Virus record (IMG/VR): IMGVR_UViG_3300037470_000577
Coordinates: 15,291 to 79,290 of that record
Source: a virus
Taxonomy: Duplodnaviria; Caudoviricetes
Direction: 5' to 3' (one strand)
Length of the DNA: 64,000 bases
Both the position numbers and the translations under genes were made by a program. The notes under the pieces were generated by a model. That model searched no databases. It had not been told where the DNA came from and saw only the letters and a program-made list of their open reading frames with translations. This document shows, piece by piece, positions 1 to 64,000 of this stretch; position 1 is the first letter of the stretch, and each line of letters begins with the position of its first letter.

Positions 1-2
1 TG

Positions 3-461
3 ATGAAGGCGGCATCAACAGACGACAGCCGCCCGACACTGTGCTACATGAATGTCGAGGACGACTACCTGGTGGCGACCAACGGCTTTGTCCTCTCGGC
101 CGTACCAACGCCGGTGTCACTGCGTCCCCACATCGGCAAACATATGCGTCCGATTAAAGCGCCCGGCGCGGGCCTAAATCTCTTCGAGGTGGACGAGGAT
201 GGCAGCTATCCCAACTGGCGAGCTATGATGCCGGACGAGGCTGTTGCGGCCGACCGGATTGTATCGGGCCGTGAATTGGCCCGCCTCTTACCCCTGAACG
301 GCATGGGCAGCGGCTATATGTCCATCCGCTATCACGATAACGAGGGCGCTCCCATCACCATCTCTGCTCCACACGGCTTCTCGGTAATTATGCCGGTCAG
401 CACGGGCAAAGGCTATAAAGACGAGTGGCAGACCCCGCCAGGAGAAAACAACAATGAATAA
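3..461 (+). CDS. DNA polymerase III beta-clamp-like protein (possibly 5'-truncated by window edge)
   Basis: A-S-T-D-D-S-R-P-T-L, LVATNG..L and G-S-YPNWRAMMP resemble the beta-clamp domain II motifs (RPxL, vATDGxRL, G.YPxy..v.P). Confidence 0.55.
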   Translation: MKAASTDDSRPTLCYMNVEDDYLVATNGFVLSAVPTPVSLRPHIGKHMRPIKAPGAGLNLFEVDEDGSYPNWRAMMPDEAVAADRIVSGRELARLLPLNGMGSGYMSIRYHDNEGAPITISAPHGFSVIMPVSTGKGYKDEWQTPPGENNNE

Positions 462-481
462 GTATCAGGAGAGAAGGGCTG

Positions 482-844
482 ATGTTCTGTCTGTGGCACG
501 GGAGGTGTTTGGTGGCTACGGTTGAACGGGTAGACCTGCTTACGACGCTTGAGATAATAGCCTTTGGGCTGCGAACGGGTTGGTATGCTGGGCTGTACCG
601 CTTTGATATGTCGTACTGGCGGGAAGAGGATGAGGACGGCGGCTGGATTGGCGGGCTGGCAGCCTGGTACGATTGGTGTTTCCCCAATCGATTGTCCCTA
701 ACCTGGACGCTGCCCAACGATAACTTTATTAATCTGGCCGAACATTTCCTCCTCACCTTTGAGGAGGCGGTCTATATCTTCAACTACTACCCGGCAGATG
801 ACATTGCCTCTGTTATGGGCAGAGTGAAGGAGGTATTCAAATGA
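482..844 (+). CDS. hypothetical phage protein
   Basis: ORF with upstream AGGAG, co-oriented with neighbours. Confidence 0.6.
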   Translation: MFCLWHGRCLVATVERVDLLTTLEIIAFGLRTGWYAGLYRFDMSYWREEDEDGGWIGGLAAWYDWCFPNRLSLTWTLPNDNFINLAEHFLLTFEEAVYIFNYYPADDIASVMGRVKEVFK

Positions 845-910
845 GTAAATGATTAAGGCATGGGGATTTATCGTTGCAAAATTTTGATGTACCCCCCATA
901 TTACCATATG

Positions 911-957
911 GATACTTATAAATATATGTCCCTTAAAGACATATATTTATAAGTATC
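911..957. repeat. perfect 20-bp-arm AT-rich inverted repeat with 7-nt centre CCTTAAA
   Basis: gatacttataaatatatgtc (911-930) / gacatatatttataagtatc (938-957); a further 13-bp palindrome ttaacattgttaa at 965-977. Confidence 0.95.
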
Positions 958-1013
958 AACTGTTTTAACATTGTTAATATATATAATATCGCGCGTGTGC
1001 GTGGGAGAACAAA

Positions 1014-1193
1014 ATGAGTGCTTATGTGTCAACAGAAAATGGACGGCTGTCGAACGGCCTTGTTAGACGAGACCTGGAAAAGGATGGTCGGGTTATTATG
1101 GTCGGCACTCCGATTGAAACCGGTAAGTATGTCAGAGAAGTTATGCAGCCCGGAGATACCTTCCAGGAGGTGGCCCGTGAAATACGTAGTTAA
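1014..1193 (+). CDS. small hypothetical protein (59 aa, MSAYVSTENG...)
   Basis: read manually; GGAGAAC SD-like site before ATG; below the ORF-track cutoff. Confidence 0.55.
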   Translation: MSAYVSTENGRLSNGLVRRDLEKDGRVIMVGTPIETGKYVREVMQPGDTFQEVAREIRS

Positions 1194-1419
1194 GGAACGG
1201 GGGTACTTTCCCGGTAAGGCACTCTTTGCCAGAACCGAGTTGTGGATAGATGGAAAGTTGGAGATGATGGCCTCTTCTCTGTTCGTGGACGAATACCCGC
1301 GAGCCAATATGGAGTCGGGCGACACCTGTTACTTCTCTGGCGAAGCACACGCCACCAGCTATGAGGAGATGCAGATTCAGTGGGCCAAGTCAGACGCTTT
1401 TATGCGGGGAGACTATTGA
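1177..1419 (+). CDS. hypothetical protein (GTG start; 3' part of track ORF 1018-1419)
   Basis: AGGAGG before GTG 1177; TGA overlaps next ATG. Confidence 0.55.
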   Translation: MKYVVKERGYFPGKALFARTELWIDGKLEMMASSLFVDEYPRANMESGDTCYFSGEAHATSYEEMQIQWAKSDAFMRGDY

Positions 1420-1631
1420 TGTATGCCGAACTCGATGCCCTCTTCACTCCGCGTGAACTTTCTGACATCGCTGAGCGGGAAGCCTGTCACCTGCTGCGCC
1501 TCCAACACGAAGCCGCACTATACCGCCTAGACATCTGCCACTCGCTGCTGGATGAGGCCGGGATAGAAACTGGCCCCGACATCACACAGCGGGTAGCAAC
1601 GTTGGTGGGCCGCTACCTGGCGGCCCTCTAA
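1419..1631 (+). CDS. hypothetical protein (MYAELDALFTPREL...)
   Basis: TGATG coupling to upstream gene; contains a polar motif copy. Confidence 0.6.
   Translation: MYAELDALFTPRELSDIAEREACHLLRLQHEAALYRLDICHSLLDEAGIETGPDITQRVATLVGRYLAAL
1443..1457 (+). repeat. dispersed TTCAC-N5-GTGAA motif copy 1 (TTCACTCCGCGTGAA)
   Basis: 1 mismatch to core TTCACGCCGCGTGAA. Confidence 0.75.
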
Positions 1632-1813
1632 ACAGGCTAGAATTAAGCCGTAGTAAGCCGTACAGTCGGAACGCTTGCATTATGCGAGAAAATAACCAAA
1701 CGCCCCACAGCGGGCAAATTTAGTGAAGAAGAAAAGTTACAGCAAATTCCCGCACTTGTATGCGACGAGTTATCTGATACTGACCTCAATAATGCTGTTA
1801 TAGGAGAATAACA

Positions 1814-2005
1814 ATGAACACCGATGATCTTATGGAAAAGGCAAGGCAGTACATAATGGGAAGCAGGGGGGTAGGATACTATCCTGACCGGGCGCAGATT
1901 TTCGCCCTACTTGCCATTGCCAACGAACTCAAGCGAGCCAACGACATAGAGACGGCCTTATTTGAGTACAAGAACAATCACAAACTCCCAACTAAAAGGT
2001 ACTAA
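1814..2005 (+). CDS. hypothetical protein
   Basis: AGGAG SD; operon-like packing. Confidence 0.6.
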   Translation: MNTDDLMEKARQYIMGSRGVGYYPDRAQIFALLAIANELKRANDIETALFEYKNNHKLPTKRY

Positions 2006-2007
2006 CA

Positions 2008-2496
2008 ATGTTAACCATAGAGAGAACAAACAAGGGCTTACTGGTAGCCAACGGCCAGCCCTTAGCCTTCTTCGATACCGAGGAAGAGGCGGAGGCGGCG
2101 CTGCTCTGGCGGGGAACGTTGGTGCAGGCTGCGGCCCATCGCGTCTATCTGATTCACAGCGATAAGAAGATAGGTCGGGAGCAGACCGATACCGAGCGGG
2201 AGGAGAATGGTCACGGCCCAAGAGTGAGGCGATACGATGGCCCCCACGCTTCTCACTACGTCGGGTATACAACTGGCGATGTGGACGGGCGGCTGGAGAA
2301 GCATCTCAGAGGCTATGGCTGCCCCTACACCCGTCTCTTGTTGCAGGGCGGCGGCTACCTGGTGCGGGTCTGGTTTGCCGGATACCTGTTCGAGAATTAC
2401 TTGAAGAATAGTTACAAGAAAACGCCCAACCTCTGCCCGGTCTGTAATCCGGCAGCGGCGGGCTATTTACCCTACCCAGGAGAGATATTAGCATGA
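2008..2496 (+). CDS. GIY-YIG superfamily nuclease-like protein
   Basis: HYVGYTTGDVDGRLEKHLRGYG..YT matches YVGxT..L.RL.xH..G.G pattern; later Glu (FENYLK) and C-terminal CPxC. Confidence 0.7.
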   Translation: MLTIERTNKGLLVANGQPLAFFDTEEEAEAALLWRGTLVQAAAHRVYLIHSDKKIGREQTDTEREENGHGPRVRRYDGPHASHYVGYTTGDVDGRLEKHLRGYGCPYTRLLLQGGGYLVRVWFAGYLFENYLKNSYKKTPNLCPVCNPAAAGYLPYPGEILA

Positions 2497-2786
2497 AAAT
2501 TGAATTGAGTGGCATTGAGTTTGTTCGTTCCCCGGTTCGGGATGCTTTGTTCGATCCATTCTTCGGCGGTTGGTACGACCTCGTTGAACCTGTGCCGTGC
2601 GTGATTAAGGGCGAGTTAGATGTGGGAGGCCGGTCGTTTCTCAATCAGCCAGCCCAGATTGTAGGGGTTGGTGAGCAGGATGTAATGATTGAGGTGGAAT
2701 TCGGGATGGAGCGGCCCTGGTTTGGCCCTGGCCGTTATCTCTATGCCGATATGCAGGATTTAACTCTGGAGGCAGACAATGACTAA
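2493..2786 (+). CDS. uncharacterised paralog family member A (VEPVPC...FGP..YLYA)
   Basis: shares motifs with 3112-3390 and 3383-3847. Confidence 0.7.
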   Translation: MKIELSGIEFVRSPVRDALFDPFFGGWYDLVEPVPCVIKGELDVGGRSFLNQPAQIVGVGEQDVMIEVEFGMERPWFGPGRYLYADMQDLTLEADND

Positions 2787-3078
2787 CCACACCCCCGGAA
2801 ACTGGTATGAGTTTATTGATAAGGTGGGTGATGTCTATGTCTTGGCCGGTGATGCCAAGCCGGGCGAACACCACGCCTATTACATCGGTAACATGGAAGA
2901 TACCTGCGGCGAGTGTCACGCCAACGCCGACCTCATGGCGGCCGGGCCTGATTTGCTGGAGGCTTGTGCAGCATTTATAGAGGCGTGGGAGAAGTCCCTG
3001 CAATTAGAAAAGACTGATGTGGCCCTGCGTTTAGCTCGCGCCGCTATTGCTAAAGCAAAAGGAGAAACAGATGATTAG
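2779..3078 (+). CDS. conserved phage hypothetical protein (HTPGxW...ANAxLxAAxPDLLEA type)
   Basis: MTNHTPGNW and HANADLMAAGPDLLEAC typical of a widespread small phage protein type. Confidence 0.75.
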   Translation: MTNHTPGNWYEFIDKVGDVYVLAGDAKPGEHHAYYIGNMEDTCGECHANADLMAAGPDLLEACAAFIEAWEKSLQLEKTDVALRLARAAIAKAKGETDD

Positions 3079-3083
3079 TAAAA

Positions 3084-3100
3084 CCTTCACACCGCGTGAA
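3084..3100 (+). repeat. dispersed motif copy 2 (CCTTCACACCGCGTGAA), intergenic before SD
   Basis: 1 mismatch to the 17-mer; preceded by AAA, followed by AAAGGAG. Confidence 0.85.
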
Positions 3101-3111
3101 AAAGGAGACAT

Positions 3112-3390
3112 ATGATGTTTAAGAAAACAGGTGAAATTATTAGAGATGTAATGGGAGTTTACGAGCGCGTTGAACCGGTTCCGTGTCGGTTCATATACAG
3201 AGATGCCAGATACAGCAAAATTATTGGTCAGATGGTCAACATCATATCCGTTGGCAAGCGCGACCAAGTAGTTCTGGATATTGGCGGCGACAAGTCGGGT
3301 TGGGCGGACGAGAACTTTGGCCCCAACTACTATCTGTACGCCCTGAACAACGGCAACTGGTTTGAATTGATGGAGGAGGAAAATGTTTAG
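3112..3390 (+). CDS. uncharacterised paralog family member B
   Basis: YERVEPVPC...GWADENFGPNYYLYA. Confidence 0.7.
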   Translation: MMFKKTGEIIRDVMGVYERVEPVPCRFIYRDARYSKIIGQMVNIISVGKRDQVVLDIGGDKSGWADENFGPNYYLYALNNGNWFELMEEENV

Positions 3391-3847
3391 GAAAACGGGA
3401 AAGAAAGTTGTGGATGGGAGGAACGTATTCGAGATGGTCGAGCCGGTAAGCTGTGTTATTACCGGAAAAATCGACACCCTTTCTAATAGTAGTGTAGGAA
3501 CGCGAGCCACCGTCATTGCAGTCAGGAACGATTTTCATCTCGTCATCGAAACTGTGTTCGGCTGGGATGATGACAATTTCGGCCCCAACAAGTATCTCTA
3601 CGCCACGACAGACAAGGTAGAAATAGAGTGGCCGGAGCCGGAAACGTTCAACGGCTACTCCGAAGCCTTTGCTATCGGGCAGGCCATGAGAACCTATGGC
3701 GGTTCATTCGTCAGCCACCTGGGTCAGGCTCTGCAATATGCCGACAGCGAGAACCAGGCCAAAATCAGGACAACGTGGCCGGAGTACTGGCAGCGGTATC
3801 TTGAGATGGCTCGCAAGATGGAGATGTTTCAGGAGGCATCAAAGTAA
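3383..3847 (+). CDS. paralog family member C fused to a small helical phage domain (GGSFVSHLGQALQYADSEN)
   Basis: N-half FEMVEPVSC...GWDDDNFGPNKYLYA; C-half resembles a common GGSF..LG.A...AD..N phage peptide. Confidence 0.7.
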   Translation: MFRKTGKKVVDGRNVFEMVEPVSCVITGKIDTLSNSSVGTRATVIAVRNDFHLVIETVFGWDDDNFGPNKYLYATTDKVEIEWPEPETFNGYSEAFAIGQAMRTYGGSFVSHLGQALQYADSENQAKIRTTWPEYWQRYLEMARKMEMFQEASK

Positions 3848-4080
3848 TGGACAAGAAACATTGTATCGGTTGCAGGGATGATTACTACAATCACGACAAC
3901 CGCTCTACTACAGGCGAGTGTTGGCGACTAAGGGATGCCAGACTCGTTACTAAATATGCCATCGGTTGGTGGACGCCGATGGATGACGCCGATAACTTTA
4001 CAAAAATACAGAAGCCCTCTTGTTACCATCAGCCTGGAACGATGGCTTACTTGGACGAGATGCCGGGGCATTTACAATGA
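3847..4080 (+). CDS. small Cys-containing hypothetical protein
   Basis: coupled start and stop. Confidence 0.65.
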   Translation: MDKKHCIGCRDDYYNHDNRSTTGECWRLRDARLVTKYAIGWWTPMDDADNFTKIQKPSCYHQPGTMAYLDEMPGHLQ

Positions 4081-4532
4081 AACTCCGAACCGGTAACATG
4101 TGGTCGGCGTATGACGAGGCCGACCTCTTCCTCATTACAACCAACTCCACCATCGCCAACGGACGGCTGGTGATGGGGGCTGGGATAGCGCGAGAGGCGC
4201 GGGACAGATTTCCCGGCCTAGACAAGGCGATGGCCGACATCCTCATGCCCTGGTGCGGACACCTGGGAAGCTATTACCTGCTCATCTCAAGGGAGTGGCC
4301 CGCCAGGAAGTTAGGCGGTTTCCAGACCAAGACCAACTGCCAGCTACCGGCCAACATCACGCTCATCCGAAACGCCACCAGAGGGCTGTTGTGGTGGGCC
4401 ACCTATCACCCGGACAAGCAGGTGCATCTCAATTTCCCCGGCATAGGCAGCGGTGGCCTGTCCTCCCACGTTGTCATGCCCTATATCACACAACTGCCGG
4501 ACAATGTGACTATCTGGCAGAAGGAGAACTGA
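4077..4532 (+). CDS. macro-domain (ADP-ribose-binding/Appr-1-p processing-like) protein
   Basis: GNMW, TTN...VMGAGIA, FQTK and PGIGSGGL motifs; ATG 4077 overlaps upstream TGA. Confidence 0.8.
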   Translation: MKLRTGNMWSAYDEADLFLITTNSTIANGRLVMGAGIAREARDRFPGLDKAMADILMPWCGHLGSYYLLISREWPARKLGGFQTKTNCQLPANITLIRNATRGLLWWATYHPDKQVHLNFPGIGSGGLSSHVVMPYITQLPDNVTIWQKEN

Positions 4533-4789
4533 TGAACAAATACCTGGCTGTCCTGGAAATATTAAACCATCCTGCCGGATATTATCTCGTCGAGAACGCG
4601 GCTGACGAGAAGGACGCAGTAGAGCAAGCGTGGAAGGTGATTGATAGAGAAGCGTACCTGCTGCCTGGGCGGGATTGGGACGAGCGTTGGAGTGCAACAT
4701 GGCAAGTAACCGCCCACCCCATGTATCAGCACAGTGTAGCGGGTGTGAGTAGTGATTTGAAGGAGTGGGAATATGAGCAAGAAACTTAA
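4532..4789 (+). CDS. hypothetical protein (3' part of track ORF 4253-4789)
   Basis: TGATG coupling with AAGGAG SD. Confidence 0.6.
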   Translation: MNKYLAVLEILNHPAGYYLVENAADEKDAVEQAWKVIDREAYLLPGRDWDERWSATWQVTAHPMYQHSVAGVSSDLKEWEYEQET

Positions 4790-4970
4790 CAGAGAGACGA
4801 ATAAGAACTTAACCTTCGACCGATGGATGAAGCGTGTCGAGACTTATGCTGGAGAGGCGAGTGGTAAACCGCTCAGACGCTTCCATATTTACAATGATGT
4901 CGGTTACAGAAACGCATACAAGAAGGGACAGCGGGCCTACGATGTTGCCTTGAAAGCCTGCGGCCAGTGA
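4773..4970 (+). CDS. hypothetical protein
   Basis: SD, overlapping start. Confidence 0.6.
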   Translation: MSKKLNRETNKNLTFDRWMKRVETYAGEASGKPLRRFHIYNDVGYRNAYKKGQRAYDVALKACGQ

Positions 4971-4981
4971 CTTAAAGGAGT

Positions 4982-5506
4982 TTGAATATGAACAAGGGTG
5001 AAACTTATTTCATTGTGGAATTGCAAGGGTTGTTCTATCCGAGAGGTTTCCAATTACACGAAGATGAACTATCCAATTTCCATCTGTTTGACCACAAGAA
5101 ATTATATTGGGACGAGCAGTTGGAAATGCAAATAGTAGATGACGACTACGCCGTTGGAATAGACTTATACCCTAAAGGAAACTCCATCCAGGATGGGCAT
5201 GTCAACAGCCTTGACCGTGAGATGCACCAGGCTGGCCTGGACTCTGTTAGGGACATTGAAGAGATGGAGCGGCCCCTGTTTGATATTATGTATAAGCGGC
5301 GGGCTGAGTTGGAGTGCGATACTTTTAACGCCCGCGTTAAAGGGAAGTTCGGCCCTGCTTTCACGCCCTATCTCAGCGTGCTGATGATTTGGAGTTACCA
5401 CTGGAGCGAAGATTCCTGGGGAGAACTTGACACCTGGTTTGAATATCACGACCTGTTGACCAACAAAGTGATTGACATGCTCGGAAGGATGAGACTGCAC
5501 AAATGA
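4982..5506 (+). CDS. hypothetical protein
   Basis: AAGGAG SD; start TTG 4982 or ATG 4988. Confidence 0.65.
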   Translation: MNMNKGETYFIVELQGLFYPRGFQLHEDELSNFHLFDHKKLYWDEQLEMQIVDDDYAVGIDLYPKGNSIQDGHVNSLDREMHQAGLDSVRDIEEMERPLFDIMYKRRAELECDTFNARVKGKFGPAFTPYLSVLMIWSYHWSEDSWGELDTWFEYHDLLTNKVIDMLGRMRLHK

Positions 5507-5703
5507 AGAAACACTTTAATTACGAGACGTGGCTGGAGCAGGTAGAGGCGCTACTGGAGGAGATTTACGAACTCGACGACATGGATTCAGTAGACTTCTA
5601 TGCCTATTATACCACTGACTACGACGCTGCTGTGGCGGCGGGGCAGATTTACCAGGAAGCGATGAGAAAAAGAGAGGATGACGATGCCCGAAATAAGATT
5701 TGA
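5503..5703 (+). CDS. small acidic hypothetical protein
   Basis: ATGA overlap with upstream gene. Confidence 0.6.
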   Translation: MKKHFNYETWLEQVEALLEEIYELDDMDSVDFYAYYTTDYDAAVAAGQIYQEAMRKREDDDARNKI

Positions 5704-6547
5704 AAGTCGAGGGATGGTGGTGGATACCGGCTACAACGAAGCCTATCAGACATGGTTCAAGCGTTCCATCCCACCCAAAGATAGAGATTGGAACGGCAAG
5801 CCCAGCTACGCAGGCCAACCCTGGTTTTCTCGCTCTTGCTGGACGGTAAACGCGAAACATTTCCAGCTTATCCGCGCTAAACTAAATGAGATATATGGCT
5901 ACTGCGACGTGGTTGGAAGCCCAGCGCAAGCAAGGCAAAACGAAACCGTCACCTTCGTCCTGGATTACATCGGCAATCTCAAAGAGAAAGAGGCGGGCCA
6001 GCCGCTCTCCTTTGCCGTGCGAGACGGAAACCGGGAAGATTGGAACGTTATCTTTCCCCAGGATGTTCTGGAGAAGTGGTTTGGATTTACCCTGTCGTCC
6101 CCGGTTCTGGCAGGCAGCTATTACACCGTCCTGTCTATCGCTCAGGGTGCGGCTGGCAGCGACATCAAGCGAGCCTACCGGCAGGCGGCGCGGACATATC
6201 ATCCTGACTACAACAAAGACTCAGACGCCAATCAGCAATTCATCAAGGTACAGGAAGCTTACGAAACACTATCCAATCCCCTGCTTCGCAAGAAGTACGA
6301 TGCGGCCCTGTCCTGGAAGGAAGAGGCGGGTATCAAGGAGGATAAAGAGTACGGCGTCTTATGGCGGCCGCCCGTTCGATGTGGTCTGATGAAAGCCAAG
6401 ATAGAACATGCAGCCGGTCGGTGGATCATTAACGAAGTATTAGCGTGGCAGGATCAGGTCAACGTATCTGGCTACGTTCGAGTAACATATTGGGACATTC
6501 ATGCTGGAGGTGACTTCGGCACATGGGCTGAGAAGTGGCAGCCATAG
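5678..6547 (+). CDS. J-domain (DnaJ-like) protein with unrelated N- and C-terminal domains
   Basis: YYTVLSI...[19 protein letters not shown]...[19 protein letters not shown] with intact HPD. Confidence 0.9.
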
Positions 6548-6561
6548 TAAAGGAGAATGAA

Positions 6562-7122
6562 ATGAACTGGGAATCAACCCGACAAAGACTTATTGAATGT
6601 GGCATTGACAACCTACCAGAAGAGTGGGAGCAGCGAATTGACCTGAGCGAGGCTAACCTGAGAAGGGCTAACCTGAGAGGGGCTGACCTGAGCGAGGCTT
6701 ACCTGAGAGGGGCTAACCTGAGAGGGGCTTACCTGAGAAGGGCTAACCTGAGAGGGGCTTACCTGAGCGAGGCTAACCTGAGAAGGGCTGACCTGAGCGA
6801 GGCTAACCTGAGAAGGGCTTACCTGCCAACATCTATTAAGGTCAAGAACCTGGATGCCCGCATCCTGGAAATCCTTGAAAGTGGAGAGGGCCAAATAGAT
6901 ATGTCAAGTTGGCACACTTGCGAAACAACCCATTGCCGTGCGGGGTGGGCAATTATGCTGGCCGGGGAAGCTGGGCGAGTCTTAGAGGATATTTACGGCC
7001 CCTCGGCTGCCGGGGCAATTATTTACGCCAGTAGTTATCCCGATCTGCCTATCCCCGATTTTGTTGCGAGCGACGAGGATGCACTGGCCGATATGAGAGA
7101 ACGGGCGGCTCTCGACCAATAA
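6562..7122 (+). CDS. pentapeptide repeat protein
   Basis: about 12 A[DNY]L[RS][EGR] units (15-bp DNA repeats around 6643-6825); C-terminal [12 protein letters not shown] domain. Confidence 0.92.
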
Positions 7123-7139
7123 CCACAAGGAGAACGAAT

Positions 7140-7742
7140 ATGAGGAAGTCACGCGCCTTAACCAGAACCAACTACACCGTCGCCGAGGGCAGCATAAAAG
7201 ATGTGGCCCAACGTGAAAACATTTCAATCGAGCAGGCATTTATGAATGCCGAGTACATCGCTCTGGTTGACGTGTCGGGCAGCATGACTGCTACCGACAG
7301 CCGGGGCGGGCAGTCGCGGCATGATGTGGCTGAGGAGGAGTTAAAGAAACTTCAAGCCAAGTATCCAGGCAAGCTGGCCTTAGTCTGCTTTTCATCTGAG
7401 ACGAAGTTCGTTCCGTCTGGAATACCAGATAGAATGAACGGCGGAACCAATCTACTGCGCGGCCTAGAAACCATTCAGGCCGTTGACGGCGCGGTCAAAC
7501 TATTCTTCGTAATATGCGACGGCCAGCCAGATTGGGGACAGGAGGATGAATGTATGGCTCTGGCCCGTCACTTCACAACGCCCGTCAACAGCATCTTCGT
7601 TGGCCCCGAAACCGACAGTGATGCCATGTCCTTCATGCGCCGGTTGGCCGAAGCGGGGAATGGGCAGAACGTTAATGCCAGCGAGATTGGGAAGCTAGCT
7701 GAACCATTTGAGATAATATTGCTAGAAGCGGGAGAAAAATAA
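7140..7742 (+). CDS. von Willebrand factor A (vWA) domain protein
   Basis: MIDAS DVSGSM, GGTN, ICDGQPD. Confidence 0.88.
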   Translation: MRKSRALTRTNYTVAEGSIKDVAQRENISIEQAFMNAEYIALVDVSGSMTATDSRGGQSRHDVAEEELKKLQAKYPGKLALVCFSSETKFVPSGIPDRMNGGTNLLRGLETIQAVDGAVKLFFVICDGQPDWGQEDECMALARHFTTPVNSIFVGPETDSDAMSFMRRLAEAGNGQNVNASEIGKLAEPFEIILLEAGEK

Positions 7743-7743
7743 T

Positions 7744-8736
7744 ATGGCAGACAAAGAGTATAACAAGCTAGAAGTGCCAGCGACATTCAATCCGGCCCAA
7801 CCCAAGTTCATCCAGGTTAAATTCAAATTTGATATGCCAAAGGAATTTGATAAGGGAACCTACACATCCTATCTCTACGGTGTGGAGGATGAGAACAACC
7901 AGGATGCCAGTCTGTGGGCCTACTCCGGTCTAAAGAATGCGTTGGAGCATCTGGTCGGAATAGACGATGACGAGAACGGCGTACCAAAGACAGCCTATCG
8001 GGTTACACAGGGAACCATTGCCAAGTTGATGTGTTTCCAAACCGATCCCAATGACACCAAGTCACGCCGTTACAGCGCCATCCACATTGCTGGGCCGTAC
8101 AAAGAAACTTACTCAGCCCAACCAGCCGCCAGTAATGGCGCTGCGCCAGCCCCCCAACAAAGTAAAGGAGAACAACAACCCATGATTGATAAACAAGCGG
8201 CAAGAGATAGTAAGTTCTATAAGCCTATGACGGATGCCCAAATGCTTGTTGCTACCGGGCTTATTAACGACCGAGGCAACACCTTGTTGGTTGCCTGGCG
8301 TTTTATAACGACCAACTTTCCCGATCTAGCACAGGAGAATCAGCGGGCAATGGCAATTCACCTGAACATGGAAGTAGCGACCAACCTCTGGCGTTACGAT
8401 GGGCCGTATGAGGAGCCGGAACCCGATCCAACCAAAGCTCTGGCAACCGACCCGATATACCAACGGCTTGAGAAGGTGACAAAGATGCCGGAACTATCCG
8501 CCCGTATCCAGGAATACTTTACCATCCTGGTTGAGGAGACTTCATCTGAAAACGAGTTCTCCGTCAAAGGCGCTTTCAAGAAGATGGGCATTAACACCAT
8601 CCCCAACAAAGCTCTCTTTGCCCCTAGTATGTATGCCGATTTCAAGAAGCTGGAACGTTACCGACAGTATCGTGACCAGGGCTTTGAACCCGATGCTGCG
8701 GCCGAAGCGGTTGTTGCTGAGAGTGAAACCGCGTGA
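7744..8736 (+). CDS. hypothetical protein, possibly ssDNA-binding/recombination
   Basis: 330 aa; beta-rich N-domain, Ala/Pro/Gln linker, acidic C-terminus; function inferred from position only. Confidence 0.5.
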   Translation: MADKEYNKLEVPATFNPAQPKFIQVKFKFDMPKEFDKGTYTSYLYGVEDENNQDASLWAYSGLKNALEHLVGIDDDENGVPKTAYRVTQGTIAKLMCFQTDPNDTKSRRYSAIHIAGPYKETYSAQPAASNGAAPAPQQSKGEQQPMIDKQAARDSKFYKPMTDAQMLVATGLINDRGNTLLVAWRFITTNFPDLAQENQRAMAIHLNMEVATNLWRYDGPYEEPEPDPTKALATDPIYQRLEKVTKMPELSARIQEYFTILVEETSSENEFSVKGAFKKMGINTIPNKALFAPSMYADFKKLERYRQYRDQGFEPDAAAEAVVAESETA

Positions 8737-9269
8737 CCAACGACCTTGTAACGAGCGGGAGGGCTTGCATCACGGCCACTGGTGCAACCTTCCTGCCTGG
8801 TATTCCCTATGAAAATATGGAAGGTTTTATCGTCGAGATGTGCCGGGTCAGGCGGGGAGTGACGGCCGCTATTGGCGACGCCTTGAACTACGCCGAACGA
8901 GAGTACGGTGAAACCTATGCCCAACTAGAGGCGTCAACCGGTTACAGTCCAGGTTACCTGGCTAACCTGAAATGGGTGTTCGGTTCTGTTCCTATCGAGA
9001 ATCGCATCGACGGCCTGGGCATGTCCTACTACCAGGTTGTGGCCCCGATTACCGACATGATTGTGCAGCGTACCTGGCTGGAAACGGCCTGGGAAAACGG
9101 CTGGACGCGGGATGAACTTCGACTGGCGGTGAACGGCGCACCCCGCGAGCGTCAGAAAACCACTGCATTACGCGATGTGGTCCAGGAATTTGTGTGGGCC
9201 TATCGCAAAGGAGACAGTATAGAAAGATGGGTAAAGGAGTTGGAGACAATGCTTTCGCACTGGAGATAG
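8733..9269 (+). CDS. putative DNA-binding protein (LmbU-like phage family)
   Basis: IGDALNY...YGETY....TGYS..YL.NLKWV...R...L..SYY pattern. Confidence 0.5.
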   Translation: MTNDLVTSGRACITATGATFLPGIPYENMEGFIVEMCRVRRGVTAAIGDALNYAEREYGETYAQLEASTGYSPGYLANLKWVFGSVPIENRIDGLGMSYYQVVAPITDMIVQRTWLETAWENGWTRDELRLAVNGAPRERQKTTALRDVVQEFVWAYRKGDSIERWVKELETMLSHWR

Positions 9270-9436
9270 GCAACTCTCTTCGAGCGGCCCAGGAGATTAC
9301 CGACGAGTTCCTGGCGGTTAGCGATTACCTGACCGCCCTGGGAGTTCCGTATGAATTTGACGACGGGACGCCGATGCTCACCTTGTTAGACAGGGTGCGC
9401 TATATGAAAGAGGAGATGCAGCATGAATCTAAATGA
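9227..9436 (+). CDS. hypothetical protein
   Basis: fills the gap between flanking genes; start uncertain. Confidence 0.45.
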   Translation: MGKGVGDNAFALEIGNSLRAAQEITDEFLAVSDYLTALGVPYEFDDGTPMLTLLDRVRYMKEEMQHESK

Positions 9437-9977
9437 TGATCAGCAAGCAGTATTGAGAACGATTATCTCTTACGCTGGCATGAACGGCGATACGCCCCGC
9501 CAGTCAACGCTCGCCGTCTTAACCGGACTCAGTAGAAATAAGGTTGAGTATGCGCTTTCCCGGTTGGGTAGGGGGGGCTACTTAGTCCGCCCGTTTCCGG
9601 GTGAGTGGAATTACCAAGTTACCCCCAAAGGAGTTGAGGCAATGAACCAGTCCCCTATCGTCCCGCCATCCCCCCTGCACAACGACAGCACCGTTGTCTG
9701 CCGTTATGAATATTGGCCCAATGCCCGGCGAGCCGAACACCATCTGATTTATACCAACGGAACCTGTTCCTGTCGTCACGTCAAACGTTGCTTCCACCTG
9801 CGGCGGGCGGCAGTTGATTTACCCGACTTGATTGAACAGTTTGAGATTGAGTTCGAGGATAACGGCAGCCATTGGTCGCAAGAAAACATCGAGCGAATGG
9901 AACGGTGGTTGTCAGAGAACTACGAAACGATTATGTCCTGGAGCAAAGTGCCAGTGCCAACGTACGATGACTTTTAA
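9423..9977 (+). CDS. winged-HTH plus SWIM-type zinc-finger protein
   Basis: QSTLAVLTGLSRNKVEYALSRL..G HTH; CSC......CFH SWIM pattern. Confidence 0.7.
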   Translation: MNLNDDQQAVLRTIISYAGMNGDTPRQSTLAVLTGLSRNKVEYALSRLGRGGYLVRPFPGEWNYQVTPKGVEAMNQSPIVPPSPLHNDSTVVCRYEYWPNARRAEHHLIYTNGTCSCRHVKRCFHLRRAAVDLPDLIEQFEIEFEDNGSHWSQENIERMERWLSENYETIMSWSKVPVPTYDDF

Positions 9978-9982
9978 GGAGA

Positions 9983-10534
9983 ATGAGGGTGAACGAACTA
10001 CGTGCAGTGAACAGACCCCTGATAGTGATGCACACCGGTTGGGTCGATGCTGACCTGACGCTGGAGGAGTTGGGCTTACGGCTATGGGTGGCCGTACATG
10101 GGCCGGTGACGGCCGAATGCATTTACGAGATGTTTCCAGACTGTCCGACCGAAATAGTCAGCAGACTGGAGCACGACCAGCCGATGGACTTAATGAGTCC
10201 GCCCAAGAAGAAGCGGCCGAAGGTTAAGGCAGAGCGCAAGAAGTCCCAGGATCAGATTGATCGTGCGGTATTGGAGAGTCACTTCTCAGAGATAACCGGC
10301 ATCGCCAAACCCGAACCCAAGACTGCCCGTCAGCGTTCTCAGGCCGTAGCATTGTGGTGGAGTCCCTTGCGCGATATCTACGAGATGACAGGCAGAGATG
10401 TTGAGGCCGCGCAAACGCTTATAACAGAGGCCGTGTGGCGTATGGCCGAACTAACTATTGCCTCTCCCAAGTCCATCGAAAAGGTCTGCATCTCCATCAA
10501 TGCAAAGGAAGGCCATGATGATCTGGTCTTTTGA
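9983..10534 (+). CDS. putative replication initiator/organiser-like protein
   Basis: Lys-rich linker and helical C-domain upstream of primase/helicase; inference. Confidence 0.4.
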   Translation: MRVNELRAVNRPLIVMHTGWVDADLTLEELGLRLWVAVHGPVTAECIYEMFPDCPTEIVSRLEHDQPMDLMSPPKKKRPKVKAERKKSQDQIDRAVLESHFSEITGIAKPEPKTARQRSQAVALWWSPLRDIYEMTGRDVEAAQTLITEAVWRMAELTIASPKSIEKVCISINAKEGHDDLVF

Positions 10535-10835
10535 TGAGGGGGTGGATTATCGGATTGGCTTTTACACCAGCTTGCTCAATCGGGCGCTGGCCCCCAACTC
10601 GCCCATCGTCCATACCGACCTAGACCATACTGCCTATCTACGCCAGGTCGCGGCAACGTTGAATAAAATTGTCGAAGCGGGCATGAACGTACAACTGGTC
10701 GAACTAGCCCAGGTTACGGGCAACGCGGACATCATGGTCGATGTTGTAGCCTGGGTAGTTGGGGCGACCAACGCTTTGGGCGGAGAGTTGGACGAGATTG
10801 AGCGGGCGATGGCGAGCATAATGGAGGAATCATGA
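10515..10835 (+). CDS. hypothetical protein
   Basis: AAGG SD, overlap with upstream gene. Confidence 0.55.
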   Translation: MMIWSFDEGVDYRIGFYTSLLNRALAPNSPIVHTDLDHTAYLRQVAATLNKIVEAGMNVQLVELAQVTGNADIMVDVVAWVVGATNALGGELDEIERAMASIMEES

Positions 10836-11065
10836 GAACAGGATACGCATTTTCAGCTAGTGGAGTAGATAGCAAGGGTTTTCTAAGAACTGTTTGGGGA
10901 GTGGTTTGTGCTATAAGTGAAGAAGAAGCGGTTGGAGTGGCAGCGGCGCGATTTAACGAAAGACATCCCCACTGCCCCATCCACACAATAGGAGCAGTCG
11001 TTGTGGATGGAGAAGGAACAAAAATTATTAACGGGAGAATGGTGCAGGTGGAGGAGGAATCATGA
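10832..11065 (+). CDS. small hypothetical protein, paralog of 11062-11307
   Basis: GY.F...G.......G...A..E..A pattern shared. Confidence 0.6.
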   Translation: MRTGYAFSASGVDSKGFLRTVWGVVCAISEEEAVGVAAARFNERHPHCPIHTIGAVVVDGEGTKIINGRMVQVEEES

Positions 11066-11307
11066 ATAAAGGTTATATTTTTTTAGTGACAGGATTAGCC
11101 AGAAACGGAAGGGACTTTGAAGTTTCTTACGGACTTTTATTTGCAGAAAACGAGACTTATGCAAAATCATTGGCTACGTCTTACTTTCACAGAAACAACC
11201 CGTCTTGCAGCAATGTAAGTGTAAAAGTTACGGAAGTAGTCCTCCCGGAGGATTCTCACGTCCGCATTTATGGCAGCACCCTTATCGCTGATACGGAGGA
11301 ATCGTGA
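11062..11307 (+). CDS. small hypothetical protein, paralog of 10832-11065
   Basis: same pattern; both end in EES with ATGA/GTGA coupling. Confidence 0.6.
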   Translation: MNKGYIFLVTGLARNGRDFEVSYGLLFAENETYAKSLATSYFHRNNPSCSNVSVKVTEVVLPEDSHVRIYGSTLIADTEES

Positions 11308-12329
11308 ACTATCATCCCAGCATTAAGAAGTGGGTGGGGCTGCCCTATTTCAAACAAGTATCGGCAACAGAATATTGTTCAGCCTGTCCGAGTTGCGGCG
11401 AGTTTGACCATGACTCCTCGTCCGGCGAGCCAGACCGCTTCCGCATCTTCCCGGAAGGAACAGGCAAGACCGGGGTAGCGAGAGCCTGGTGCAGGCGTTG
11501 TCAGCACAAAGAGTTTTCGTTTCCGACCGGATACGACAAGCGTGACCCGGCAGGGCAGGCAAGAATGGCCCAACTACATCAAGAGATGTTGGAGAAAGCC
11601 GAGGAAGAAATCCAGCGTTTGCACAAGATGATCGCCTGGCTTGCTCGTTCTCAGTTCTGGCTCTCGGCCCATGAGGGAATGAATCAGGCCCAACGACAGA
11701 CCTGGCTCAAACATGTTCCCTCATGGGCTATAGATATGCACTGTCTCGGCTTCTTCGACCACGACCTGCACGTACATGGCCCTGAATCGGATGTCTTTGT
11801 ACGGGGCGATTCCCTCTCCATCCCCTACCTGGAAGGCGGCGTCGAACCGGAACATATCCAATCGCTCCAGCTAAGGATGTTGAACCCGGACGAGGGTGGC
11901 AAGTACCGCTTCTTGCCTGGATTCAAGGGCAGTGACCGATTGTTCTTTCCCTATCCGGAACATACGCACATGGATGAAGTTGTTATCGTAGTCGAGGGAG
12001 CTAAGAAATCAATATGGCTGTTTGACGAGTTGTCGGACATTGAGTACAGGGGACAGTCGGCCACCATTGTAGCGTTGCCCAATAAGTGGCTGGAATACGC
12101 TTCCGTTGCCCGGTTCGAGGACAGTAAGGTTGTGATATGGATGCTTGACCCGGACGCCCATTGGCCGGACAAGAACGGCAATGTGACGGCCGAGATTAAC
12201 GCCAACAAGGTGGGTCGGGAAAAGAGTCGCTTTGTCCGTTTGCCGGGCAAGGTGGACGACCTTATAACAAGCGGCGTATATAAGAACAAGCATTTGAAAG
12301 CTCTAATCAATCAGGCAGGTACAGTATGA
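11304..12329 (+). CDS. DNA primase (Zn-binding domain + TOPRIM)
   Basis: CPSCG...DRF...WCRRC Zn finger; VIVVEGAKK and LDPD TOPRIM motifs. Confidence 0.85.
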   Translation: MNYHPSIKKWVGLPYFKQVSATEYCSACPSCGEFDHDSSSGEPDRFRIFPEGTGKTGVARAWCRRCQHKEFSFPTGYDKRDPAGQARMAQLHQEMLEKAEEEIQRLHKMIAWLARSQFWLSAHEGMNQAQRQTWLKHVPSWAIDMHCLGFFDHDLHVHGPESDVFVRGDSLSIPYLEGGVEPEHIQSLQLRMLNPDEGGKYRFLPGFKGSDRLFFPYPEHTHMDEVVIVVEGAKKSIWLFDELSDIEYRGQSATIVALPNKWLEYASVARFEDSKVVIWMLDPDAHWPDKNGNVTAEINANKVGREKSRFVRLPGKVDDLITSGVYKNKHLKALINQAGTV

Positions 12330-13357
12330 ACATAGATGAAAGACGCTCTGAGGCTATGAAACGCTGGGGCCATACCCCCGCCGACGCTCAGACCGCTTTG
12401 ATTCACTTTGCCGAGAAGCTGTACGGAACAACTGGTGTGTCGTCCGGCAGTAAGAACCTGGACGCCATCATGGTTCCTACCAGACCGCCCTGGATACGAA
12501 CTTGGCTTGCTGCATCAGGACACGGCAAAAGTACCCAGCTTAGGGTTATCGCCAAGACTGAGGCTCGCCGCCTGGTTGATGCCGACATTGGTGATAGGTA
12601 CGCCGCTATCCTGACTTACGAGGAGGCTATTGACAGCCAGGAGTTACACATGGTTAGTGGCAACTTCACCAAGATGGATGTCTGGTACGGTCGAGTCCCG
12701 CCTCAATTGGTAGCGGAAGCGGCAGCCGACCGGGTTCTTCTGCCCATCTACATGATCGGGAAATCCATGTACAAGGCAGAACTAACGGGCCGCAAGAACG
12801 TCTATCACCAGCCCACTATCCACGACGCCATTGATGTGATGATGCACCTGTGGACGAAAGACCAGATTCGCCCCTCGGTTATATGTATTGACTACATTCA
12901 GAAGGTTCACATCAATAAACGTGGCCTTTCCCTGGACGCCAAGACCTTGCGGATTGCCGAGGGGTTGTCAGACATCTCACAGATGGCACTGGAGATGGAG
13001 TGTGCAATCGAGATGGGTTCCCAGGCAAGAAAGGAGGTGTTGACCCGCCGCGACCCTATCCCGACCGAGATAGATAACGAGTGGTCAAACGCTATCTTCC
13101 AGGAATCGACCGAGATGGTGGCCCTGTACCGGCCCTGGGCGCACAATGAGGCCAGGAAGAAAGCCATTAAGGATGGCCGGGGTTTTGACCTGCTGCGGGA
13201 CGATGGCACAAAAAGCAACGTGCCGTTCACGCCTGACCTGGTGATTGCCAGACCGCTCAAGAACAGGCCCAGCGCCATGCCTAACACGATAGCCTACCGC
13301 ATCAGGCCGGACTCGCTGGAGGTAGTTGATTTCCCGACCCAACTTATTTTCCCATAG
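12326..13357 (+). CDS. DnaB-like (SF4) replicative helicase
   Basis: Walker A AASGHGKST, YEE, Walker B ICIDYIQ, SQ and KNR arginine-finger motifs. Confidence 0.88.
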   Translation: MNIDERRSEAMKRWGHTPADAQTALIHFAEKLYGTTGVSSGSKNLDAIMVPTRPPWIRTWLAASGHGKSTQLRVIAKTEARRLVDADIGDRYAAILTYEEAIDSQELHMVSGNFTKMDVWYGRVPPQLVAEAAADRVLLPIYMIGKSMYKAELTGRKNVYHQPTIHDAIDVMMHLWTKDQIRPSVICIDYIQKVHINKRGLSLDAKTLRIAEGLSDISQMALEMECAIEMGSQARKEVLTRRDPIPTEIDNEWSNAIFQESTEMVALYRPWAHNEARKKAIKDGRGFDLLRDDGTKSNVPFTPDLVIARPLKNRPSAMPNTIAYRIRPDSLEVVDFPTQLIFP

Positions 13358-13368
13358 GAGAACAAACA

Positions 13369-13536
13369 ATGGAACTGGTAAATACGTTATTGGAATTGTC
13401 CGAAGAAGAATCGAAAGTTGATTGGACGATATTTATTGAGAAGGCCCAGGAGTTAGCCAGGCTGGTGCGGGAGTTAGAAATCACCGCCGCCCGCTGCCCA
13501 CTGTGCCAGGGAGGATATTCACATGAAGTACATTGA
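13369..13536 (+). CDS. small hypothetical protein (55 aa, CPLC)
   Basis: read manually; AGGAG SD. Confidence 0.55.
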   Translation: MELVNTLLELSEEESKVDWTIFIEKAQELARLVRELEITAARCPLCQGGYSHEVH

Positions 13537-13840
13537 TATTGATTGGGACGATCTTGCAGAAAGCATATTGTCGGGAGCAATGGCGTGGGATTGGGATTAC
13601 TACATCGACATCGACCTGCTGGATAATGGCTGGTTGAAACTCTCTAGCATTTCTGGCAATGGCCTAGCCGTTGAGGCTACATCCCCACCCATGACACCAA
13701 CCCAGGAGACGGCGCTGGGCTATCTTCGTTCGACCGGTTTGAAACCAACTCTCTTCGAGGTGGCGGAACTGGCCCTGGACAAGTTTGTCGATGAGGCTGC
13801 ATTGACCCGCCATATCTGCCAGATAATGGGGATTAGCTGA
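13523..13840 (+). CDS. hypothetical protein
   Basis: GGAGG SD. Confidence 0.6.
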   Translation: MKYIDIDWDDLAESILSGAMAWDWDYYIDIDLLDNGWLKLSSISGNGLAVEATSPPMTPTQETALGYLRSTGLKPTLFEVAELALDKFVDEAALTRHICQIMGIS

Positions 13841-14079
13841 TGAGCCTACACGAAACGATTACAGAGATAGAGCATAACCTGGAACAGATTGGGAATGTGT
13901 TCAAAGACAGGTATCAAATGATAGACGGACTGCACCGCTTTGAGTTAAGGATGAACGACGATGATAGCTGGTGTGTTCTCTTTGCTTCGGGCCGGGTGTT
14001 TATTCCCTCCGATGAAATAGATGAAATTCAACGACAGGTCAGCAATGCCCTGGAAAATGTAATAAGGAGATTGACATGA
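13840..14079 (+). CDS. hypothetical protein
   Basis: TGATG coupling. Confidence 0.6.
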   Translation: MSLHETITEIEHNLEQIGNVFKDRYQMIDGLHRFELRMNDDDSWCVLFASGRVFIPSDEIDEIQRQVSNALENVIRRLT

Positions 14080-14345
14080 ACAGTAAGGTAATTTTAGAAC
14101 AATTGGACATCGAGTACTTAGCCCATCTGAACGGCTGGGAACCGCCGCAGCGCATCCGCTTCTACTGCTTCACCTGCGGACAGCAGCACAACGGCGTCAT
14201 CGCCCGGAGATGCGGCTTAGACAACGTTTACACAGAGGACGAGGGCGGCAAGTTGGAGAAGGTTTACCAATCTGGCGGAGCCTACTACTGTCGGGTTAAG
14301 ACAGTATTAGAAGAAGCACACCCCGCCTTGCATCAGGCCACCTAG
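14076..14345 (+). CDS. hypothetical protein (CxxC)
   Basis: AGGAG SD, coupled. Confidence 0.6.
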   Translation: MNSKVILEQLDIEYLAHLNGWEPPQRIRFYCFTCGQQHNGVIARRCGLDNVYTEDEGGKLEKVYQSGGAYYCRVKTVLEEAHPALHQAT

Positions 14346-14962
14346 TGGAGTACAGTGACACCATTATGGTTAAGGACACTGCTTATCATGTAGGTTTGCT
14401 GGTTACGTGCCTTGTTCTGGGGCTGATACTGGTGATTGTCGGGACGGTCAACGTCAACGCTTTCATTGGGTCAGCCCTGTTGGGCGTTAGCGCCTACTGC
14501 GTGGCCTACATCTGGCTGCTCCACACCGAGCCAGCGCCAGAAGAGGAGTGGGTAGAACCTGAATCGGAATGGGGCGAGGCCGCTGTGATGTCCGACCGCA
14601 AGCGCATAATTGTCAACGGCAAGATGGAGAATATCCCGGCCAACCTGCAACCGGCTATCGAGGCCATCATCTCTTATCGGGAAGCGGGCGAGTTACAGAC
14701 CGTCTCGGCCAGGTCGCTGCACGAATTGGGCATAGCCAGTCGCTTTGCGGCCAATGATGAGACAACGGCCCAGGACATTATGGATTGGCTTATTGAAATG
14801 GATGTTGTGGAACAGAAACCACGTTCGGCTGGCGAGTGGGTGGGTGACATAAAGTACTACCCCCCTACCCCCAACGGTGTGTCCCGGCAGGCGGGAAATG
14901 GTGGAGTGGACAGGAGTGCGCCACCACCACCACATTTATCCACCACCACCACCACTAACTAA
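14345..14962 (+). CDS. membrane protein, 2 TM helices plus C-terminal winged-helix-like domain
   Basis: hydrophobic residues 15-58; SARSLHELGIASR...AQDIMDWLIEMDVV weakly recalls an FtsK gamma domain. Confidence 0.55.
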   Translation: MEYSDTIMVKDTAYHVGLLVTCLVLGLILVIVGTVNVNAFIGSALLGVSAYCVAYIWLLHTEPAPEEEWVEPESEWGEAAVMSDRKRIIVNGKMENIPANLQPAIEAIISYREAGELQTVSARSLHELGIASRFAANDETTAQDIMDWLIEMDVVEQKPRSAGEWVGDIKYYPPTPNGVSRQAGNGGVDRSAPPPPHLSTTTTTN

Positions 14963-14973
14963 AGGAGAATGAC

Positions 14974-15396
14974 ATGAGCTTGTACAATATGGTATTTGGA
15001 TTTAATGCGGCAGTATTGTGGTGTTTGCCGATGCTTGGCAAACATCCAGACGAATATCCCCGTTTTCGAGATTGTTTCCTGGGTGACGAAGCATATCCAG
15101 AGTACAACGGGCATATTCACGTTTACACCAGAACCGGAGGCGGAAATAGAGAGGGCTACGAAGCAGAGAATCAGGCCATGCGAGATATGACCGGCTTTGT
15201 CACCGACTTTGATGATGACTTTGATTCCACTTTTGCCTCATGGGTTTTCGAGGTTCCTGAAAAATGGAAGGCCGACTTCGCCTTGATAGTTACCAACCGA
15301 CAGAAAGAAATCAGCCCGGCCTATCGTGAACAAATGAAAAGCGTGTATCCGAAACTGGCCGAGCGTATTGATCAGCTATTTGAGGACGGTGAATAA
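14974..15396 (+). CDS. conserved phage hypothetical protein
   Basis: RFRDCFL, VYTRTGGGNR and DDDFDSTFA motifs. Confidence 0.7.
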   Translation: MSLYNMVFGFNAAVLWCLPMLGKHPDEYPRFRDCFLGDEAYPEYNGHIHVYTRTGGGNREGYEAENQAMRDMTGFVTDFDDDFDSTFASWVFEVPEKWKADFALIVTNRQKEISPAYREQMKSVYPKLAERIDQLFEDGE

Positions 15397-16046
15397 TGCC
15401 ATTACGAAAAAGACTTTCTTACAGCACTATCCAACGAATCGGTATCCTGGCCCTTATGGGAGCGGCCCTGGCCTTTGGCGGGCAGTTGGCTTACGGCTGG
15501 TCGCTGGGCGAAACCCAAAGCATCATGGCCTTAGTCGTTGGCCCCCAATGGGCTGAGACTGCGGCCTGGCTGGTAACGTTTGGCCCGCAGCCGCTGCTCA
15601 TCATCTCTTCCTCGACCAGGGAGGGCAAGCTCCGTCTGTTCAGTATCTCAGGACTAACGCTCCTGGCTGGGTTTGCCTTGAATTTCACCGACATGGCAAC
15701 CAATATTGCTGCGTTTGTTGAATCATTTAACGGCGGTGAGGCTTCGTCCGACTTTGTGCGCTACATCGCCTTTGGCATTGGCGTTCTTATGTGCATCGGC
15801 ATTACCTGGTACGAGGAAATTGGGCTGCTCATTATTGCCAAAGCCTTTGACCTGGTACGGCAGATTTTGGCAGATATGAGTAAGTCCGCCCCAAAATGGT
15901 TCGCCTGGGACCTGGCAATCGACTTGGCCGGAGCCGCTTCCAACGGCAATATCTTGTCCGAGCCGAAGCCACAGCCCCGCCAGGAACGACAGCCACAAGG
16001 CGGCAACGGCCACCGTCCAGAAAACAGGCGAGAGAGACAGCCATAG
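15396..16046 (+). CDS. multi-pass membrane protein
   Basis: about 4 hydrophobic segments; charged Q/R/P tail. Confidence 0.65.
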   Translation: MPLRKRLSYSTIQRIGILALMGAALAFGGQLAYGWSLGETQSIMALVVGPQWAETAAWLVTFGPQPLLIISSSTREGKLRLFSISGLTLLAGFALNFTDMATNIAAFVESFNGGEASSDFVRYIAFGIGVLMCIGITWYEEIGLLIIAKAFDLVRQILADMSKSAPKWFAWDLAIDLAGAASNGNILSEPKPQPRQERQPQGGNGHRPENRRERQP

Positions 16047-16112
16047 CTACCCTATGGGCCATCACGCTATTGGCGGTGATGGCCCTACTTAAACTGATAG
16101 GAGTATTTTAAT

Positions 16113-16550
16113 ATGGACATATCTACCCAACGAGTGTACTGGCACTGGTATGCTCAGACAGGAGAGGACGAGGCGCTGGCCCATGTGTTGGCCGACCGCG
16201 CCTTCCGCTATCCCAATGAGGAGTACCTGGCGGCTAAAACATTATTTGGCGGCGGCATCTTAGCCGGAAGCATTGTGGTGGAGAGCGAGCCGGAGTACGT
16301 GCTGCATAGAGGGCACGAGCCGTTCTGTGCTGGCAGCGAATCAACTTTGCTGCATCTCCTGGACGGTCTGCGCGAACAGCGACACGAGTGGTCTGTTGGA
16401 CCGGGTCGGATTGTGGCTTGCGATATTGTGGTACGGCTCATGGGCGGGCATGAGGTTCAGACGCCATCGGCCAGAGCGGTACTGCACATGCACCACATGG
16501 TTGGAAAGCAGCGCCTTCAATCCTTTACTGCCCATGCGTTACGACGATGA
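16113..16550 (+). CDS. hypothetical protein
   Basis: AGGAG SD. Confidence 0.55.
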   Translation: MDISTQRVYWHWYAQTGEDEALAHVLADRAFRYPNEEYLAAKTLFGGGILAGSIVVESEPEYVLHRGHEPFCAGSESTLLHLLDGLREQRHEWSVGPGRIVACDIVVRLMGGHEVQTPSARAVLHMHHMVGKQRLQSFTAHALRR

Positions 16551-16614
16551 GTTATAGAAAGCGGGCGCTCATCATGACAATAGCAGGAGGGTTACTTGCT
16601 ATCGGGATACTTAT

Positions 16615-16947
16615 ATGGATTACATAAACTTCACAAACAGTGAAGCCTTCACGCCGCGTGAACTTTGTCCGCGCTGCCGAAAGGAAGTCGGAACGGTCAA
16701 TATACTCGTTCCCAATGCTGGCACTCGTCCAGAATTGTACGGGATGCCCTTGTGGTGGCGGCGGTTCAAAGTTTGTCGGGAGTGCTATCACACGGTTATC
16801 TTGGGGCGCGAATCGGCCGAGCCTTACCCGGATTGGCTGCTGCCTTATGTTGTGGCCGAGACGGTCTATACCTGTCTTGGCATTTACATCACGCCCGAAC
16901 ACGCAATGCGGGAGATAGCATATTTAGAAGAACTGGCTTGTGAATAG
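16615..16947 (+). CDS. Zn-ribbon hypothetical protein (CPRC...CREC)
   Basis: two CxxC; N-terminus encoded over the motif doublet. Confidence 0.6.
   Translation: MDYINFTNSEAFTPRELCPRCRKEVGTVNILVPNAGTRPELYGMPLWWRRFKVCRECYHTVILGRESAEPYPDWLLPYVVAETVYTCLGIYITPEHAMREIAYLEELACE
16630..16662 (+). repeat. dispersed motif copy 3, tandem doublet (TTCACAAACAGTGAA-GCC-TTCACGCCGCGTGAA)
   Basis: exact 17-mer at 16646-16662 plus a second TTCAC-N5-GTGAA 18 bp upstream. Confidence 0.9.
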
Positions 16948-16959
16948 GAGAAATGAACG

Positions 16960-17478
16960 ATGGGAAGCAGCAAACCATGCCCAGGCTGTGGAGAAATAAA
17001 TAGCAGTCGAAAATCAACAGAAGTTTGCCGGGATTGCCGGGAAAAACTTGACCTGTACGGTGAACTAAATAAAGAGTTTGAGAAAACCACTCTGGATAAA
17101 ATAACTTTTAAGATTGGAGAGCAGGCGCACTGGAACCGGTATTTTCCAGTGAATTATCCGCGCTATGAAGATAGGGCAATAGGCCAGAATCTAAGAGATG
17201 TTATTTTCAATGTTTGTATTGCTGGTTCAATTCGTGTTTCAAGAGACGGTTGGGGTAATGCTCCTCATATAATGAGTAGCAAAACCCATCACGGTGGAGC
17301 CGTTCTGAGGGCAAGCTCCCAAGAGTTCTTTGATTCTATTCAGAACTTAATGGAAGTCGTCCAAAGAGCGGTTGATTTGTCGTATGAAGCAGGACGGCAG
17401 GACGGTCAAAGATTTCTGGTTGACATTGCAGAGGGTAAGAAGTCAATCCAGGATTACAATGATAGTTTAGTCAGGTAA
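16960..17478 (+). CDS. hypothetical protein (N-terminal CPGC/CRDC)
   Basis: AT-richer than flanks; SD present. Confidence 0.65.
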   Translation: MGSSKPCPGCGEINSSRKSTEVCRDCREKLDLYGELNKEFEKTTLDKITFKIGEQAHWNRYFPVNYPRYEDRAIGQNLRDVIFNVCIAGSIRVSRDGWGNAPHIMSSKTHHGGAVLRASSQEFFDSIQNLMEVVQRAVDLSYEAGRQDGQRFLVDIAEGKKSIQDYNDSLVR

Positions 17479-17547
17479 AGACGCCCGTCCTCCCCGCCTG
17501 ATTTTGTTGGGTGTTTGGGGAAAGTGTGGTTAGAAGGAGAATAAACG

Positions 17548-17904
17548 ATGATTGACAATTTTAATGACCGTGTGTTAAGCAGGGCGGGGGATGCTGATGC
17601 CTTCGCAATGGGGGTCGGCATGTTTCACGAATTGCTAGTCCTGGAAGTTATGAACGAGAAGATGCACGGGCCAGAGACCTGCCCATTCTGCGGTGAGTAC
17701 CCTTACGAAATTGTTGCCGCCCAACGAGTCATCAACTGCTGTCGGGCCGGAGATATGTACCTCTCTGGTCGGGCAACGGCAGAGGTGGCCCAGGCGGTGT
17801 ACGATAACCCTAACCTTTTCCGGTGCTGGAGTTGCCGGGAATGGGTTGAATACGGCGCAGAGGAAGTATGTCCGAAATGCGGCAAGGATGAGATTCCGTT
17901 TTGA
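17548..17904 (+). CDS. Cys-rich (Zn-binding) hypothetical protein
   Basis: CPFC, CC, CWSC, CPKC. Confidence 0.65.
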   Translation: MIDNFNDRVLSRAGDADAFAMGVGMFHELLVLEVMNEKMHGPETCPFCGEYPYEIVAAQRVINCCRAGDMYLSGRATAEVAQAVYDNPNLFRCWSCREWVEYGAEEVCPKCGKDEIPF

Positions 17905-18071
17905 AGCGGAAGCGGAAGTTGCCCACCTACTGTACTAAAGTAAAGATTAGGGATGAGAACACGGCTATGGATGTCGTGGTGCGGCTGCGTTCTCAGGGCA
18001 TACCTATCCGCCGTTATTATTACTGCCGTCTGTGCCACGCCTATCACGTAACAAGGAAGGAGAGACTGTGA
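17901..18071 (+). CDS. small phage protein (RYYYCRLCHAYHVT)
   Basis: read manually, TTG start; R.Y.C..C..yH.T pattern common in phages. Confidence 0.55.
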   Translation: MKRKRKLPTYCTKVKIRDENTAMDVVVRLRSQGIPIRRYYYCRLCHAYHVTRKERL

Positions 18072-18316
18072 ACGAAATCGGATGCTGGATGTGTGATGGA
18101 TGGGGTTACATTCACCCACTAGACACGGGAGAAAATAGCCATAACGGGAAACCGCCATTCAAGCGAGAAGATCCCGTTTATGTTTGGGCAGCCAGCCGAG
18201 GGACTCACTGGCCTGGTGATGTCCAGTGTCCTGTTTGCCAGGGCGACGGAAAGTCCGTTCCATTTAATAGCGCATACTCAGGAGATGTCCTACTTCTTGA
18301 ATCGGAGATTTGGTGA
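18068..18316 (+). CDS. Zn-finger protein (CWMCDG...CPVCQG)
   Basis: DnaJ-CR-like CxxCxGxG pairs; GTG start with SD. Confidence 0.6.
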   Translation: MNEIGCWMCDGWGYIHPLDTGENSHNGKPPFKREDPVYVWAASRGTHWPGDVQCPVCQGDGKSVPFNSAYSGDVLLLESEIW

Positions 18317-18729
18317 TGTTTGACTGTTGTGATGTCTGCGGTCATCTCCTCTCCCGTTGTGCCTGTCCTGCTTGCTGGCGGTGCGGGGAGAGGGGTAAGC
18401 TATCTTGTGAGACTAATCACCGCCTCAGCGTCTATCTGGAGGCTGTAGAGGCTGTTCTGGCAGCGCATGGTGGCAACTCTCAGGCGGCTGCTGACACATT
18501 GGGGATTAACAACACCCACCTCTACATCGACCGCCGAAAATTGCAGAAGAAATACATCTCGCCCACCTTGAAGCGAGCGTTGTACCGGATGGGATACATG
18601 CGGATAAAGCGCCAGCGTTTTCGGTTGGCGGCGGAGTGGGGGGATGAGGGGCAGAGGCAGGCATTTATTGAGCAGGTGTTGGATGGCAAGAGTTTTACTG
18701 AGTGGGTAACGGAGAAAAGCTATGAGTGA
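18310..18729 (+). CDS. hypothetical protein, Cys-rich N-terminus and HTH-like middle
   Basis: CDVC/CPAC; NSQAAADTLGINNTHLY HTH-like. Confidence 0.55.
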   Translation: MVMFDCCDVCGHLLSRCACPACWRCGERGKLSCETNHRLSVYLEAVEAVLAAHGGNSQAAADTLGINNTHLYIDRRKLQKKYISPTLKRALYRMGYMRIKRQRFRLAAEWGDEGQRQAFIEQVLDGKSFTEWVTEKSYE

Positions 18730-19165
18730 GGAAATTGTATTGGTCGAATTTTACAAACGGAGACCGTTCAGCGCATTGGTGCTGACCGATCAGGGCGACA
18801 TTGTTGACTACGATATTGATTACAGCCGCCTTGATGGAGAGTTCTATTACGATTGGGCAGGGGGGTGTTCCGAGCCAGCCAAGCGTACATTCTATGACGG
18901 CGAAACCTATTGGTTAAACCCCAGGCACGAGGATAAGGTGGTTGTCACTGGCGGTCGGCGGATAAAGAGTAGTAAGTATGCCGTTCTTCCTGAGGAATAC
19001 GGTTGGGAGGACGATGTAATATGGTGTGAAATTTGCATGGATGTTAGGTCTATGGGAGATATAGGTCAGCCCTGTGATCATATTACGTGGTGTAACGAGT
19101 GCGGAGATTACAAAACGCAAAACGAGGACAACTATTGCGATCACGATTTATCGGAACAGTGGTAA
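18722..19165 (+). CDS. hypothetical protein
   Basis: coupled; C-terminal CxxC pairs. Confidence 0.6.
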   Translation: MSEEIVLVEFYKRRPFSALVLTDQGDIVDYDIDYSRLDGEFYYDWAGGCSEPAKRTFYDGETYWLNPRHEDKVVVTGGRRIKSSKYAVLPEEYGWEDDVIWCEICMDVRSMGDIGQPCDHITWCNECGDYKTQNEDNYCDHDLSEQW

Positions 19166-19180
19166 TGGAGAAAGGAGAAT

Positions 19181-19741
19181 GTGATGAGTAAGGAACTGAT
19201 TGAGTGGGCAATGCAGCCCACCGAATATCACCCAGGATTAATTAATGACGGCGACAGGGCAATTGTTGTCGCCAATAAGCAGAGGGACATTAACTACCGC
19301 TTTCTCGACGCTGGACCTTTGAACAAGGAGTTTATCGTATTGCGTATTGACCCTGTTGTTGAGGCGATTGACTTGTCGGTTATCTTTGGTTTGTACGAAT
19401 ACGACGAGGGATTGTGGGCCACGAAAGTAGGAGGTCCCTGGAGCGATTCGCCTGATTGGGTTATTGTCCGAGGCGGCCATATAGACACTCAGGCGGATTG
19501 GATTCGCACTATCCAAAAGCAGTGTGCTGCCGCCGCTACACCCTTTTACTTTGCTGGGTGGGGCGAATGGTGTCCAGCGCGACCGTCCTTCCTTATGCAG
19601 AACGGCGAAACGATTACTGCCGCCGAATACGCCCGTATGGGACACCATATCTATCCAGGCCGCGCTTCGTTCCGGGTTGGAGCAGAACGGGCCGGTTGTC
19701 TGTTAGATGGTACGGAATATAAGGAGTTACCCAATGAGTAA
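19181..19741 (+). CDS. DUF5131 (Gp37/Gp68)-like C-terminal-half protein
   Basis: WVIV.GG, WIR.I..QC.AA..PFYF..WGEW and VG...AG.LLDG..Y.E.P match the C-half of 49397-50374; lacks the N-terminal three-Cys motif. Confidence 0.7.
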   Translation: MMSKELIEWAMQPTEYHPGLINDGDRAIVVANKQRDINYRFLDAGPLNKEFIVLRIDPVVEAIDLSVIFGLYEYDEGLWATKVGGPWSDSPDWVIVRGGHIDTQADWIRTIQKQCAAAATPFYFAGWGEWCPARPSFLMQNGETITAAEYARMGHHIYPGRASFRVGAERAGCLLDGTEYKELPNE

Positions 19742-19994
19742 CGGGCCAAGAGACTTTGAATACATCTCGCTTGATGATTACATCGAACTTTACAGAGATG
19801 AACGTAGCGACGAGGAACTTCTGGAACTACGAAGCGACCTAGCTCATTACCGCCAGTTGCACTTCGCTGGAACCAAGTGTGATGTTTGCGATGGAGAGAT
19901 ATGGATTATTGGCAGTGCGGCTTGCGGGTGGCCGGGTTGCTTCCCCTGTATTGCGGGAGAGGCCGATGCCTCGGAGGACTATGAAATCTTGTGA
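19734..19994 (+). CDS. hypothetical protein (CDVC...CFPC)
   Basis: AAGGAG SD before ATG 19734. Confidence 0.6.
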   Translation: MSNGPRDFEYISLDDYIELYRDERSDEELLELRSDLAHYRQLHFAGTKCDVCDGEIWIIGSAACGWPGCFPCIAGEADASEDYEIL

Positions 19995-20485
19995 AACAAC
20001 TAACCTGGTTTGATACTTCATCCCGCGCCGGGCAAGACGCTATCTGTTCCTGGTGCGATTACCCTATCGAGGACACACCGGTTCGCATGACCAACGGCGA
20101 GTTGGAACTGCGCTTCCATAGCGAGTGTCTGACCGAAGCGTCCTATATCTTCATCGACGATTCGCCCCGGCGCGGGGCCATACTACCTTATCGACGTTCG
20201 CACAATCCCCACATCGCAGGACTTATGCCGTTTCGCTGGCAGGACAGCCGGGTTTACTCTATGGCGATACGGCAGTATCTTGACCATAGAACCATCCACA
20301 CCGACCTGGTTCCTGATGCGCTGGAGGCTGTGATTGCCTATATGAACCACTATATCTTTGCCTCGTGCTGGACTAAGACGCCGAAGCTGTTGAACTTGCG
20401 GCTGCGGGCCGATGCGCTGGCAACGGTAGAGGATATTGACGCCTTTATTAAGGCATGTTTGGAAATTGGGGTAGACCCCTTGTAG
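19991..20485 (+). CDS. hypothetical protein
   Basis: GTGA overlap; ends ..IGVDPL. Confidence 0.6.
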   Translation: MKQLTWFDTSSRAGQDAICSWCDYPIEDTPVRMTNGELELRFHSECLTEASYIFIDDSPRRGAILPYRRSHNPHIAGLMPFRWQDSRVYSMAIRQYLDHRTIHTDLVPDALEAVIAYMNHYIFASCWTKTPKLLNLRLRADALATVEDIDAFIKACLEIGVDPL

Positions 20486-20493
20486 GGGAGGAG

Positions 20494-20549
20494 TGATACA
20501 ATCTTATTACTATTAAAAAATAATTATCTTTAAGGGATAATTATTTTTT
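20494..20549 (+). promoter_or_regulatory. extended -10 (TGATACAAT) followed by 14-bp-arm palindrome with centre TTTAAGG
   Basis: aaaaaataattatc (20515-28) / gataattatttttt (20536-49), directly before the SD of 20566. Confidence 0.7.
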
Positions 20550-20565
20550 TAACTGGAGAAGAATC

Positions 20566-21387
20566 ATGATCCACGTTTGCTCCTTTTCAACTGGACTTTC
20601 ATCGGGCCTAATGACAGAGAGAGTTCTAGGGAAGCATGGAGCCGATTCTACAAGGGTTGTTTTCATGGATACCACGATAGAGCATGAGGATAACTACCGC
20701 TTCTTGAATGATATGGAACGGCGCTGGCAAGATGTTTATGGGTTGGGGGGGATAGAGATTCTGCGTGAGGGTCGTTCGCCTTACGAGGTGGCTGATGACC
20801 ACCACATTGTCGCCAACCAGCGAACGGCTCCATGCACCAAGGAGTTGAAGATTTGGCCGTTTATGGAATGGTTGAAACGACAATCTTTCCAGCCCGTCAT
20901 TCATATCGGGATAGATTACTCCGAGGTTCATCGCAAGAAAGCAATCTTGCGAAACTACACGAAGGCAGGTTACGAGGTTGACTTCCCCCTTCTTTGGAAA
21001 CCAATTGAGCATCGTTCATACTCTCTTGTTTGCCGGGAAGATTGGGGTATAAAGCCACCAGTGACCTACGCAATGGGGTTCTCTCATGCCAATTGTTTGG
21101 GGCAGGATGAGCAGGGCAGGGGGGGGTGTGTCAAGTTTGGAATAGGGGATAGGGTGCGCCAGTATATCCACATGCCCGACATTGCCCTGGCGACGGCCCA
21201 GTGGGAGTTGAACAGTCCAGGTTATACCAAAGGGGGATACACTATGCTGCGTGACCAGAGCGGGGGCAAGGTTTCGGCCAGAACATTGCAAAGCGTTATT
21301 GATGAGTACGACGGCAATCCACCCAGTCTATTTGACACTGCCTGTATTCAGTGCGGGATTGGCGATTTTATAGGAGAAGAAGAATGA
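20566..21387 (+). CDS. PAPS reductase-like / adenine-nucleotide alpha-hydrolase family protein
   Basis: SFSTGLSS PP-loop, FMDT..E..D.YRF, C...LK, FSHANC...GGCVK. Confidence 0.8.
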   Translation: MIHVCSFSTGLSSGLMTERVLGKHGADSTRVVFMDTTIEHEDNYRFLNDMERRWQDVYGLGGIEILREGRSPYEVADDHHIVANQRTAPCTKELKIWPFMEWLKRQSFQPVIHIGIDYSEVHRKKAILRNYTKAGYEVDFPLLWKPIEHRSYSLVCREDWGIKPPVTYAMGFSHANCLGQDEQGRGGCVKFGIGDRVRQYIHMPDIALATAQWELNSPGYTKGGYTMLRDQSGGKVSARTLQSVIDEYDGNPPSLFDTACIQCGIGDFIGEEE

Positions 21388-21884
21388 TTCAAATTTTAGG
21401 CAGTATCTTAACCCTCTGTTCTTTCGTGTCTGGCCCCATTGACAACTGCGTTCCTGATCCACCGGAGGATTGGCGAGATGCCAGGCTGGTGGTGACGGTT
21501 TATGACCCGCTCCACAACCCCTATCTGCCCGACGAGGATAACGTTAACTGCGATGATGACTGTTCTAGCCTGGCCCTGACTGCAATGGACGAGGCATTGT
21601 ACGGTCATGCCGCTTCATGCCCATGGCCTGCCTGGGATTTCGGCTACGTCAACACCATTGTCGTGGCCCATCCCGCTATTGGCGAACGGGTCTGTCTTGA
21701 CACGGGCGGGGCCATTAACTGCGAGTACGGGCTGTTTGGCGGGGAATGGCAGTGGATATGCCGGTTGGACATTCTTGAAGATTTAAGCGGCGGCGTTCAC
21801 CCGGCTAATGGCTGGCTGTTAGATGGCTGGAATTGGTGGTGGGTTGGAACGCAGGGCGCGATAAGAAATTTAGTAGGAGAGTAA
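21384..21884 (+). CDS. exported Cys-rich protein with 3D/RlpA-like (double-psi barrel) features
   Basis: hydrophobic N-terminus; VTVYD, ASC and CLDTGGAI recall 3D-domain motifs. Confidence 0.5.
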   Translation: MIQILGSILTLCSFVSGPIDNCVPDPPEDWRDARLVVTVYDPLHNPYLPDEDNVNCDDDCSSLALTAMDEALYGHAASCPWPAWDFGYVNTIVVAHPAIGERVCLDTGGAINCEYGLFGGEWQWICRLDILEDLSGGVHPANGWLLDGWNWWWVGTQGAIRNLVGE

Positions 21885-21885
21885 A

Positions 21886-22035
21886 ATGTTTACATTAACC
21901 ATTGAAGAACTGGAGGGAGAATCGATTTCGGATTTGACGAATGCCCTTGAGAGAATTATAGAACTGTTGAATACGGGCTATGTGGCAGCCTACGAACCAT
22001 CATTTCAATTATCTGGAGATGAGGAGGAGGAGTAA
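21886..22035 (+). CDS. small acidic protein (49 aa, MFTLTIEE...)
   Basis: read manually; AGGAG SD. Confidence 0.55.
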   Translation: MFTLTIEELEGESISDLTNALERIIELLNTGYVAAYEPSFQLSGDEEEE

Positions 22036-22036
22036 A

Positions 22037-22381
22037 ATGTTTACATTAGAAGAATTAGAGACCGAAGTGCGGCGATTGGCAGAAGAGAACCCGGAGTTTG
22101 CGTATGAGAGAATTGCCTCCTCGTGCTACTACACAAAAGGCGGCGACCAAAATAGTCCGGGCTGCATTATGGGCCGGGCGTTGACGAAGTTAGACCCTGA
22201 CATTGTGCCATTCTTGCGGATGATAGACGCTTCACCCATTAACATCGACGGCGTATTGGATAAGTTGGGCCTTACCGTCAGCAGCTATTGGTTCAGTCGC
22301 GTCCAATACAAGCAGGACAGTGGCACTCCCTGGGCAGAGTGCGTGGCCTACGCTGATGCCAAGCGGGAAGAGGCAGCCTAG
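22037..22381 (+). CDS. hypothetical protein (MFTLEELE...), last gene of the early arm
   Basis: GGAGG SD; convergent 4-bp stop overlap with 22378. Confidence 0.65.
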   Translation: MFTLEELETEVRRLAEENPEFAYERIASSCYYTKGGDQNSPGCIMGRALTKLDPDIVPFLRMIDASPINIDGVLDKLGLTVSSYWFSRVQYKQDSGTPWAECVAYADAKREEAA

Positions 22382-22893
22382 CTCATTGCCGCGCCGCCAC
22401 GAATGCCGTACCAGACCGTCCCACCGTCGTTGGTGATGAAGGTAACGACATCTAAACCAGCGGCAGTCCAGGAAGGTTCTGAGCCGCCAGGCCAGACCAC
22501 ACCGGAAAACCAGTTGATGGTCTGACTTCCACCGTTCGTCAAATATATTCTAAATTGGTGTTCTGTACCGGCAGGCAAAATATTGTCCAGCGTATAGGTT
22601 ACGGCCGAAGTCGAGACGGTAATGTTGACCGAGTTGCCAAGCGCCAGGTCAATCAACTGCGCTCCGCCGCCATGATCGCCTATGTCATTAACCTTATGCA
22701 GCCCGCCGCCCATCAGAAACTCCCAGGTTGGGGTAATGGCTGTCAGCCGCCAGTAAGAGCCATTATCTACCTGATGGGCCACCTTACCCAGGTCGGCAAC
22801 GGCAACGCCAGTGTCGGCTTCCCGCTCGGCTGTGTCGGTATAAGACCAATTTTCAACTATGTGATTGGCGGTTAGCGCCGAGTGTCTGCTCAT
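22378..22893 (-). CDS. tail fibre/baseplate-associated protein
   Basis: C-terminal TINWFSGVVWPGGSEPSWTAAGLDVVTFITNDGGTVWYG is typical of phage tail-distal proteins. Confidence 0.6.
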   Translation of the reverse strand: MSRHSALTANHIVENWSYTDTAEREADTGVAVADLGKVAHQVDNGSYWRLTAITPTWEFLMGGGLHKVNDIGDHGGGAQLIDLALGNSVNITVSTSAVTYTLDNILPAGTEHQFRIYLTNGGSQTINWFSGVVWPGGSEPSWTAAGLDVVTFITNDGGTVWYGIRGGAAMS

Positions 22894-22894
22894 A

Positions 22895-23821
22895 TCATCC
22901 TTCCATTACCAGCGTCCAGTTCGATTCGTCCACCACAATTGTACCACCGGTCTCGTCAATGACAGGTTTTTCGGGGGTGAAGGCGCTGGTCGTCAGCGCG
23001 AATAGTATCTGGCCTGCCGATTCGGGTACTTGCGTGCCCGAACCGGAGCTAAGGAATGGCCTGGCGTCCACATAATCATCCACCATCGAGAGTGTGGTCT
23101 GTCCATTAGCCAGTGTGAAAAAGGCGGAGGGGATAGCGTTGGCTGGAACGTCTGGTGGAACCGGGTCGCTGGTATCGGCAATCTCGGCCCCGGCCGAAAC
23201 CATAGTGGTTGTCGTTACCTTATCTAAATAGATTAAGATGGCGTGATGGTTCGAGGGCGTCGCCGGAACATAAGGCGACAAGTCCAGCGTTGTTCCACCA
23301 AAGGTATAAATAGTTTCCCCGTGTAGATAGATAAGTGGTCTGACTGTAATCAACAGGCCGCTTGACGCCTCTGATTTCAGCATGTCGATGGCGGGCTGGT
23401 AAATACGTACAGGGTCTTTTCCCGGCGCACTCTCAGAAGGAACCTGATGGTTTTTGCCGTGAATGCTGACCCGGAAAGAGGCGGGCGAGCCACCTTGATT
23501 TGGGGCTAAGTCGCTGGTGTAGAGGTCGATGATTTCCCAGGGGAAGGGGCGCTGGGGAGCGTAGGCCAGTTGAACCGGAGTCTGGTCTATGAGGGCAAAG
23601 CCTTTGTTGTATGCCGGATAACGGGAACCGGCAATGCCCCAGGTCGATACCCATACGTAGCCTGGTTGGTTGGGAACATCGATACTGCCGTTTAAGGCGT
23701 TGACATAGGCAACGGCAATGACCCGACTGGCGGCAAACGCCTCTTCGCGCTCGCGCTGACGCCTTGCCGCCTCGCGCTGCATGAATTGCAGGTTAACGGG
23801 AATGTTTTTGTTGTCAGCCAC
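22895..23821 (-). CDS. minor tail/baseplate protein
   Basis: position after tail tip gene; beta-rich. Confidence 0.55.
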   Translation of the reverse strand: MADNKNIPVNLQFMQREAARRQREREEAFAASRVIAVAYVNALNGSIDVPNQPGYVWVSTWGIAGSRYPAYNKGFALIDQTPVQLAYAPQRPFPWEIIDLYTSDLAPNQGGSPASFRVSIHGKNHQVPSESAPGKDPVRIYQPAIDMLKSEASSGLLITVRPLIYLHGETIYTFGGTTLDLSPYVPATPSNHHAILIYLDKVTTTTMVSAGAEIADTSDPVPPDVPANAIPSAFFTLANGQTTLSMVDDYVDARPFLSSGSGTQVPESAGQILFALTTSAFTPEKPVIDETGGTIVVDESNWTLVMEG

Positions 23822-26800
23822 TTATTCCTCCAGCCACAACGGAGTAATCACACTGTTACCTAGTGTTATCGTAAAGCCAAAAGCCCAATCTCCTGTCTTA
23901 TCAGTAAAGGTATCCCCGTTGTCAATCGAAACAAAGATGCCGGTCGTTGTCAGGACGTAATATTGCTGATTGTTATAGGGGAAGCCGCCTGCCGCCCGAA
24001 CCATGCCGGACACGCCTGTGGCATTGGCCTGACTCCAACTATCGCCACCATCAGTTGAAAGCCATAGCGTATCATCTTCTCGCCAATGGAAAAGGCGCAT
24101 ACGATTTTCGGTATAACTCTCGATGCCGTGCCGTTTGGCATTTGTGTAAATATCGGACCCTAATTCAGACCAGTTCGAGCCGCCGTCCTCGCTACGATAC
24201 AGCCCTTCGTTCTGCCAAACGGCATAGATAATCTGGCCGGTGCTGTTGTTGTTGTATGGGTAATGAACGACGATACCGCCATCATTACCACCACTACCAA
24301 AATTGCCGATGTCAACCAGGGTCCAGGTTACACCGGAGTCGGTCGTGTAGTAAAAACGACCGTTCCCTTGCTGGCTCTTACAGGCCACGCCCATCACAAC
24401 TTGGTCGCCGACGAGATGAGGTAGGTAATCTGCGCCACCAAGGAACGGGCGTATCTGAGTTGTGTTGACCGAACCGTCAGCAATAACGTTGTAACTCCAT
24501 GACGAGCCACCATCGGTGGTAATGGTACAAAGCAGGGCCATTCTGTCGCCATCGCCGATGTCTCCTTTTTGGTGAATAAAAGCTACCCACCCCTCGCGGT
24601 TGATACTTGCCATAATCTTACGGCCGTTAATATAGTCATTGCCTGGTTTGATAGATGAATACCCAGTCTCTATTTCAGACTTGCTAAGTATCTGTGTCCA
24701 GGTCGGCACAGTCTGGTCTAAGTCAACTGATTTCCAGAAGCCCGTCGTTGATGAGACATAACCTATCTGGAACGGATTCCAGGGGTCCAGCACGAAGTCA
24801 TATAACGTGCCAGTAATACCTCCGGTGATGTCTGACCAGGAAGGCGACGAGGCCGACAGGTCGCGCGTTCTCCCCAACACCCCATCGACTAACACGTAGT
24901 TCGTTCCAAAACCACCACCGGGCGTTGGGATTGGGTTTGGAACATCATCAGGCTCGCCACCGGGATCAATTGGAAAGGACAGACACTCAGTCGAGACGCC
25001 AGTACGAGAGACAACTTCCGGCTCGAAGAAAGCAAAGCAGGTTACGAGACCTTTCTCGACACTGACCTGGATGGTAATGGTATCGGGGATAAGGCGCTGC
25101 CCGCTCCAGACAACGCCAAGATTGTTGTGGTCGTCGTCAATGGCCCACATATCATCACGCGGTTCCAGGTAATCACTGTAGTCGCCCTGGAATAGGACAA
25201 CCACTTCCTCTATCTCCCGGTTCTCTCTCGCCAGAAGCCGCCCGGCCAGTTCATTAGCGTGTTCCTGGGAGCGTAATGTCTGACGTTCCAGGCGAACAAA
25301 CGCTTCACCGCCATATTCGGGAACAGGGCCAGGGGCAATGGCGCAGAAGCCTTCGGCCGTTGGGTTGCCGTCCCCGTCAAATGTGCCATCGAAATAGATG
25401 CCCGACACCGAAGCGAACGCGGCCGGTTTCCAGTGACGCTGCACGAAATTGAGGTTCGCACCCTTATCGGTATCGGTGATGGTCATGGTCGTGTCCAGCG
25501 TTGCCCGTTCAGCGTCGGTTAGTAGATTCAATATTGGTACAAAACGCAAGTTGCCGTTTCTGTCAGTGGCAAGAACACGCCTGACCCGGTTGTACATCGC
25601 CTCGGCCATACCGTACAGCGTTCCCTCCTCGAAGTCAGTGGCGTAATTCAAGTCCATGCCGTCCTGCGCCAGGCCAGCAACATCGGCAATCTGAAATAGG
25701 GTCGAGTGCCTGAGATAGAGATGGGCCAGAGCTTCGCCGATAGACAATTCGTCAGCCGGGAATTCGTACCAGACATCGGGCGCGTCGTCACTGGTTAACG
25801 AGACCGAGAATTGGAACTCGCGGCGCAGGTACTCTTCGACCGACACTATATCCATTGTGGTCGTGTTCACGCCGCGTGATAAGTCGGCAATGGCGCTGGC
25901 CCGATACAGATAGCCAACGGCCAGATGATGGGGAAACACCCACAAGGTTGAGGGATACCGCTGCTCGTCGGCAATGACGGGCGTATTGCGATAGTCGTAA
26001 GGGACGGTTAGCAAATTAACGGTCTCGTCCGTATCTGAGAAGGTGACAGAGCCGTTGGCGCAGTTTACACTACCGGAAGTGGACAGGGTGATGCTGATAA
26101 TGCCGCCCGCTGTCATGGCGCTGCCCGTCACCAGCCCACCGCCCGATGCAACAAAGCCTAAGTTACAGACCGTTCCATCTGGAGCGGGAGCGCCATCAAC
26201 CATAACGCTGGCAGTGAAGGTGAAGTCCACCACGCATAACGGTATGGTAGAATCGGTGAAGGTGTAGCCAATGGACGGGTTGACATATAATTTATTGCCC
26301 GCTACAACCATCTTGGCGAAGTTCCCCAACTCCATATCATTTCCGTAGACGCTCTCCTTCCACAGAACCGAGAAGGCCCGCTTTGGAACGGGCGATAAAT
26401 CTTCCGCCCGAACAATAACCTGGGCAAATGAACCGCCCCGTCCAATGGAACGCACTACCTGATTGACGGTGAAATCGGTGATGGGGTAGGTTGCGTTGCC
26501 GGGTTCCGGGTTATGGGCAAAGACGCAGCGCCAGGTCGAGATGGATTGCCCGTTATCGTCATTAACCGTCAGTTTCAGCCAGTAATATTCCTGGGTTAGC
26601 GACGTTACCTTCACCGACCCCAGGCCCGTACCGGTATCGAAATCAACGGTCACACCGCTGGTTGGGTAGCACGACAGAGCATAGGAGGCTACGGCTGTCC
26701 CGGCCTGGATGGGGTAGGAGTTGGAGGCATTGACGAAAAAGGTCAGCGAGCCGTTGCGAACAAATCCGGCCTTCATCGAGAGCGAGAGAATGGGAATGGG

Positions 26801-27244
26801 CGGTCGGTCTACCGAGGACCAGGGGATGTCCCTGTCTTTGTAGAACGTTTCAGTCACAGGGTCGATGTAGGGATAGACGGCCCACAGTTGGTAGTTATGA
26901 ATGAAGGTCAGGTACAGGTCGTTGATCCAGGGGAAGTTCTGTGCTGCCACTGTCACCGTCCCGGTTACGCCGCTGTCGCCTGAGGTAATGGCCCGAATCC
27001 GAATGATGCCGATGTCATGCGCTCCGGGCGATGTGCCAACCCACAAGGTTTGGGGCGCTTCGATAGCAGCGAAGTGACTGCCTGTTCCGCCGTCAAAGAC
27101 AATCTCTGTCTCAGCATCCTCTATCTCGGCGTCGTTCACCCTTGCCGACCAGAGCGTCAGCGGTTTCAGAAACGAAAGATAGAAGGCTGACAGATGATGG
27201 TCGGCCCGGAGAAAGGCTAAGTCATTGGCGGAGATAACAGTCAT
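23822..27244 (-). CDS. large tail tip/hub protein with C-terminal Asp-box (BNR) beta-propeller
   Basis: 1140 aa after TMP and Dit; TTDGGSSW, TTDSGVTW, SEDGGSNW, STDGGDSW, SIDNGDTF repeats. Confidence 0.75.
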   Translation of the reverse strand: MTVISANDLAFLRADHHLSAFYLSFLKPLTLWSARVNDAEIEDAETEIVFDGGTGSHFAAIEAPQTLWVGTSPGAHDIGIIRIRAITSGDSGVTGTVTVAAQNFPWINDLYLTFIHNYQLWAVYPYIDPVTETFYKDRDIPWSSVDRPPIPILSLSMKAGFVRNGSLTFFVNASNSYPIQAGTAVASYALSCYPTSGVTVDFDTGTGLGSVKVTSLTQEYYWLKLTVNDDNGQSISTWRCVFAHNPEPGNATYPITDFTVNQVVRSIGRGGSFAQVIVRAEDLSPVPKRAFSVLWKESVYGNDMELGNFAKMVVAGNKLYVNPSIGYTFTDSTIPLCVVDFTFTASVMVDGAPAPDGTVCNLGFVASGGGLVTGSAMTAGGIISITLSTSGSVNCANGSVTFSDTDETVNLLTVPYDYRNTPVIADEQRYPSTLWVFPHHLAVGYLYRASAIADLSRGVNTTTMDIVSVEEYLRREFQFSVSLTSDDAPDVWYEFPADELSIGEALAHLYLRHSTLFQIADVAGLAQDGMDLNYATDFEEGTLYGMAEAMYNRVRRVLATDRNGNLRFVPILNLLTDAERATLDTTMTITDTDKGANLNFVQRHWKPAAFASVSGIYFDGTFDGDGNPTAEGFCAIAPGPVPEYGGEAFVRLERQTLRSQEHANELAGRLLARENREIEEVVVLFQGDYSDYLEPRDDMWAIDDDHNNLGVVWSGQRLIPDTITIQVSVEKGLVTCFAFFEPEVVSRTGVSTECLSFPIDPGGEPDDVPNPIPTPGGGFGTNYVLVDGVLGRTRDLSASSPSWSDITGGITGTLYDFVLDPWNPFQIGYVSSTTGFWKSVDLDQTVPTWTQILSKSEIETGYSSIKPGNDYINGRKIMASINREGWVAFIHQKGDIGDGDRMALLCTITTDGGSSWSYNVIADGSVNTTQIRPFLGGADYLPHLVGDQVVMGVACKSQQGNGRFYYTTDSGVTWTLVDIGNFGSGGNDGGIVVHYPYNNNSTGQIIYAVWQNEGLYRSEDGGSNWSELGSDIYTNAKRHGIESYTENRMRLFHWREDDTLWLSTDGGDSWSQANATGVSGMVRAAGGFPYNNQQYYVLTTTGIFVSIDNGDTFTDKTGDWAFGFTITLGNSVITPLWLEE
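25866..25880 (+). repeat. dispersed motif copy 4 (TTCACGCCGCGTGAT) inside tail tip gene
   Basis: 14/15 match to core; encodes LSRGVN on the - strand. Confidence 0.7.
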
Positions 27245-27286
27245 ATTAGAATTAGATTAAGTGTCCCATTATTAAGTATGTGTAAA

Positions 27287-27295
27287 TGTTATAAT
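27287..27295 (+). promoter_or_regulatory. extended -10 promoter TGTTATAAT for the lone + strand gene
   Basis: AT-rich gap 27245-27317, followed by AAGGAG SD. Confidence 0.65.
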
Positions 27296-27317
27296 GTTTA
27301 GCAAAAGGAGAATTAAA

Positions 27318-27653
27318 ATGGAAAACATAACAGTTGTAATTGGTAGTTTTGTTACTCACTCAAACTACTCCAACGATAACACCAGAAAGATAGAGTTCTC
27401 TGGAGAAAGAGTTGGTAGTTACAATTATCGCCATGACCAGAATCGTGGAGTAGATGAAGTGCTTTACAGAACGGGTGACGGGCGCCTGGTCGTTCACAAA
27501 ACAAGCTGGAGCCATTGGCAGGGAGAGGGGACAGATTATTCCCTCGAAGAAGTTCAAGAATCCGACCTGCAAATCGGCGGCGAGTACGAAGCTCTGGGAA
27601 TCGAGTGTGGCTACGGCCGTTCGTTGACATTGGATGAAGCTCTCGCGCGTTAG
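27318..27653 (+). CDS. moron-like hypothetical protein inserted antisense in the tail operon
   Basis: own promoter and SD; stop overlaps the Dit stop. Confidence 0.7.
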   Translation: MENITVVIGSFVTHSNYSNDNTRKIEFSGERVGSYNYRHDQNRGVDEVLYRTGDGRLVVHKTSWSHWQGEGTDYSLEEVQESDLQIGGEYEALGIECGYGRSLTLDEALAR

Positions 27654-28072
27654 AAAACCGGATTCTCATTAACGACCGTGACATTGTTCAACGTCAGCAG
27701 CACGTTCTGGTGCATGTGACTGCCCTCGAAAAGCATAGGGGCTGTAGCGGCAATGTCGGACAGGTCAGGATAGCCGGATATGTCAATCCAGTCGGCGGTG
27801 GGATTGCTGCCATCGAGCCGCTGAACGGTTAGATACAGCAGTCCCAGCCCGGCGTCGTCAACATAACGGCGTAGAGCGGCGGCTTGCGCCCTGGTCATCT
27901 TCTGCCACAAAACCGGGCAGTTGCGATAGCCGTGTCGGGAGACGCCCCCTTCGCCGCGTGACGCCTTCTCGGTATATTCCTTGTAGGTGGCAAGCGATGG
28001 GATACCCATTCCGGCAACGATCATGGGGATAAGGGTTGAATCAGATAGGCCAATTCGCCAGTTATATGACAT
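27650..28072 (-). CDS. putative distal tail (Dit-like) protein
   Basis: 140 aa immediately after tape measure. Confidence 0.55.
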   Translation of the reverse strand: MSYNWRIGLSDSTLIPMIVAGMGIPSLATYKEYTEKASRGEGGVSRHGYRNCPVLWQKMTRAQAAALRRYVDDAGLGLLYLTVQRLDGSNPTADWIDISGYPDLSDIAATAPMLFEGSHMHQNVLLTLNNVTVVNENPVF

Positions 28073-31000
28073 GGTTCAATATCTGCTCCGTTGCAATCTG
28101 TTGAATCATTGCTATTTGTATCTGAGAGAAGGTTGATGGGTCGCTCAACATAAGATTGATATTATTGGTCTTGCTGCTTCCAGCGCCCGTGCCGACCAGA
28201 TTAGGAGATGGCACATTCGTTACCGGATTGCCCTGAGCCGGGCCGACAGGGGTGGGCGATACCGGATTACCGGCAGTGGGGAAATTATTTATCTGTTCCT
28301 GCAATTGGGCGATGAGCGTTCTAAGCTGGGGCGCGGTCATGGTGTTGATGGAGGGGATGAGATAGTATTTACCCAACTGCCTGGCTAACTCAATTGCCAG
28401 ATTACGCAGGGCGTCAATGTCTCCTGCCCCGCCAGCCGCGCCACCGGCCGCACCGCCCGCGCCGTTTCCCGTTCCACCGCCCGATGGGTCTGCTCCTGGC
28501 CCAGCGCCAGCCGAACGACCGCCCCCGTCCAATTCCGCAGTTCTTTGGGCATAGCTTTGGCGAAGTTCATATTTGAGTTGCTCATAGCGTTGGATGATAG
28601 CCAACTCCTCGGCATATTTCATTTGCAGGGCAGATAACTTTCTGCTCCACCATAGCAGCAAATCCTGGTACTCTCGCTCGCGCCACAGTTTCAGAGCCTC
28701 AATGCGCTGCCGCTCCTTGATTTCCTGGTCGCGCAATTCCTGGTCGTACTGTTTGAGCAAGGCTTCATTACGGCGTTTGAAGGCCAGTTCCAAATCTTCT
28801 TGCTTACGTTCGTCCGAAAGGCGGGCGTCCTCTTCTTCACGACGAAGCCACTTATCCAAATCTTCACGCCGCTCTTTGGCCTTGTCCTCAGCGTCTCGCA
28901 CATCCTTGTCACGATTGCGGCGAGCCTCATCCAGTTCAAACTGCATCCGGCGTCGGATTCTACGCAGGGCAACGGCGTCGTTGTTGCGGACAGCTTCGGA
29001 GGCATCGAAATCAAAGCGGCGGCGAATGTCCTCTAACTTGTCCTGGAAATCACGCTCGATGTCCAGCCGCTCTCTGGCCCGGTCGATGTCCTGGTCGGCT
29101 ACCTTGCGGCTGTACTCGATGCCAATATCTTCCAGCTTGCGGCCCAGAGCAATCTCCCTGTCCTCAATATCCTGGATAAATTTGTCATAGCTCTTCACCA
29201 GGTCATCAACCAAATCCTGCCATATCTTGCGGCGCTCTTCGGCTGACTGGATTGCCAGGTCAATCTCTTTACGGGCCAATTCAATATTGGCGTCCTCAAC
29301 CCGTTCGGCCGCTTCCTGATTGGCCTCATCGTAGGCATCGGTTAAGGTTTTGCGAGCCTCGGCGGCGGCGGTGAGAGCCTCGCTTAACTCGTTGGCCGAT
29401 GCCCTTTCCTGCAACATAGCATCGGCTACTTCTAGCGACGATGCAGCCTGTTCGTCCGCCGCCGCTGCATCATCCCTACGCTTTTGCTGTAGTTCCTCCA
29501 GAGCGCGAATATCTTCTTCTATGGCAGAAAAGTCAGCGCCCAATCCCTCTAAGAAGTCTCTCAGAGATTCTCCGCTCTCATCTCTCCCATAGTCAAAGTC
29601 ATTTTTCCCGCCCGGTCGCGGAACGCCAAACCCGGCGTCGATGTCATTCAGTGTGTATTGAAACTCCCTTATAGACTTCGTTGCATCTTCGATATGGTTG
29701 ATAACCGCCTCGGCAACAGCGAGCCATATCCTCATAATAATGACGGTTTTCTCAGCAAATTCAAGCGCCGACAGAAAGGCTTCTGGTATAGAATTTATGT
29801 CATCTGGAACAAGATCGTCCGTCAGCCCAACTAAATGAATAGCCACCCCCTCGGCTCTTTCAAGAACCTCAAGTATCTGGTCGAAATCCAAATCATCAAG
29901 AGAGAGTTCGCTACCAATTTCCCCTACTCGGTTAATAACATTAGCAACCATATCTCCGACAGCAACGGCGGTGGCCTCTATCTCTTTCCGATTGTCCTGA
30001 ATGAAGTCGATAATTTTCTGTAGTTGGGCGGCCAGTTCCGTTTTTACCGGCTCGCCTAACACCTTCTCCATGATGTCGCGCAACACCCGGAGCGACCCTT
30101 CGACCCGATCCAACGTTCCTTCAAAGGCGTCCCAGCCCCGACCAGTCCGTTCAAAGAACACTTCCATACCGTGCAAGAGGCCGGTGAACGCGCCTTCGGT
30201 TTCCTGAAAGCCCTTGATAACGTCAATGTCAGTGCCAAGCAGACCGAACTGCTCCTGGAGAGAGCGGAATAACCCGGCCTGCCCCTGCTTGACAGCGCGG
30301 GTAATCTCTTCATCCGTTGCGCCAAAAGAAAATTTCAGGGTCGAGGCAACCTTTAGCGCCCGATCTAATTCCTCGATGCTTTTCACTTCGGCCGAGAATA
30401 TCTTGCCGATTGTACCGGTGAAGTCAACGCCAAATTCAACCGACCGTTCCAGCAGGTGGTCGAAGAAAGCGTCGGCCGCTGCGGTGTTACCCTCAAAAAT
30501 ATTACCAATCTGCCGCTCCAGAATTTCAAACTTGCGGGCGGCGTCCAGCGAATCCTTCACGATGTTGATGAATAAATCTTTGGCCTTGCCCGCTATCTGA
30601 ACGACAACCTGGCCCACCTTTTGCAAGGACACAACAAAAGCCGCCACGCCCACTGCCGCCACAACCAGGGCCGGATTGATTCCTCGTAGGGCGTCAACAA
30701 TGCGGAAGGCGCTACCCGCTCCCTGAACGCCCAACCTATCCAGGGTATTGCCTAATTTGTAGGCGGACACCTGGGAACGATTAACGCCTGCCGGAACCTC
30801 ATCCTGGAAATTCTTCGCCATGCGATTAGCCTGGGTGTTAAGGGTGGCAAGCTCTCTGTTGAACTGCTCGGCAGATGATTTACCGGTGCTAAATAGCTGC
30901 TGTGATTCAGCGGCGGCCGATTGAAGCGTTCTGGCAAACTTGGCGGCTTCGGCATTGCCGGTGTCAAAGAGGGAGTTGATAGTTCCTTTCAGCTGGCCCA

Positions 31001-31361
31001 GCCGTTGGTTGGCCTCTTGAACGTTTAAGGCTTCTTTTAAGGCATTGCTCTTGGCCGTGTCTGACAGACCCTTAGATAGCTCCCCAACCGAACTTCTTAA
31101 CTTGCGGACTTCTTTCTCAAACTCCCGAATCGTTTTGGGCTGGTCGCCAAAGGCGGTATGAAACACTTCGCCCGTTTCCTGTCCTGCTCCAAGAGCGGAG
31201 CGAAGTTCTTTGGTTAGCCCGCCAATTTCTTTGCCCATTGATTTGAAGTGGGCGTTGGAGGATGCGGCCATCTTCCCGGCAAAGGCGTCTATTTCATCCA
31301 GCGCCTTAAGGGCCAGGGCATTGTCTATGTCAGCGGTTAACTGATAATCAGCGTCGGGCAT
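28062..31361 (-). CDS. tail tape measure protein
   Basis: 1099 aa, long coiled coils, hydrophobic patch, Gly/Pro-rich C-terminus, tail-operon position. Confidence 0.88.
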   Translation of the reverse strand: MPDADYQLTADIDNALALKALDEIDAFAGKMAASSNAHFKSMGKEIGGLTKELRSALGAGQETGEVFHTAFGDQPKTIREFEKEVRKLRSSVGELSKGLSDTAKSNALKEALNVQEANQRLGQLKGTINSLFDTGNAEAAKFARTLQSAAAESQQLFSTGKSSAEQFNRELATLNTQANRMAKNFQDEVPAGVNRSQVSAYKLGNTLDRLGVQGAGSAFRIVDALRGINPALVVAAVGVAAFVVSLQKVGQVVVQIAGKAKDLFINIVKDSLDAARKFEILERQIGNIFEGNTAAADAFFDHLLERSVEFGVDFTGTIGKIFSAEVKSIEELDRALKVASTLKFSFGATDEEITRAVKQGQAGLFRSLQEQFGLLGTDIDVIKGFQETEGAFTGLLHGMEVFFERTGRGWDAFEGTLDRVEGSLRVLRDIMEKVLGEPVKTELAAQLQKIIDFIQDNRKEIEATAVAVGDMVANVINRVGEIGSELSLDDLDFDQILEVLERAEGVAIHLVGLTDDLVPDDINSIPEAFLSALEFAEKTVIIMRIWLAVAEAVINHIEDATKSIREFQYTLNDIDAGFGVPRPGGKNDFDYGRDESGESLRDFLEGLGADFSAIEEDIRALEELQQKRRDDAAAADEQAASSLEVADAMLQERASANELSEALTAAAEARKTLTDAYDEANQEAAERVEDANIELARKEIDLAIQSAEERRKIWQDLVDDLVKSYDKFIQDIEDREIALGRKLEDIGIEYSRKVADQDIDRARERLDIERDFQDKLEDIRRRFDFDASEAVRNNDAVALRRIRRRMQFELDEARRNRDKDVRDAEDKAKERREDLDKWLRREEEDARLSDERKQEDLELAFKRRNEALLKQYDQELRDQEIKERQRIEALKLWREREYQDLLLWWSRKLSALQMKYAEELAIIQRYEQLKYELRQSYAQRTAELDGGGRSAGAGPGADPSGGGTGNGAGGAAGGAAGGAGDIDALRNLAIELARQLGKYYLIPSINTMTAPQLRTLIAQLQEQINNFPTAGNPVSPTPVGPAQGNPVTNVPSPNLVGTGAGSSKTNNINLMLSDPSTFSQIQIAMIQQIATEQILNHVI

Positions 31362-31704
31362 TATCCAACCTTGCGAGCAGTGTATCGGCCGCCGCCATTT
31401 CCCGCTGCAATTCCTGAGCGTAGGCCAGGAACTCCTGAGGGGCAGGGGAGGCTTTGGCCTCTTTCACTATCTCGATTATTTCTTTACGGTTCTCTTCAAC
31501 CACATACAGCAGGTCAGGCGCAAGGCGGGTCGCTTCTATTCCCTGCCACCACATCAGATTTGCTAACTCGTACTCGGCAGAGAAGGGGGGTAAGGCTTCA
31601 AACAGGCCATGTCCCGCCGCTCGCCGCTCGTAAGCCAATCGCCAGGAGATGAAACTAGATAGATCGACCAGTGACTTTTCGGAAAGCTCTTCTATAGGCT
31701 GCAC
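31348..31704 (-). CDS. hypothetical tail-operon protein
   Basis: overlaps both neighbours. Confidence 0.5.
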   Translation of the reverse strand: MQPIEELSEKSLVDLSSFISWRLAYERRAAGHGLFEALPPFSAEYELANLMWWQGIEATRLAPDLLYVVEENRKEIIEIVKEAKASPAPQEFLAYAQELQREMAAADTLLARLDNARR

Positions 31705-32203
31705 GAATCCTCCTGTCTAATGCGGGTTCAATCAACTCGTTCTTGGCCCTCTCGGTATAGCCACCCGGCTCTACTGCGCCTTGTGTAACGCTGCGTGCCG
31801 AAACCCAATCGCCGTAACGGGAACCAGGTGCGCCACCCGAACTGGCAACGGCCAACCCTGTTTTCTTAACGTAGTTTGAAAGATAGCGCATGACGTCAGA
31901 TGGATTCTTGGCCGTAATGGTCACGCCGCCATCCCGACCTTCGCTGTCCACCATATTCCATCGTTGCACAGCCAGTTCGTCGCCAACCGCCTTGATGGTC
32001 AAGATTACCCGACTGGCAGTTACCTGAACCGTGACTCGAAAGGAAATGTCTGAGTCCCAAAATCGAACAACCTCGTCAAAGTAAGTGCCAACCACCTCAT
32101 CGCCAATGAGCTTCAACTCGCCGCGTATCTCATCATTCATAATCTTCCCGGCCGCTTGCGATTTAATTGGCCGTCGCTTGATGGTAAGTCCGGTCGGCAT
32201 CAT
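31655..32203 (-). CDS. HK97-gp10-like neck/tail-completion protein
   Basis: C-terminal WVSARSVTQGAVEPGGY recalls the gp10-type V.xPG motif; inference. Confidence 0.45.
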   Translation of the reverse strand: MMPTGLTIKRRPIKSQAAGKIMNDEIRGELKLIGDEVVGTYFDEVVRFWDSDISFRVTVQVTASRVILTIKAVGDELAVQRWNMVDSEGRDGGVTITAKNPSDVMRYLSNYVKKTGLAVASSGGAPGSRYGDWVSARSVTQGAVEPGGYTERAKNELIEPALDRRIRAAYRRAFRKVTGRSI

Positions 32204-32907
32204 TTCTTCTCCAATTTCTCAGCCAGCGCCAGCGCCTCGGTTATCTTGGGCAGGTTATTCGCGGCCACCCGCTGCACCCGTTCGGGCCAGGGCAGGTCAA
32301 GCCACTGGTCGAAGGTCATGCCGGTCTGGTTTATCACCGCAATCTCCCAGGTCATAATGACATCGTAGGCAGTCTTGTTTTCTTCATCGGCGATTCTATC
32401 CAGCGCCTCAAATACCTGTCGCCCGTTATAGGTCGCCTTCATGTCCTCGGCAAAGCATTTTGCCAGCGCTTCCTGAGTGACACGCGGAATAAGAACTGCA
32501 TCCATGACCGCCACCCAATCGTCCTGGGTCGTTATACGCTGCCGGTCAACCTCCTGAACGCAGTTGTCCAGAATGTAGTGTAGAAACCAGCGCACAAAAT
32601 CTTCAACCGATTTCAACCGTTCCAGTTCGTGGGCAACGGCGCTCTTGAACCGCTGCCAGTCCATAAACTGCCACCAGCGGTTGGTGTGCGGCAGAAGCTC
32701 TTCATCGTCGGCCAGCACCGGCCGTTCCGGGGGCCGCTTAACAGCCGATAGATCATACGTTTCCTTGAATACGGCCTTGTCAATGGTGACGATTTCGTAC
32801 TGGTAGGGGCCAAGAAGGGCGGGCTGTTTACCGTCCGTTTCAAAAAGAGCCAATCGCCTCAAGACGATTGGCTCTTGGTCAGAGGGCAGAATAATTTCTA
32901 GTTGCAT
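32200..32907 (-). CDS. tail assembly chaperone (G-T-like, single ORF)
   Basis: follows tail tube; C-terminal GMTFDQWLDLPW..R pattern; start re-assigned to ATG 32907. Confidence 0.55.
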   Translation of the reverse strand: MQLEIILPSDQEPIVLRRLALFETDGKQPALLGPYQYEIVTIDKAVFKETYDLSAVKRPPERPVLADDEELLPHTNRWWQFMDWQRFKSAVAHELERLKSVEDFVRWFLHYILDNCVQEVDRQRITTQDDWVAVMDAVLIPRVTQEALAKCFAEDMKATYNGRQVFEALDRIADEENKTAYDVIMTWEIAVINQTGMTFDQWLDLPWPERVQRVAANNLPKITEALALAEKLEKK

Positions 32908-34448
32908 CCACCAGATTGGGCCAGCAGCTTGTGAACGACGCCATTTGCGCCATCGTCGTCGCCGCAAATCCAATACTCGTTGGGCGATTCGATAGAGGCC
33001 GCCGCGCCATTGTAGCCGCCGTTGGTTACAACCGATACCAGATTCCAGCTATTACCGGCGTCGTTGCTGTGCCAGAACTCGCCGCTTCCTGGGGTCGTCA
33101 CATCAACAACGCAGTAGATGTTGTACGGATCGCCTTCGGGTAAGAAGATGTTCTTAACCACATGAGCCGCACCAAAGTCCTTGACCTCAGACCAGCCCCC
33201 GGCATTCTCACCCTGATTACGCGAGACGTACAGCGATTGTCCGTTTCCGGCAAAGAGCAAGCCGTCGCTAGATAGGGCTAAGGCAGTGAAAGCGCCGCCG
33301 CCCGATGGCCCGACACGAGCCGATACCGACCCTGACAGATTGCGTTCCACCAGGAGCGTGTTAGTATCGCCTCCAAACCAGACATCTTCACACTCGCCGT
33401 AACCGCGAATGGCAACATTGATCTGAGCCAGGCCCGACGCAATTTCAGAATTGCTTTCGTGCTGGTCGGTTGAAACGTGGAGAGTTCCATTGTCGGTTCC
33501 ATAGTAGGCTCGGAGCGGGAATAGTTGGGCCATCATGGTGATAATGTCGCCAGTATTAGCACCAACATTGACGTTGGTAAAGGTAATCGTTCCCTCAGCG
33601 CCGAAGGTGATGTCGCCGTAGGCTATCTCGGCTGGGTTGCCCACATCGGTAAGGGAGCGGGAAACGGCAATCCTCATCCGGTTGCCGGTTGTGATTCCGC
33701 CCACGATATGGCCGATATGTTCGTCATTTCCAAAGGGGTTGGAACTCATAGCTGCCCAGGAGCCGCCGCCGTTAACCGAGTAGAAAACCTCAGCCGGTAC
33801 GCCGGTGTCAGCCTGCTGGGAAACCATGATGTGTTTGCCAGGTCCACGATAAGCGGTAATACAGCCGCCAGGAACCGGATCGTTAATAACCAGAATACCG
33901 GTTAAGTCGGTGACGTTTAGGGCGTCGGTAAAGGTTAGGTTGGAGATGGTCATCGGCAAGAGCTTAAGATAGACCTTGCTGGCAACCGGCACTGTCTCGG
34001 TGACAATGGGGTCGCTGCCGTCCACGACCGGGCCATCCGTTTCCGTCCCGCCAGACGTTACCCGATTGCTGCCGAAATATTCCAACTGTCCACCGTTCAA
34101 CCAGCCCTGGGGATTGTCGCGGGTAACACAGGGCGAGAAGGCCCGCCAGATAGGAAATTCATCCTGGGCCTTACCCCGCTTATCGAGATAGCTTTCCTCA
34201 ACCGCCTTGCGAACGGTTAAGTTAAAGGTGTCAAGTCCGCTGGGTGGGGTCTTGAACGTTCGGGAAACAACAATCTGACCAAAGCGATTGTTGCTGTACT
34301 CCTGGTCAACGGTCGGGACATTGTTTTTTGTTCGGCCTGTCAGCCCGTACCGGGACAGGGATAGGGGAACCAGGTTCGTTCCAATGCCGCCAACGCGGCC
34401 ATTGGGCATGGCAAATAAGGTCATTTTGCCAGCTGATAAATCTGTCAT
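32898..34448 (-). CDS. major tail tube protein with C-terminal Asp-box beta-propeller extension
   Basis: position between connector and chaperone; SVNGGGSW and SNDAGNSW Asp-boxes. Confidence 0.6.
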   Translation of the reverse strand: MTDLSAGKMTLFAMPNGRVGGIGTNLVPLSLSRYGLTGRTKNNVPTVDQEYSNNRFGQIVVSRTFKTPPSGLDTFNLTVRKAVEESYLDKRGKAQDEFPIWRAFSPCVTRDNPQGWLNGGQLEYFGSNRVTSGGTETDGPVVDGSDPIVTETVPVASKVYLKLLPMTISNLTFTDALNVTDLTGILVINDPVPGGCITAYRGPGKHIMVSQQADTGVPAEVFYSVNGGGSWAAMSSNPFGNDEHIGHIVGGITTGNRMRIAVSRSLTDVGNPAEIAYGDITFGAEGTITFTNVNVGANTGDIITMMAQLFPLRAYYGTDNGTLHVSTDQHESNSEIASGLAQINVAIRGYGECEDVWFGGDTNTLLVERNLSGSVSARVGPSGGGAFTALALSSDGLLFAGNGQSLYVSRNQGENAGGWSEVKDFGAAHVVKNIFLPEGDPYNIYCVVDVTTPGSGEFWHSNDAGNSWNLVSVVTNGGYNGAAASIESPNEYWICGDDDGANGVVHKLLAQSGGCN

Positions 34449-34687
34449 TATTCTTCCTCCTCATGGGTTAATTGGGATAACAAATAAGCCTCCCTTACCT
34501 GATAGACAAGCAAGTAGGTACTATAGCCAACAATGTGCGTACCGTGCTGGGGTAGGTTGTCCAGCTTTTCCAGGCTGTCAATACCCAATCCCTCTAAGGC
34601 GGCAATAACGAGCTTCGCTTTCTTGGCCGGTTTAACGATTTTGCGAATGTATTTATTGAACATAAAGCGTTCCTTACAGCAGAGCAA
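34448..34687 (-). CDS. small hypothetical protein
   Basis: coupled. Confidence 0.5.
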   Translation of the reverse strand: MLCCKERFMFNKYIRKIVKPAKKAKLVIAALEGLGIDSLEKLDNLPQHGTHIVGYSTYLLVYQVREAYLLSQLTHEEEE

Positions 34688-35915
34688 AGGTATATTGGGC
34701 GTCGCTCTGCTTTAGCTGCATCAAGATACGATAGGCTTCCACTTCACCCATCTTGGTTCCAAAAGGACAATTCAAGATGTCGCGCCGGATGAACTTAACC
34801 TCTTCCCCTTCCTTTCGTCTGGTCTGGGCGATGATGAGGTCTTGCTTGTATTCATTCTCTTTGGCCCGAACGTTCTCGCAGGTGGAGCAGATGGGCTTCT
34901 CCAGTCTGGCCGTTGTCATGTAGACAATGGCCTGGGCCAGCGCCTCCGGGATAACGTACTGGCCGTTCTCGACCTCCGCCAGACCAGACAGGTAGCTGCT
35001 GACAACTCTATCAGGCTCGAAGCCGTTGATAAAGGCGGTGTCGGTAAAGGTGTCGCCCTCGTAAATGGTGGGAACGGGCGATACCAGACCAACTTCCGGA
35101 CTGCGTGGTAGAAGCTGGGCGGTCTGCACCTCGGCGATGTTGATGTGTCTGCCGCTCCAGTAAAGCGTACACTGCTCGGCCGGATCGGTGTAGACCCGAT
35201 ATACGTCAACAGCGGCAACAAAGCTGGCCGGAACATCTATGGGAATGCCGGAGCCGTAGGCTGAACCGGGCCACGCCTCCTGAACGGCTGGCGACAGCAG
35301 CATCTCGCTCGCTACCGTTGCGGTGAAGGTCGTGCCGTCGGCGCTCTTGGTCAGAAGCGGCCGAATCTCCCACTGTTTGGCTGCGCCCGTTCCGACAAAG
35401 AAGAGCCTTAATTCGGTTAGCTCAGTTAAATCGGTCAGCGCCGAAATGGTTGCCAACTCATCCCAACCATCGCCGTCCGGGTCGCTGTAGGTGACGGTCG
35501 CACCCGCTTCGATGAGGGTAGCGGCCCGCTTGCCGCCAGTGATGAACCGCTCTCGTTTCAGGGCAACGGACTTAAACGAGCCGTTGACACTTCGACCGGT
35601 CGTGCCGACAAAATCAGGGCGAAAGAAGGATGGGTACTGGCCGTTCTCGTTCTCGATATAGTGCGGGGCAGGCCAGTATCGTAGTTCGGAAGCAATGGCG
35701 TTTTCTGTTCGGGCCATCTCGCGGGCCAACTCTTCCCGGCTGACGCGCGTTCGATGCTGCCACTCATGCTGATACCAGATGTCACGGCAGCCCTCGTTTT
35801 GGGGGATTAAGGGAACGCTTGAATCATCACCACCATTAAAATGGACAGGATTGATACCCATAATACGGGCATAGGTGTCCAGGGGGGTGATGGTGTAGAT
35901 ACTAGCTCTTGCCAT
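34674..35915 (-). CDS. head-tail connector/adaptor-like protein with large insertion
   Basis: C-terminal YLSG...IPEALAQAIVYMTTARL resembles gp6/gp15 adaptors. Confidence 0.55.
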   Translation of the reverse strand: MARASIYTITPLDTYARIMGINPVHFNGGDDSSVPLIPQNEGCRDIWYQHEWQHRTRVSREELAREMARTENAIASELRYWPAPHYIENENGQYPSFFRPDFVGTTGRSVNGSFKSVALKRERFITGGKRAATLIEAGATVTYSDPDGDGWDELATISALTDLTELTELRLFFVGTGAAKQWEIRPLLTKSADGTTFTATVASEMLLSPAVQEAWPGSAYGSGIPIDVPASFVAAVDVYRVYTDPAEQCTLYWSGRHINIAEVQTAQLLPRSPEVGLVSPVPTIYEGDTFTDTAFINGFEPDRVVSSYLSGLAEVENGQYVIPEALAQAIVYMTTARLEKPICSTCENVRAKENEYKQDLIIAQTRRKEGEEVKFIRRDILNCPFGTKMGEVEAYRILMQLKQSDAQYTFALL

Positions 35916-36186
35916 AATGTTTATCTACTAGCAGCGCCGCCGCCGACAAGGCGAAAGGCATGGCCGCTTTAACAGGTACAAAGACAAGCGCCAGTCCAAC
36001 CCAAACCGACAGGCAGTATTTGCAGGTGAGTGCTTCTGATAGTTCGTTCGTACCATAGGAGATAGCGCCTTCATACCGAACGCCCGCCTGGTGGCGAAAC
36101 CAGCGCAGACAGTCATAGGGGCCATCCTCTTCCATCAAGAGTTTGACCAGTCGCCACGTTGCCAGTGCCTTAATCAAATAGTCCAT
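35902..36186 (-). CDS. DUF1360-family membrane protein
   Basis: LATWRLVKLLMEEDGP...FR...LTCKYCLSVWVG. Confidence 0.8.
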   Translation of the reverse strand: MDYLIKALATWRLVKLLMEEDGPYDCLRWFRHQAGVRYEGAISYGTNELSEALTCKYCLSVWVGLALVFVPVKAAMPFALSAAALLVDKHYGKS

Positions 36187-36193
36187 AACCAAT

Positions 36194-36239
36194 AAAAAAA
36201 GGGCCGGTCAGCACAGGGAGGATACCCGCTGACCGGCCC
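36194..36239 (-). terminator. intrinsic terminator-like hairpin (12-bp stem + T7) 7 nt before the DUF1360 ATG
   Basis: gggccggtcagc/gctgaccggccc, with A7 at 36194-36200 on +. Confidence 0.75.
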
Positions 36240-36319
36240 AAGTGGGAGCCGTACAGTGAAATAGTACAGGAAATTATGAAAAGTTACAAGGGACGCCCTT
36301 TCATGCTACGTGCGAAACC

Positions 36320-36352
36320 TTCACTACTTGTGAAGCCTTCACGCCGCGTGAA
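36320..36352 (+). repeat. dispersed motif copy 5, tandem doublet (TTCACTACTTGTGAA-GCC-TTCACGCCGCGTGAA)
   Basis: exact 17-mer at 36336-36352; supplies the stop codon of the large glycosyltransferase. Confidence 0.9.
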
Positions 36353-39300
36353 CTTCGGAACCGAATACCAGGTCAACGGTACTTTGTCCCACGCCAGGCA
36401 GCGCCAGCAAGCCGTCTGGCCCCAATGCCTGGGCCTGGGCTAAGGTGGTAATGCCTTTCTCCTCCAATGCCTTAAGCGAACGGAAGTTGATGGGTAGTCT
36501 ACTAAGTGGTTCTTCGACAACGATGGGCTTGGGCGCCTCTCGCTCACGCTGTTTGGCCTGGTACGCTTCTCGTCGCTGCTGGATTAAGTCAACCGGATCG
36601 TAGCCGTTGACAGTCTTTCTTTCGACAGGTTCAGGCTGGGCGACAGGTTCGAGACGGGGGGCAGGAGCGACCTGTTCTGTATGGCGAGGCTGACCGCCAC
36701 AGTCGCACCAGGCTGTCTCACGGTTAAACTGGAGAGGACGGCGGCAGTAGGCGCAGGCAAAAATCTGCACCTGTGCCCGCACATCCTGACTATCCACATT
36801 CTTAACAACATCGCCCTTCGTCACGCGGGTATAACGTTTGCCGGTTTCGGCGCCAACAAGCCACTGCTCGCCGCCAAAACCCTGGTAGATTACATCCATC
36901 GCACTCATCTCCATTGGGGCAGGTGGCCCCGGTTGTTTTTCATCGTTATCACAGTTACACATACGCTCTACCTCATTGAATTTCTGCTGGATATAGGTTA
37001 AGGAACGGGCGTACACATCCGGCTCCTGAATCCGCCGCCTGCCGCTTGCCAGGTCATATATCCACAGCGGCTCGGCAATCTTGGTGAACTGCCGCCCGCT
37101 CCAAGATAGCTGCAAAATCAGCAGGTTATCTTCCCACGTTTCCAGCGTCTCGTCAAAGGGGATCATCCACTCGCGCGGGATCAGGATATTCGTTCCGGCA
37201 GCGGTGTAAGGGATTGGCCCCTGGGGAAAGGCCGTTGCTTTCTCGCAGCGCCATTCAGGAACCTTATCTGGTATGTACGCCTTACCACCCGCAATCTTGG
37301 CCGCTGGTGGGCCGTAGCTGTCGGCGTACTGCTCGTCTACCAAAGCAATAAAATCACTGTACGGTATCTTGCCCGTCTCTTGAAAGCGGCGGTAATGCTT
37401 TGCCAGATATTCCGGTAGGATACGGTCGTCGGCATCGACAAAGGCTAACATCGCCCCCTTCGCCTGCCCTACGCCAGCATTGCGAGCCGCGCCCGCTCCC
37501 ACGCCGTCCGTCTCTAAGTAGGTGACAAAGGGGAAGGCAGTGCGGTAATAGGCTTTAGCCGTCTCGTTCTCAACGCCATCCCATACCACAACTGCCGCCC
37601 ATTCCCGCATAGTCTGCCCTTCGATGCAGTGCAGGCAGTTGACCAATAGCCCTTCGTGACCTGGGCCAACCGGGATAATGATAGAGACCTCCGGCTTCTC
37701 GTAGGAATAAACGGGATGGGCAATGCCGTTCACAGGCTGGGCGATAGAGGCAAACGGATGGACGCCGCCGCTGGTCCAGGGATGTTCGAGCGTCCAGTCC
37801 GGCTCTTCATAGCCCATCTTACCCGACACATGCCCCACACCCGAATAGTGAAGCCATCTGCTGGGCCTGTCGCGGTCAACGACATAGCTTGCGCCCCAAC
37901 CCATTGCCCCCAATCGCAGCCATAACTCAGCATCCTCAGACCCAGCGCCATCCGGGGCGTAGAGCGGCATGTAGCCGCCCGCTCGCTCGAAGGCTTTGCG
38001 GCGAATCATACAGCCTGACGGAACCTGATTTATGTGCGCTAACTGCTTCTGATAATCAAATGGGAAAGGCCAGTTATACTCATAATCTTCAACTCTGCCA
38101 TCGTCGTCCCAACGAATCTTGCCCGTCATACTATCTTTCTGGAAACCACGAACCGTATCTATGCCCAACATGGAAGTGTAAGCCACTCCCAACGTTCCAT
38201 CTCGTTCCAACTCTCGCGCCAGAATCGGCGACCAACCCGGCTCAATATTATCGTCGGCATCTAAGAAAGCTAGATACTTACTCTGCCCCTGTCTGGCCCC
38301 ATAATTACGAGCCAGAGCAACGTTGCCAAATTCGACCCGATGATAGCTGATACGGCTGTCTCCCTGAGCCGCCACAATCTCCTGTATGCCAGGGTCAGAT
38401 GAATCGTCCACGACGATGATGTTCTTGACTGCTGAACTTTGGCCCATTGCGCCCTGTAGCGCCCGTTCTAGGGTATGATGGTAATTGTGGCAGGGAATGA
38501 CTATATCGACTGAGGGCGGCTCGTTTTGAAGGGCTAGACGATAAACGGTGGCGACTTGGGCAACGATGCCAGGCCAGGAATAGCTCTTTGCGATTTCTTT
38601 GGCCCAGGTCGAGTAATCTCTCCTGTTGTAAAGTATATCTTCAAGAAGCATTACGGCGTCATCAAAATCTCTATAAGACCAACCGGCTTTCTTTCCTGGT
38701 CTTAAAAGAAAATTCGGGACCTCCCCAGCGTCAACCGTTAGCACCGGAACGCCACTAGCCATCGCCTCCAGTGGGGCGATACCAAATGTTTCCCGGTCTG
38801 AGGCAATGAACACCAGCGATTGCTGGATAAGGCGCTTCATCTCGCCCGAAGGAACCGCGCCGCCCAACACCTGTAAGTTGGCGGGCTGGTTAGGCCCGGC
38901 CAGGGTCGAAATGAACTTCTGACTTGGAAAGGCTTTTGCCAATCTGTTAATGAACGAAGGGTCGAGGCCGTCCGTTGCCCGGTTCTTAGCCCACAGGATA
39001 TGGGCTGGCGTCTCATTATGCTGCCACTCCTCCCACTCTACGCCATGCGGAATGATGTGGGGTGTGACGCGCATGTCTCGTTGGAAGGGCATGGCAACCC
39101 ATGGCGACGGAACGGTTACCTGACGGGCTAGGCGGTAGGAGCGTACTAGGTCGCGATTAACGACGTGAGCGGCATCACCTAATTGCGGCATCTCTCCCGT
39201 CCAGAGATTTCCGTGTGAATGAACCACCTGCGCTCCAGGATGGGCGGCGGCATGAGCTACCTCCAGGTCGTAGCTGGTCGCCATCGGGTCAACCAACTCA

Positions 39301-39407
39301 ATATCGTAGTCCGGCAGGTAGCGGAAGTAATGTTTGATTACCTGGGCAATGCCGTTGTCGTGGTTTGCCAGGTCGTGAAGATGGGGATACATGCGTACTT
39401 TAATCAT
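36339..39407 (-). CDS. multi-domain glycosyltransferase: GT-B (GT4-like) + two GT-A (GT2-like) + Cys-rich/HhH C-terminus
   Basis: RETFGIAPLEAMASGVP (GT4); VDIVIPCHN..FLDADD and VSIIIPVG..FVDADD (GT2 DxD); LLALPGVGQSTV HhH. Confidence 0.9.
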   Translation of the reverse strand: MIKVRMYPHLHDLANHDNGIAQVIKHYFRYLPDYDIELVDPMATSYDLEVAHAAAHPGAQVVHSHGNLWTGEMPQLGDAAHVVNRDLVRSYRLARQVTVPSPWVAMPFQRDMRVTPHIIPHGVEWEEWQHNETPAHILWAKNRATDGLDPSFINRLAKAFPSQKFISTLAGPNQPANLQVLGGAVPSGEMKRLIQQSLVFIASDRETFGIAPLEAMASGVPVLTVDAGEVPNFLLRPGKKAGWSYRDFDDAVMLLEDILYNRRDYSTWAKEIAKSYSWPGIVAQVATVYRLALQNEPPSVDIVIPCHNYHHTLERALQGAMGQSSAVKNIIVVDDSSDPGIQEIVAAQGDSRISYHRVEFGNVALARNYGARQGQSKYLAFLDADDNIEPGWSPILARELERDGTLGVAYTSMLGIDTVRGFQKDSMTGKIRWDDDGRVEDYEYNWPFPFDYQKQLAHINQVPSGCMIRRKAFERAGGYMPLYAPDGAGSEDAELWLRLGAMGWGASYVVDRDRPSRWLHYSGVGHVSGKMGYEEPDWTLEHPWTSGGVHPFASIAQPVNGIAHPVYSYEKPEVSIIIPVGPGHEGLLVNCLHCIEGQTMREWAAVVVWDGVENETAKAYYRTAFPFVTYLETDGVGAGAARNAGVGQAKGAMLAFVDADDRILPEYLAKHYRRFQETGKIPYSDFIALVDEQYADSYGPPAAKIAGGKAYIPDKVPEWRCEKATAFPQGPIPYTAAGTNILIPREWMIPFDETLETWEDNLLILQLSWSGRQFTKIAEPLWIYDLASGRRRIQEPDVYARSLTYIQQKFNEVERMCNCDNDEKQPGPPAPMEMSAMDVIYQGFGGEQWLVGAETGKRYTRVTKGDVVKNVDSQDVRAQVQIFACAYCRRPLQFNRETAWCDCGGQPRHTEQVAPAPRLEPVAQPEPVERKTVNGYDPVDLIQQRREAYQAKQREREAPKPIVVEEPLSRLPINFRSLKALEEKGITTLAQAQALGPDGLLALPGVGQSTVDLVFGSEVHAA

Positions 39408-39692
39408 TTACCACGTAGCCAATTCGATGTCGGGGTCTGCCGCGCCATCTCCAAGAACTTCCTTAGCATTACCGGTTAGCAGAACCGGAGGCTGGGAGGT
39501 GCCAAGAATAGCCAGATATACTCTACCACCAAGCAAGATTTTCATCCGCTCCAGGAGGGAGGGTTTCCAGCAAGAAACAAGGGCGGGGCTGGTGTTGTAC
39601 TGGATACGTAAAACGTGCATATTGCCGATATTCCTATCCTCGTCTCCCGTATAGGTTGTTTGTTGTTTATGAAAACTGATTGGTTTCATCAC
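39408..39692 (-). CDS. conserved phage hypothetical protein
   Basis: VSCWKPS..ER.KIL.GG.VYL...G..QPPV. Confidence 0.7.
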   Translation of the reverse strand: MMKPISFHKQQTTYTGDEDRNIGNMHVLRIQYNTSPALVSCWKPSLLERMKILLGGRVYLAILGTSQPPVLLTGNAKEVLGDGAADPDIELATW

Positions 39693-39946
39693 GCCTCTCT
39701 TTTATTCGGCCTCGGCTTGCGCGGTTTCCTGCGCTTCACCAGCCCTAATTCCGACAGCCTCTCCGCACTCAACTGCCCAATATCGCTGCCGGGTTCAACG
39801 ATGGTAACAGAGAAGTCGGCATAGGGAACGGATGCGGCCCAGGCCCACACCGCTTCCTGAATTTCGTCCGGCTTGTCATGGTAGATAATGATGATGTCGC
39901 CGTCCTGGGGACGGATTACCTTGCCGTTAAGAATAAGGTCACTCAT
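39689..39946 (-). CDS. hypothetical protein
   Basis: coupled; basic tail. Confidence 0.6.
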   Translation of the reverse strand: MSDLILNGKVIRPQDGDIIIIYHDKPDEIQEAVWAWAASVPYADFSVTIVEPGSDIGQLSAERLSELGLVKRRKPRKPRPNKREA

Positions 39947-40454
39947 TGCCCATCCCTGTCCAATAAAAGGCTTCTTTTTCCATCTCGTCCAAAATAGAGA
40001 GACAATCGCTCGGTGTTAAATATTTGCCCGTCACTCTTTGCTGATTAAGCTCGCGTAATCCAGCCGCTTGGTTAGCACGTTTCCCGAACTCAATTGTCCA
40101 CACCGGAAGGTCGTATGTTCGTTGGCCTACAACTAACTTACCATCGTGGATTTTGCCGTCTGTGTCATAAGAATAAGAATCAAGTTCGTACATCAGATAA
40201 AGCAACAGAGGATTATCAAGTTTGGCAGTCTTAACCTGGAGCCACCTTCTAAAATTTCCAATTGACCAATGAATAGGGTTATAGGATTCCGCCTCCATCT
40301 TCATGCTATATGTCGTTCCGATTCCCAGGTGGTCAACATCCATCTCCCGGTCTAGCAGGGATACGGCAGTTCGATAATCGCTCTCGCTTTCAAAGTAGAA
40401 AATCGCAGCGTATTTTTCCGTGACGGTTACACCAATAGTAGTTTCTTGTGCCAT
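39939..40454 (-). CDS. hypothetical protein
   Basis: AT-richer ORF in cassette. Confidence 0.6.
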   Translation of the reverse strand: MAQETTIGVTVTEKYAAIFYFESESDYRTAVSLLDREMDVDHLGIGTTYSMKMEAESYNPIHWSIGNFRRWLQVKTAKLDNPLLLYLMYELDSYSYDTDGKIHDGKLVVGQRTYDLPVWTIEFGKRANQAAGLRELNQQRVTGKYLTPSDCLSILDEMEKEAFYWTGMGNE

Positions 40455-40733
40455 CTAATTCACCACTCTCTTCTCTGCCCTATAGATAGGGTTAAAGTCC
40501 TTATCTGGTTCCAAATGCCAATCGTACTTTTGGTCGGATACGGGGGTCTCGACAGATTCATACAGATCGTTAAACGCTATCTCTTCAACAAACCATGTCT
40601 TACCGCCACTTCTTACCCGCCAGTCTCCAGGGGAATACCTAAATTCTGAACCACTTTCCAAATCAATAAAGGTTCCTCCCTCGTCAACTTGTTCGGCAAA
40701 TACAGTATGCGGCCTTCTTCGGTACGGTTCCAT
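40455..40733 (-). CDS. small phage protein (Y.R.P..V.A.Q...PGDW..F...YE type)
   Basis: motif common in phage accessory genes. Confidence 0.65.
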   Translation of the reverse strand: MEPYRRRPHTVFAEQVDEGGTFIDLESGSEFRYSPGDWRVRSGGKTWFVEEIAFNDLYESVETPVSDQKYDWHLEPDKDFNPIYRAEKRVVN

Positions 40734-40734
40734 A

Positions 40735-41427
40735 TTAGTTCACCACCAATCCCTTGCCTATCTGATTAGACATCCCGATGTGCGCCCATTGATATTTATT
40801 TAACCCATACATGGGAATGAACACCGATGGCCCGTTGTCGCCCAGTCCCCGTTTCTTCTCGATAAAGCGGGAACAGAACGCCATCTCCGTCTCGCCCAAC
40901 GGCAAACTCTCATCGTACCAGCCGTAGTAATCGGTGTGAAACTGCCTGACCTTGAGATGAGGACGATTGGAAGTCACATACAATTCATTATAGGGCAGGA
41001 GTTCCCAATAGTCACCCCATGCCTGGGCCGCGAATTTATAATGCTTGTCCGGCTCAATGCACTCGCCCATATAATAGCGCACCCAACCGAAGCGCGGCTC
41101 GTTGTTCAGGCGGCGGGCGGCGTCGTTGAGGTCAAGAGGCTGGGTCAGTATGTGATCGTCGTCCATCTGAAACAGGAGGTCGGTGCTGGCCGTTTCAATC
41201 AGGCGGTTGAGATTTGCGCCTAACCCCCGCTTGGGGCCAGGAACAATGTGTACCCTATCATCCAGGACGGCAATCTCGTCCAGGCTTTCCGCGCCATCAT
41301 TGCCAATCAGGTAGTGGATGTGGCCTAACTCGTAGCGGACATTGGCTCCAAATTGGGCAACGGCTAAGGCAACGGTGCTGGGCCGGTTGTAGGTGGGGAT
41401 GAGGACGGTGATGTCGAGGTCAGCCAT
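40735..41427 (-). CDS. GT2-family glycosyltransferase
   Basis: VLIPTYNRP, IGNDG, GLGANLN, QMDDD. Confidence 0.88.
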   Translation of the reverse strand: MADLDITVLIPTYNRPSTVALAVAQFGANVRYELGHIHYLIGNDGAESLDEIAVLDDRVHIVPGPKRGLGANLNRLIETASTDLLFQMDDDHILTQPLDLNDAARRLNNEPRFGWVRYYMGECIEPDKHYKFAAQAWGDYWELLPYNELYVTSNRPHLKVRQFHTDYYGWYDESLPLGETEMAFCSRFIEKKRGLGDNGPSVFIPMYGLNKYQWAHIGMSNQIGKGLVVN

Positions 41428-41716
41428 CTACATATCCTGTTGTAAGCAAGGCATCCAGCCCCGGAAATTCGTTGCCGGTATCAACTCGCCCTGGAGCACC
41501 GTGCCAGAGATAGCTGGTTTTCATCTCTGCTTGGTGGTCACTTTCCAGGATGGCGAACAAGCGTCGATACTTCTTGCCGGTTTTTTCCGTCTCCCGAACG
41601 CTTCCATGAAGAAGAGTGCGAACGACCTCTCTTTCTCCGCGAAGAAAAAGGCGGGTCATTCGTTCCTTATTTCTTTTCAAGATAACCTCCGGCTTGTCTA
41701 TGTCAAGATGGGTCAT
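41420..41716 (-). CDS. hypothetical protein
   Basis: start re-assigned to ATG 41716 with GAGG SD. Confidence 0.5.
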   Translation of the reverse strand: MTHLDIDKPEVILKRNKERMTRLFLRGEREVVRTLLHGSVRETEKTGKKYRRLFAILESDHQAEMKTSYLWHGAPGRVDTGNEFPGLDALLTTGYVDG

Positions 41717-42383
41717 ATCTAAACCTCGTGATGTCGTCAGTGAAAAACGTCTCCACTTCTGCAATCTGTTCGGCTGTCAGCGCCTCGCGCCACTGCCCTA
41801 TTTCGCCAGAATAGATGTGACGGGGCGACATGAAGTGCCGTTCGTTCTGGTCCAGTGCCATCCCCGCCCGTATCCGATTGGCCTCCCTACCCCACTTGCG
41901 GGCGATGTATTCGGCAAGGTCAGAATGAAGGTGAAAGTCCATGTAGCTGCCAACCACCTTAACAAACCGGGTCGGATCGGCCATCATATCTTCGTAACGA
42001 AGATACTCTGCTCCGGGGCCAATCCCATAAACATAGCCAGACTTGGTTTCCCACGAACTGAGCGCCGCACTCCAGTTCTGCACTGCCCTACTTGCCATCG
42101 TGCCTTCAAATGTATTTTGCTGAAAGTGCACGAGCGAGACGAATACATCTCTTGGATCGCGGACGGTCACAACAGCCCGATAGTCAAAACCCTTTAGCGC
42201 CGGATGCCACTCATGCAATTTGATGACTACGCCATTCGGCTCGCTCTCCCACCCGCGCACCATATCGGCGTCGATGCCGAATGGCCTAACCACTCGCCCG
42301 CCGTGTAGGAGAACAATTTCGCCCATGACCTGGTAGAGAAAGGTCGAAGCGGTTTTCATGGGGCCACCGGCAATATAGAGCAT
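41703..42383 (-). CDS. sulfotransferase (PAPS-dependent)
   Basis: 5'-PSB GPMKTASTFL, KLH, 3'-PB VRDPRDVFVS, LRYEDM, G..GQWR. Confidence 0.9.
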   Translation of the reverse strand: MLYIAGGPMKTASTFLYQVMGEIVLLHGGRVVRPFGIDADMVRGWESEPNGVVIKLHEWHPALKGFDYRAVVTVRDPRDVFVSLVHFQQNTFEGTMASRAVQNWSAALSSWETKSGYVYGIGPGAEYLRYEDMMADPTRFVKVVGSYMDFHLHSDLAEYIARKWGREANRIRAGMALDQNERHFMSPRHIYSGEIGQWREALTAEQIAEVETFFTDDITRFRYDPS

Positions 42384-42384
42384 T

Positions 42385-42561
42385 TTAGATGACCCTCTGG
42401 TAAATCAACCTTTTTCGCAGCTCATGAACCTCTGCCTCCAGCTTTTCAACCCTTTCCTTAATGCTTGGTGGTTCTTCGCTAAACATCCTGACAACATCAT
42501 TTCCATCGTCGTCGGTGACAACTTCACCAATTACAACGCCGGCCATATATTCCATACCCAT
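42385..42561 (-). CDS. small coiled-coil protein (58 aa)
   Basis: read manually; fills the gap exactly. Confidence 0.5.
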   Translation of the reverse strand: MGMEYMAGVVIGEVVTDDDGNDVVRMFSEEPPSIKERVEKLEAEVHELRKRLIYQRVI

Positions 42562-42574
42562 CTTCTTTCGTCCA

Positions 42575-42829
42575 TTATTTTAATTTCCTCAGAAGTTCCT
42601 TCTCGTAAACAGTCATTTCCAACACCGCTCTGATATTATGACCAGTGAGCGATTGGTATGCTTCCGCAAGCCTCTCGCACAATTCCGTATAGTTCTCCAC
42701 CGTATTCGATAATTCTTCTCTATCGGCATCGTGTTGGATTAGCCGGTCGGCATACTCTTGTCTAAGTTCCTCGAATTTTTCAAACTCCTTGTATATGGAG
42801 TCTGTGATTTGTGCATCTAACTTGTCCAC
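42575..42829 (-). CDS. coiled-coil hypothetical protein
   Basis: AGGAG SD. Confidence 0.6.
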   Translation of the reverse strand: MDKLDAQITDSIYKEFEKFEELRQEYADRLIQHDADREELSNTVENYTELCERLAEAYQSLTGHNIRAVLEMTVYEKELLRKLK

Positions 42830-42834
42830 GATAT

Positions 42835-43374
42835 TTACACCATTCTCCTAAACGACCGAATCGTACAGGCTCTCTCCAGTTCTACGAACCTATCACCATT
42901 GGCTGCATACCAATCCGAGACAACTTCATTCACTTCGGGACAGATGTGGTGCGGTTTGTTGGGGTCGCAGGAACCGTAGTCGCTACAATCGTGGAAGGCA
43001 ACCACGCCATTGACGGTCAGACGGTCAATCCACCCCAGGTCTAATGTCACCCCCTGCCTGGAATGGTCGCCGTCTATAAACAACAAGTCAATGTCGCCAA
43101 CGAAGGTTTGGAGAACATCGTGCGAACGGCCCTCGACCAGATAGAAGTTGCGGTTGGGATATTTCGGCCCCGCATAGCGGGCTAGGGAAATGTCTATGCC
43201 GGTGACAGAGACGGAGGGTTTAGCGCCATCGGTCAGGCAGACCATTGACTTACCAAATTCGATTCCAATATTAACAATACTTCCATTCTCTGGTACTTCC
43301 CCGGCAAGTTTATATAACCGTTTTGCCTCAACCTCTTGAAGATACCCTCTCGCTTTTAGGTGTCTGTCACTCAC
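42835..43374 (-). CDS. class I SAM-dependent methyltransferase (Methyltransf_24-like)
   Basis: IVNIGIEFGKS, GID, IDLLFIDGDHS, VVAFHD. Confidence 0.88.
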   Translation of the reverse strand: MSDRHLKARGYLQEVEAKRLYKLAGEVPENGSIVNIGIEFGKSMVCLTDGAKPSVSVTGIDISLARYAGPKYPNRNFYLVEGRSHDVLQTFVGDIDLLFIDGDHSRQGVTLDLGWIDRLTVNGVVAFHDCSDYGSCDPNKPHHICPEVNEVVSDWYAANGDRFVELERACTIRSFRRMV

Positions 43375-43670
43375 TCTGTAGCTCCTTTACTTGGGAAAAA
43401 GTATTTCTCAGGCTCTTCATTCCAATTAACACCTTCTATCTGGTTTGGCGTAACCACTTTCCCTTTGATAATGAAAAAGCGGTCTCCGTATCCAGAGAAC
43501 CTACTAAGTCCAAGATAGCCCGTCGCTTTGATTGGATGAAGCGGTGCTTCTTCGGTAGCGTGACTGAGTTCATTGACGAGAGAATCCTCTTCACGCACTA
43601 AGACAATGCCAGCACTAGGAGAGATAACGAAATATACATCTTCTTTTTCAAATGTTGGTCTGTCAGACAT
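43371..43670 (-). CDS. hypothetical protein
   Basis: coupled. Confidence 0.55.
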   Translation of the reverse strand: MSDRPTFEKEDVYFVISPSAGIVLVREEDSLVNELSHATEEAPLHPIKATGYLGLSRFSGYGDRFFIIKGKVVTPNQIEGVNWNEEPEKYFFPSKGATE

Positions 43671-43863
43671 ATTCTATCTCTACCTCCAGTGGGTCAATCG
43701 TCTCGTTCTCAAAATATATACGAACAACCTGCCTACCCTGCCGGGCAAGGTCATTGTGGATTAGTTGGCGGATGTAGGCCACCAGTGACAGGTCGCGCTC
43801 GCCCGCTCGCTCAGTTGCCGCTTCGTGCAACTCATCTTCTAATCGTACAGAGAAAGATACCAT
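43663..43863 (-). CDS. ribbon-helix-helix (CopG/Arc-like) regulator, probably leaderless
   Basis: SFSVRLEDELHEAATERA...SLVAYIRQLI. Confidence 0.8.
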   Translation of the reverse strand: MVSFSVRLEDELHEAATERAGERDLSLVAYIRQLIHNDLARQGRQVVRIYFENETIDPLEVEIEYV

Positions 43864-43869
43864 AACCTG

Positions 43870-43898
43870 ATTCTATCTGGCAAGGTTTACGGTGTCAA
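43870..43898 (-). promoter_or_regulatory. sigma70-type promoter TTGACA-17-TAGAAT, 6 nt before the ATG of the RHH gene
   Basis: near-consensus hexamers with 17-bp spacer. Confidence 0.85.
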
Positions 43899-43942
43899 GT
43901 TGGTGCAAATATGAGAGCGTTGTGAGCGACGGTTGGCAGTGG

Positions 43943-43970
43943 AGGATGTCGTGCTATAATGTTCATGTTT
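43943..43970 (+). promoter_or_regulatory. divergent promoter TTGGCA-16-TATAAT with extended TG
   Basis: TGCTATAAT at 43962-43970. Confidence 0.7.
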
Positions 43971-43976
43971 GTTCTC

Positions 43977-44235
43977 TGCGGCGGGAAGGTAGGAGTCCCC
44001 CTAGCTCCTACCTTCCCGCCCACCTAAAAACATTCGCTGGCAGTAACAGTAATAGGGGGCCAAAACGTTCTCATATCCTTCTTCCAAAGTAAAAGAGCTA
44101 TCCTATATGGATAGCTCTTTTACGTAAAGGAGAACTACATGAGAAGTAGTTGGGCGGACGGACAAACCATAACCCATTTGCCGGGACGTGTCAATAAAAA
44201 AGAGAGTGGCATAAAAACCACTCTCTTTTTATTTA
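43977..44235 (+). ncRNA. putative structured intergenic RNA (16-bp hairpin/pseudoknot, 15-bp hairpin, optional 33-aa ORF at 44139-44240)
   Basis: promoter upstream, terminator downstream, two perfect stems, loop-downstream 7-bp complementarity. Confidence 0.5.
44197..44230. terminator. bidirectional intrinsic terminator after the major capsid gene
   Basis: aaaaagagagtgg / ccactctcttttt, A- and T-tracts on both sides. Confidence 0.8.
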
Positions 44236-44281
44236 AATAATCAGGATAAGAATTTGAATAAAACTCTTATCGTTGCGATTT

Positions 44282-45796
44282 TTATAGCCAAGCAGCGTAA
44301 GCTGTTGGGCCTGCCGGTGAACGTCCAGGGGTTGAAACGCCACCATTGACCCAATAATTTGAGTCTGGATGCGGGTCGCGCAGCGGTGCATTCTGGCGGG
44401 CATATTTGAGCCGGATAACTCTGAAACCAAGATGGGGTGTCCGTACCACAACACGGGGCGCGGTCGTCATCTTCAACTTGAAGCAGGTGAACTTGCCATC
44501 TTGCGACCACAGGAACCGACCGCCATCTGTTGACCAATTGATGAGATTGGCCGGAAGTCCGGCTGCCTGGGCATTAATATCTGCATAGTTGAGATACTGC
44601 CAATAAGTGACGGGCATACCGCCTGCCGAGAGGGGGATGAAGTTGAAGGATGAGGCAAACTCGCCCATGCCCAAGCCGGGATTGGAGGCGCTATTCTCTT
44701 CCGGGATGCCATGATCAATGACGACATTGTAGCGCCGACCGTTGATGTCGATGTACAGCCCGGCTCGCATCGCATCCCGCTCCTGAACGTTGGTTCTGGC
44801 GTCGATCATCACGCGAGCATTACTACCGGCAATGACGGCCATATCGGGCTGCGTGTTGTAGGCGATGGGCCAGACGCTTGTTAGAACGCGCCATAGCTGG
44901 GGCCGAACGGCAACGACGAAATCGGCCGGGTCCATACCGGTGTCCATCGCCAGATTAAAGGCGAAATCTTCCGCCTCTTCGATGGGGGCCACAACGTCAA
45001 AGGCTGAACCAACGGTCTGGTAATTGACGTTGATAATGGTTGTATCAGCCGAGGGTAGCGCCTTGCCACTAATTTCGGCATCGACCTGCCCGGTTACAAG
45101 CTGGGATTCCAGACCTGGGAACTCAGCATAGCCGCCCAGCGTCTTAACCGCCACATTGCCTGTCCAGAGCATCTTATTCAGCTTGCGCTCCATCCGAACG
45201 CCGGTCTGGAGTTGTTCGGCCTGAACAACCAGGTTCAGGATGTTGGCCTGATTCAGATTGGTGGGATAGCCAATGCCCCGGTTCTCATCATTCAGAAGCG
45301 AGCCAACGAGCATTAAGTCAGTGAAGTCGCCCCGGTTAATCTTGGTGATAGTTTGGGTGATCTCGATATTCTCGGTGTCGCGGGAAACAACGCCGAAACG
45401 GGCGGTCAACGTCCCTGATTTGATGTAGCCCGATGGCGCATCATCGCAGGGGTAGGTTGGTTCGCCGCCCTGATCATCGGAGATACCGGTCAAGAGACCG
45501 AACATCGGGTTGGTATCGTTGGACGGGAAGGCTTGCAGCAGGGAGCCAAGTCCTCTGGCCCGAACATGAGTAGAGATAACGGCATTGTCCAGTCCTGGGG
45601 TGTTGAACAACCCGCCCGGCCCGTGCAGCAGTGTGCCGGTATGGGCATTGACAACATCACGGGACAAGGCATTACCGCCATATTGATGTAGACCCTGCAT
45701 GATGTCTAACCCGCCACCAACGTCACGACCGCGCCGGGCAGACATTTCCAGGTGACGAGCAACTTCTTTAGCGAGGGCTTCGATTTCGCCAGCCAT
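44282..45796 (-). CDS. major capsid protein
   Basis: 504 aa after protease and scaffold, strong SD, followed by terminator. Confidence 0.8.
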   Translation of the reverse strand: MAGEIEALAKEVARHLEMSARRGRDVGGGLDIMQGLHQYGGNALSRDVVNAHTGTLLHGPGGLFNTPGLDNAVISTHVRARGLGSLLQAFPSNDTNPMFGLLTGISDDQGGEPTYPCDDAPSGYIKSGTLTARFGVVSRDTENIEITQTITKINRGDFTDLMLVGSLLNDENRGIGYPTNLNQANILNLVVQAEQLQTGVRMERKLNKMLWTGNVAVKTLGGYAEFPGLESQLVTGQVDAEISGKALPSADTTIINVNYQTVGSAFDVVAPIEEAEDFAFNLAMDTGMDPADFVVAVRPQLWRVLTSVWPIAYNTQPDMAVIAGSNARVMIDARTNVQERDAMRAGLYIDINGRRYNVVIDHGIPEENSASNPGLGMGEFASSFNFIPLSAGGMPVTYWQYLNYADINAQAAGLPANLINWSTDGGRFLWSQDGKFTCFKLKMTTAPRVVVRTPHLGFRVIRLKYARQNAPLRDPHPDSNYWVNGGVSTPGRSPAGPTAYAAWL

Positions 45797-45797
45797 G

Positions 45798-46421
45798 TTA
45801 TTTCCCTCCTTTGATTTGGGCGTCCAGTACAGGAATGCCGGTTAAGCCGCGCGATAAACCATTCATATTTATCGGGCGATCATCTTCTGTCTCGAACGGT
45901 TTCTTGTCCAGCAGCCCATTGTGTCGGGCCAGGTTGCCGTCAGGCTTATCCTCGCGCAGCAGTCGTTCGGCAATAATGGCCTGGAGCGATGCAGGTGGAA
46001 GCTCTTCTTTGGCGCGAGAAATCTTTTCGCTGTCGTCCGCCTCCAAAGCATCCAACCGCTGGGAGATTTGTTCGAGCGACTTCACAATTTGAGGCAGTAA
46101 GCTCAGGGCGTCCTCGGAACCTTTTACCAGTTCCACAACGACATCAGCCACTTCCTCCCTGGTGACATAGGCAGGCACTTCCTTCTCTACCACGTCCTCT
46201 TCTTTTTCATCCTCATCGGGCGGCATGTCTGCTTTTTCGACAGGGACTTCTTGCTTTTTAGTAGCCATAATAATTGCAACCTCCTTTCTTGGTGCATTTT
46301 GGGCATTAGCGTCCTCGTCGAAGTCCGCAATTGCCATATCCAATTCATTTAGCGGTTCTCTAAAACCCGATTTTTGGAACCAGTCATCTTTGTGTTGGGG
46401 AATTTTCATTTTGCCATCCAT
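45798..46421 (-). CDS. capsid scaffold protein
   Basis: acidic, helical, between protease and MCP. Confidence 0.65.
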   Translation of the reverse strand: MDGKMKIPQHKDDWFQKSGFREPLNELDMAIADFDEDANAQNAPRKEVAIIMATKKQEVPVEKADMPPDEDEKEEDVVEKEVPAYVTREEVADVVVELVKGSEDALSLLPQIVKSLEQISQRLDALEADDSEKISRAKEELPPASLQAIIAERLLREDKPDGNLARHNGLLDKKPFETEDDRPINMNGLSRGLTGIPVLDAQIKGGK

Positions 46422-47110
46422 GCTGTTCTGTGGTTAGCGGCGAATTTAACGGGGAGAACAGAGAACTCCTCTGATAAATACCAGGTGATAATCTGCTCGT
46501 CGTGGGGGTCTACGCCGTACAAACCAGCCGGTACGCCATGACTCATACCTAACGGCTCGTCCACTTTTGAAAACAGTTCAAACCACCTGGCATATTTTGC
46601 ACCGGGCTTCTGAACGCCTGCCGTAATGGGAAAGCCCCGCTCGTCGTAGGCCATCATCAAGGTATCGCCAATGGGATAGGGTAGATGCCAGGGCCAGAGT
46701 TCGGGAGCGGGCTTGCCAAATATCTCTCTGTAAAAACCGCTGTCTACGGCAGATACCATAAAGCGGTGGGCGTCGGCGGAAATGATGTGCTGGGGATAGC
46801 CCTCGTCCTGAATGTTATTGGACGGAATGCCGATCCAGTTCCATAGGCCGCTATCGCTGTCCCGCCACATGGCGGTTGAGGCTTTGTCACGGGTCATAAT
46901 GGCATTGGCGGTATCGGCGTCTACCGGGGTCTGCTCCAGCGCCACACCAACGGCTGTGCCAAAGTTGTCTAACATCTCGCCTATCAGTCCCGATAATGAG
47001 ATGCGGGTCGGACGGTCGATTACCCCGCGCCCGAATAACTGGTCGGCAGCAACGGTAAATGATTCGTGAATACGGGCTTCCAGGACGTTGCGAACGTTTG
47101 TATTTATCAT
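46406..47110 (-). CDS. prohead maturation protease (HK97/herpes-type fold)
   Basis: LWPWH..YPIG, GMSHG and EFSVLP...AN..T motifs; start re-assigned to ATG 47110. Confidence 0.7.
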   Translation of the reverse strand: MINTNVRNVLEARIHESFTVAADQLFGRGVIDRPTRISLSGLIGEMLDNFGTAVGVALEQTPVDADTANAIMTRDKASTAMWRDSDSGLWNWIGIPSNNIQDEGYPQHIISADAHRFMVSAVDSGFYREIFGKPAPELWPWHLPYPIGDTLMMAYDERGFPITAGVQKPGAKYARWFELFSKVDEPLGMSHGVPAGLYGVDPHDEQIITWYLSEEFSVLPVKFAANHRTAWMAK

Positions 47111-47122
47111 GCAGTAGACAAC

Positions 47123-47156
47123 AAAAAAGGGCTGCGAGATGGAAGTCTCGCAGCCC
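47123..47156 (-). terminator. intrinsic terminator-like hairpin (11-bp stem + T6) 12 nt before the protease ATG
   Basis: gggctgcgaga/tctcgcagccc, with A6 at 47123-47128 on +. Confidence 0.8.
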
Positions 47157-47193
47157 AAGTAAGAACTGTTAATTGGGGACAGTATATATCAGG

Positions 47194-47592
47194 TTATGTT
47201 TCCTTGTCAAAATTCTCCGGCGATGTGAGGGAAGCGTCTGCATGAATAGAGCCGCCCGGTTGGGCCGTCACCGTCATACTCGCCCCCCGTCCCATGCGTA
47301 CCCGGTCAATAATATCATTGGCATAATTACTGCCCCGACTGATAATGATGCCGGTAATAACTACCCCCACATAGGGGATGCGGGCCTGAAAACCCAGCGC
47401 GTCAAAGAAGTCCAGGTTGTAGGCAATGGCTGTGACAATGGACAGGACAAGGGCCACGATAAACCGCCAGTTCTCTCCCAGCCACTCTTTCGAGAATGAC
47501 AGCCCCTTGAAAACATCGAGGGCATTAACTGACCCCTCAACCAGCACCGCTCCCAGAGCGATGAAACCAATTAGCTGTAAAGTAGTGTCCAC
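47194..47592 (-). CDS. holin-like membrane protein
   Basis: 3 TM segments; DFFDALG...GVVITGIIISRGSNY..D. Confidence 0.7.
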   Translation of the reverse strand: MDTTLQLIGFIALGAVLVEGSVNALDVFKGLSFSKEWLGENWRFIVALVLSIVTAIAYNLDFFDALGFQARIPYVGVVITGIIISRGSNYANDIIDRVRMGRGASMTVTAQPGGSIHADASLTSPENFDKET

Positions 47593-47672
47593 ATTAAACC
47601 TCCATTAACGCATGAGTGACTAATAGTTAATCCATGATACCATTATGACACTAAAACAGCAAGGAGAATGAT

Positions 47673-47951
47673 ATGGAGAAGCTATTCGACAAGAACGGCA
47701 AAGAGATTCGGGAGGGGGATACGGTCTCCCTTGCCGGAAACATGACCGCCGATGATAGCCTGGGCTATTTGCCTAATGGTTGGATATTTGATGAGAGTGA
47801 TGTGTACGAAGTTTACTTTGATGAAAGGATTCAAGGGTTGGCATTGCAGTTGGGAGTGGAACCAGATAGCGCAGAAAACGCCAAGTATATGAATCACGCC
47901 ATGTCACTATTATATGGCGGTATGGTAGAGATTGTAGAAGGAGAACGATAG
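47673..47951 (+). CDS. YopX-like protein
   Basis: DKNGKEI.EGD.V ... VEIV. Confidence 0.65.
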   Translation: MEKLFDKNGKEIREGDTVSLAGNMTADDSLGYLPNGWIFDESDVYEVYFDERIQGLALQLGVEPDSAENAKYMNHAMSLLYGGMVEIVEGER

Positions 47952-48128
47952 ATGACAAACTTTGAGCTCAAAGTATTCCTGGCCTCCTTTGTATTTGTGC
48001 TTGCTGCATGGCAAGCTGTTGCAGAAGTTCTCTTTATATTAACTGACGAAGCCGATAAGGGGTATACCCGATTTCAGACCTGCCTCCTGTATCTTATTAT
48101 TGGCCTGTTGCTCCTTCACGCCGCGTGA
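47952..48128 (+). CDS. small 2-TM membrane protein (58 aa, ends LLLHAA*)
   Basis: read manually; stop codon lies inside motif copy 6. Confidence 0.6.
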   Translation: MTNFELKVFLASFVFVLAAWQAVAEVLFILTDEADKGYTRFQTCLLYLIIGLLLLHAA

Positions 48129-48129
48129 A
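48113..48129 (+). repeat. dispersed motif copy 6 (exact 17-mer)
   Basis: CCTTCACGCCGCGTGAA. Confidence 0.9.
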
Positions 48130-48342
48130 GATTCAGGAGGAGATGGGTGATTTAAGGTAGCCCAGGATCGTAACTGTACCGGCCGTTCCTCCGCAAGCCC
48201 CTCGCCCGCATCACGGCCGACATAACCGAACTCCAGCGCGAACGTCTCCACGAGAAAGCAGAATTATTCGGCGGCTGGTCTGAGCTATGCCGCCGAATTG
48301 CCGACGATGAAATTAAATTGAGTTTTAAGGAAGGGTAACCAA

Positions 48343-48969
48343 ATGATTTTCTCAATTAGCGACCTACCGATAACCCCGGAAAACCTCCGGGAATACGAAA
48401 GATTCTTATTGGAAATACACGACGAAGTACCATACGGCGAATTGTGCGACTGTGGCGACTGTCTGGGAGTTAGCCCTCGTTTGATTGCAGCGGCCGACAG
48501 GATAGAGGAGCTTGAAAAGAAACAAGCCGCCCTGAAAGATGATAACGAGGCTCTGAAAAAAGAACTCGGAAGTTCACCAACGGCCGACGCTCTCAACAAA
48601 CTATGGCAGGACATCATTCTCAAGAGAAAGCCCGACTATGGTGATTGGGAATATCCCGGTCAGGCTTACCGGCATTTATTGACAGAGTATGAGGAATTGA
48701 AGGCCGACCCCTGGCAGCGAATCACGGCCGATCCTGCGACGTTGCCGCCTGAGGACACCGCCCTATTAATCTCCATTGATTTCAAAAACGGAAACGGCCA
48801 GATTACAATTGATGGGTATTACCACAAGGGGATGTGGTGTGTTGGCAAATGGAACGAATCTCCCCGCACAGAACATAGGCCAATCATCACTCGCTATTAC
48901 GCGGTAGAGTACGCCTGGCAGCCCTGGCCCGCGCCCGCGCCCTATCCCGATAATGAGGTAAGCAAATGA
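48343..48969 (+). CDS. hypothetical protein with coiled coil and DUF551-like C-terminus
   Basis: WQRI...LP...LLI......WQPWP.P. Confidence 0.65.
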   Translation: MIFSISDLPITPENLREYERFLLEIHDEVPYGELCDCGDCLGVSPRLIAAADRIEELEKKQAALKDDNEALKKELGSSPTADALNKLWQDIILKRKPDYGDWEYPGQAYRHLLTEYEELKADPWQRITADPATLPPEDTALLISIDFKNGNGQITIDGYYHKGMWCVGKWNESPRTEHRPIITRYYAVEYAWQPWPAPAPYPDNEVSK

Positions 48970-49172
48970 TGGACTTAGAGACCGTACTAAAAACAGAAGA
49001 TGACATCCATCTATATTCTGGATTTCGTTGGTTGTATTGGGATGGAACTCTGTGGGTGGTCAAGCAGAGTGCGCATAGGCTGGGTGGCGCGAAAACACTT
49101 TACAGCGGTAGCTCGCTACCCATAGCCTTTGATTACTTAGTCAATGAACAGGTAGGAGAGGTAAGCGAATGA
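48966..49172 (+). CDS. hypothetical protein
   Basis: coupled. Confidence 0.55.
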   Translation: MMDLETVLKTEDDIHLYSGFRWLYWDGTLWVVKQSAHRLGGAKTLYSGSSLPIAFDYLVNEQVGEVSE

Positions 49173-49396
49173 AAAATCACGACGATTGGACTGATGCAAC
49201 CCCGGCCGAACAAGCCGACGACATGCCGTTTGCCGACATGGGCGAACGAGAGCCGGGAGTGCGGTACTATACTCCTGGAGAATTGGAAAGGACGTATCGA
49301 ATAAGCCAGGTGTTATCATGCCTGGTGGTCGGTTGCCTGGTATTGATTGTCGCGGCCGTGATTGCGGCCGCTTATTTGTATTTGGTGATGAGGTGA
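49169..49396 (+). CDS. small membrane protein (C-terminal TM)
   Basis: hydrophobic C-terminus. Confidence 0.6.
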   Translation: MKNHDDWTDATPAEQADDMPFADMGEREPGVRYYTPGELERTYRISQVLSCLVVGCLVLIVAAVIAAAYLYLVMR

Positions 49397-50374
49397 GTGA
49401 TGGGAATTAAAACAGCGATAGAATGGTGTGATAGCAGCCTGAATTTACAAATGGGTTGTAATGGCTGCGAACTATGGACTAGCCGAGTAAAGAACTGCTA
49501 TGCCGGAACCCTAACCGAACGATACGGCGGTAGAAAAGGCTGGCCGATGTCCTTTGAAAAGCCGGTTACATTTCCAGAGCGGTTACAGAAGGCGTTGAGA
49601 TGGCCCGATTTGACCGGCACAGAACGGCCTGGTAAGCCCTGGCTTAATGGCTTACCGCGTCAAATATTCTTGGACGACATGGGCGATACCTTTACTAAGG
49701 GGTTGCCGATTGACTGGCTTCTTCCCCATATCCCCCTCATGGAAGATTCGCCCCACGTCTATCAATTCCTGACAAAACAGCCGAAACGCATGGCAAGATT
49801 CTTTGCCGATTATGTCGGCTATGTGCCAGGTAATTTTATCTTGGGAACGTCTGTAACTAATCAGACAACCCTTGATAGTAGAGTCGGTCATTTAGCGAGC
49901 ATACCCAACGCAACCAGATTTCTGAGCATCGAGCCGCTATTGGGGCCAGTCAGTCTGGAAAGATATTTACCCATTGAATGGTCTGAGATTGGCTCGTGTT
50001 GGGTTCCATCTCATCCGTATGACCCAGGGGCGCGGTCTAAGATTCACCAAGTAATCACCGGCGGAGAATCTGGCCCGAACGCACGGCCGATGCACCCGGC
50101 TTGGGCGCGGCTATTAAGAGACCAATGTCAGGCGGCTGAGGTCGGTTTCTTTTTCAAGCAGTGGGGAACGTATGCCCCGCGCGAGCGGACGGACAAACAA
50201 GGGGGGTGGTGGCTGGGACAAGATGGCGTGAGTTGTCGCTTTGTTGGGCCAGAGGAGCAGTATGAGGAGGACTTGGCAATGGTCAAAGTCGGCAAGAAAG
50301 CTGCTGGCCGCTTGCTGGACGGCCGCGAGTGGAACGAAATGCCCCAGCAAGCCATCAGCGTTTCATCAGATTAA
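49397..50374 (+). CDS. DUF5131 (Gp37/Gp68) radical-SAM-like three-Cys-motif protein
   Basis: TAIEWCD, GCNGC...NCYA, DMGD.F, FLTK.P.R, FLSIEPLLG, VITGGESG..ARPM, FFFKQWG. Confidence 0.92.
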   Translation: MMGIKTAIEWCDSSLNLQMGCNGCELWTSRVKNCYAGTLTERYGGRKGWPMSFEKPVTFPERLQKALRWPDLTGTERPGKPWLNGLPRQIFLDDMGDTFTKGLPIDWLLPHIPLMEDSPHVYQFLTKQPKRMARFFADYVGYVPGNFILGTSVTNQTTLDSRVGHLASIPNATRFLSIEPLLGPVSLERYLPIEWSEIGSCWVPSHPYDPGARSKIHQVITGGESGPNARPMHPAWARLLRDQCQAAEVGFFFKQWGTYAPRERTDKQGGWWLGQDGVSCRFVGPEEQYEEDLAMVKVGKKAAGRLLDGREWNEMPQQAISVSSD

Positions 50375-50384
50375 GGAAAGGACA

Positions 50385-50702
50385 ATGAACATTCAGGAAC
50401 TAGCAAACAAGGCAGCAGAGGTAATAAATCACGCGGGAAAGAGCGGCTTTCCCGGCCAGGATACACTGCAACTGGTTATGCCCCACCGCAAAAAGTGGGC
50501 CGAAACTCGCTATCTTGCGGGGCGAAATAGCCCTAAAGGAACCTACCTGGATTACTGCAAAGACGGGGAAATAATTAACTTTGATGCTATTGACATGCTG
50601 GCGTGGTGTGTTGCCAACGGTGCGACCGGAACGGCTGTCATAGACGGTAAGCAGGTTAATTTGGCTGACTTGTTACCAACCACAGCCCCGGATTCCAACT
50701 AA
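50385..50702 (+). CDS. hypothetical protein
   Basis: AAGG SD before ATG 50385; convergent overlap with the M23 gene. Confidence 0.6.
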   Translation: MNIQELANKAAEVINHAGKSGFPGQDTLQLVMPHRKKWAETRYLAGRNSPKGTYLDYCKDGEIINFDAIDMLAWCVANGATGTAVIDGKQVNLADLLPTTAPDSN

Positions 50703-51291
50703 GCCCCTGATACCTCAATTCAATATGCAGATGCGAATCGCCAGCCACCGCCCCCGTCCGCCCCACGTACCCAACCACGTCCCCGGCCGCAACCCCAACC
50801 CCGCAGCCCAACCCCCCAACAACGGCCGACAAATGGCCCAGGACAATCACCCGGCCGGAACTGGCAACGGCGACCATTTCCCCAAAACCGGCCGACGTGT
50901 AGCCCGCCCAAACAACGGCCCCATTGACCGGCGAAATAACCGGCGTTCCGGACGGGGCATAAATGTCGATACCTACGTGCCGTCCCCCAGGTTCGAAGCC
51001 AAACGGCCGAAACTCGGCATACCCCGGAACCGGCCACCTCATGGAGCCAGTCCAGCCCCAACCATAACGCATGGGGCAATAGCCACTATCGTACTGGCCC
51101 GCGCCACTCCAGGGAAATCCAATGGGGGGTAGGCTGTCGGGTTGGGACTGTGCGGTTGGCGCTGGCTGCGCTACGGCCGTAGGCGCTGTGTCTGGTGGTG
51201 GCCCGGCCGGGTCACCTATTGGTACGGTTGGGTCACGGCCGGAAGCCAGAAGAATGACGAGTATAAGGGGTATCAGGGCTAGTCGTTTCAT
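50656..51291 (-). CDS. M23 metallopeptidase with signal peptide and Pro/Thr linker
   Basis: HVGIDI (HxxxD), GTPV.SP..G.V, HLS, GYVGRTG....HLH. Confidence 0.9.
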   Translation of the reverse strand: MKRLALIPLILVILLASGRDPTVPIGDPAGPPPDTAPTAVAQPAPTAQSQPDSLPPIGFPWSGAGQYDSGYCPMRYGWGWTGSMRWPVPGYAEFRPFGFEPGGRHVGIDIYAPSGTPVISPVNGAVVWAGYTSAGFGEMVAVASSGRVIVLGHLSAVVGGLGCGVGVAAGDVVGYVGRTGAVAGDSHLHIELRYQGLSWNPGLWLVTSQPN

Positions 51292-51797
51292 CCTGTCACG
51301 TAATTAATCCACTGAGGGGATGTATTTCCAGGGCATTGTGTTTGCGCCCCAGGCATGTCTCGATGGCGAGTTACGGCTGCAATCGTTGGTAACTGCCCTT
51401 TCAGGTAAGCTACCAACGACCGGGCCGCGTCAAGCTGGGCCTGGGGCGGGGGATTGTCGGTAAAGTTACCCAACAAACAACAGCCCACAGACCACAGATT
51501 CTCATCCCCTGGCGCATTCCAAGAGCCAGCATGGTAACTCTTGGTAGTCAGGTGATTGACCTGGTAGATAGTCCCATTTGCTCCAATACAGAAGTGATAG
51601 CCAATTCCGGGCCATCCATCGGGAGCATTCGGCCGGGGCGCGACGTGGTAATTGGCTATGCTGGTCACCTCTGCTAGGGGATTAGAGCCGCCGCCGCTTA
51701 CTGAATGATGAATAGTTAGGGTCGTGATTGCCGATAGCGGCCGTGACGCATACGTTAACGTCGCGTGTTTTTTGAGCTGGTCTACTACGTCAATCAA
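51288..51797 (-). CDS. N-acetylmuramoyl-L-alanine amidase (Amidase_2/PGRP-like), endolysin
   Basis: TIHHS, GWPGIGYHF.I, HA...N..SVG.C.LGNF, HR....T.CPG. Confidence 0.92.
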   Translation of the reverse strand: MIDVVDQLKKHATLTYASRPLSAITTLTIHHSVSGGGSNPLAEVTSIANYHVAPRPNAPDGWPGIGYHFCIGANGTIYQVNHLTTKSYHAGSWNAPGDENLWSVGCCLLGNFTDNPPPQAQLDAARSLVAYLKGQLPTIAAVTRHRDMPGAQTQCPGNTSPQWINYVTG

Positions 51798-53695
51798 AAA
51801 GGGGTAGGGGGAGGAGACACCGCCGGGTCACCAAACCACTTTGCCGCCCCCCAGGGCTGGCCGGGCGCGGGAACGTCAACCCAATACACCCGCCACTCCC
51901 CGGTTTTAAGGTCAACGACGTAGGCTATTTTCTTTTCGATTCCGTCCGGCGTTATGTAGTCTAGCTGGTCGGTTGCGATATTGAAGCCGTCGGCGCTGAT
52001 AGCTACCTGAAGCGCCGATGTTTTGTTGAATGCTATTTTCTTTTGGCTCTTGGCGTAAGCCCAAGCCTCTTCTTGCCATGTCATAGGTATTACCTCCACT
52101 AATCCGGCCGTCCCCCAAAAAATAGCGTTATTCGCCAGCGGATAATTAAACCGCCATTCAACCACCAACTGCGCCGCCCCAGCCGCCACATCAAACACCG
52201 GTTCATTAATCTCGCCCGGCTTCATTAGATACCAGGCCGAGCCATTGACCCGAAGCTGCCCGGCCGGATTGTTCGGATCGTAGGTGGCGTACTTTTTGGG
52301 ATTGTAGCTGGCGACCAAATCAGCAAAGAAGCGAATCGTCGCCTTGCCCGGCTTGCTCAGCGGTTGGGATAAATTTTGGATATATGGCCCATGCCACGTA
52401 CCGCTGCCCTTAAACGCCTTCACCGCCTGACTGCCCGTCAAGCCAAACTGTTCCCACTCCCCGGCCGGAAGCTGCGACTTCAATATAACCCGCGTCTCCG
52501 GCTTCACATAAGCGGCCGGATCATAAGGATTGGCCCCGGTGTAATAGTCAAACTCCCATTCATTCGGAACCTGGCCGGTTGCCTGGTCGTACCAGCCGCC
52601 CTCGAAATCGGCGTTCCTGAGCAGGTTGCCCGTTGGCGGCGGGGTAGGTGGGTCGGGCGGCGGTGGCGGCGGCGGGGCTGGTACGGCAGTCCAATTCTGC
52701 CCGATTACCTGACACACTTTAACCAAATCGTCCCCGGCCGTCTCAAATTTACCCCATTGACTGCCGCCGCCGCTAGTGAACCAATGAGCGCCCAAAATGC
52801 GGCCTTGTTGCCAGGCGGCCGTCGTCTTTAGTTTGTCAATGAACCACTTCACCGATTCAACATACTTGTTAATATCACCGTTATGCACATTTGGATGTTT
52901 CCAGCCGTCAATAGCAGATGAGAACGGCCCGGTCTCAGTGAATAACCATTGCACCGTATAACCGGCTGCTTTGAAATTGTTATCCAGCTTGACAAACCGC
53001 CCGGCGTAAAACTCCCATGAGCCAGGATCGCGCGTGCCATTTATCCAATGGTCATAATTGTGGAAGCCCATGACGCAATCATACTGCACAGCTATTTGAG
53101 CAAAGCCGTTTGCTACGTCATTGCCAACTGGCGCGTTAACCAGCACCAGGCGGATGTGGGCCAATTCCGGCTTAGTCCGATATTCATTCTTCCAAACATC
53201 GGCAACAGCCTTCGCCCAGGTCAAGCGGTCTTGTAATTCCTGTCCGGTGTGCGAACTTGCCAAATATTCATTGAGCTCCTCGATGAAGTCCACCTTATGA
53301 GCGTTCTGCATGAAGGTGGTGTCGATGAAGCTCTGGTAGAAAGCCCGCGCCCGCTGCTTGTTCTCCTCATAGGTCCCCCCAAAAACATAGTTGTTGTCAT
53401 ACCAGTGACGGAGAACGCTGGTAACATTACCCGACACGGCCGCTTCTCTTGACATGCCCGCCCGCCCTGTCTCCGGTAATGATTCAAGCCAGGCGTGGCG
53501 ATTGGCTGTCATTTCCGCCTCCGATAACGGCTGCACCTCTTCGAGCGCGTCCGTGCTGTCAGGCCACCCCATCGCCTCTAATCGCAATGTACCCGGAATC
53601 ATCTGCACCTGGTCAACGTACTTCACCACGAAACCATCCGGCAAATACCCGACCGCCTCAAGCCATTTATTTACTGATTGCTGAAAATGTGGCAT
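51794..53695 (-). CDS. modular glycoside-hydrolase-like lysis protein (TIM-barrel GH-A-like + poly-Pro linker + CBM-like + C-terminal domain)
   Basis: IEELNEY and LFTETG catalytic-Glu-like motifs; NLLRNADFEGG CBM-type start. Confidence 0.6.
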   Translation of the reverse strand: MPHFQQSVNKWLEAVGYLPDGFVVKYVDQVQMIPGTLRLEAMGWPDSTDALEEVQPLSEAEMTANRHAWLESLPETGRAGMSREAAVSGNVTSVLRHWYDNNYVFGGTYEENKQRARAFYQSFIDTTFMQNAHKVDFIEELNEYLASSHTGQELQDRLTWAKAVADVWKNEYRTKPELAHIRLVLVNAPVGNDVANGFAQIAVQYDCVMGFHNYDHWINGTRDPGSWEFYAGRFVKLDNNFKAAGYTVQWLFTETGPFSSAIDGWKHPNVHNGDINKYVESVKWFIDKLKTTAAWQQGRILGAHWFTSGGGSQWGKFETAGDDLVKVCQVIGQNWTAVPAPPPPPPPDPPTPPPTGNLLRNADFEGGWYDQATGQVPNEWEFDYYTGANPYDPAAYVKPETRVILKSQLPAGEWEQFGLTGSQAVKAFKGSGTWHGPYIQNLSQPLSKPGKATIRFFADLVASYNPKKYATYDPNNPAGQLRVNGSAWYLMKPGEINEPVFDVAAGAAQLVVEWRFNYPLANNAIFWGTAGLVEVIPMTWQEEAWAYAKSQKKIAFNKTSALQVAISADGFNIATDQLDYITPDGIEKKIAYVVDLKTGEWRVYWVDVPAPGQPWGAAKWFGDPAVSPPPTPF

Positions 53696-53745
53696 CGTTA
53701 ATCTCCTAACAATAAGTTGTTATCATCCCCCCAAGTCACTACTCA

Positions 53746-53877
53746 TTAAAGCAAAAACGAAGCCGCGAAAAAAGCCAGCCCAAACGCTTTCAGGTCATAG
53801 CCACGCGGGGAGACCCCCAACCCGGCCAATACGAAAAGTACAATCGCAATGATAATTAGAATCAACTTCCAGGGCAT
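53746..53877 (-). CDS. small 2-TM membrane protein (43 aa)
   Basis: read manually: MPWKLILIIIAIVLFVLAGLGV... Confidence 0.55.
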   Translation of the reverse strand: MPWKLILIIIAIVLFVLAGLGVSPRGYDLKAFGLAFFAASFLL

Positions 53878-53887
53878 TTCATTCACC

Positions 53888-54346
53888 TCACTTTTTTTCT
53901 GCCAGTTGAACGGCCAGCAGTGTTACCTCTTTCTGCAACTCCAATATTGTTTGGTTCCCCGCCTTCACTTCTTCTCTGAGTTCCTTTATCGTCTTATTCG
54001 CATCGTCAAGATTGGTATTCGCCCGCTCCAACGCCGTCGCCAGCGCGTCTATTTTCCCATGGAGTGTACCCACACGCTGCTCATACAGCGTTTGGGCCGC
54101 TTCTATTGCTGCCTTCAATGCCCTGACCTCGGCCTCTAATTCCCGCATTTGTTTTATGGTCTCTTCCACGCGCGACTGATAGTAAGCCGTCTCGGTTTGC
54201 CGGGTATCGCTTTCTATCTGGTCGGTTTCGGCCGTCGTTTTTCGCACGTCCGCCCGCACCTTACGTCTATTAATGTAGGCCATAGCCAGAGCGGTGACTG
54301 TTCCGCCGCCAAAGAGAGAAATAAGTGCTACGATGTATGGTTCCAT
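53888..54346 (-). CDS. N-terminally anchored coiled-coil membrane protein (holin/spanin-like)
   Basis: TM residues 4-25 then long heptad coil; lysis-block position. Confidence 0.65.
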   Translation of the reverse strand: MEPYIVALISLFGGGTVTALAMAYINRRKVRADVRKTTAETDQIESDTRQTETAYYQSRVEETIKQMRELEAEVRALKAAIEAAQTLYEQRVGTLHGKIDALATALERANTNLDDANKTIKELREEVKAGNQTILELQKEVTLLAVQLAEKK

Positions 54347-54369
54347 GCTCTAATCCTCATTACATTAAA

Positions 54370-54386
54370 CCTTCACGCCGCGTGAA
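54370..54386 (+). repeat. dispersed motif copy 7 (exact 17-mer), intergenic
   Basis: AAACCTTCACGCCGCGTGAAC between two - strand genes. Confidence 0.9.
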
Positions 54387-54388
54387 CA

Positions 54389-55234
54389 TTATGGATATGC
54401 CCTGTTTGCCACCGGATTGCGGAACGCCTTCCCGATCCATGTCAGGCCGTTATCATCCAGGAAACTACTAAACACACAGCCTTCGTTCTGGACAGTATAC
54501 CCGAAATATCTTCCGATTCGTGAATCTGTTTCCAAAGTCTTTAACCATAACAAGAAATTATTGTAGTCCGTCTTGGTTGTATTGCAGCCATTCCAGCCAA
54601 TCTCGGTGACCCATATCGGCCTGTCGCACGGCACGAATGAGCAGAATACATCTATTTGCTTGGCCGCATTCCAGCCGGTCGAGTTAGGATACATGTGCAT
54701 ACTCCAGGCACATATCCGCGATAGACTGCCGCCCAAATCTTCAAAGACTGTGATGAACTCCTGCACCCACCGACCGTCCTGGGCGGATGAGATACCAGGT
54801 CCGACAAAGCAACAACCGGGACAATGACTCATTGCTTCTATCATTACAGTGGCCGCTGCCTGCTTGGTCATGCTGCACTGGTCTGGCCTATCCGGTTCGT
54901 TGATAACATATACATATATTCTTGCATTAGCCGGAACAACTTGTTTCCACTGCGTCAGATAATCATAGCCATTCTTCCACCCGCACCACAGCGTTGATAT
55001 TTTCTGTGGGCCGTAACTTGCTTGCCAGTCGTGATAGAACGAAGCACAGAAATAATCCAGATGTGCGCCACCATTAACGGCAGCCAATCCCTTCTTTGCG
55101 CTGGCCTGACACGGGAATGAAACTTGCAGGAACGGTATGTAATCCTTGCTAATAACCTGTGGCTCTGGTCGTGGTTCGGGGGCGGGAGCGCAGGCGACAA
55201 GAATCACCAATAACAAAAAGCACCAACGCATCAA
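54389..55234 (-). CDS. GH128-like (Glyco_hydro_cc, clan GH-A) glycoside hydrolase, probable lipoprotein
   Basis: LLLVILVAC lipobox-like; YVINEPDRPDQ, H.Y, PIWVTEIG, RYFGY. Confidence 0.8.
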   Translation of the reverse strand: MMRWCFLLLVILVACAPAPEPRPEPQVISKDYIPFLQVSFPCQASAKKGLAAVNGGAHLDYFCASFYHDWQASYGPQKISTLWCGWKNGYDYLTQWKQVVPANARIYVYVINEPDRPDQCSMTKQAAATVMIEAMSHCPGCCFVGPGISSAQDGRWVQEFITVFEDLGGSLSRICAWSMHMYPNSTGWNAAKQIDVFCSFVPCDRPIWVTEIGWNGCNTTKTDYNNFLLWLKTLETDSRIGRYFGYTVQNEGCVFSSFLDDNGLTWIGKAFRNPVANRAYP

Positions 55235-56265
55235 ACTTGCGCTCCAATTGCGGTCATAAATGTCTGGATGGCGGTGTAAAAGTCGGCTTGCTCCGTCGCA
55301 TCCATTGAGCGACCAGCAAGGGCAAAGGCGTACTGGCGAGTAGAGTAAGCAATAGTCAGGGCAGATGCATGATACGCTCCAATAAAAAGGGTGACATTGG
55401 GCAACGCCGCCGACGCGCCGCTCCCGGTGTCTATGAGTACCCCGGCTTTGTATCCCTGCACGGCATTACTAGCCGAACGATTGGCGGTGAAAAGGGAGCG
55501 AGAATCAAGATTTCCAGCAACTAACCCCGACTCATTGCCATTTACCCCGCTGATAAATGTGTCAGAATTCCGTATTGCCATCCTTATGGTTCTGGTTGAA
55601 TTATCCTGCCCCCCCATGTCGGTCATGTTGTTAGTATCTACATTAGTTCGACTATATATACCGATGCAAGCCGAGTTCTGCTGATAGTTAACTCCCTGAG
55701 TGGAGGGGTTGAAATTGGTATCCAGGTGGGAACTTGCCCCGTCGCCGGTAACCCCCCGGTTGGCTTCAAAGGCCATTGCATTAACATTGGTGGCATTGTG
55801 CGTTCCTGGATTAACAATGTTAATGAGCGCATCGGCCGCGACCTCATGGGCCAGGATATACATGAAGTCAAAGGCATCTGACAGAGTTGTGATTCCCAAA
55901 GCTGCCCGAATGTCAACAAATAAATCACTGGCAGCATTACGCCAGGCGTCGGACGGCTGGGCTGAGTATGATGATTCGACGGTCAGGTACTCAGTGTCTA
56001 GCCCACCGCCCAACGTCCCCTCGACCACATAAACGGGATAGATGGGGGTTGGCGTAACCAGCCCGTTACTTTCATTAACCTCGTAAACGTCAATGGGCGG
56101 CCCTGCCTGAATAGCCCGCTCGCCTTCGGCCACAGCATAGACCCGAATGATTCGTCCGGCAACGAGGCGGTTGCCTGGATCAGTGATAACCCGAACGCGG
56201 CGAGCAGGGCCAGCAACAAGACGATTGCCGGGGTCGGTGACGGGAATAACTTTGATGATGCTCAT
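55231..56265 (-). CDS. virion-associated LamG/lectin-like protein
   Basis: NRGVTGDGASSHLDTNFNPS...NSACIGIYSRT beta-sandwich type seen in phage fibres. Confidence 0.55.
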   Translation of the reverse strand: MSIIKVIPVTDPGNRLVAGPARRVRVITDPGNRLVAGRIIRVYAVAEGERAIQAGPPIDVYEVNESNGLVTPTPIYPVYVVEGTLGGGLDTEYLTVESSYSAQPSDAWRNAASDLFVDIRAALGITTLSDAFDFMYILAHEVAADALINIVNPGTHNATNVNAMAFEANRGVTGDGASSHLDTNFNPSTQGVNYQQNSACIGIYSRTNVDTNNMTDMGGQDNSTRTIRMAIRNSDTFISGVNGNESGLVAGNLDSRSLFTANRSASNAVQGYKAGVLIDTGSGASAALPNVTLFIGAYHASALTIAYSTRQYAFALAGRSMDATEQADFYTAIQTFMTAIGAQV

Positions 56266-56393
56266 AGCCAGGGGGCCGGGATGGATGTACCGGGATAGCA
56301 GCGACGGCGGATTACACGTTCCTGACGCGGAATCGCCGTGTGCCAGAAACCAGCCTGCCAGAACCAGATAGTGAAGAAGGATGAATTAAACAT
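56262..56393 (-). CDS. small aromatic-rich peptide (43 aa, MFNSSFFTIWFWQAGFW...)
   Basis: read manually; coupled at both ends. Confidence 0.5.
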   Translation of the reverse strand: MFNSSFFTIWFWQAGFWHTAIPRQERVIRRRCYPGTSIPAPWL

Positions 56394-56394
56394 A

Positions 56395-57198
56395 TCAGTC
56401 ACCTAGATTATACGTAATGGCCGTTCGGTTGCCACTGCCGTCAACGGTTGCGATAACCCGGTTCTTGTCATTGGCTACCGCGCTTCTAAAGGTATTCGAC
56501 CCTGTTCCCGCACCGCTTACCCGCCCCCCGGTCGTGGCGGCAATGAGACGTATGGCCTCTTTGAAAGTCATGCCCGTCTCGATAGCTGAGGCCATGATAC
56601 CGGCGACAACAGCCGACGTGTCCGGCGAGCCTATGGCGGCAATGAGAGCCGGGATGGTTATGTCGGTATCCTCCAGGATGTCGTCAACCTTACCGTCAGT
56701 CGCAGCCAGAGCCGCTCCCGCCGCCGTCTCAACGGCCGCTGCGTCCAGGTTATTCAGACCACCGATGGCATTAGTAATGACCGTTTCGGCCGCGTCCAAC
56801 TCCGTCTTTGTCGGCCCATCGTAATCCGCCAGGGCGGTATCCGCCTCCGCATTCACCTGCGCCGGTGTAGCCCTTGTTGTCACGGCCGCATCCAATGCCT
56901 CTACCCCCGCCCGTTGAACTGACCACACGGCTGGAAGGTGCTGTTGGTCTACGGAGGTGTCAGTCGTCTTGAACACAGCCACATACTCGCCTTCGACATC
57001 GACGCTGACCGAGGCCAGGACATATCGATATAAGCCGTCGCCTATTTCCGTCGCGCTCCCGGCCGTCACAATCTCCGCCGCCGTACCGTCCTTCTGCACC
57101 TCCCAAACGTCAATCGTCACCGTCAGGCCGGTCGCCCCAACCTTCGAGGCCACGTAGTGCGCGAAAAATGTAACCGCGTTATCAATCTGCTCAATCAT
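56395..57198 (-). CDS. putative virion structural/decoration protein
   Basis: ATEIGDGLYRY Ig-like N-domain; A..A.GK.SG...FR....K.RV.ATVD..GNR C-domain. Confidence 0.6.
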   Translation of the reverse strand: MIEQIDNAVTFFAHYVASKVGATGLTVTIDVWEVQKDGTAAEIVTAGSATEIGDGLYRYVLASVSVDVEGEYVAVFKTTDTSVDQQHLPAVWSVQRAGVEALDAAVTTRATPAQVNAEADTALADYDGPTKTELDAAETVITNAIGGLNNLDAAAVETAAGAALAATDGKVDDILEDTDITIPALIAAIGSPDTSAVVAGIMASAIETGMTFKEAIRLIAATTGGRVSGAGTGSNTFRSAVANDKNRVIATVDGSGNRTAITYNLGD

Positions 57199-57213
57199 TG
57201 CCGCCTCCGGGCA

Positions 57214-57486
57214 TTATCCTAGCCGGCCTAACATTTGGGCGATAAATGGCCCATCCAACTCGCCTTCCGCACTGCCAAAAAGGTTGTATACCGCTTGCGC
57301 GTCCACTTCGGATAGATTCAACGCCGCCGCCAAACTAGGCCAGTCCTCTCCCAATGCAATCTGGTCAAAAACCTCTTTAAGCCGGTCACTGTCATCTACC
57401 ACATTCTGCAACTGCCGGATAAACCGGCTCAATTCGCCCGATAATCGGGTTGCTGTAGGACTAATCTCAATATGTGCTGATGCCAC
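57214..57486 (-). CDS. small helical hypothetical protein
   Basis: start re-assigned to GTG 57486 with AAGGAG SD. Confidence 0.55.
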   Translation of the reverse strand: MASAHIEISPTATRLSGELSRFIRQLQNVVDDSDRLKEVFDQIALGEDWPSLAAALNLSEVDAQAVYNLFGSAEGELDGPFIAQMLGRLG

Positions 57487-57500
57487 GATAAATCTCCTTT

Positions 57501-58160
57501 CTAAATAGCCGCCATCACTGCATGAACCGCCGCAACTTCCGGCGCAGTCAGGGCAATGTCGAAAATGTACAATGCCTGCATTCGGACGGAACAGAATAAT
57601 ACCGGCGTCCCAGCATCGTTTCTGCATCCGAGAAAAACTGGAACACACGCTGCGGTCCAGGATGACAGGGAAATCCCGGCGTCAGCGCCATTCAGATATG
57701 CCCGATTTCCCGCCACTGCCAGATTTCCGGCCGCAATAGATACGCTGCCTATAGTCTCGCCACCATTCGCAGCCCGCCAGCTGCCGCCCGCCGTCGCTAC
57801 GATAGAAAAATTCCGGCGGCCCGTCCCCCCATTACCGCCGCCTAATGCTCCCGTTCCCGAAACCTGCCCATTCGTAATCTGAATCATCATCGACTGGCTC
57901 TGGTCGGTCTGGGGCGTGAATCCAGTAAGCATGTACTGGTCTACGCCGTTGAAAATCAGGCCATCCGTCGAATTCCACGTTGGTGCAACCCCCACCGGCA
58001 GGTCATTGCCATTACCGCTCAAATCCAAGTACGAGGCTGCCTGAGACGCCGCCCCCTTAAAATGGTACGCGCCCCATGCGGCGGGCAGCCCACTGCCAGC
58101 CGACACCGAAGCCAGTGGTCCGCCCATACTGCGCCTGCTCGCCAATACCGGTCGAATCAT
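57501..58160 (-). CDS. concanavalin A/LamG-like virion protein
   Basis: DLSGNGNDL, GLIFNGVDQY, IFDIALTAPEV. Confidence 0.7.
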   Translation of the reverse strand: MIRPVLASRRSMGGPLASVSAGSGLPAAWGAYHFKGAASQAASYLDLSGNGNDLPVGVAPTWNSTDGLIFNGVDQYMLTGFTPQTDQSQSMMIQITNGQVSGTGALGGGNGGTGRRNFSIVATAGGSWRAANGGETIGSVSIAAGNLAVAGNRAYLNGADAGISLSSWTAACVPVFLGCRNDAGTPVLFCSVRMQALYIFDIALTAPEVAAVHAVMAAI

Positions 58161-59515
58161 CAATCCACCTGTTCTGGCAGCATACAAATTAACGCCAGCC
58201 GTTCATTGATACTTGTCAACTCGGCCGTTTCGTTCGGCCACTTAATCCACCACTCGCCAGCAGGCGAGGTATCGAAATCCTGCGACCCTTCCGGCCCCAA
58301 TCCTAAGTCCGTATCGTCCCGATGCTGTACCAGACCAACCGGGGCGTTTTCAATAGTCAACGGAATGCAATCAAGACTGACGGCCGTGCAGCCCTCGACC
58401 GCCCGCCCGTAGCGGTCGGTATAGCTGGAAAAGTCAGCCAGCCCATCGCCGTCCGGGTCATGCTGCGCCCGAACCCGAAACTGTAGGACATGCTGCTGAA
58501 TGGTCGAGCCGTTCAGGTGGCAATTCCCGTCAATGCAAAATGTCGCCTCATCTGGCGCGAACAACGTATCCAGCGCCGTCTCATTCCAGGCGTCGGCAAT
58601 CGCAAAGGCTACGATTACTGGATTTAGAACCTCTACGCTGCCATCCTCGGTGGATGGCTCTCCATACCAAAAGAAAGTCTGCTTTCCGGGACGAGTGCCG
58701 GGAAAACCGGGCGCATCGAAATGAATCCGCCTTCCCCCAGGCCCATTGGGGCATAGCGGGTGGAGGTCGGGCAGGGGGGCGCAATCCGTTTGCCCGTCAA
58801 TCTCTAAATTCCCATAGTTCAACCAACCACCGAAGCGCACTATGCCGCATTCACCATCACCCGCCCGGCATACTTGCGCTTCCACAGAATAGGAATGGAA
58901 GCGTCCTAAGTAACCGCCCTGCCACGTTCCGTCTGGCATGAGGAAAGGCGTGCTATCTACGTGTCCCTGAACCCGCAAGTCCCGTATCCATACATCACGG
59001 CCGTTAGCCGGAATATCCATTCGCGTTATCCAACTGTATGCCTCATGCTTATGGAGATTCTCATCGGCCGTCTGCCAGGGATAGGACACGGAGGTTCCCC
59101 CAAACCATGACCCGGCCGGGCCGAAGATAGCAACAACTTCAGGCTCGTTTGGATTGTGCTTATGTTCATGGTCATAATGACAATCGCCCACCGCCGATAC
59201 CAGCGCATGGTACTCGTTTGGATTGTGAGTGGGGCATAGTGGCAGGCTGCCGGTCGGCGTCCCTGTCCCGGTTGGCACGGCCGTAGGCGTTACCATCGGG
59301 GTGCGTGTCATGCCCGGCGTTAGGCTTGGGCTTGGGCTTGGGTCAGGCGGCGCATCGGGCATGACACACTCCGCCCAATTGCCGCCCGTTCCAGACTGAA
59401 CGGCAATCACGCCCGGGTCCGGGCAGAACTCGCGCCAGAGGGACGCGCCTTGTCCTGATACCGCCGCTGCCGCCAGAATAAGGATTGCAATAAGAATGGC
59501 GCTTTTCTTTTTCAT
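58160..59515 (-). CDS. secreted Cys/His-rich protein with Pro/Thr linker, function unknown
   Basis: Sec signal MKKKSAILIAILILAAAAVSG; PSPSPS/TPT linker; CHYDHEH. Confidence 0.7.
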   Translation of the reverse strand: MKKKSAILIAILILAAAAVSGQGASLWREFCPDPGVIAVQSGTGGNWAECVMPDAPPDPSPSPSLTPGMTRTPMVTPTAVPTGTGTPTGSLPLCPTHNPNEYHALVSAVGDCHYDHEHKHNPNEPEVVAIFGPAGSWFGGTSVSYPWQTADENLHKHEAYSWITRMDIPANGRDVWIRDLRVQGHVDSTPFLMPDGTWQGGYLGRFHSYSVEAQVCRAGDGECGIVRFGGWLNYGNLEIDGQTDCAPLPDLHPLCPNGPGGRRIHFDAPGFPGTRPGKQTFFWYGEPSTEDGSVEVLNPVIVAFAIADAWNETALDTLFAPDEATFCIDGNCHLNGSTIQQHVLQFRVRAQHDPDGDGLADFSSYTDRYGRAVEGCTAVSLDCIPLTIENAPVGLVQHRDDTDLGLGPEGSQDFDTSPAGEWWIKWPNETAELTSINERLALICMLPEQVD

Positions 59516-59517
59516 GG

Positions 59518-59781
59518 TTACTCGTCCTCCATGATGGTATGAAGCGCAATAGCTACATCCTTGCTCATACCGCCATTGGTAATGGTGACCGGACTTATTC
59601 GCTTTATGTCAGGCTCGCGCCACAGCAAAACGTCCAGGTCGTGGGCCACCAGTCGAATTGTGACGCTGGCAAAACCCTTGCAGCCGTTTTGAACAAGGGC
59701 ATACTGCATCGCCGCCGCCAGGTCAAGCCAGCCCTGCTTGATATGCTCAGGTCTCTGACCGTTACTCTTCTTCGTCTGCAT
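59518..59781 (-). CDS. hypothetical protein
   Basis: GAGGAG SD before ATG 59781. Confidence 0.55.
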   Translation of the reverse strand: MQTKKSNGQRPEHIKQGWLDLAAAMQYALVQNGCKGFASVTIRLVAHDLDVLLWREPDIKRISPVTITNGGMSKDVAIALHTIMEDE

Positions 59782-61330
59782 ATGGCTCCTCGATGATGAT
59801 AGGCAGGGCGGGCGGCTTGTCGTATTGGCCTTCAAGCCATGAGAGAGCGGCTAAGGCCAGCGTGCCTTTTTCGGTGTTCTTTCGGCCTCCGGCCAATAAG
59901 ACCTGGTAGCATTCTGTTTTGCGCTCCTCTATAGCAGTTAAGATGACTCGCTCGTCATTCTGGCTGTAGAGCAGGGGGTTAGCTACGTTAGGGATTGCGA
60001 GCAGACTGGCAAGCAGCGGATCGTCTGAATAGAAGAGGGTGGCGATGGGCGTTCCATCTTCGAGCCTGCCCTCTGATAACTGCATCCGAATAAACTCTTC
60101 CCGCGACAGGTCGCCGTCAACAACCATCAACCGCCGTTCGGCTTCCACGTCCAGTACGCCGGACTTGGCATTACGCTCGCGCCGTCTGGCCCGAATGTCC
60201 TGGGAGACGGCGCGGGCCTGATCCTCTTCATCGTCCTGAAAATCGTAGACCGCCTCCAGCGCCGATGGGCAGAGTTTGGCCGATAGCTGTTCGGCCAGGT
60301 CTTGGGTAAACTCGGTCGGCAGCCTGCCGCGAGCGACCATATTGGTAATCTGGTTGCCCTCTTTCGATCCCTGCATGGGCCAGAAGTCGCGGATGTCCAT
60401 ACCCCAAATATAAGCCAGGGCATACATCGCCATAATAGTGCCGACCTCTTCGTCAAAGAGTTTGAACTCGTTGAGCTTGATTCGCAGCAAGTCACCGTCA
60501 ATGGGCAAGCCCATCGCTATTGCCATTGCGTAGCGGGTTAAGCCAAGATTGTCCATCAACTCCTTGCTCATCATCATGGCCTTGATGATGTCAGACGCTT
60601 CTCCGCCCTTGATTGCCAGAATCTCGTTGGTTGGCCTGGTTCCCATCTGTTCCATCTTGTAAACCAGTTGGTCGTTAAGTACCTGCCCGATGCGGACGCT
60701 TCGCCCCAATGCACAGCGACCAACACTCATCCGTATCTTGCGGGCCGAGGACATTTGCGAGAGGGCGATCACTCTTGAAAAGTGATAGGCCCACCGCCCG
60801 CCAAACTCTGGATCATCATAGATAATGGGATAGAGTGGGTCGCCCGTTCGCTGAACGTTCTGGCTGTCAAGATGGCGAATGCCGAGCGGCATGGAGGTAA
60901 GCGGCTTGTCCCAATCGAAGAGCGAGTTCCCCATAATGCCCAGAAACATCCCATTATCCTGACTAAGAAGATCGTAGACCGCCTTCTTGTACTCGCCCCG
61001 GAACCCCTCGCCATAACCCGACATGGTATTAACCTGGGCCACAAAGTCCTCAGCTAAATCAGCATGGGATGAAACGTTCGGTTTGCGGGGAACAAATTTC
61101 AAGGGGATGTTGACCAGCTTGGTCGAGGTGGTATAGACCAGCCCGCCAAGATGGTCATAGGAGGTAACAAGAGCGTCCAGAGCTTTATCTCGCGCCGGGG
61201 ACCACCAGGGCGGAACCGGGTCGGATATGGCCCAGAAGCCGTGTTGTAAGTGGGGGCCAAGTATCCCGGACAGGCGGGTCGCGTCGGACTTCTGCTCTAC
61301 AAGTTCTTCTAACTGGCCGTTATTAGCCAT
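59762..61330 (-). CDS. portal protein
   Basis: about 520 aa directly after terL; start re-assigned to ATG 61330. Confidence 0.8.
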   Translation of the reverse strand: MANNGQLEELVEQKSDATRLSGILGPHLQHGFWAISDPVPPWWSPARDKALDALVTSYDHLGGLVYTTSTKLVNIPLKFVPRKPNVSSHADLAEDFVAQVNTMSGYGEGFRGEYKKAVYDLLSQDNGMFLGIMGNSLFDWDKPLTSMPLGIRHLDSQNVQRTGDPLYPIIYDDPEFGGRWAYHFSRVIALSQMSSARKIRMSVGRCALGRSVRIGQVLNDQLVYKMEQMGTRPTNEILAIKGGEASDIIKAMMMSKELMDNLGLTRYAMAIAMGLPIDGDLLRIKLNEFKLFDEEVGTIMAMYALAYIWGMDIRDFWPMQGSKEGNQITNMVARGRLPTEFTQDLAEQLSAKLCPSALEAVYDFQDDEEDQARAVSQDIRARRRERNAKSGVLDVEAERRLMVVDGDLSREEFIRMQLSEGRLEDGTPIATLFYSDDPLLASLLAIPNVANPLLYSQNDERVILTAIEERKTECYQVLLAGGRKNTEKGTLALAALSWLEGQYDKPPALPIIIEEPYADEEE

Positions 61331-63110
61331 ACTTTTCAAGTTCCTTTTCGACCTTCGCGGTGGCCTGGGCAACGGCTAAGTCAATGCGCGTCATCATTTC
61401 CGCCAACCTATCTTCGCTCATTTGACCGCTGTCGTCAAGAGCGTGGACAGAAACGGGCCGGTAGCGGCCGTAGGCTTTGTTCCATATGCCGTATTTGCAG
61501 TTGTGAACCAGCACCCCGGAAGCGTAGTATTCTTCCTCCCCCTCGACTTCTATGTTATAGACCGGCTCTCTTGTTTCGTTCGCGTAAATACGCAGCACCC
61601 CTACCCCGGACAGAATATTCCCAGGAGAAAGGGAAGCAAGCGGAACAAACTCGCCGTCGCAAAAGACAGGGTGATCGGCAGTACCAACAAGCTGCTGACC
61701 GTTGGATAGTTCGACCGTATAGGTTGCGGCCATTGGACTGCTCATCCAGGCATGGGTGACGGGACGGTAGCCATTCCTGGTTAAAACCTTCACGCCGCGT
61801 GAAAGCTGTTCTATTGGCCGAGGCCCATTGTCGGTTTCCACCATTGTTCCGGCAACCAGACAGGCATTCAGAGTATGGTCATTGGCGTCCAACGGAACGC
61901 CGTTCTTATCGTAAACGTGGGCGTTCATTTCGTAACGAACGAACCGGCAGCGGGGATGGACGATGACGCGCCTGACCTTGTTGCTGTCCGGGCCAATCCA
62001 GTTATTTAACTCCTTGTTCCCTTCGGAAATCTTACATCTTATCGGATAGGCTGTGATGCCGGAGTTAATCAGGCTGCCACCCAACGAAGGCGATGCCCCA
62101 TCATAAATAGCGTAGGCCGGTTTATCGGGCCAGCCCATTCGCTTGCAGTAGTCCCGCACTTTTGCAATGTGCGGCTCGGCCAGAATCTGGACATCGAGAT
62201 GTTCGCCGAAGATGGCAACCGTCCCGTCGCGCCGTTCCTGCCCCAGCAGAAAGGCTCTGGGCTGGCTCTTGGCCGTAAATAGTTTTATCTTCTCATCATA
62301 CTCCCCGGAATAACCGTCATCCACATACCAGACAAAGCGGCCGTTGTAAGGGATATACTCAGCGTCCAGGGTGACGTTGCCCTTCGCTATTCCGGGCTGG
62401 GCTGGATTGAAGTCGTCCAGCCAGGCGTCAAAGACCTGGCCCTCGCCACTGACCCATTTCCTATCGCGCAAGCGGCGACCTTTCAGCCCCCGCATATTCT
62501 CGACCCGTTCCCGGTAAGCGTCCGGCGTGGAGGGATTATCTTCGATACCAGAGTAGTAGACCGAGGCTTCGCCGCCAATAATAAGTCGTAGATTTATCCA
62601 GTGGTTTTCGGCGTCGGGGTTGGTGGTTGGGATGATCTGAGTCCAGGGGGCAGCCTTACCCCTGACACGCCCTGATATTTCCTCGTAATCATCCTCTTCG
62701 TGTTCGCTGGCCTCTTCCATCCACCAGATGTCCACCTCTCCTTTCTCGCCAAAAGAACGAATGCCGGTAGCCTCTTTGTTGCCGCCCTTCATACCAATCA
62801 GGTAGAGGGTGCTGTCCTCGTCTCCGTGATGGCTGTAGATAATCCGATCTGGTTTGGAGCGATAGTTTATATTTGGATCATCATCACAGTTGGAAATCTT
62901 TTTCATGAAGGGAATGGTCGATGTTCTGGCATCCTCATATACCTTCCGGGAAACAACGCCAGTTGCGCCAGAATAGTAGCGCATAAAGGCATCAACCTTA
63001 TTGCCCGTCACCATCGACTTGCCGCCCCCTACCCCGCCAGTCAGGAGCATGACCGGCGACTTGTCGTTAAGAGGCGCTATCTGCCAGTCGTAAGGTTCAA
63101 ACAGATTCAT
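61323..63110 (-). CDS. terL: terminase large subunit with intein
   Basis: Walker A GGVGGGKS, Walker B WWMEEA, TTNP, RNase-H-like YVDDG / IYD / NDH. Confidence 0.95.
   Translation of the reverse strand: MNLFEPYDWQIAPLNDKSPVMLLTGGVGGGKSMVTGNKVDAFMRYYSGATGVVSRKVYEDARTSTIPFMKKISNCDDDPNINYRSKPDRIIYSHHGDEDSTLYLIGMKGGNKEATGIRSFGEKGEVDIWWMEEASEHEEDDYEEISGRVRGKAAPWTQIIPTTNPDAENHWINLRLIIGGEASVYYSGIEDNPSTPDAYRERVENMRGLKGRRLRDRKWVSGEGQVFDAWLDDFNPAQPGIAKGNVTLDAEYIPYNGRFVWYVDDGYSGEYDEKIKLFTAKSQPRAFLLGQERRDGTVAIFGEHLDVQILAEPHIAKVRDYCKRMGWPDKPAYAIYDGASPSLGGSLINSGITAYPIRCKISEGNKELNNWIGPDSNKVRRVIVHPRCRFVRYEMNAHVYDKNGVPLDANDHTLNACLVAGTMVETDNGPRPIEQLSRGVKVLTRNGYRPVTHAWMSSPMAATYTVELSNGQQLVGTADHPVFCDGEFVPLASLSPGNILSGVGVLRIYANETREPVYNIEVEGEEEYYASGVLVHNCKYGIWNKAYGRYRPVSVHALDDSGQMSEDRLAEMMTRIDLAVAQATAKVEKELEKYG
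61500..61862 (-). mobile_element. mini-intein (121 aa, no homing endonuclease) in the terL nuclease domain
   Basis: starts CLVAGTMV, block B TADHP, VYNIEV, ends VHN followed by C. Confidence 0.92.
61787..61803 (+). repeat. dispersed motif copy 8 (exact 17-mer) inside the intein
   Basis: AAAACCTTCACGCCGCGTGAAA; encodes LSRGVKVL on the - strand. Confidence 0.9.
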
Positions 63111-63783
63111 ATTCGCCCTCTTCTATCTGTTCGCCCTCTTCTATCTGATCCCACTCATCCGGCGACCAGCCCTTGTACAGTTTGATGTGGTGGGTCGTTT
63201 CACTTTGCACCTTAACATTAACCTCGGCCTGATATTTGTACAGACCCAGCAGTCTTGACCGTTGGTCTATACAGCGCAGGATCACGGCAAGATGTTGGGA
63301 TGAAGGATTGCCGGGACTGGTGATGGTGCGGGTCTCGGTCTCGACATAGTTCTCTTTCTCTTCGTCGCTGCCGCTCTTGATTAACTCCCGCACCTCTTTG
63401 GCCTTCTTTGGCTCTGTCGAAGCCGCATATGCTTCCCAGGCCGCCTCCTGAACCTTGTCCAGTTCGGCCACCTGCTCGGCAACATGGGCGTCGATGTTGG
63501 CTAAGGTGTTCTTGCCTAACTCGGCCAGCATGTCGTTGCGGTCTTTCGCCACTGTCCGGCGAGCTACCTTGCGATAGTTGCCTTCGCGGGCATTTAAGAT
63601 GTCGGCTATCTCCCTGTCGCTCTTCTTGGCCCGCCGCAGGGTTGCGATAAGAGCTTTGTCCTCCGCCAGCTGGATCGGCGTTCGGCCATCGCCCGGCGCT
63701 CGGTTCAACTGCTTGGGATTGCCTTTCTGCCGCCCGGCCTTCTTTTTAACCTTCGGCTCATTTTTCCTGATAATCGCTTGCAT
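63097..63783 (-). CDS. terS: terminase small subunit
   Basis: HTH SDREIADIL...TVAKD, helical, immediately upstream of terL; start ATG 63783. Confidence 0.75.
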   Translation of the reverse strand: MQAIIRKNEPKVKKKAGRQKGNPKQLNRAPGDGRTPIQLAEDKALIATLRRAKKSDREIADILNAREGNYRKVARRTVAKDRNDMLAELGKNTLANIDAHVAEQVAELDKVQEAAWEAYAASTEPKKAKEVRELIKSGSDEEKENYVETETRTITSPGNPSSQHLAVILRCIDQRSRLLGLYKYQAEVNVKVQSETTHHIKLYKGWSPDEWDQIEEGEQIEEGEYESV

Positions 63784-64000
63784 CGTAATCCTTCTGGTGT
63801 CATAATGGTGCAATGACCTTACTATTTGAGTCGTTCGTCAACAGTATAGCCGATGATGAGGTTTTCCACTACCATGACCGGCGCATGAAGATAGCGGCAG
63901 GTGATGGCGTCTTGTGGTGCGCGGGCTGCGGCAAGGAGTACGCTCGCTGGCCCCTGGCTGATTTACCGCTCTACATGGGGCTGCCACCCTACTATGAACA

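Follow-up and report, generated by a model that had tools for sequence, protein, structure and literature searches.

A dispersed 15-base palindrome conserved between an uncultured 79-kb phage and its closest relatives

A 15-base palindrome, present in about ten copies, is dispersed over the genomes of an uncultured 79-kb phage and the two phages most closely related to it. The motif is a selected, genome-wide signal, the simplest assumption being that a sequence-specific protein reads it. With a probability somewhat better than even, the copies are dyad-symmetric docking sites on double-stranded DNA for a dimeric, sequence-specific protein particular to this small phage clade. The stretch analysed here (64,000 nucleotides, referred to as the window) runs from base 15291 to base 79290 in a record of 79,290 bp; the last ~135 nt of the record are the same as its first, which gives a closed genome of ~79,155 bp. 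The large terminase of the phage is <24% identical to that of any isolate.

Sequence, copy number and placement of the motif

All canonical copies read TTCACGC-C-GCGTGAA on the + strand and form a perfect palindrome, consisting of two 7-bp arms and a single centre base. Among the palindromes of the genome it is over-represented to by far the greatest extent. TTCAC-N5-GTGAA has nine matches in the window against 0.04 expected (100 shuffles) and ten in the whole circular genome of 79,155 bp. Searches for the arms only, with at most one mismatch, yield 11 matches, compared to about 2 in shuffled sequences. A preliminary description of the window had reported the nine matches, a CC left flank at six sites and the exact 17-mer CCTTCACGCCGCGTGAA at 16646, 36336, 48113, 54370 and 61787 together with near-exact copies, located both between and within genes, all of which is confirmed by the motif scan. 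Among the near-copies of the 17-mer, those at 3084 and 1441 contain one and two mismatches, respectively, and TTCACGCCGCGTGAT at 25866 is a real one-mismatch copy. Outside the window there is a further forward copy at genome position 12171 and a degenerate reverse copy, TTCACGCGGCGTGGG (CCCACGCCGCGTGAA on the - strand), at genome position 1380. The centre is a G:C pair in 13 of 13 canonical or near-canonical palindromic sites of the three phages, and the outer flanks are partly symmetric, with AA at -4/-3 and TT at +3/+4. The sites are enriched between genes, five of the nine being not fully coding (P 0.002), and they are spaced more regularly than expected by chance (P 0.009).

Several sites lie close to gene boundaries. 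The site TTCACACCGCGTGAA (3086..3100) is located in a 33-nt gap and ends 11 nt upstream of the ATG of a + strand gene (MMFKK...); it has an orthologue at position 27960 of the relative rel1. The canonical site at 48115..48129 includes the stop codon that ends a 58-aa membrane ORF with two helices (47952-48128, C-terminal LLHAA), and a Shine-Dalgarno sequence comes next. The canonical site at 54372..54386 lies between two - strand genes that are 42 nt apart, with the next start codon 25 nt downstream. Two further sites are doublets, in which a weaker TTCAC-N5-GTGAA box (at 16630 and 36320) stands 18 bp upstream of a canonical box; the weak boxes have kept the arms, with unrelated spacers. The first doublet (16630..16662), in a 410-nt gap of the + arm, consists of the weak box TTCAC-AAACA-GTGAA, GCC and the canonical box. 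The second (36320..36352) shows the same architecture with the weak-box spacer TACTT; its canonical box contains the stop codon of a 1022-aa triple glycosyltransferase, and it has no counterpart at the orthologous place in a relative. The site at genome position 12171 coincides in part with the -35 region of a promoter whose TATAAT box is conserved; here, and at the orthologue in rel1, this box lies 11–13 nt downstream of the motif, and an A-tract precedes the motif. At most motif sites a recognisable promoter is absent.

An element acting at the RNA level, i.e., a transcript hairpin with a 6-bp stem and a 3-nt loop that influences the stability, processing or translation of the mRNA, would explain why sites lie between the stop codon of one gene and the ribosome-binding site of the next. 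Sites beside a Shine-Dalgarno sequence or holding the upstream stop codon are found in the window at 3086, 48115, 54372 and 36338, and in rel1 at 6982 and 27960, and a hairpin can form on either strand with -4.2 to -4.4 kcal/mol (z -2.2 to -3), or -9.2 to -9.4 for a doublet, both with DNA parameters. Nevertheless, such an element is rather unlikely. A hairpin loop has no need of symmetry or invariance, yet the putative loop here, C-S-G, shows both. At two sites the stem-closing pair is disrupted, compensatory changes are not observed, and conserved copies lie deep within the terminase, tail-fibre and glycosyltransferase genes. Variants in which G6 is replaced by T or A are likewise uncompensated, and the conserved feature is the sequence rather than its pairing. 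In addition, the motif matches no Rfam family, a U-tract is missing at most sites, and terminator calls do not exceed background. Intrinsic terminators were rejected, as a GC-rich hairpin with an immediate U-tract is not found: no motif site is called in a terminator scan of window positions 1-20000, and a T7 run adjoins the motif only at genome position 12171, on the - strand.

Conservation in related phages

Three related phages contain the motif, and several sites are orthologous, including sites in coding regions. The orthologous sites are retained while the identity of the flanking DNA drops to about 70%. Since the motif is also present in the independent assemblies of the relatives, it is not an assembly or adapter artefact, a possibility named in the preliminary description. 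At two coding sites the synonymous codons are frozen. The first of these is a canonical site (61789..61803) that encodes LSRGVKV on the - strand within a mini-intein (residues 417-537; 61500..61862, - strand) of the large terminase gene (61323-63110); the intein is identified by Pfam matches to Hint_2 and Intein_splicing on the protein and by an alignment gap relative to the intein-less homologue P0002. In the homologous intein of rel3 the site is kept with one mismatch, and the S-R-G-V codons are identical (4/4), whereas the codon is the same at only 22 of the 60 conserved residues. The second is the one-mismatch site at 25866..25880 in a 1140-aa tail-fibre-like gene, encoding SRGVN on the - strand. 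Its orthologue in rel2b (at 365) is a perfect motif with, again, identical S-R-G-V codons (4/4), compared to 41 of 78 in the flanks. The synonymous-site conservation proposed as a check in the preliminary description is thus seen at both sites. A third coding site, TTCACTCCGCGTGAA (1443..1457), lies 24 nt into a small + strand ORF and encodes FTPRE; FTPRE is also encoded at the rel1 orthologue (24233), with the ORFs that contain these sites otherwise barely alike.

It is highly improbable that the copies are traces of a very small mobile or recombination element, having spread by copying and marking module junctions. Five 17-mers are identical, a ...HAA-stop within the motif ends three genes, GIY-YIG and HNH genes are close by, and upstream of the MFKK gene the DNA homology with rel1 begins exactly at the motif (27960 in rel1). 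However, target duplications or a longer common unit are not seen, and the doublets are alike in architecture and not in spacer. Because the orthologous intein and tail-fibre sites consist of in-frame codons, the coding sites evolved in place. The dyad repeats of Cluster O phages are likewise associated with few rearrangements (PMC4351075).

The motif is identical in the three phages despite their largely different early genes, which could point to a host protein, such as a global regulator or nucleoid protein, that reads the docking sites instead of a phage protein. A motif-less relative (G004, 71 kb) moreover encodes a 34%-identical homologue of the candidate reader described below. This explanation has a low probability, as the motif is wholly absent from relatives of similar gene order at 50–65% protein identity, which is better explained by a clade-specific phage factor, and bacterial genomes contain the 17-mer only as single occurrences in scattered taxa.

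Strand orientation of the motif

In the window, the centre base on the + strand is C at all nine sites and at the one-mismatch site, in both transcription arms. CC is present on the left at six of the nine sites and GG on the right at none, and TAAAACC precedes three sites, at one of them (in the intein) through synonymous codon choices. As the 15-mer is a perfect palindrome, any polarity resides only in the centre base and the CC flank. From the uniform orientation the preliminary description had derived a polar signal for nicking, packaging/ejection or replication. The selected, genome-wide signal and its reading by a protein are retained here; strand polarity as a functional feature is not. 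The same + orientation holds in the window, and the tally for the phage's own genome is 9-10 forward copies and one degenerate reverse copy (genome position 1380). In the relatives the orientation bias is lost: the exact sites of the closest relative include three with a C centre and two with a G centre, C- and G-centred sites are both present in the third phage, and the flanks share no asymmetry. The centre base is flipped at the orthologous early-promoter site between the phage and rel1, and between relatives at a synonymous wobble position in a sulfotransferase gene; it is unchanged mainly where coding dictates it. A centre base that is free where coding permits is as expected for a symmetric dimer.

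A strand-polar signal, read via the centre base and the CC/A-rich flank, would direct site-specific nicks in one strand, as in T5, phiKMV or tf, or serve as a cue for replication, packaging or ejection. The uniform C centres, the one-sided flanks and the even spacing in the phage would agree with such a signal, as would a small HNH endonuclease common to the phage and its closest relative. Phage tf has 14 nick sites on a single strand across convergent transcription units (PMC3517423), and the nick motifs of T5, phiKMV-like and tf/LUZ24-like phages are short, with about 4-14 copies on one strand regardless of transcription (PMC3517423), so that the phage's own genome alone looks alike. However, a nickase would find the same arms of a palindrome on either strand, whereas in the published nick systems the motif is asymmetric and confined to one strand throughout the relatives (PMC3517423). 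In view of the mixed and flipped centres in the relatives and the reverse copy, functional polarity and T5-like nicking are not supported and would seem improbable. Because it is not kept in the relatives, the same-strand orientation is probably not the point, and the uniform C centre and CC flank probably arose by chance in this lineage, through descent or drift, rather than being a recognised feature. A symmetric reader leaves the C centres (9/9), the one-sided CC flanks (6/9) and the even spacing unexplained, and these are ascribed to chance or descent.

Candidate reader and comparison with known systems

The most likely candidate for a protein reading the motif is the phage's own P0266, a 178-aa LmbU-family protein (8733..9269, + strand), which was already among the candidate binders named in the preliminary description. 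It matches the LmbU profile NCBIfam NF038070 over positions 20-163 of 171 (E 1e-11), with a score of 45.1 bits that does not reach the curated cut-off of 125, and by this comparison would be a distant relative of the LmbU family. The AF2 model (pLDDT 90.9) shows a short N-terminal β-hairpin followed by a long helix, and predicts a ParB/Noc-type DNA-binding domain at residues 43-135. The top Foldseek matches of the model are all ParB-family DNA-binding domains. Similarly, the top 12 rows of a VIA comparison all belong to the ParB/Noc/Spo0J family, with Z 11.9–9.7 and rmsd 1.9–2.7 over 89–101 residues for the DNA-binding domains of ParB, Noc and Spo0J; KorB gives a Z of 7. Within the P0266 family, DUF1016_N is matched by 9 of 40 members and HTH_ParB by 2 of 40. 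The arms of the motif equal the parS half-sites, TTTCAC/GTGAAA, and the core CGC-C-GCG resembles the palindrome CGCCGGCG that is bound by the homodimeric LmbU, the HTH of which has been modelled on Spo0J (PMC6510168). No motif site is adjacent to the P0266 gene. ParB_N (PF02195) has no match in the six-frame genome translation (E<=1), a GxxRxxA box is not found in the right context, HTH_ParB and KorB Pfam matches were not found in the phage, and a search for one ParA family, PF13614, gave no match. As P0266 lacks a CTPase domain and none of these families is matched in the phage, a CTP-driven sliding clamp is not expected.

The closest precedents for dispersed docking sites are the 17-bp dyad repeats of Cluster O mycobacteriophages and the KorB-OB system. 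In phage Corndog the Cluster O repeat, TGTTCGG-NNN-CCGAACA, occurs in 34 copies, and a dimeric binder has been predicted for it (PMC4351075). The motif described here is of the same dispersed-dyad type, having invariant inverted arms and many copies throughout the genome, at intergenic, 5'-proximal and intragenic positions that are mostly common to relatives, with occasional loss. The Cluster O genomes are likewise large (~70 kb) and belong to apparently non-temperate siphophages, the centre of their repeat is asymmetric without meaningful orientation, and methyltransferase and glycosyltransferase genes are present among the head genes in both. In contrast to Cluster O, with >30 copies, the phage has about 10 and belongs to an unrelated lineage, and its motif has 7-bp arms, a single G:C centre and a uniform orientation in its own genome. 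The OB operator core of KorB, TTTAGCGGCTAAA, also has a G/C centre (PMC11790492). As here, KorB-OB (RK2), ParB-parS and Noc-NBS employ dispersed 13–16-bp palindromes in promoters, far from them or in genes, and the candidate reader has the predicted DNA-binding fold of ParB and Noc. Unlike parS, the motif has its half-sites split by a 5-bp GC core, and unlike RK2 the replicon is a virulent-looking phage rather than a plasmid. P0266 matches the LmbU profile almost from end to end. It differs from the LmbU regulators of actinomycetes in being phage-encoded, in lacking an N-terminal auto-inhibitory domain like that of the BGC-linked proteins, and in its putative target, a 15-bp site with AT-containing arms.

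The L5 gp71 stoperators (Cluster A) and the P1 C1 operators also use one operator in many copies, mostly in short intergenic gaps; they are asymmetric and serve prophage silencing, and stoperators follow transcription. The motif, on the other hand, is palindromic and has the same top-strand form in the + and - arms, and neither an integrase nor a repressor was found in the phage. Stoperators have been contrasted with the Cluster O repeats as well (PMC4351075).

The uniform polarity and near-even spacing might be functional after all, as directional genome-wide marks roughly every 5–14 kb that override codon choice. Such marks would serve either as strand-specific nick sites or as sites where a ParB-domain protein lacking a CTPase is loaded or stopped, and would organise or process the genome in replication, packaging or ejection. 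This is improbable, and a system of this kind is not known for any palindromic motif. In the favoured case of docking sites for a dimeric protein, each subunit would contact one TTCAC/GTGAA arm, the arm centres being 10 bp, i.e., one helical turn, apart. The GC-S-GC core would strengthen binding, and the doublets would provide room for two dimers side by side. The bound protein may then act as a repressor or activator where a promoter overlaps the site, as at genome position 12171, and elsewhere as a roadblock or architectural mark.

Copies, symmetry and genomic setting of the palindrome

The 17-bp repeat that the preliminary description had reported, and its variants, are present in the window where that description placed them. 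The box TTCAC-N5-GTGAA occurs nine times in the window, as compared with 0.04 expected, and in an unbiased scan of all palindromes composed of two 5-bp arms and a gap it ranks far ahead of every other. In the whole genome ten exact-arm sites are found, together with a 1-mismatch site at window 25866. The canonical copies all read TTCACGC-C-GCGTGAA on the + strand, with CC at the left in six. With its 7-bp arms the 15-mer forms a perfect palindrome, a point missed in the preliminary description, and its "orientation" is therefore restricted to one centre base and a dinucleotide flank; further outwards the flanks are roughly symmetric again, with AA at -4/-3 and TT at +3/+4. Two doublets (window 16630-16662 and 36320-36352) each contain a weak TTCAC-N5-GTGAA box beside a canonical box. 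Since the doublets maintain the arms, the 18-bp period and a GCC linker but differ in the spacer of the weak box, the arms are the recognised part of the motif. A hairpin formed by the motif is weak, and uncompensated variants at position 6 favour recognition of the sequence over that of a hairpin.

Of nine sites, five lie at least partly outside coding sequence (P 0.002), and the widest interval separating neighbouring sites is shorter than expected at random (P 0.009). Several occupy the space from a stop codon to the Shine-Dalgarno sequence that follows it, and three genes with a ...HAA-stop end terminate inside the motif. By eye, 7 of 13 sites are located within -25 to +40 of a start; near-start enrichment calculated with a crude gene list is not significant (3/9, P 0.13). 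The site at genome position 12171 (coordinates of the whole record) and its orthologue at position 16735 of the related contig rel1 coincide in part with the -35 region of a promoter; its TATAAT box, a consensus -10 sequence, lies 11–13 nt downstream of the site and is followed by a ribosome-binding site. Scans for sigma-70 promoters and terminators around the sites remain at background level, with one weak promoter upstream of 48115 as the sole exception; most other sites show no recognisable promoter or terminator. A general rule of "palindrome plus -10" was rejected, as it fits only these two promoter sites and perhaps the doublet at 36320 (-). An Rfam search gave no match. Window 47952-48128 (+) contains an unannotated, holin-like 58-aa ORF with two hydrophobic helices; its stop codon falls within the motif, and a strong Shine-Dalgarno sequence and a mini-ORF of five codons come after it.

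The window covers bases 15291-79290 of the 79,290-bp virus record, whose final ∼135 nt (window 63866-64000) are a copy of its first ∼135 nt. This makes it a closed genome of ∼79,155 bp, circular or circularly permuted; the source database, in contrast, classes the record as linear. The + arm carries early and replication genes, for an HTH_36-SWIM protein, a primase and a DnaB-like helicase, as well as genes for GIY-YIG, DnaJ-domain and pentapeptide proteins. The pentapeptide-repeat protein (window 6535-7122, +; Pfam E 1e-24) is encoded with 15-nt tandem coding repeats, especially at 6642-6810; such proteins are known DNA mimics acting on gyrase. A short + module contains lysis-like genes. The structural genes are located on the - arms, which include the large terminase gene and, beside the capsid gene, a cassette for an RHH (HicB-like) protein, a methyltransferase, a sulfotransferase, a GT2 and a triple glycosyltransferase (window 36339-43863, -). 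The gene order of this cassette is maintained in relatives down to ∼40% identity (L134, L143, L144, L145 and L150), which suggests virion glycan modification as a lineage trait. DNA modification is a possible function of the phage, judging jointly from two DUF5131 (Gp37/Gp68) family members and a protein similar to PAPS reductase (window 19181-19741, 49397-50374 and 20566-21387), along with a C5 cytosine methyltransferase encoded outside the window (L140:3056-3727). Searched in six frames against Pfam, the genome gave no match to ParB_N, HTH_ParB, KorB, phage integrase, the repressor domain HTH_3 or AAA_31 (PF13614), the ParA family covered by the search. At window 911-957 a perfect 20-bp AT-rich hairpin, with the loop CCTTAAA, is observed in high-GC surroundings.

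Conservation and polarity of the sites in related phages

Three relative contig sets were assembled via protein look-ups. The contigs rel1 (29.3 kb) and rel2b (32.4 kb) derive from one phage of the same samples and are identical where they overlap; its terminase and capsid proteins are 76% and 81% identical to those of our phage. The contig rel3 (21.5 kb) represents a third phage, with a 67% identical capsid protein. Five exact sites and one 1-mismatch site are present in rel1/rel2b, and one exact and two 1-mismatch sites in rel3. In relatives below ∼65% identity (L134-136, L141-144 and four IMG/VR records, including the 71-kb G004) neither a copy of the motif nor another dispersed palindrome was detected, and no gene co-occurring with the motif across relatives could be established. 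A cluster of AGAAC-N4-GTTCT boxes is present in a non-coding stretch of rel1 (L132/L137 assembly; ∼13116, 14109 and 14167), with no counterpart seen in our genome; these boxes may be Gram-positive-type SOS (Cheo) boxes, which they resemble, or a local operator/origin array.

Database searches with the exact 17-mer returned one unrelated match in IMG/VR, at least 120 single matches in metagenomes and at least 120 single, scattered matches in 185k species genomes, all without protein similarity to the phage; therefore the motif alone identifies no relatives or host. Searches of IMG/VR with the large terminase and with the products P0266 and P0267 gave no matches, and a capsid profile revealed no prophage relative in the 185k species genomes. 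Among isolated phages megablast found none and tblastn at most 24% identity, and a literature search for the motif sequence found nothing.

Five orthologous pairs of sites were identified: window 1443 and rel1 24233, both coding for FTPRE just within a small ORF; window 3086 and rel1 27960, both immediately before the MFKK gene; window 25866 and rel2b 365, in the tail-fibre gene; window 61789 and rel3 19922, in an intein; and the early promoter pair at genome 12171 and rel1 16735. In the intein the S-R-G-V codons in the motif are all four identical, as compared with 22 of 60 conserved residues sharing a codon, and the tail-fibre gene likewise has all four unchanged, as compared with 41 of 78 in the flanking sequence. 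These frozen codons indicate that the DNA sequence itself is under selection. The intein in our phage is a mini-intein of 121 residues (window 61500-61862, -), inserted after ...DHTLNA within the large terminase gene (61323-63110). The 76% identical terminase homologue is intein-less; a 61% identical homologue carries a LAGLIDADG-containing intein at the identical insertion point, so that the mini-intein looks like a degraded homing intein.

Regarding polarity, the centres of the exact sites, oriented as our genome, are G, G, C and C in rel1 and C and C in rel2b, in addition to a G-centred 1-mismatch site; the exact and 1-mismatch sites of rel3 have the centres G, C and C. At the promoter site, where the flanks are collinear, our phage has a C centre and rel1 a G centre, and in the sulfotransferase gene, where the centre is an Ala wobble base, rel2b and rel3 differ. 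Of the pairs with an unchanged centre, those at FTPRE, at SRGVK in the intein and at SRGVN in the tail-fibre gene have it in a non-synonymous position; in the fourth, window 3086 and rel1 27960, coding does not fix it. The six sites with a free centre in our genome are distributed 6:0 (two-sided P ∼0.03), an asymmetry that is strengthened by the CC flank, which is not common to the relatives, and a degenerate reverse copy, coding for LLHAAW, is present at genome 1380. The relatives thus provide a natural experiment, showing that the orientation of the centre is apparently free, and we conclude from this comparison that polarity is probably not a conserved, selected property. The attractive T5-like interpretation of the preliminary description, a strand-polar signal, is corrected accordingly: with mixed centres in relatives and a flipped centre at an orthologous site, it is probably wrong. 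Nick motifs described in the literature lack symmetry and keep to a single strand in every relative (PMC3517423); our motif is palindromic and has mixed centres, so it differs from that class in two tested features.

Candidate reader proteins

P0266 is the 178-aa product of window 8733-9269 (+), for which an ESM Atlas look-up returns ParB-HTH-like clusters. It is a distant LmbU-family protein (NCBIfam, E 1e-11) of a large family (2387 representatives), whose members weakly match DUF1016_N, HTH_ParB and DUF3102. LmbU is a homodimer that binds CGCCGGCG, with an HTH modelled on Spo0J (PMC6510168). An AF2 model of P0266 (pLDDT 90.9) matches the DNA-binding domains of ParB, Noc and Spo0J with Z-scores of 11.9–9.7 over the whole domain, followed by KorB, SopB, VirB and P1 ParB at 7–6, with unrelated entries at 5 or below. 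A ParB_N profile search and a sequence check revealed no CTPase domain. The core of the motif is CGC-C-GCG, and its arms match the parS half-sites. Because of the ParB-type fold, palindrome binding by LmbU, the motif core and the parS-like arms, P0266 is the best candidate reader, a tentative assignment that we regard as possible rather than probable; as a caveat, the motif-less G004 encodes a 34% identical homologue. A protein reader, as guessed in the preliminary description, is plausible, and so is this one of the candidates named there. Outside the window, the TATAAT promoter that the palindrome overlaps is followed first by an ORF (L140:12241-12405, genome coordinates) for 54 residues with an HTH-looking stretch, VSRIARHLGQNGLAAVQGIAR. 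A family search with its product gave no match; this protein might be an autoregulator similar to Cro, and an alternative to P0266 as reader.

Relation to known systems

In lytic phages, dispersed dyad repeats have been documented from the Cluster O mycobacteriophages onwards, with reader and function not known (PMC4351075). The 17-bp Cluster O repeat is the closest described system, having the same distribution pattern, no meaningful orientation and, likewise, an unknown function and a predicted dimeric binder (PMC4351075). KorB-OB on RK2 is the best mechanistic analogue (PMC11790492), but the CTP switch is missing from our candidate. Our motif is a further member of a recurring, poorly understood kind and not a new category. 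What it adds is a lineage in which selection on the sites is clear at the DNA level, in the intein and the tail-fibre gene among others, and a small, expressible candidate reader resembling a ParB DNA-binding domain without the CTP switch. If P0266 does bind the motif, this would suggest that virulent phages have networks of sites across the genome that are run by ParB-fold proteins of the "DNA-binding-domain-only" type, and would provide a second documented type of target for LmbU-family proteins.

Follow-up and report, generated by a model that had tools for sequence, protein, structure and literature searches.

Immediately 3' of the capsid gene of a 79-kb uncultivated phage lies an operon of glycan, methyl and sulfate transfer genes, and the question raised by this locus is what its enzymes would act on. 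We analysed a window of 64,000 nucleotides of this genome, in which every element that an earlier note on the same DNA had listed for the unit is found where it had been placed, on the minus strand. The literature that we searched holds no description of such a cassette. We propose, with an even chance in our estimation of being right, that the phage uses this unit to build, in the cytoplasm, a glycan on one of its virion proteins, of which the capsid protein is the likeliest candidate, with methyl and sulfate caps added using host SAM and PAPS.

Layout of the transcription unit

The unit (43898-36339, minus strand) comprises, behind a sigma-70-type promoter, 13 closely spaced ORFs, whose products are a ribbon-helix-helix (RHH) protein, a Methyltransf_24 methyltransferase, a Sulfotransfer_1 sulfotransferase, a stand-alone GT2 glycosyltransferase (GT), a 1022-aa GT4+GT2+GT2 fusion and eight small proteins of 58-171 aa (Table 1). 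The TTGACA/TAGAAT promoter of the earlier note is present, with a score that is the joint best within 34-46 kb. The end of its -10 box is 6 nt from the ATG at 43863 and the first gene, encoding the RHH protein, is therefore probably leaderless. The bounding terminators were also located, as two strong intrinsic ones; a simple terminator scan overlooked both, and their strength was judged by dG and by z against shuffled sequence. All 13 ORFs, including the interspersed small ones that the note had described, have a positive in-frame codon-usage score, and the starts and stops of neighbouring ORFs abut or overlap. The accessory genes and the large GT form one translationally coupled operon. None of the eight small ORFs has a significant family match, and the true start of the 114-aa ORF is uncertain because its TTG start overlaps the sulfotransferase gene. 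The RHH protein of the note is borne out, its region being of the HicB family, with the role of regulator putative; a search for an operator repeat for this protein found none.

Table 1. Features of the unit and its flanks, in the order of transcription.
Feature	Coordinates	Strand	Basis
Major capsid protein, 504 aa, directly upstream; candidate glycan acceptor	44282..45796	-	AF2 and Foldseek
Intrinsic terminator after capsid gene, upstream unit boundary	44193..44233	-	hairpin and U-run, dG -20.4 kcal/mol, z -7.9 vs shuffles
Sigma-70-type promoter TTGACA-17-TAGAAT	43870..43898	-	11/12 consensus matches
RHH protein, 66 aa, putative regulator of unit	43663..43863	-	Pfam HicB-family RHH region, E 2.5e-5, 24.5 bits vs cut-off 21; PHROG HicB-like
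99-aa ORF, no assigned function	43371..43670	-	no family match; start overlaps RHH gene by 8 nt; coding score +0.15
Class I SAM-dependent methyltransferase (Methyltransf_24), 179 aa	42835..43374	-	Pfam E 1.5e-14, 55 bits
84-aa ORF, no assigned function	42575..42829	-	no match; coding score +0.25
58-aa ORF, no assigned function	42385..42561	-	no match; coding score +0.35
PAPS-type sulfotransferase, 226 aa	41703..42383	-	Pfam Sulfotransfer_1 E 5.8e-11, 42.7 bits
114-aa ORF, no assigned function	41420..41764	-	no match; coding score +0.15; putative TTG start inside sulfotransferase gene
GT2 (GT-A) glycosyltransferase, 230 aa, DDD motif	40735..41427	-	Pfam Glycos_transf_2 E 7e-12, 46 bits
92-aa ORF, no assigned function	40455..40733	-	sub-threshold PGDYG match only
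171-aa ORF, no assigned function	39939..40454	-	no Pfam, PHROG or NCBIfam match; Atlas uninformative
85-aa ORF, basic C-terminus, no assigned function	39689..39946	-	no match
94-aa ORF, no assigned function	39408..39692	-	no match
GT4+GT2+GT2 fusion, 1022 aa	36339-39407	-	Pfam Glycos_transf_1 38.7 bits; two Glycos_transf_2 stretches 126.9 bits
GT4 (GT-B) domain, residues about 1-290, EX7E motif	38538..39407	-	Pfam Glycos_transf_1
First GT2 domain, residues about 298-520, LDADD and GAGSEDAE motifs	37848..38516	-	Pfam Glycos_transf_2
Second GT2 domain, residues about 570-800, VDADD and WED motifs	37008..37700	-	second Pfam Glycos_transf_2 stretch
C-terminal module: CxxC, small beta domain, Pro/Ala/Glu-rich linker, alpha-CTD-like (HhH)2 domain	36342..36965	-	AF2 model
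(HhH)2 domain, last about 59 residues of fusion	36342-36518	-	AF2 model, structure matches
Intrinsic terminator after large GT, downstream unit boundary	36194..36239	-	dG -32 kcal/mol, U7 tail, z -6.5
Small hydrophobic protein, 96 aa, DUF1360-like	35902..36192	-	Pfam DUF1360 E 5e-4, just below cut-off; hydrophobic segments predicted
Conserved virion-module protein, 413 aa, possibly head-tail adaptor	34674..35915	-	syntenic in 8 loci, 31-36% identity

A host-type promoter and a regulator of its own, behind a strong terminator, give the unit the look of a moron, unlike late virion-maturation genes, which counts against a virion role. This autonomy, and the GC content of the accessory part (0.49-0.50, lower than the 0.51-0.55 typical of the window), would fit an unlikely reading in which the soluble enzymes modify a lipid-linked or cell-wall glycan (LPS, capsule, EPS or teichoic acid) via the host's carrier, flippase and ligase. 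The receptor would then be altered during infection, blocking superinfection or the re-adsorption of progeny to infected cells and debris. Membrane and export genes were not found in the cassette, and none of its proteins is predicted to contain a membrane segment.

Enzymes and the C-terminal module of the fusion

The methyltransferase, the sulfotransferase, the GT2 and the triple GT named in the earlier note are all confirmed by Pfam matches that, like that of the RHH protein, exceed the curated cut-offs. Their catalytic motifs, whose degeneration in the sulfotransferase or GTs the note had named as evidence against its idea, are intact. In the alignment of the sulfotransferase with 10 phage homologues, R75, D79 and S83 (RDPRDVxVS), E131 (RYED), G193 and W198 are kept, as is the K/R of the 5' loop, and the best PDB sequence match is the plant cytosolic SOT16. 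A tblastn search with this protein against 50,697 phage records gave no match, and APS kinase was absent from the five genomes searched, that of the present phage included. The stand-alone GT2 has homologues of 27-47% identity in four related loci (L003, L004, L015, L022), and those of the methyltransferase are found in the islands of 11 related loci and in 12 island ORFs.

The fusion joins three GT domains in one protein, as the note had stated. Residues E206 and E214 of its GT4 domain are invariant among 13 homologues, and so, in the homologue alignment, are the aspartates of the first (D383, D385, D386) and second (D658, D660, D661) GT2 domains, which match the chondroitin synthase K4CP (best PDB match) and GalT1 (5hea), respectively. 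The family comprises at least 850 clusters at E<=1e-30 and one homologue carries an intein; inteins usually reside in indispensable genes. Among named families, those nearest to the GT domains are of the cell-wall, EPS or colanic-acid GT type, all far under the equivalog cut-offs, and the source annotations read 'glycosyltransferase involved in cell wall biosynthesis'; both points speak for a host-envelope substrate. A tblastn search with the triple GT against the same 50,697 records gave no mycobacteriophage match. That the GTs of the unit are without specific homology to mycobacteriophage GTs is an observation against the virion reading.

Both folded parts of the C-terminal module are modelled by AF2 with pLDDT >90, and the (HhH)2 domain superposes on the RNAP alpha-CTD and the Rad51 NTD with TM 0.73-0.78, Z 7-8 and an rmsd of about 2 A. 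The module is kept in 11/13 homologues, and a precomputed PF14520 match is present in many relatives. The (HhH)2 fold is a typical DNA-binding module, which also counts against a virion acceptor, and domains of this kind often bind DNA; (HhH)2/SAM-like domains make protein contacts too. Its conservation, on a long flexible linker, keeps alive a reading that we consider highly improbable, glycan hypermodification of DNA or nucleotides, in which the triple GT, tethered to the phage DNA by this domain, builds a sugar chain on a modified base, tailored by the methyltransferase and sulfotransferase, for protection against restriction. Further points in its favour are a C5 cytosine methylase gene and two genes for DUF5131 proteins in the genome, DNA N6/N4 methylases in the islands of three relatives, and the host-type promoter, which would permit early expression. 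In phage DNA hypermodification (T4 alpha/beta-GT; MT-5mYOX-GT clusters), GT-A and GT-B enzymes likewise glycosylate a phage macromolecule, sometimes successively, and the C5 methylase is a further likeness (10.1101/2023.12.21.572611). However, described DNA-sugar pathways require Tet_JBP/5mYOX or a thymidylate-synthase-like hydroxymethylase (10.1101/2023.12.21.572611), and neither was found in the present phage or in four relatives, three of which are at least 95% complete. The earlier note had judged base glycosylation less likely on the absence of such genes from the window, and this absence extends to five genomes of the lineage. Furthermore, four GT domains, together with the amino-sugar pathways of the relatives, exceed any described DNA glycan, and the unit sits in the structural rather than the replication block.

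A conserved core glycosyltransferase and a variable island

In all 19 related uncultivated phages whose sequence extends far enough, the capsid gene is followed 2-22 kb further downstream by a homologue of the triple GT, fused or split; the cassette is not a one-off insertion. Synteny marks the triple GT as a core gene, invariably positioned 3' of the capsid gene, in a large lineage of uncultivated phages. Between the two genes, 20 surveyed relatives carry 149 ORFs, among them DegT aminotransferases (14), Methyltransf_24 (12), Sulfotransfer_1 (10 ORFs in 9 phages), NAD-dependent dehydratases/epimerases (7), FkbM methyltransferases (6), GT2 (5) and GT10 (4). The neighbourhood survey suggested by the note thus places the triple GT near the capsid gene, with a sugar-tailoring island between them. 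The self-contained cassette of that note is half upheld: the promoter-proximal part (RHH protein, methyltransferase, sulfotransferase, GT2 and small ORFs) is accessory and phage-specific, whereas the 1022-aa GT and the two genes that follow it (96 and 413 aa) belong to the conserved genes of the lineage.

The composition of the island bears on the host-envelope reading. No priming phosphoglycosyltransferase-like, flippase- or polymerase-like, or acyltransferase-type membrane protein occurs among the cassette and the 149 island ORFs, 121 of which are without a predicted membrane segment. Neither a tyrosine integrase nor another sign of lysogeny was found in the present phage. In every relative the triple GT is part of the fixed gene set within the head-to-tail block, whereas receptor-conversion genes are usually sporadic. 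The superinfection exclusion that the note had offered as an alternative is weakened by these absences.

The region that separates the capsid gene from the core GT could also be a general accessory hot spot, the RHH protein, methyltransferase, sulfotransferase, GT2 and small ORFs having unrelated targets and the core GT alone a lineage-wide function; we hold this to be very doubtful. The methyltransferase might then act, for example, on DNA or protein, and its sole PHROG match is a partial one to a 'DNA methyltransferase' family. The sulfotransferase also matches, below cut-off, Sulfotransfer_3, a family that includes tyrosine sulfotransferases, and its substrate could be a protein tyrosine or a small molecule instead of a sugar, a possibility that also counts against the virion reading. 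Of the 13 cassette ORFs, nine (that of the RHH protein and the eight small ones) have a homologue in no related locus, and the relatives' islands, 2 to 22 kb long, hold many ORFs without assigned function; the DNA methylases in three of them indicate that the region is not purely glycan-related, which again speaks against the virion reading. Against unrelated targets, the vast majority of the annotatable island genes encode sugar-nucleotide and glycan-tailoring enzymes, several phages have Methyltransf_24, sulfotransferase and GT2 genes together beside the core GT, and the coupled operon of the present phage includes the core GT.

The capsid protein as candidate acceptor

The 504-aa protein encoded upstream of the unit is, on the basis of its model, an HK97-fold major capsid protein: the AF2 model (pLDDT 58.5) matches many HK97-fold phage capsids in Foldseek (prob 1.0, E 3e-7), and 288 homologues were found at E<=1e-3 among 8000 candidates. 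Its conserved C-terminal tail (...YWVNGGVSTPGRSPAGPTAYAAWL) is a low-confidence region of the model, and 116/120 homologues have a GGxS motif among their last 30 residues. After this motif the tail contains 18.9% Ser+Thr compared to 12.8% in the body, a modest enrichment among related, non-independent sequences, and its modesty counts against the virion reading. The 96-aa gene lies directly 3' of the GT in 11 fetched loci and in G001, G003 and G004. The 413-aa protein is possibly a head-tail adaptor, its sole functional lead coming from Atlas, by whose features it resembles clusters that include SU10_adaptor or HCP proteins; its profile matched nothing in the PDB and 0/9 aligned homologues matched PHROGs. 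Of the position between capsid and neck/tail genes given in the note, the capsid side holds and the neck/tail label rests on synteny and this weak lead. The absence of PDB and PHROG matches for these 'neck' genes is a further observation against the virion reading, as is the kind of link between the enzymes and the capsid protein, which consists in gene position.

A promoter-to-terminator operon with soluble proteins only, intact motifs, the core fusion and the tailoring island suggests a virion glycan: the particle is probably coated, by the phage's own enzymes, with sugars that vary and may be sulfated. The note's idea of a virion glycan is strengthened by the core triple GT downstream of the capsid gene, the tailoring island and the recurring sulfotransferases, with the acceptor still a candidate. 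In the proposed mechanism, the RHH protein would set expression from the host-type promoter, and the three GT domains would draw on host nucleotide sugars to attach to the acceptor a short, conserved core no longer than three sugars, which the extra GT2 may extend or branch. The methyltransferase and sulfotransferase would cap hydroxyls with host SAM and PAPS as donors. The flexible linker and (HhH)2 end may tether the fusion near assembling or packaging particles, and the candidate attachment site is the conserved, disordered, Ser/Thr-containing tail of the capsid protein.

Freeman et al. reportedly described, in Cell Host Microbe in 2023, virion O-glycosylation in mycobacteriophages Che8, Corndog and Myrna. 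The glycans are located on the C-termini of capsid and tail-tube subunits, according to the passage of PMC12619734 that cites Freeman 2023. Both cases are tailed phages with soluble GTs of their own, here encoded right after the gene of a capsid protein with a conserved, flexible tail. In contrast, the present GT trio is fused to an (HhH)2 module, a lineage-wide core GT is combined with a variable tailoring island, sulfotransferases belong to the set, and the glycosylation is a prediction. Sulfotransferase genes occur in marine phages, e.g. the OM43 phage MVGs and Synechococcus phage S-SRM01 (PMC10580990), likewise PAPS-type genes in tailed phages without sulfate-activation genes; however, the marine genes stand alone, belong to Sulfotransfer_3 and are classed as auxiliary metabolic genes, whereas the present one, unmatched in the phage records, lies in an operon with GTs beside the capsid gene.

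Chloroviruses encode multidomain GTs and methyltransferases for capsid glycans (PMC7826918). In PBCV-1, a single protein, A111/114R, unites three GT functions, and A064R joins two GT domains to a methyltransferase domain (PMC7826918, PMC9614988), and the virus builds its capsid glycan without host machinery; a virus-encoded cytoplasmic multidomain GT with O-methylation would be the shared feature. Unlike the present phage, PBCV-1 is a eukaryotic giant virus with a double-jelly-roll capsid and N-linked glycans, for which sulfation is not reported. Megavirinae possess variable, clade-specific glycogene clusters, some with sulfate-metabolism genes, proposed to decorate virion fibrils (PMC9614988, PMC10117803). 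The virus realm and target structure differ, sulfation is putative in both, and the giant-virus clusters carry SAT/APS kinase, whereas the present phage has a sulfotransferase without APS kinase. The 4,6-dehydratases, DegT-type aminotransferases, methyltransferases and multidomain GTs of these clusters (PMC9614988, PMC10117803) are the same sort of kit as the island content of the surveyed relatives; if the virion reading is true, this variable island would give each phage a surface glycan of its own.

Organisation of the transcription unit

The source record comprises 79,290 bp and is 96% complete (CheckV), the window being its bases 15291-79290. Downstream of the capsid gene the minus strand carries a unit of 13 ORFs, spanning 43898-36339, whose stop and start codons abut or overlap. 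The promoter, ribbon-helix-helix (RHH) protein (putative regulator), methyltransferase, sulfotransferase, GT2, triple glycosyltransferase (GT), small ORFs and bounding terminators described in the earlier note are all present, and the HMM searches it had proposed placed the sulfotransferase, GT2, GT4 and methyltransferase domains above the Pfam cut-offs. Both flanking terminators had escaped a simple terminator scan. Pfam matches above curated cut-offs were obtained for five of the 13 ORFs, while NCBIfam returned no equivalog for any unit enzyme. The remaining eight small ORFs (58-171 aa) gave no significant family match in Pfam, PHROGs or NCBIfam, and the Atlas was uninformative for the 171-aa ORF. 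The in-frame codon-usage score is positive for all 13 ORFs and mixed for opposite-strand control ORFs.

Features of the unit and its immediate surroundings
Feature	Coordinates	Strand	Remarks
Major capsid protein, 504 aa	44282-45796	minus	directly upstream of the unit
Intrinsic terminator behind capsid gene	44233-44193	minus	dG -20.4
Sigma-70-type promoter TTGACA-17-TAGAAT	43898-43870	minus	11/12 consensus positions; joint top score within 34-46 kb
RHH protein, 66 aa	43663-43863	minus	Pfam HicB-family RHH region, above curated cut-off
Methyltransf_24, 179 aa	42835-43374	minus	Pfam, above curated cut-off
Sulfotransfer_1, 226 aa	41703-42383	minus	Pfam, above curated cut-off
GT2, 230 aa	40735-41427	minus	Pfam, above curated cut-off
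One GT4 and two GT2 domains, 1022 aa	36339-39407	minus	Pfam, above curated cut-off
Intrinsic terminator behind triple GT	36239-36194	minus	dG -32, U7 tail

The first ATG lies 6 nt past the end of the -10 box, and the RHH gene, the first of the unit, is apparently leaderless. Neither an inverted nor a direct repeat that could serve as an operator was found around the unit promoter. The host-type promoter, the RHH gene in first place and the terminators on either side make transcription independent of the late operon possible. Such autonomy suits a moron as well as a maturation pathway, and we count it against the virion-glycan interpretation considered below. The 418-bp spacer between the capsid and RHH genes (43864-44281) is rich in structure and signals. 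Past the capsid terminator it holds a second promoter-like site on the minus strand (TTGACA-17-TATGGT, 44194-44166), followed by a 15-bp hairpin (44123-44090, dG -23.6) and a 16-bp GC-rich hairpin (44020-43980, dG -36), and on the plus strand a strong promoter of the extended -10 type (43933-43960) faces back toward the capsid gene.

Sulfotransferase and glycosyltransferases

The sulfotransferase, single-copy in the genome by six-frame search, matches Sulfotransfer_1 (PF00685) with 42.7 bits (cut-off 22, E 5.8e-11) over profile positions 90-251 only. Among 11 aligned phage sequences R75, D79 and S83 of the 3'-phosphate motif RDPRDVFVS are invariant, as is G193 of the C-terminal GxxGxW, while W198 of the same motif and E131 (in RYED) are nearly so. 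These motifs align with those of plant SOT16, a cytosolic enzyme and the closest solved relative by sequence. Outside the Pfam match, GGPMKTAST in the N-terminal loop can be aligned with GxPRSGxT, the family consensus, and the His of KLHEWH stands at the place where relatives have His, in columns that are not cleanly aligned. A degenerate or pseudogenised sulfotransferase is ruled out by the intact 3'-phosphate, RYED and GxxGxW motifs. No APS kinase was found in the five genomes searched, the present phage included, so PAPS would have to come from the host; SAM and nucleotide sugars would likewise have to be host-supplied. The best PDB match of the methyltransferase is 6g7d, which we take to be a mycobacterial sugar 1-O-methyltransferase.

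The small GT2 (PF00535, 46 bits) has its DDD motif in MDDDH. In the triple GT, the two GT2 stretches score 126.9 bits and the GT4 domain (PF00534) 38.7 bits against a cut-off of 26.4. Across 13 aligned homologues of 31-37% identity, LDADD and VDADD of the GT2 domains, the acidic motifs downstream of each DxD, and E206 and E214 of the GT4 EX7E motif (ETFGIAPLE) are invariant. Catalytic motifs are thus kept in the sulfotransferase, the triple GT and the small GT2, and none of the three is a decayed gene; degenerate motifs, by the earlier note, would have refuted its proposal.

Past its third GT domain the triple GT continues with a CxxC, a small beta domain, a linker rich in Pro, Ala and Glu whose length varies, and a last domain of about 59 residues, an arrangement kept in 11 of the 13 homologues. 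Both folded parts of this module are modelled with pLDDT >90. In the model the last domain adopts the five-helix (HhH)2 fold, with Foldseek TM 0.73-0.78 and rmsd 1.7-2.5 A to RNAP alpha-CTDs; VIA Z-scores of 7.2-7.9 to alpha-CTD and Rad51 N-terminal (HhH)2 domains lie in a range that the tool calls common. The Pfam HHH_5 match of the protein in the window is below threshold (E 0.013), and many homologues carry a precomputed HHH_5 (PF14520) match. Domains of the (HhH)2 type bind DNA, and also proteins. We read this domain as a putative tether, possibly to DNA at packaging sites.

A conserved core enzyme and a variable island behind the capsid gene

The 504-aa protein encoded upstream of the unit has no family match by sequence. 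Its structural model, built from a 23-sequence alignment, matches many HK97-fold phage capsids with Foldseek probability 1.0, which identifies it as the major capsid protein. Downstream of the triple GT lie genes for a 96-aa hydrophobic DUF1360-like protein and a 413-aa protein, and a weak tape-measure-like gene. The 413-aa protein gave no match in Pfam, PHROGs or NCBIfam, nor in the PDB with a 9-sequence profile; the Atlas leads weakly to head-completion or SU10-adaptor-like clusters. Of the placement between capsid and neck/tail genes originally claimed, the capsid side holds, while the neck/tail side is likely on the basis of synteny only.

Hundreds of metagenomic homologues of the capsid protein exist, and alignment of these was the sole type of query that found relatives, retrieving 33 IMG/VR loci. 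Searching IMG/VR with the sulfotransferase alone or the triple GT alone gave no match. Among 50,697 phage records no cultured relative was found with the cassette (megablast) or with the sulfotransferase and capsid proteins (tblastn), and tblastn with the 1022-aa GT returned seven short generic GT2 matches only, none from a mycobacteriophage. The closest relative is a 48-kb contig with 81% identity in the capsid protein, 62% in the triple GT and 65% in the sulfotransferase. Scanning genome contigs with the capsid protein gave three MAG contigs (L036, L037 and L038; capsid protein identity 39-42%), whose labels conflict: Candidatus Saccharibacteria, Starkeya and Gammaproteobacteria. They are probably phage contigs mis-binned into bacterial MAGs, so the labels are no reliable guide to the host.

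Gene order, read by tblastn of all window proteins against the 33 loci, follows a shared sequence of small terminase-like gene, TerL, portal, 250-aa protein, capsid, variable stretch, multi-domain GT, 96-aa protein and 413-aa protein. The gene-neighbourhood survey that the earlier note had suggested thus places the core GT downstream of the capsid gene in all 19 relatives with enough sequence. These include five long records without a GT match inside 10 kb, all of which have the GT 10-22 kb downstream of the capsid gene, as one fused gene in two and as separate GT4 and GT2-GT2 genes in three. The fused form has about 1030 aa and the order GT4+GT2+GT2 (L040 and L041, genomes G001 and G002); in the split form (L042-L047, genomes G003, G004 and G005) a GT4 protein of about 310 aa accompanies a GT2-GT2 protein of 509-778 aa, with intervening genes in some phages. 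The two forms represent a fusion or fission event inside one phage lineage. The core GT family comprises at least 850 clusters at E<=1e-30, its members typically of 800-1100 aa and on phage-sized contigs. One homologue, P0202, has 1289 aa and a precomputed intein-splicing domain (PF14890).

The genes between capsid and core GT, here called the island, were surveyed in 20 non-redundant relatives by a Pfam scan of 149 ORFs (110 aa or longer). This identified DegT-type sugar aminotransferases (14 ORFs), Methyltransf_24 (12), Sulfotransfer_1 (10, in nine phages), NAD-dependent 4,6-dehydratases/epimerases (7), FkbM methyltransferases (6), GT2 (5), GT10 (4) and DNA N6/N4 methylases (3). The N6/N4 methylases (423-495 aa) lie at L018:9880-11241, L025:13197-14684 and L030:12452-13723. 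That the interval is simply a mixed accessory hot spot is, to our judgement, very unlikely. The commonest island gene, found in 17 loci including two duplicate records, encodes a family of about 240 aa (e.g. L024:11392-12105) with no Pfam or NCBIfam match, which could be a decoration protein or a further tailoring enzyme. In relatives it often stands directly behind the capsid gene, and it is absent from the window.

In the present phage, the accessory part consists of the RHH gene, the methyltransferase, the sulfotransferase, the small GT2 and the eight small ORFs; unlike that of many relatives, it lacks sugar-nucleotide enzymes. The RHH protein and the eight small ORFs (nine ORFs) have a homologue in none of the related loci searched. 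The GC content of the accessory part is 0.49-0.50 versus 0.53-0.57 for the core GT. A unique insertion of the cassette is ruled out by synteny in the relatives. The description as a self-contained cassette therefore holds for a unit running from promoter to terminator, but this unit is the local version of a lineage-wide arrangement, in which the core GT is fixed and the sugar-making and sugar-tailoring genes ahead of it change fast.

Predicted target of the glycan and comparison with known systems

We propose that the unit encodes a cytoplasmic phage pathway by which a virion protein, most likely that of the capsid, would receive a glycan that is variable, methylated and probably sulfated; we regard this prediction as about as likely to be right as wrong. 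Four points count in its favour: the position behind the capsid gene is fixed, the GT is a core gene, the island varies in an O-antigen-like manner, and the capsid protein has a C-terminus that could carry the glycan. This C-terminus has a GGxS motif in 116 of 120 homologues, followed by a tail of about 13 residues that is variable, modelled as disordered and somewhat higher in Ser+Thr than the body of the protein (18.9% vs 12.8%). As this signal is weak and comes from sequences that are not independent, the tail is a candidate glycan site only. Thr-rich C-terminal tails were seen on none of the structural proteins here.

The earlier note had left the choice between a glycan on the virion and alteration of the host surface for superinfection exclusion. 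Synteny and the island strengthen the former, and the latter is weakened by the lack of membrane genes and of an integrase. Remodelling of the host envelope now appears unlikely, as hydrophobic segments are absent from all cassette proteins and from 121 of the 149 island ORFs of relatives, and nothing in either set resembles a flippase, a polymerase or a priming transferase. Moreover, a tyrosine integrase was not found (PF00589, no match), nor was any recombinase in the whole-genome Pfam tally. The hallmarks of Gtr-type lysogenic conversion of the O-antigen are a temperate way of life together with a flippase and a glycosyl- or acyltransferase in the membrane, and these were not found in the present phage.

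Attachment of the sugars to phage DNA is a further alternative, kept alive mainly by the (HhH)2 domain on the core GT. Described phage DNA-sugar pathways depend on a 5mC dioxygenase or a hydroxymethylase (10.1101/2023.12.21.572611). The reported lack of a TET/JBP enzyme or hydroxymethylase in the window now extends to five genomes, the present phage and four relatives, in which PF12851 (Tet_JBP) and PF00303 (thymidylate synthase) had no match at E<=0.1, and the whole-genome Pfam tally contains nothing that makes a hydroxymethyl base. We judge a DNA glycan very unlikely. Least probable of all is the specific form in which the (HhH)2 domain would tether the core GT to phage DNA and the island would build a methylated, sulfated oligosaccharide on the packaged genome without a hydroxymethyl-pyrimidine precursor; if true, DNA hypermodification would gain a new class, with 'DNA serotypes' that differ from strain to strain.

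For a glycan on the virion, the closest functional analogue is virion glycosylation in mycobacteriophages, where, as here, phage GTs lie beside structural genes and where capsid and tail-tube subunits carry glycans at their C-termini (Freeman 2023, as summarised in PMC12619734). However, the GTs of Che8, Corndog and Myrna show no specific homology to the present triple GT by tblastn. A sulfotransferase belongs to the present gene set; sulfation is not known from the mycobacteriophage system. In architecture, giant-virus systems are closest. For the capsid glycan of PBCV-1, A111/114R is a single protein with three GT functions, and in A064R GT domains are joined to a methyltransferase domain (PMC7826918). 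In Megavirinae, clade-specific glycogene clusters bring together multidomain GTs, methyltransferases and genes of sulfate metabolism (PMC9614988). Genomes of marine phages have also been listed as carrying sulfotransferase genes, whose function is described as unclear (PMC10580990). In the literature searched, no paper describes the present phage lineage or its fused enzyme, and none describes a sulfated glycan of a phage; the earlier note, too, knew of no characterised glycan of this type.

If the virion-glycan prediction is true, virion glycosylation in tailed phages would extend beyond a few mycobacteriophages, and an uncultivated lineage that is large and widespread in the environment would have it as a fixed trait. 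In this lineage the island beside the capsid gene would act like an O-antigen locus for the virus particle, and the recurrent sulfotransferases would add negative charge. A coat of this kind could influence how particles adsorb to mucus and to surfaces other than the host, how they are grazed, how stable they are and whether host or animal defences recognise them, with a bearing on the behaviour of phage particles in nature and in therapy. The reagents for testing are defined: the GT4-GT2-GT2-(HhH)2 enzyme, which is soluble, the compact sulfotransferase, and the capsid tail as candidate acceptor.

Outside the unit, the Pfam tally of the remaining plus-strand ORFs (L039 1-15400 and window 1-22400) contains two DUF5131 proteins and a C5 cytosine DNA methylase, which may point to DNA modification unrelated to sugars. 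The same tally lists a DnaB-type helicase with Hint/intein-splicing matches, a PolX thumb domain, a pentapeptide-repeat protein, a DnaJ domain, Amidase_2, Peptidase_M23 and Glyco_hydro_cc. Within the head module, a stretch of some 12 kb that separates the portal gene from the gene for the 250-aa head protein (47194-59515) has no counterpart in the 33 related loci, where the gap measures 0.5-7.5 kb. A plus-strand block (48343-50702) lies in this stretch, as does the gene for a 451-aa protein that looks secreted and has a Ser/Thr/Pro-rich linker (58160-59515); the stretch looks like a second accessory hot spot of the head module.
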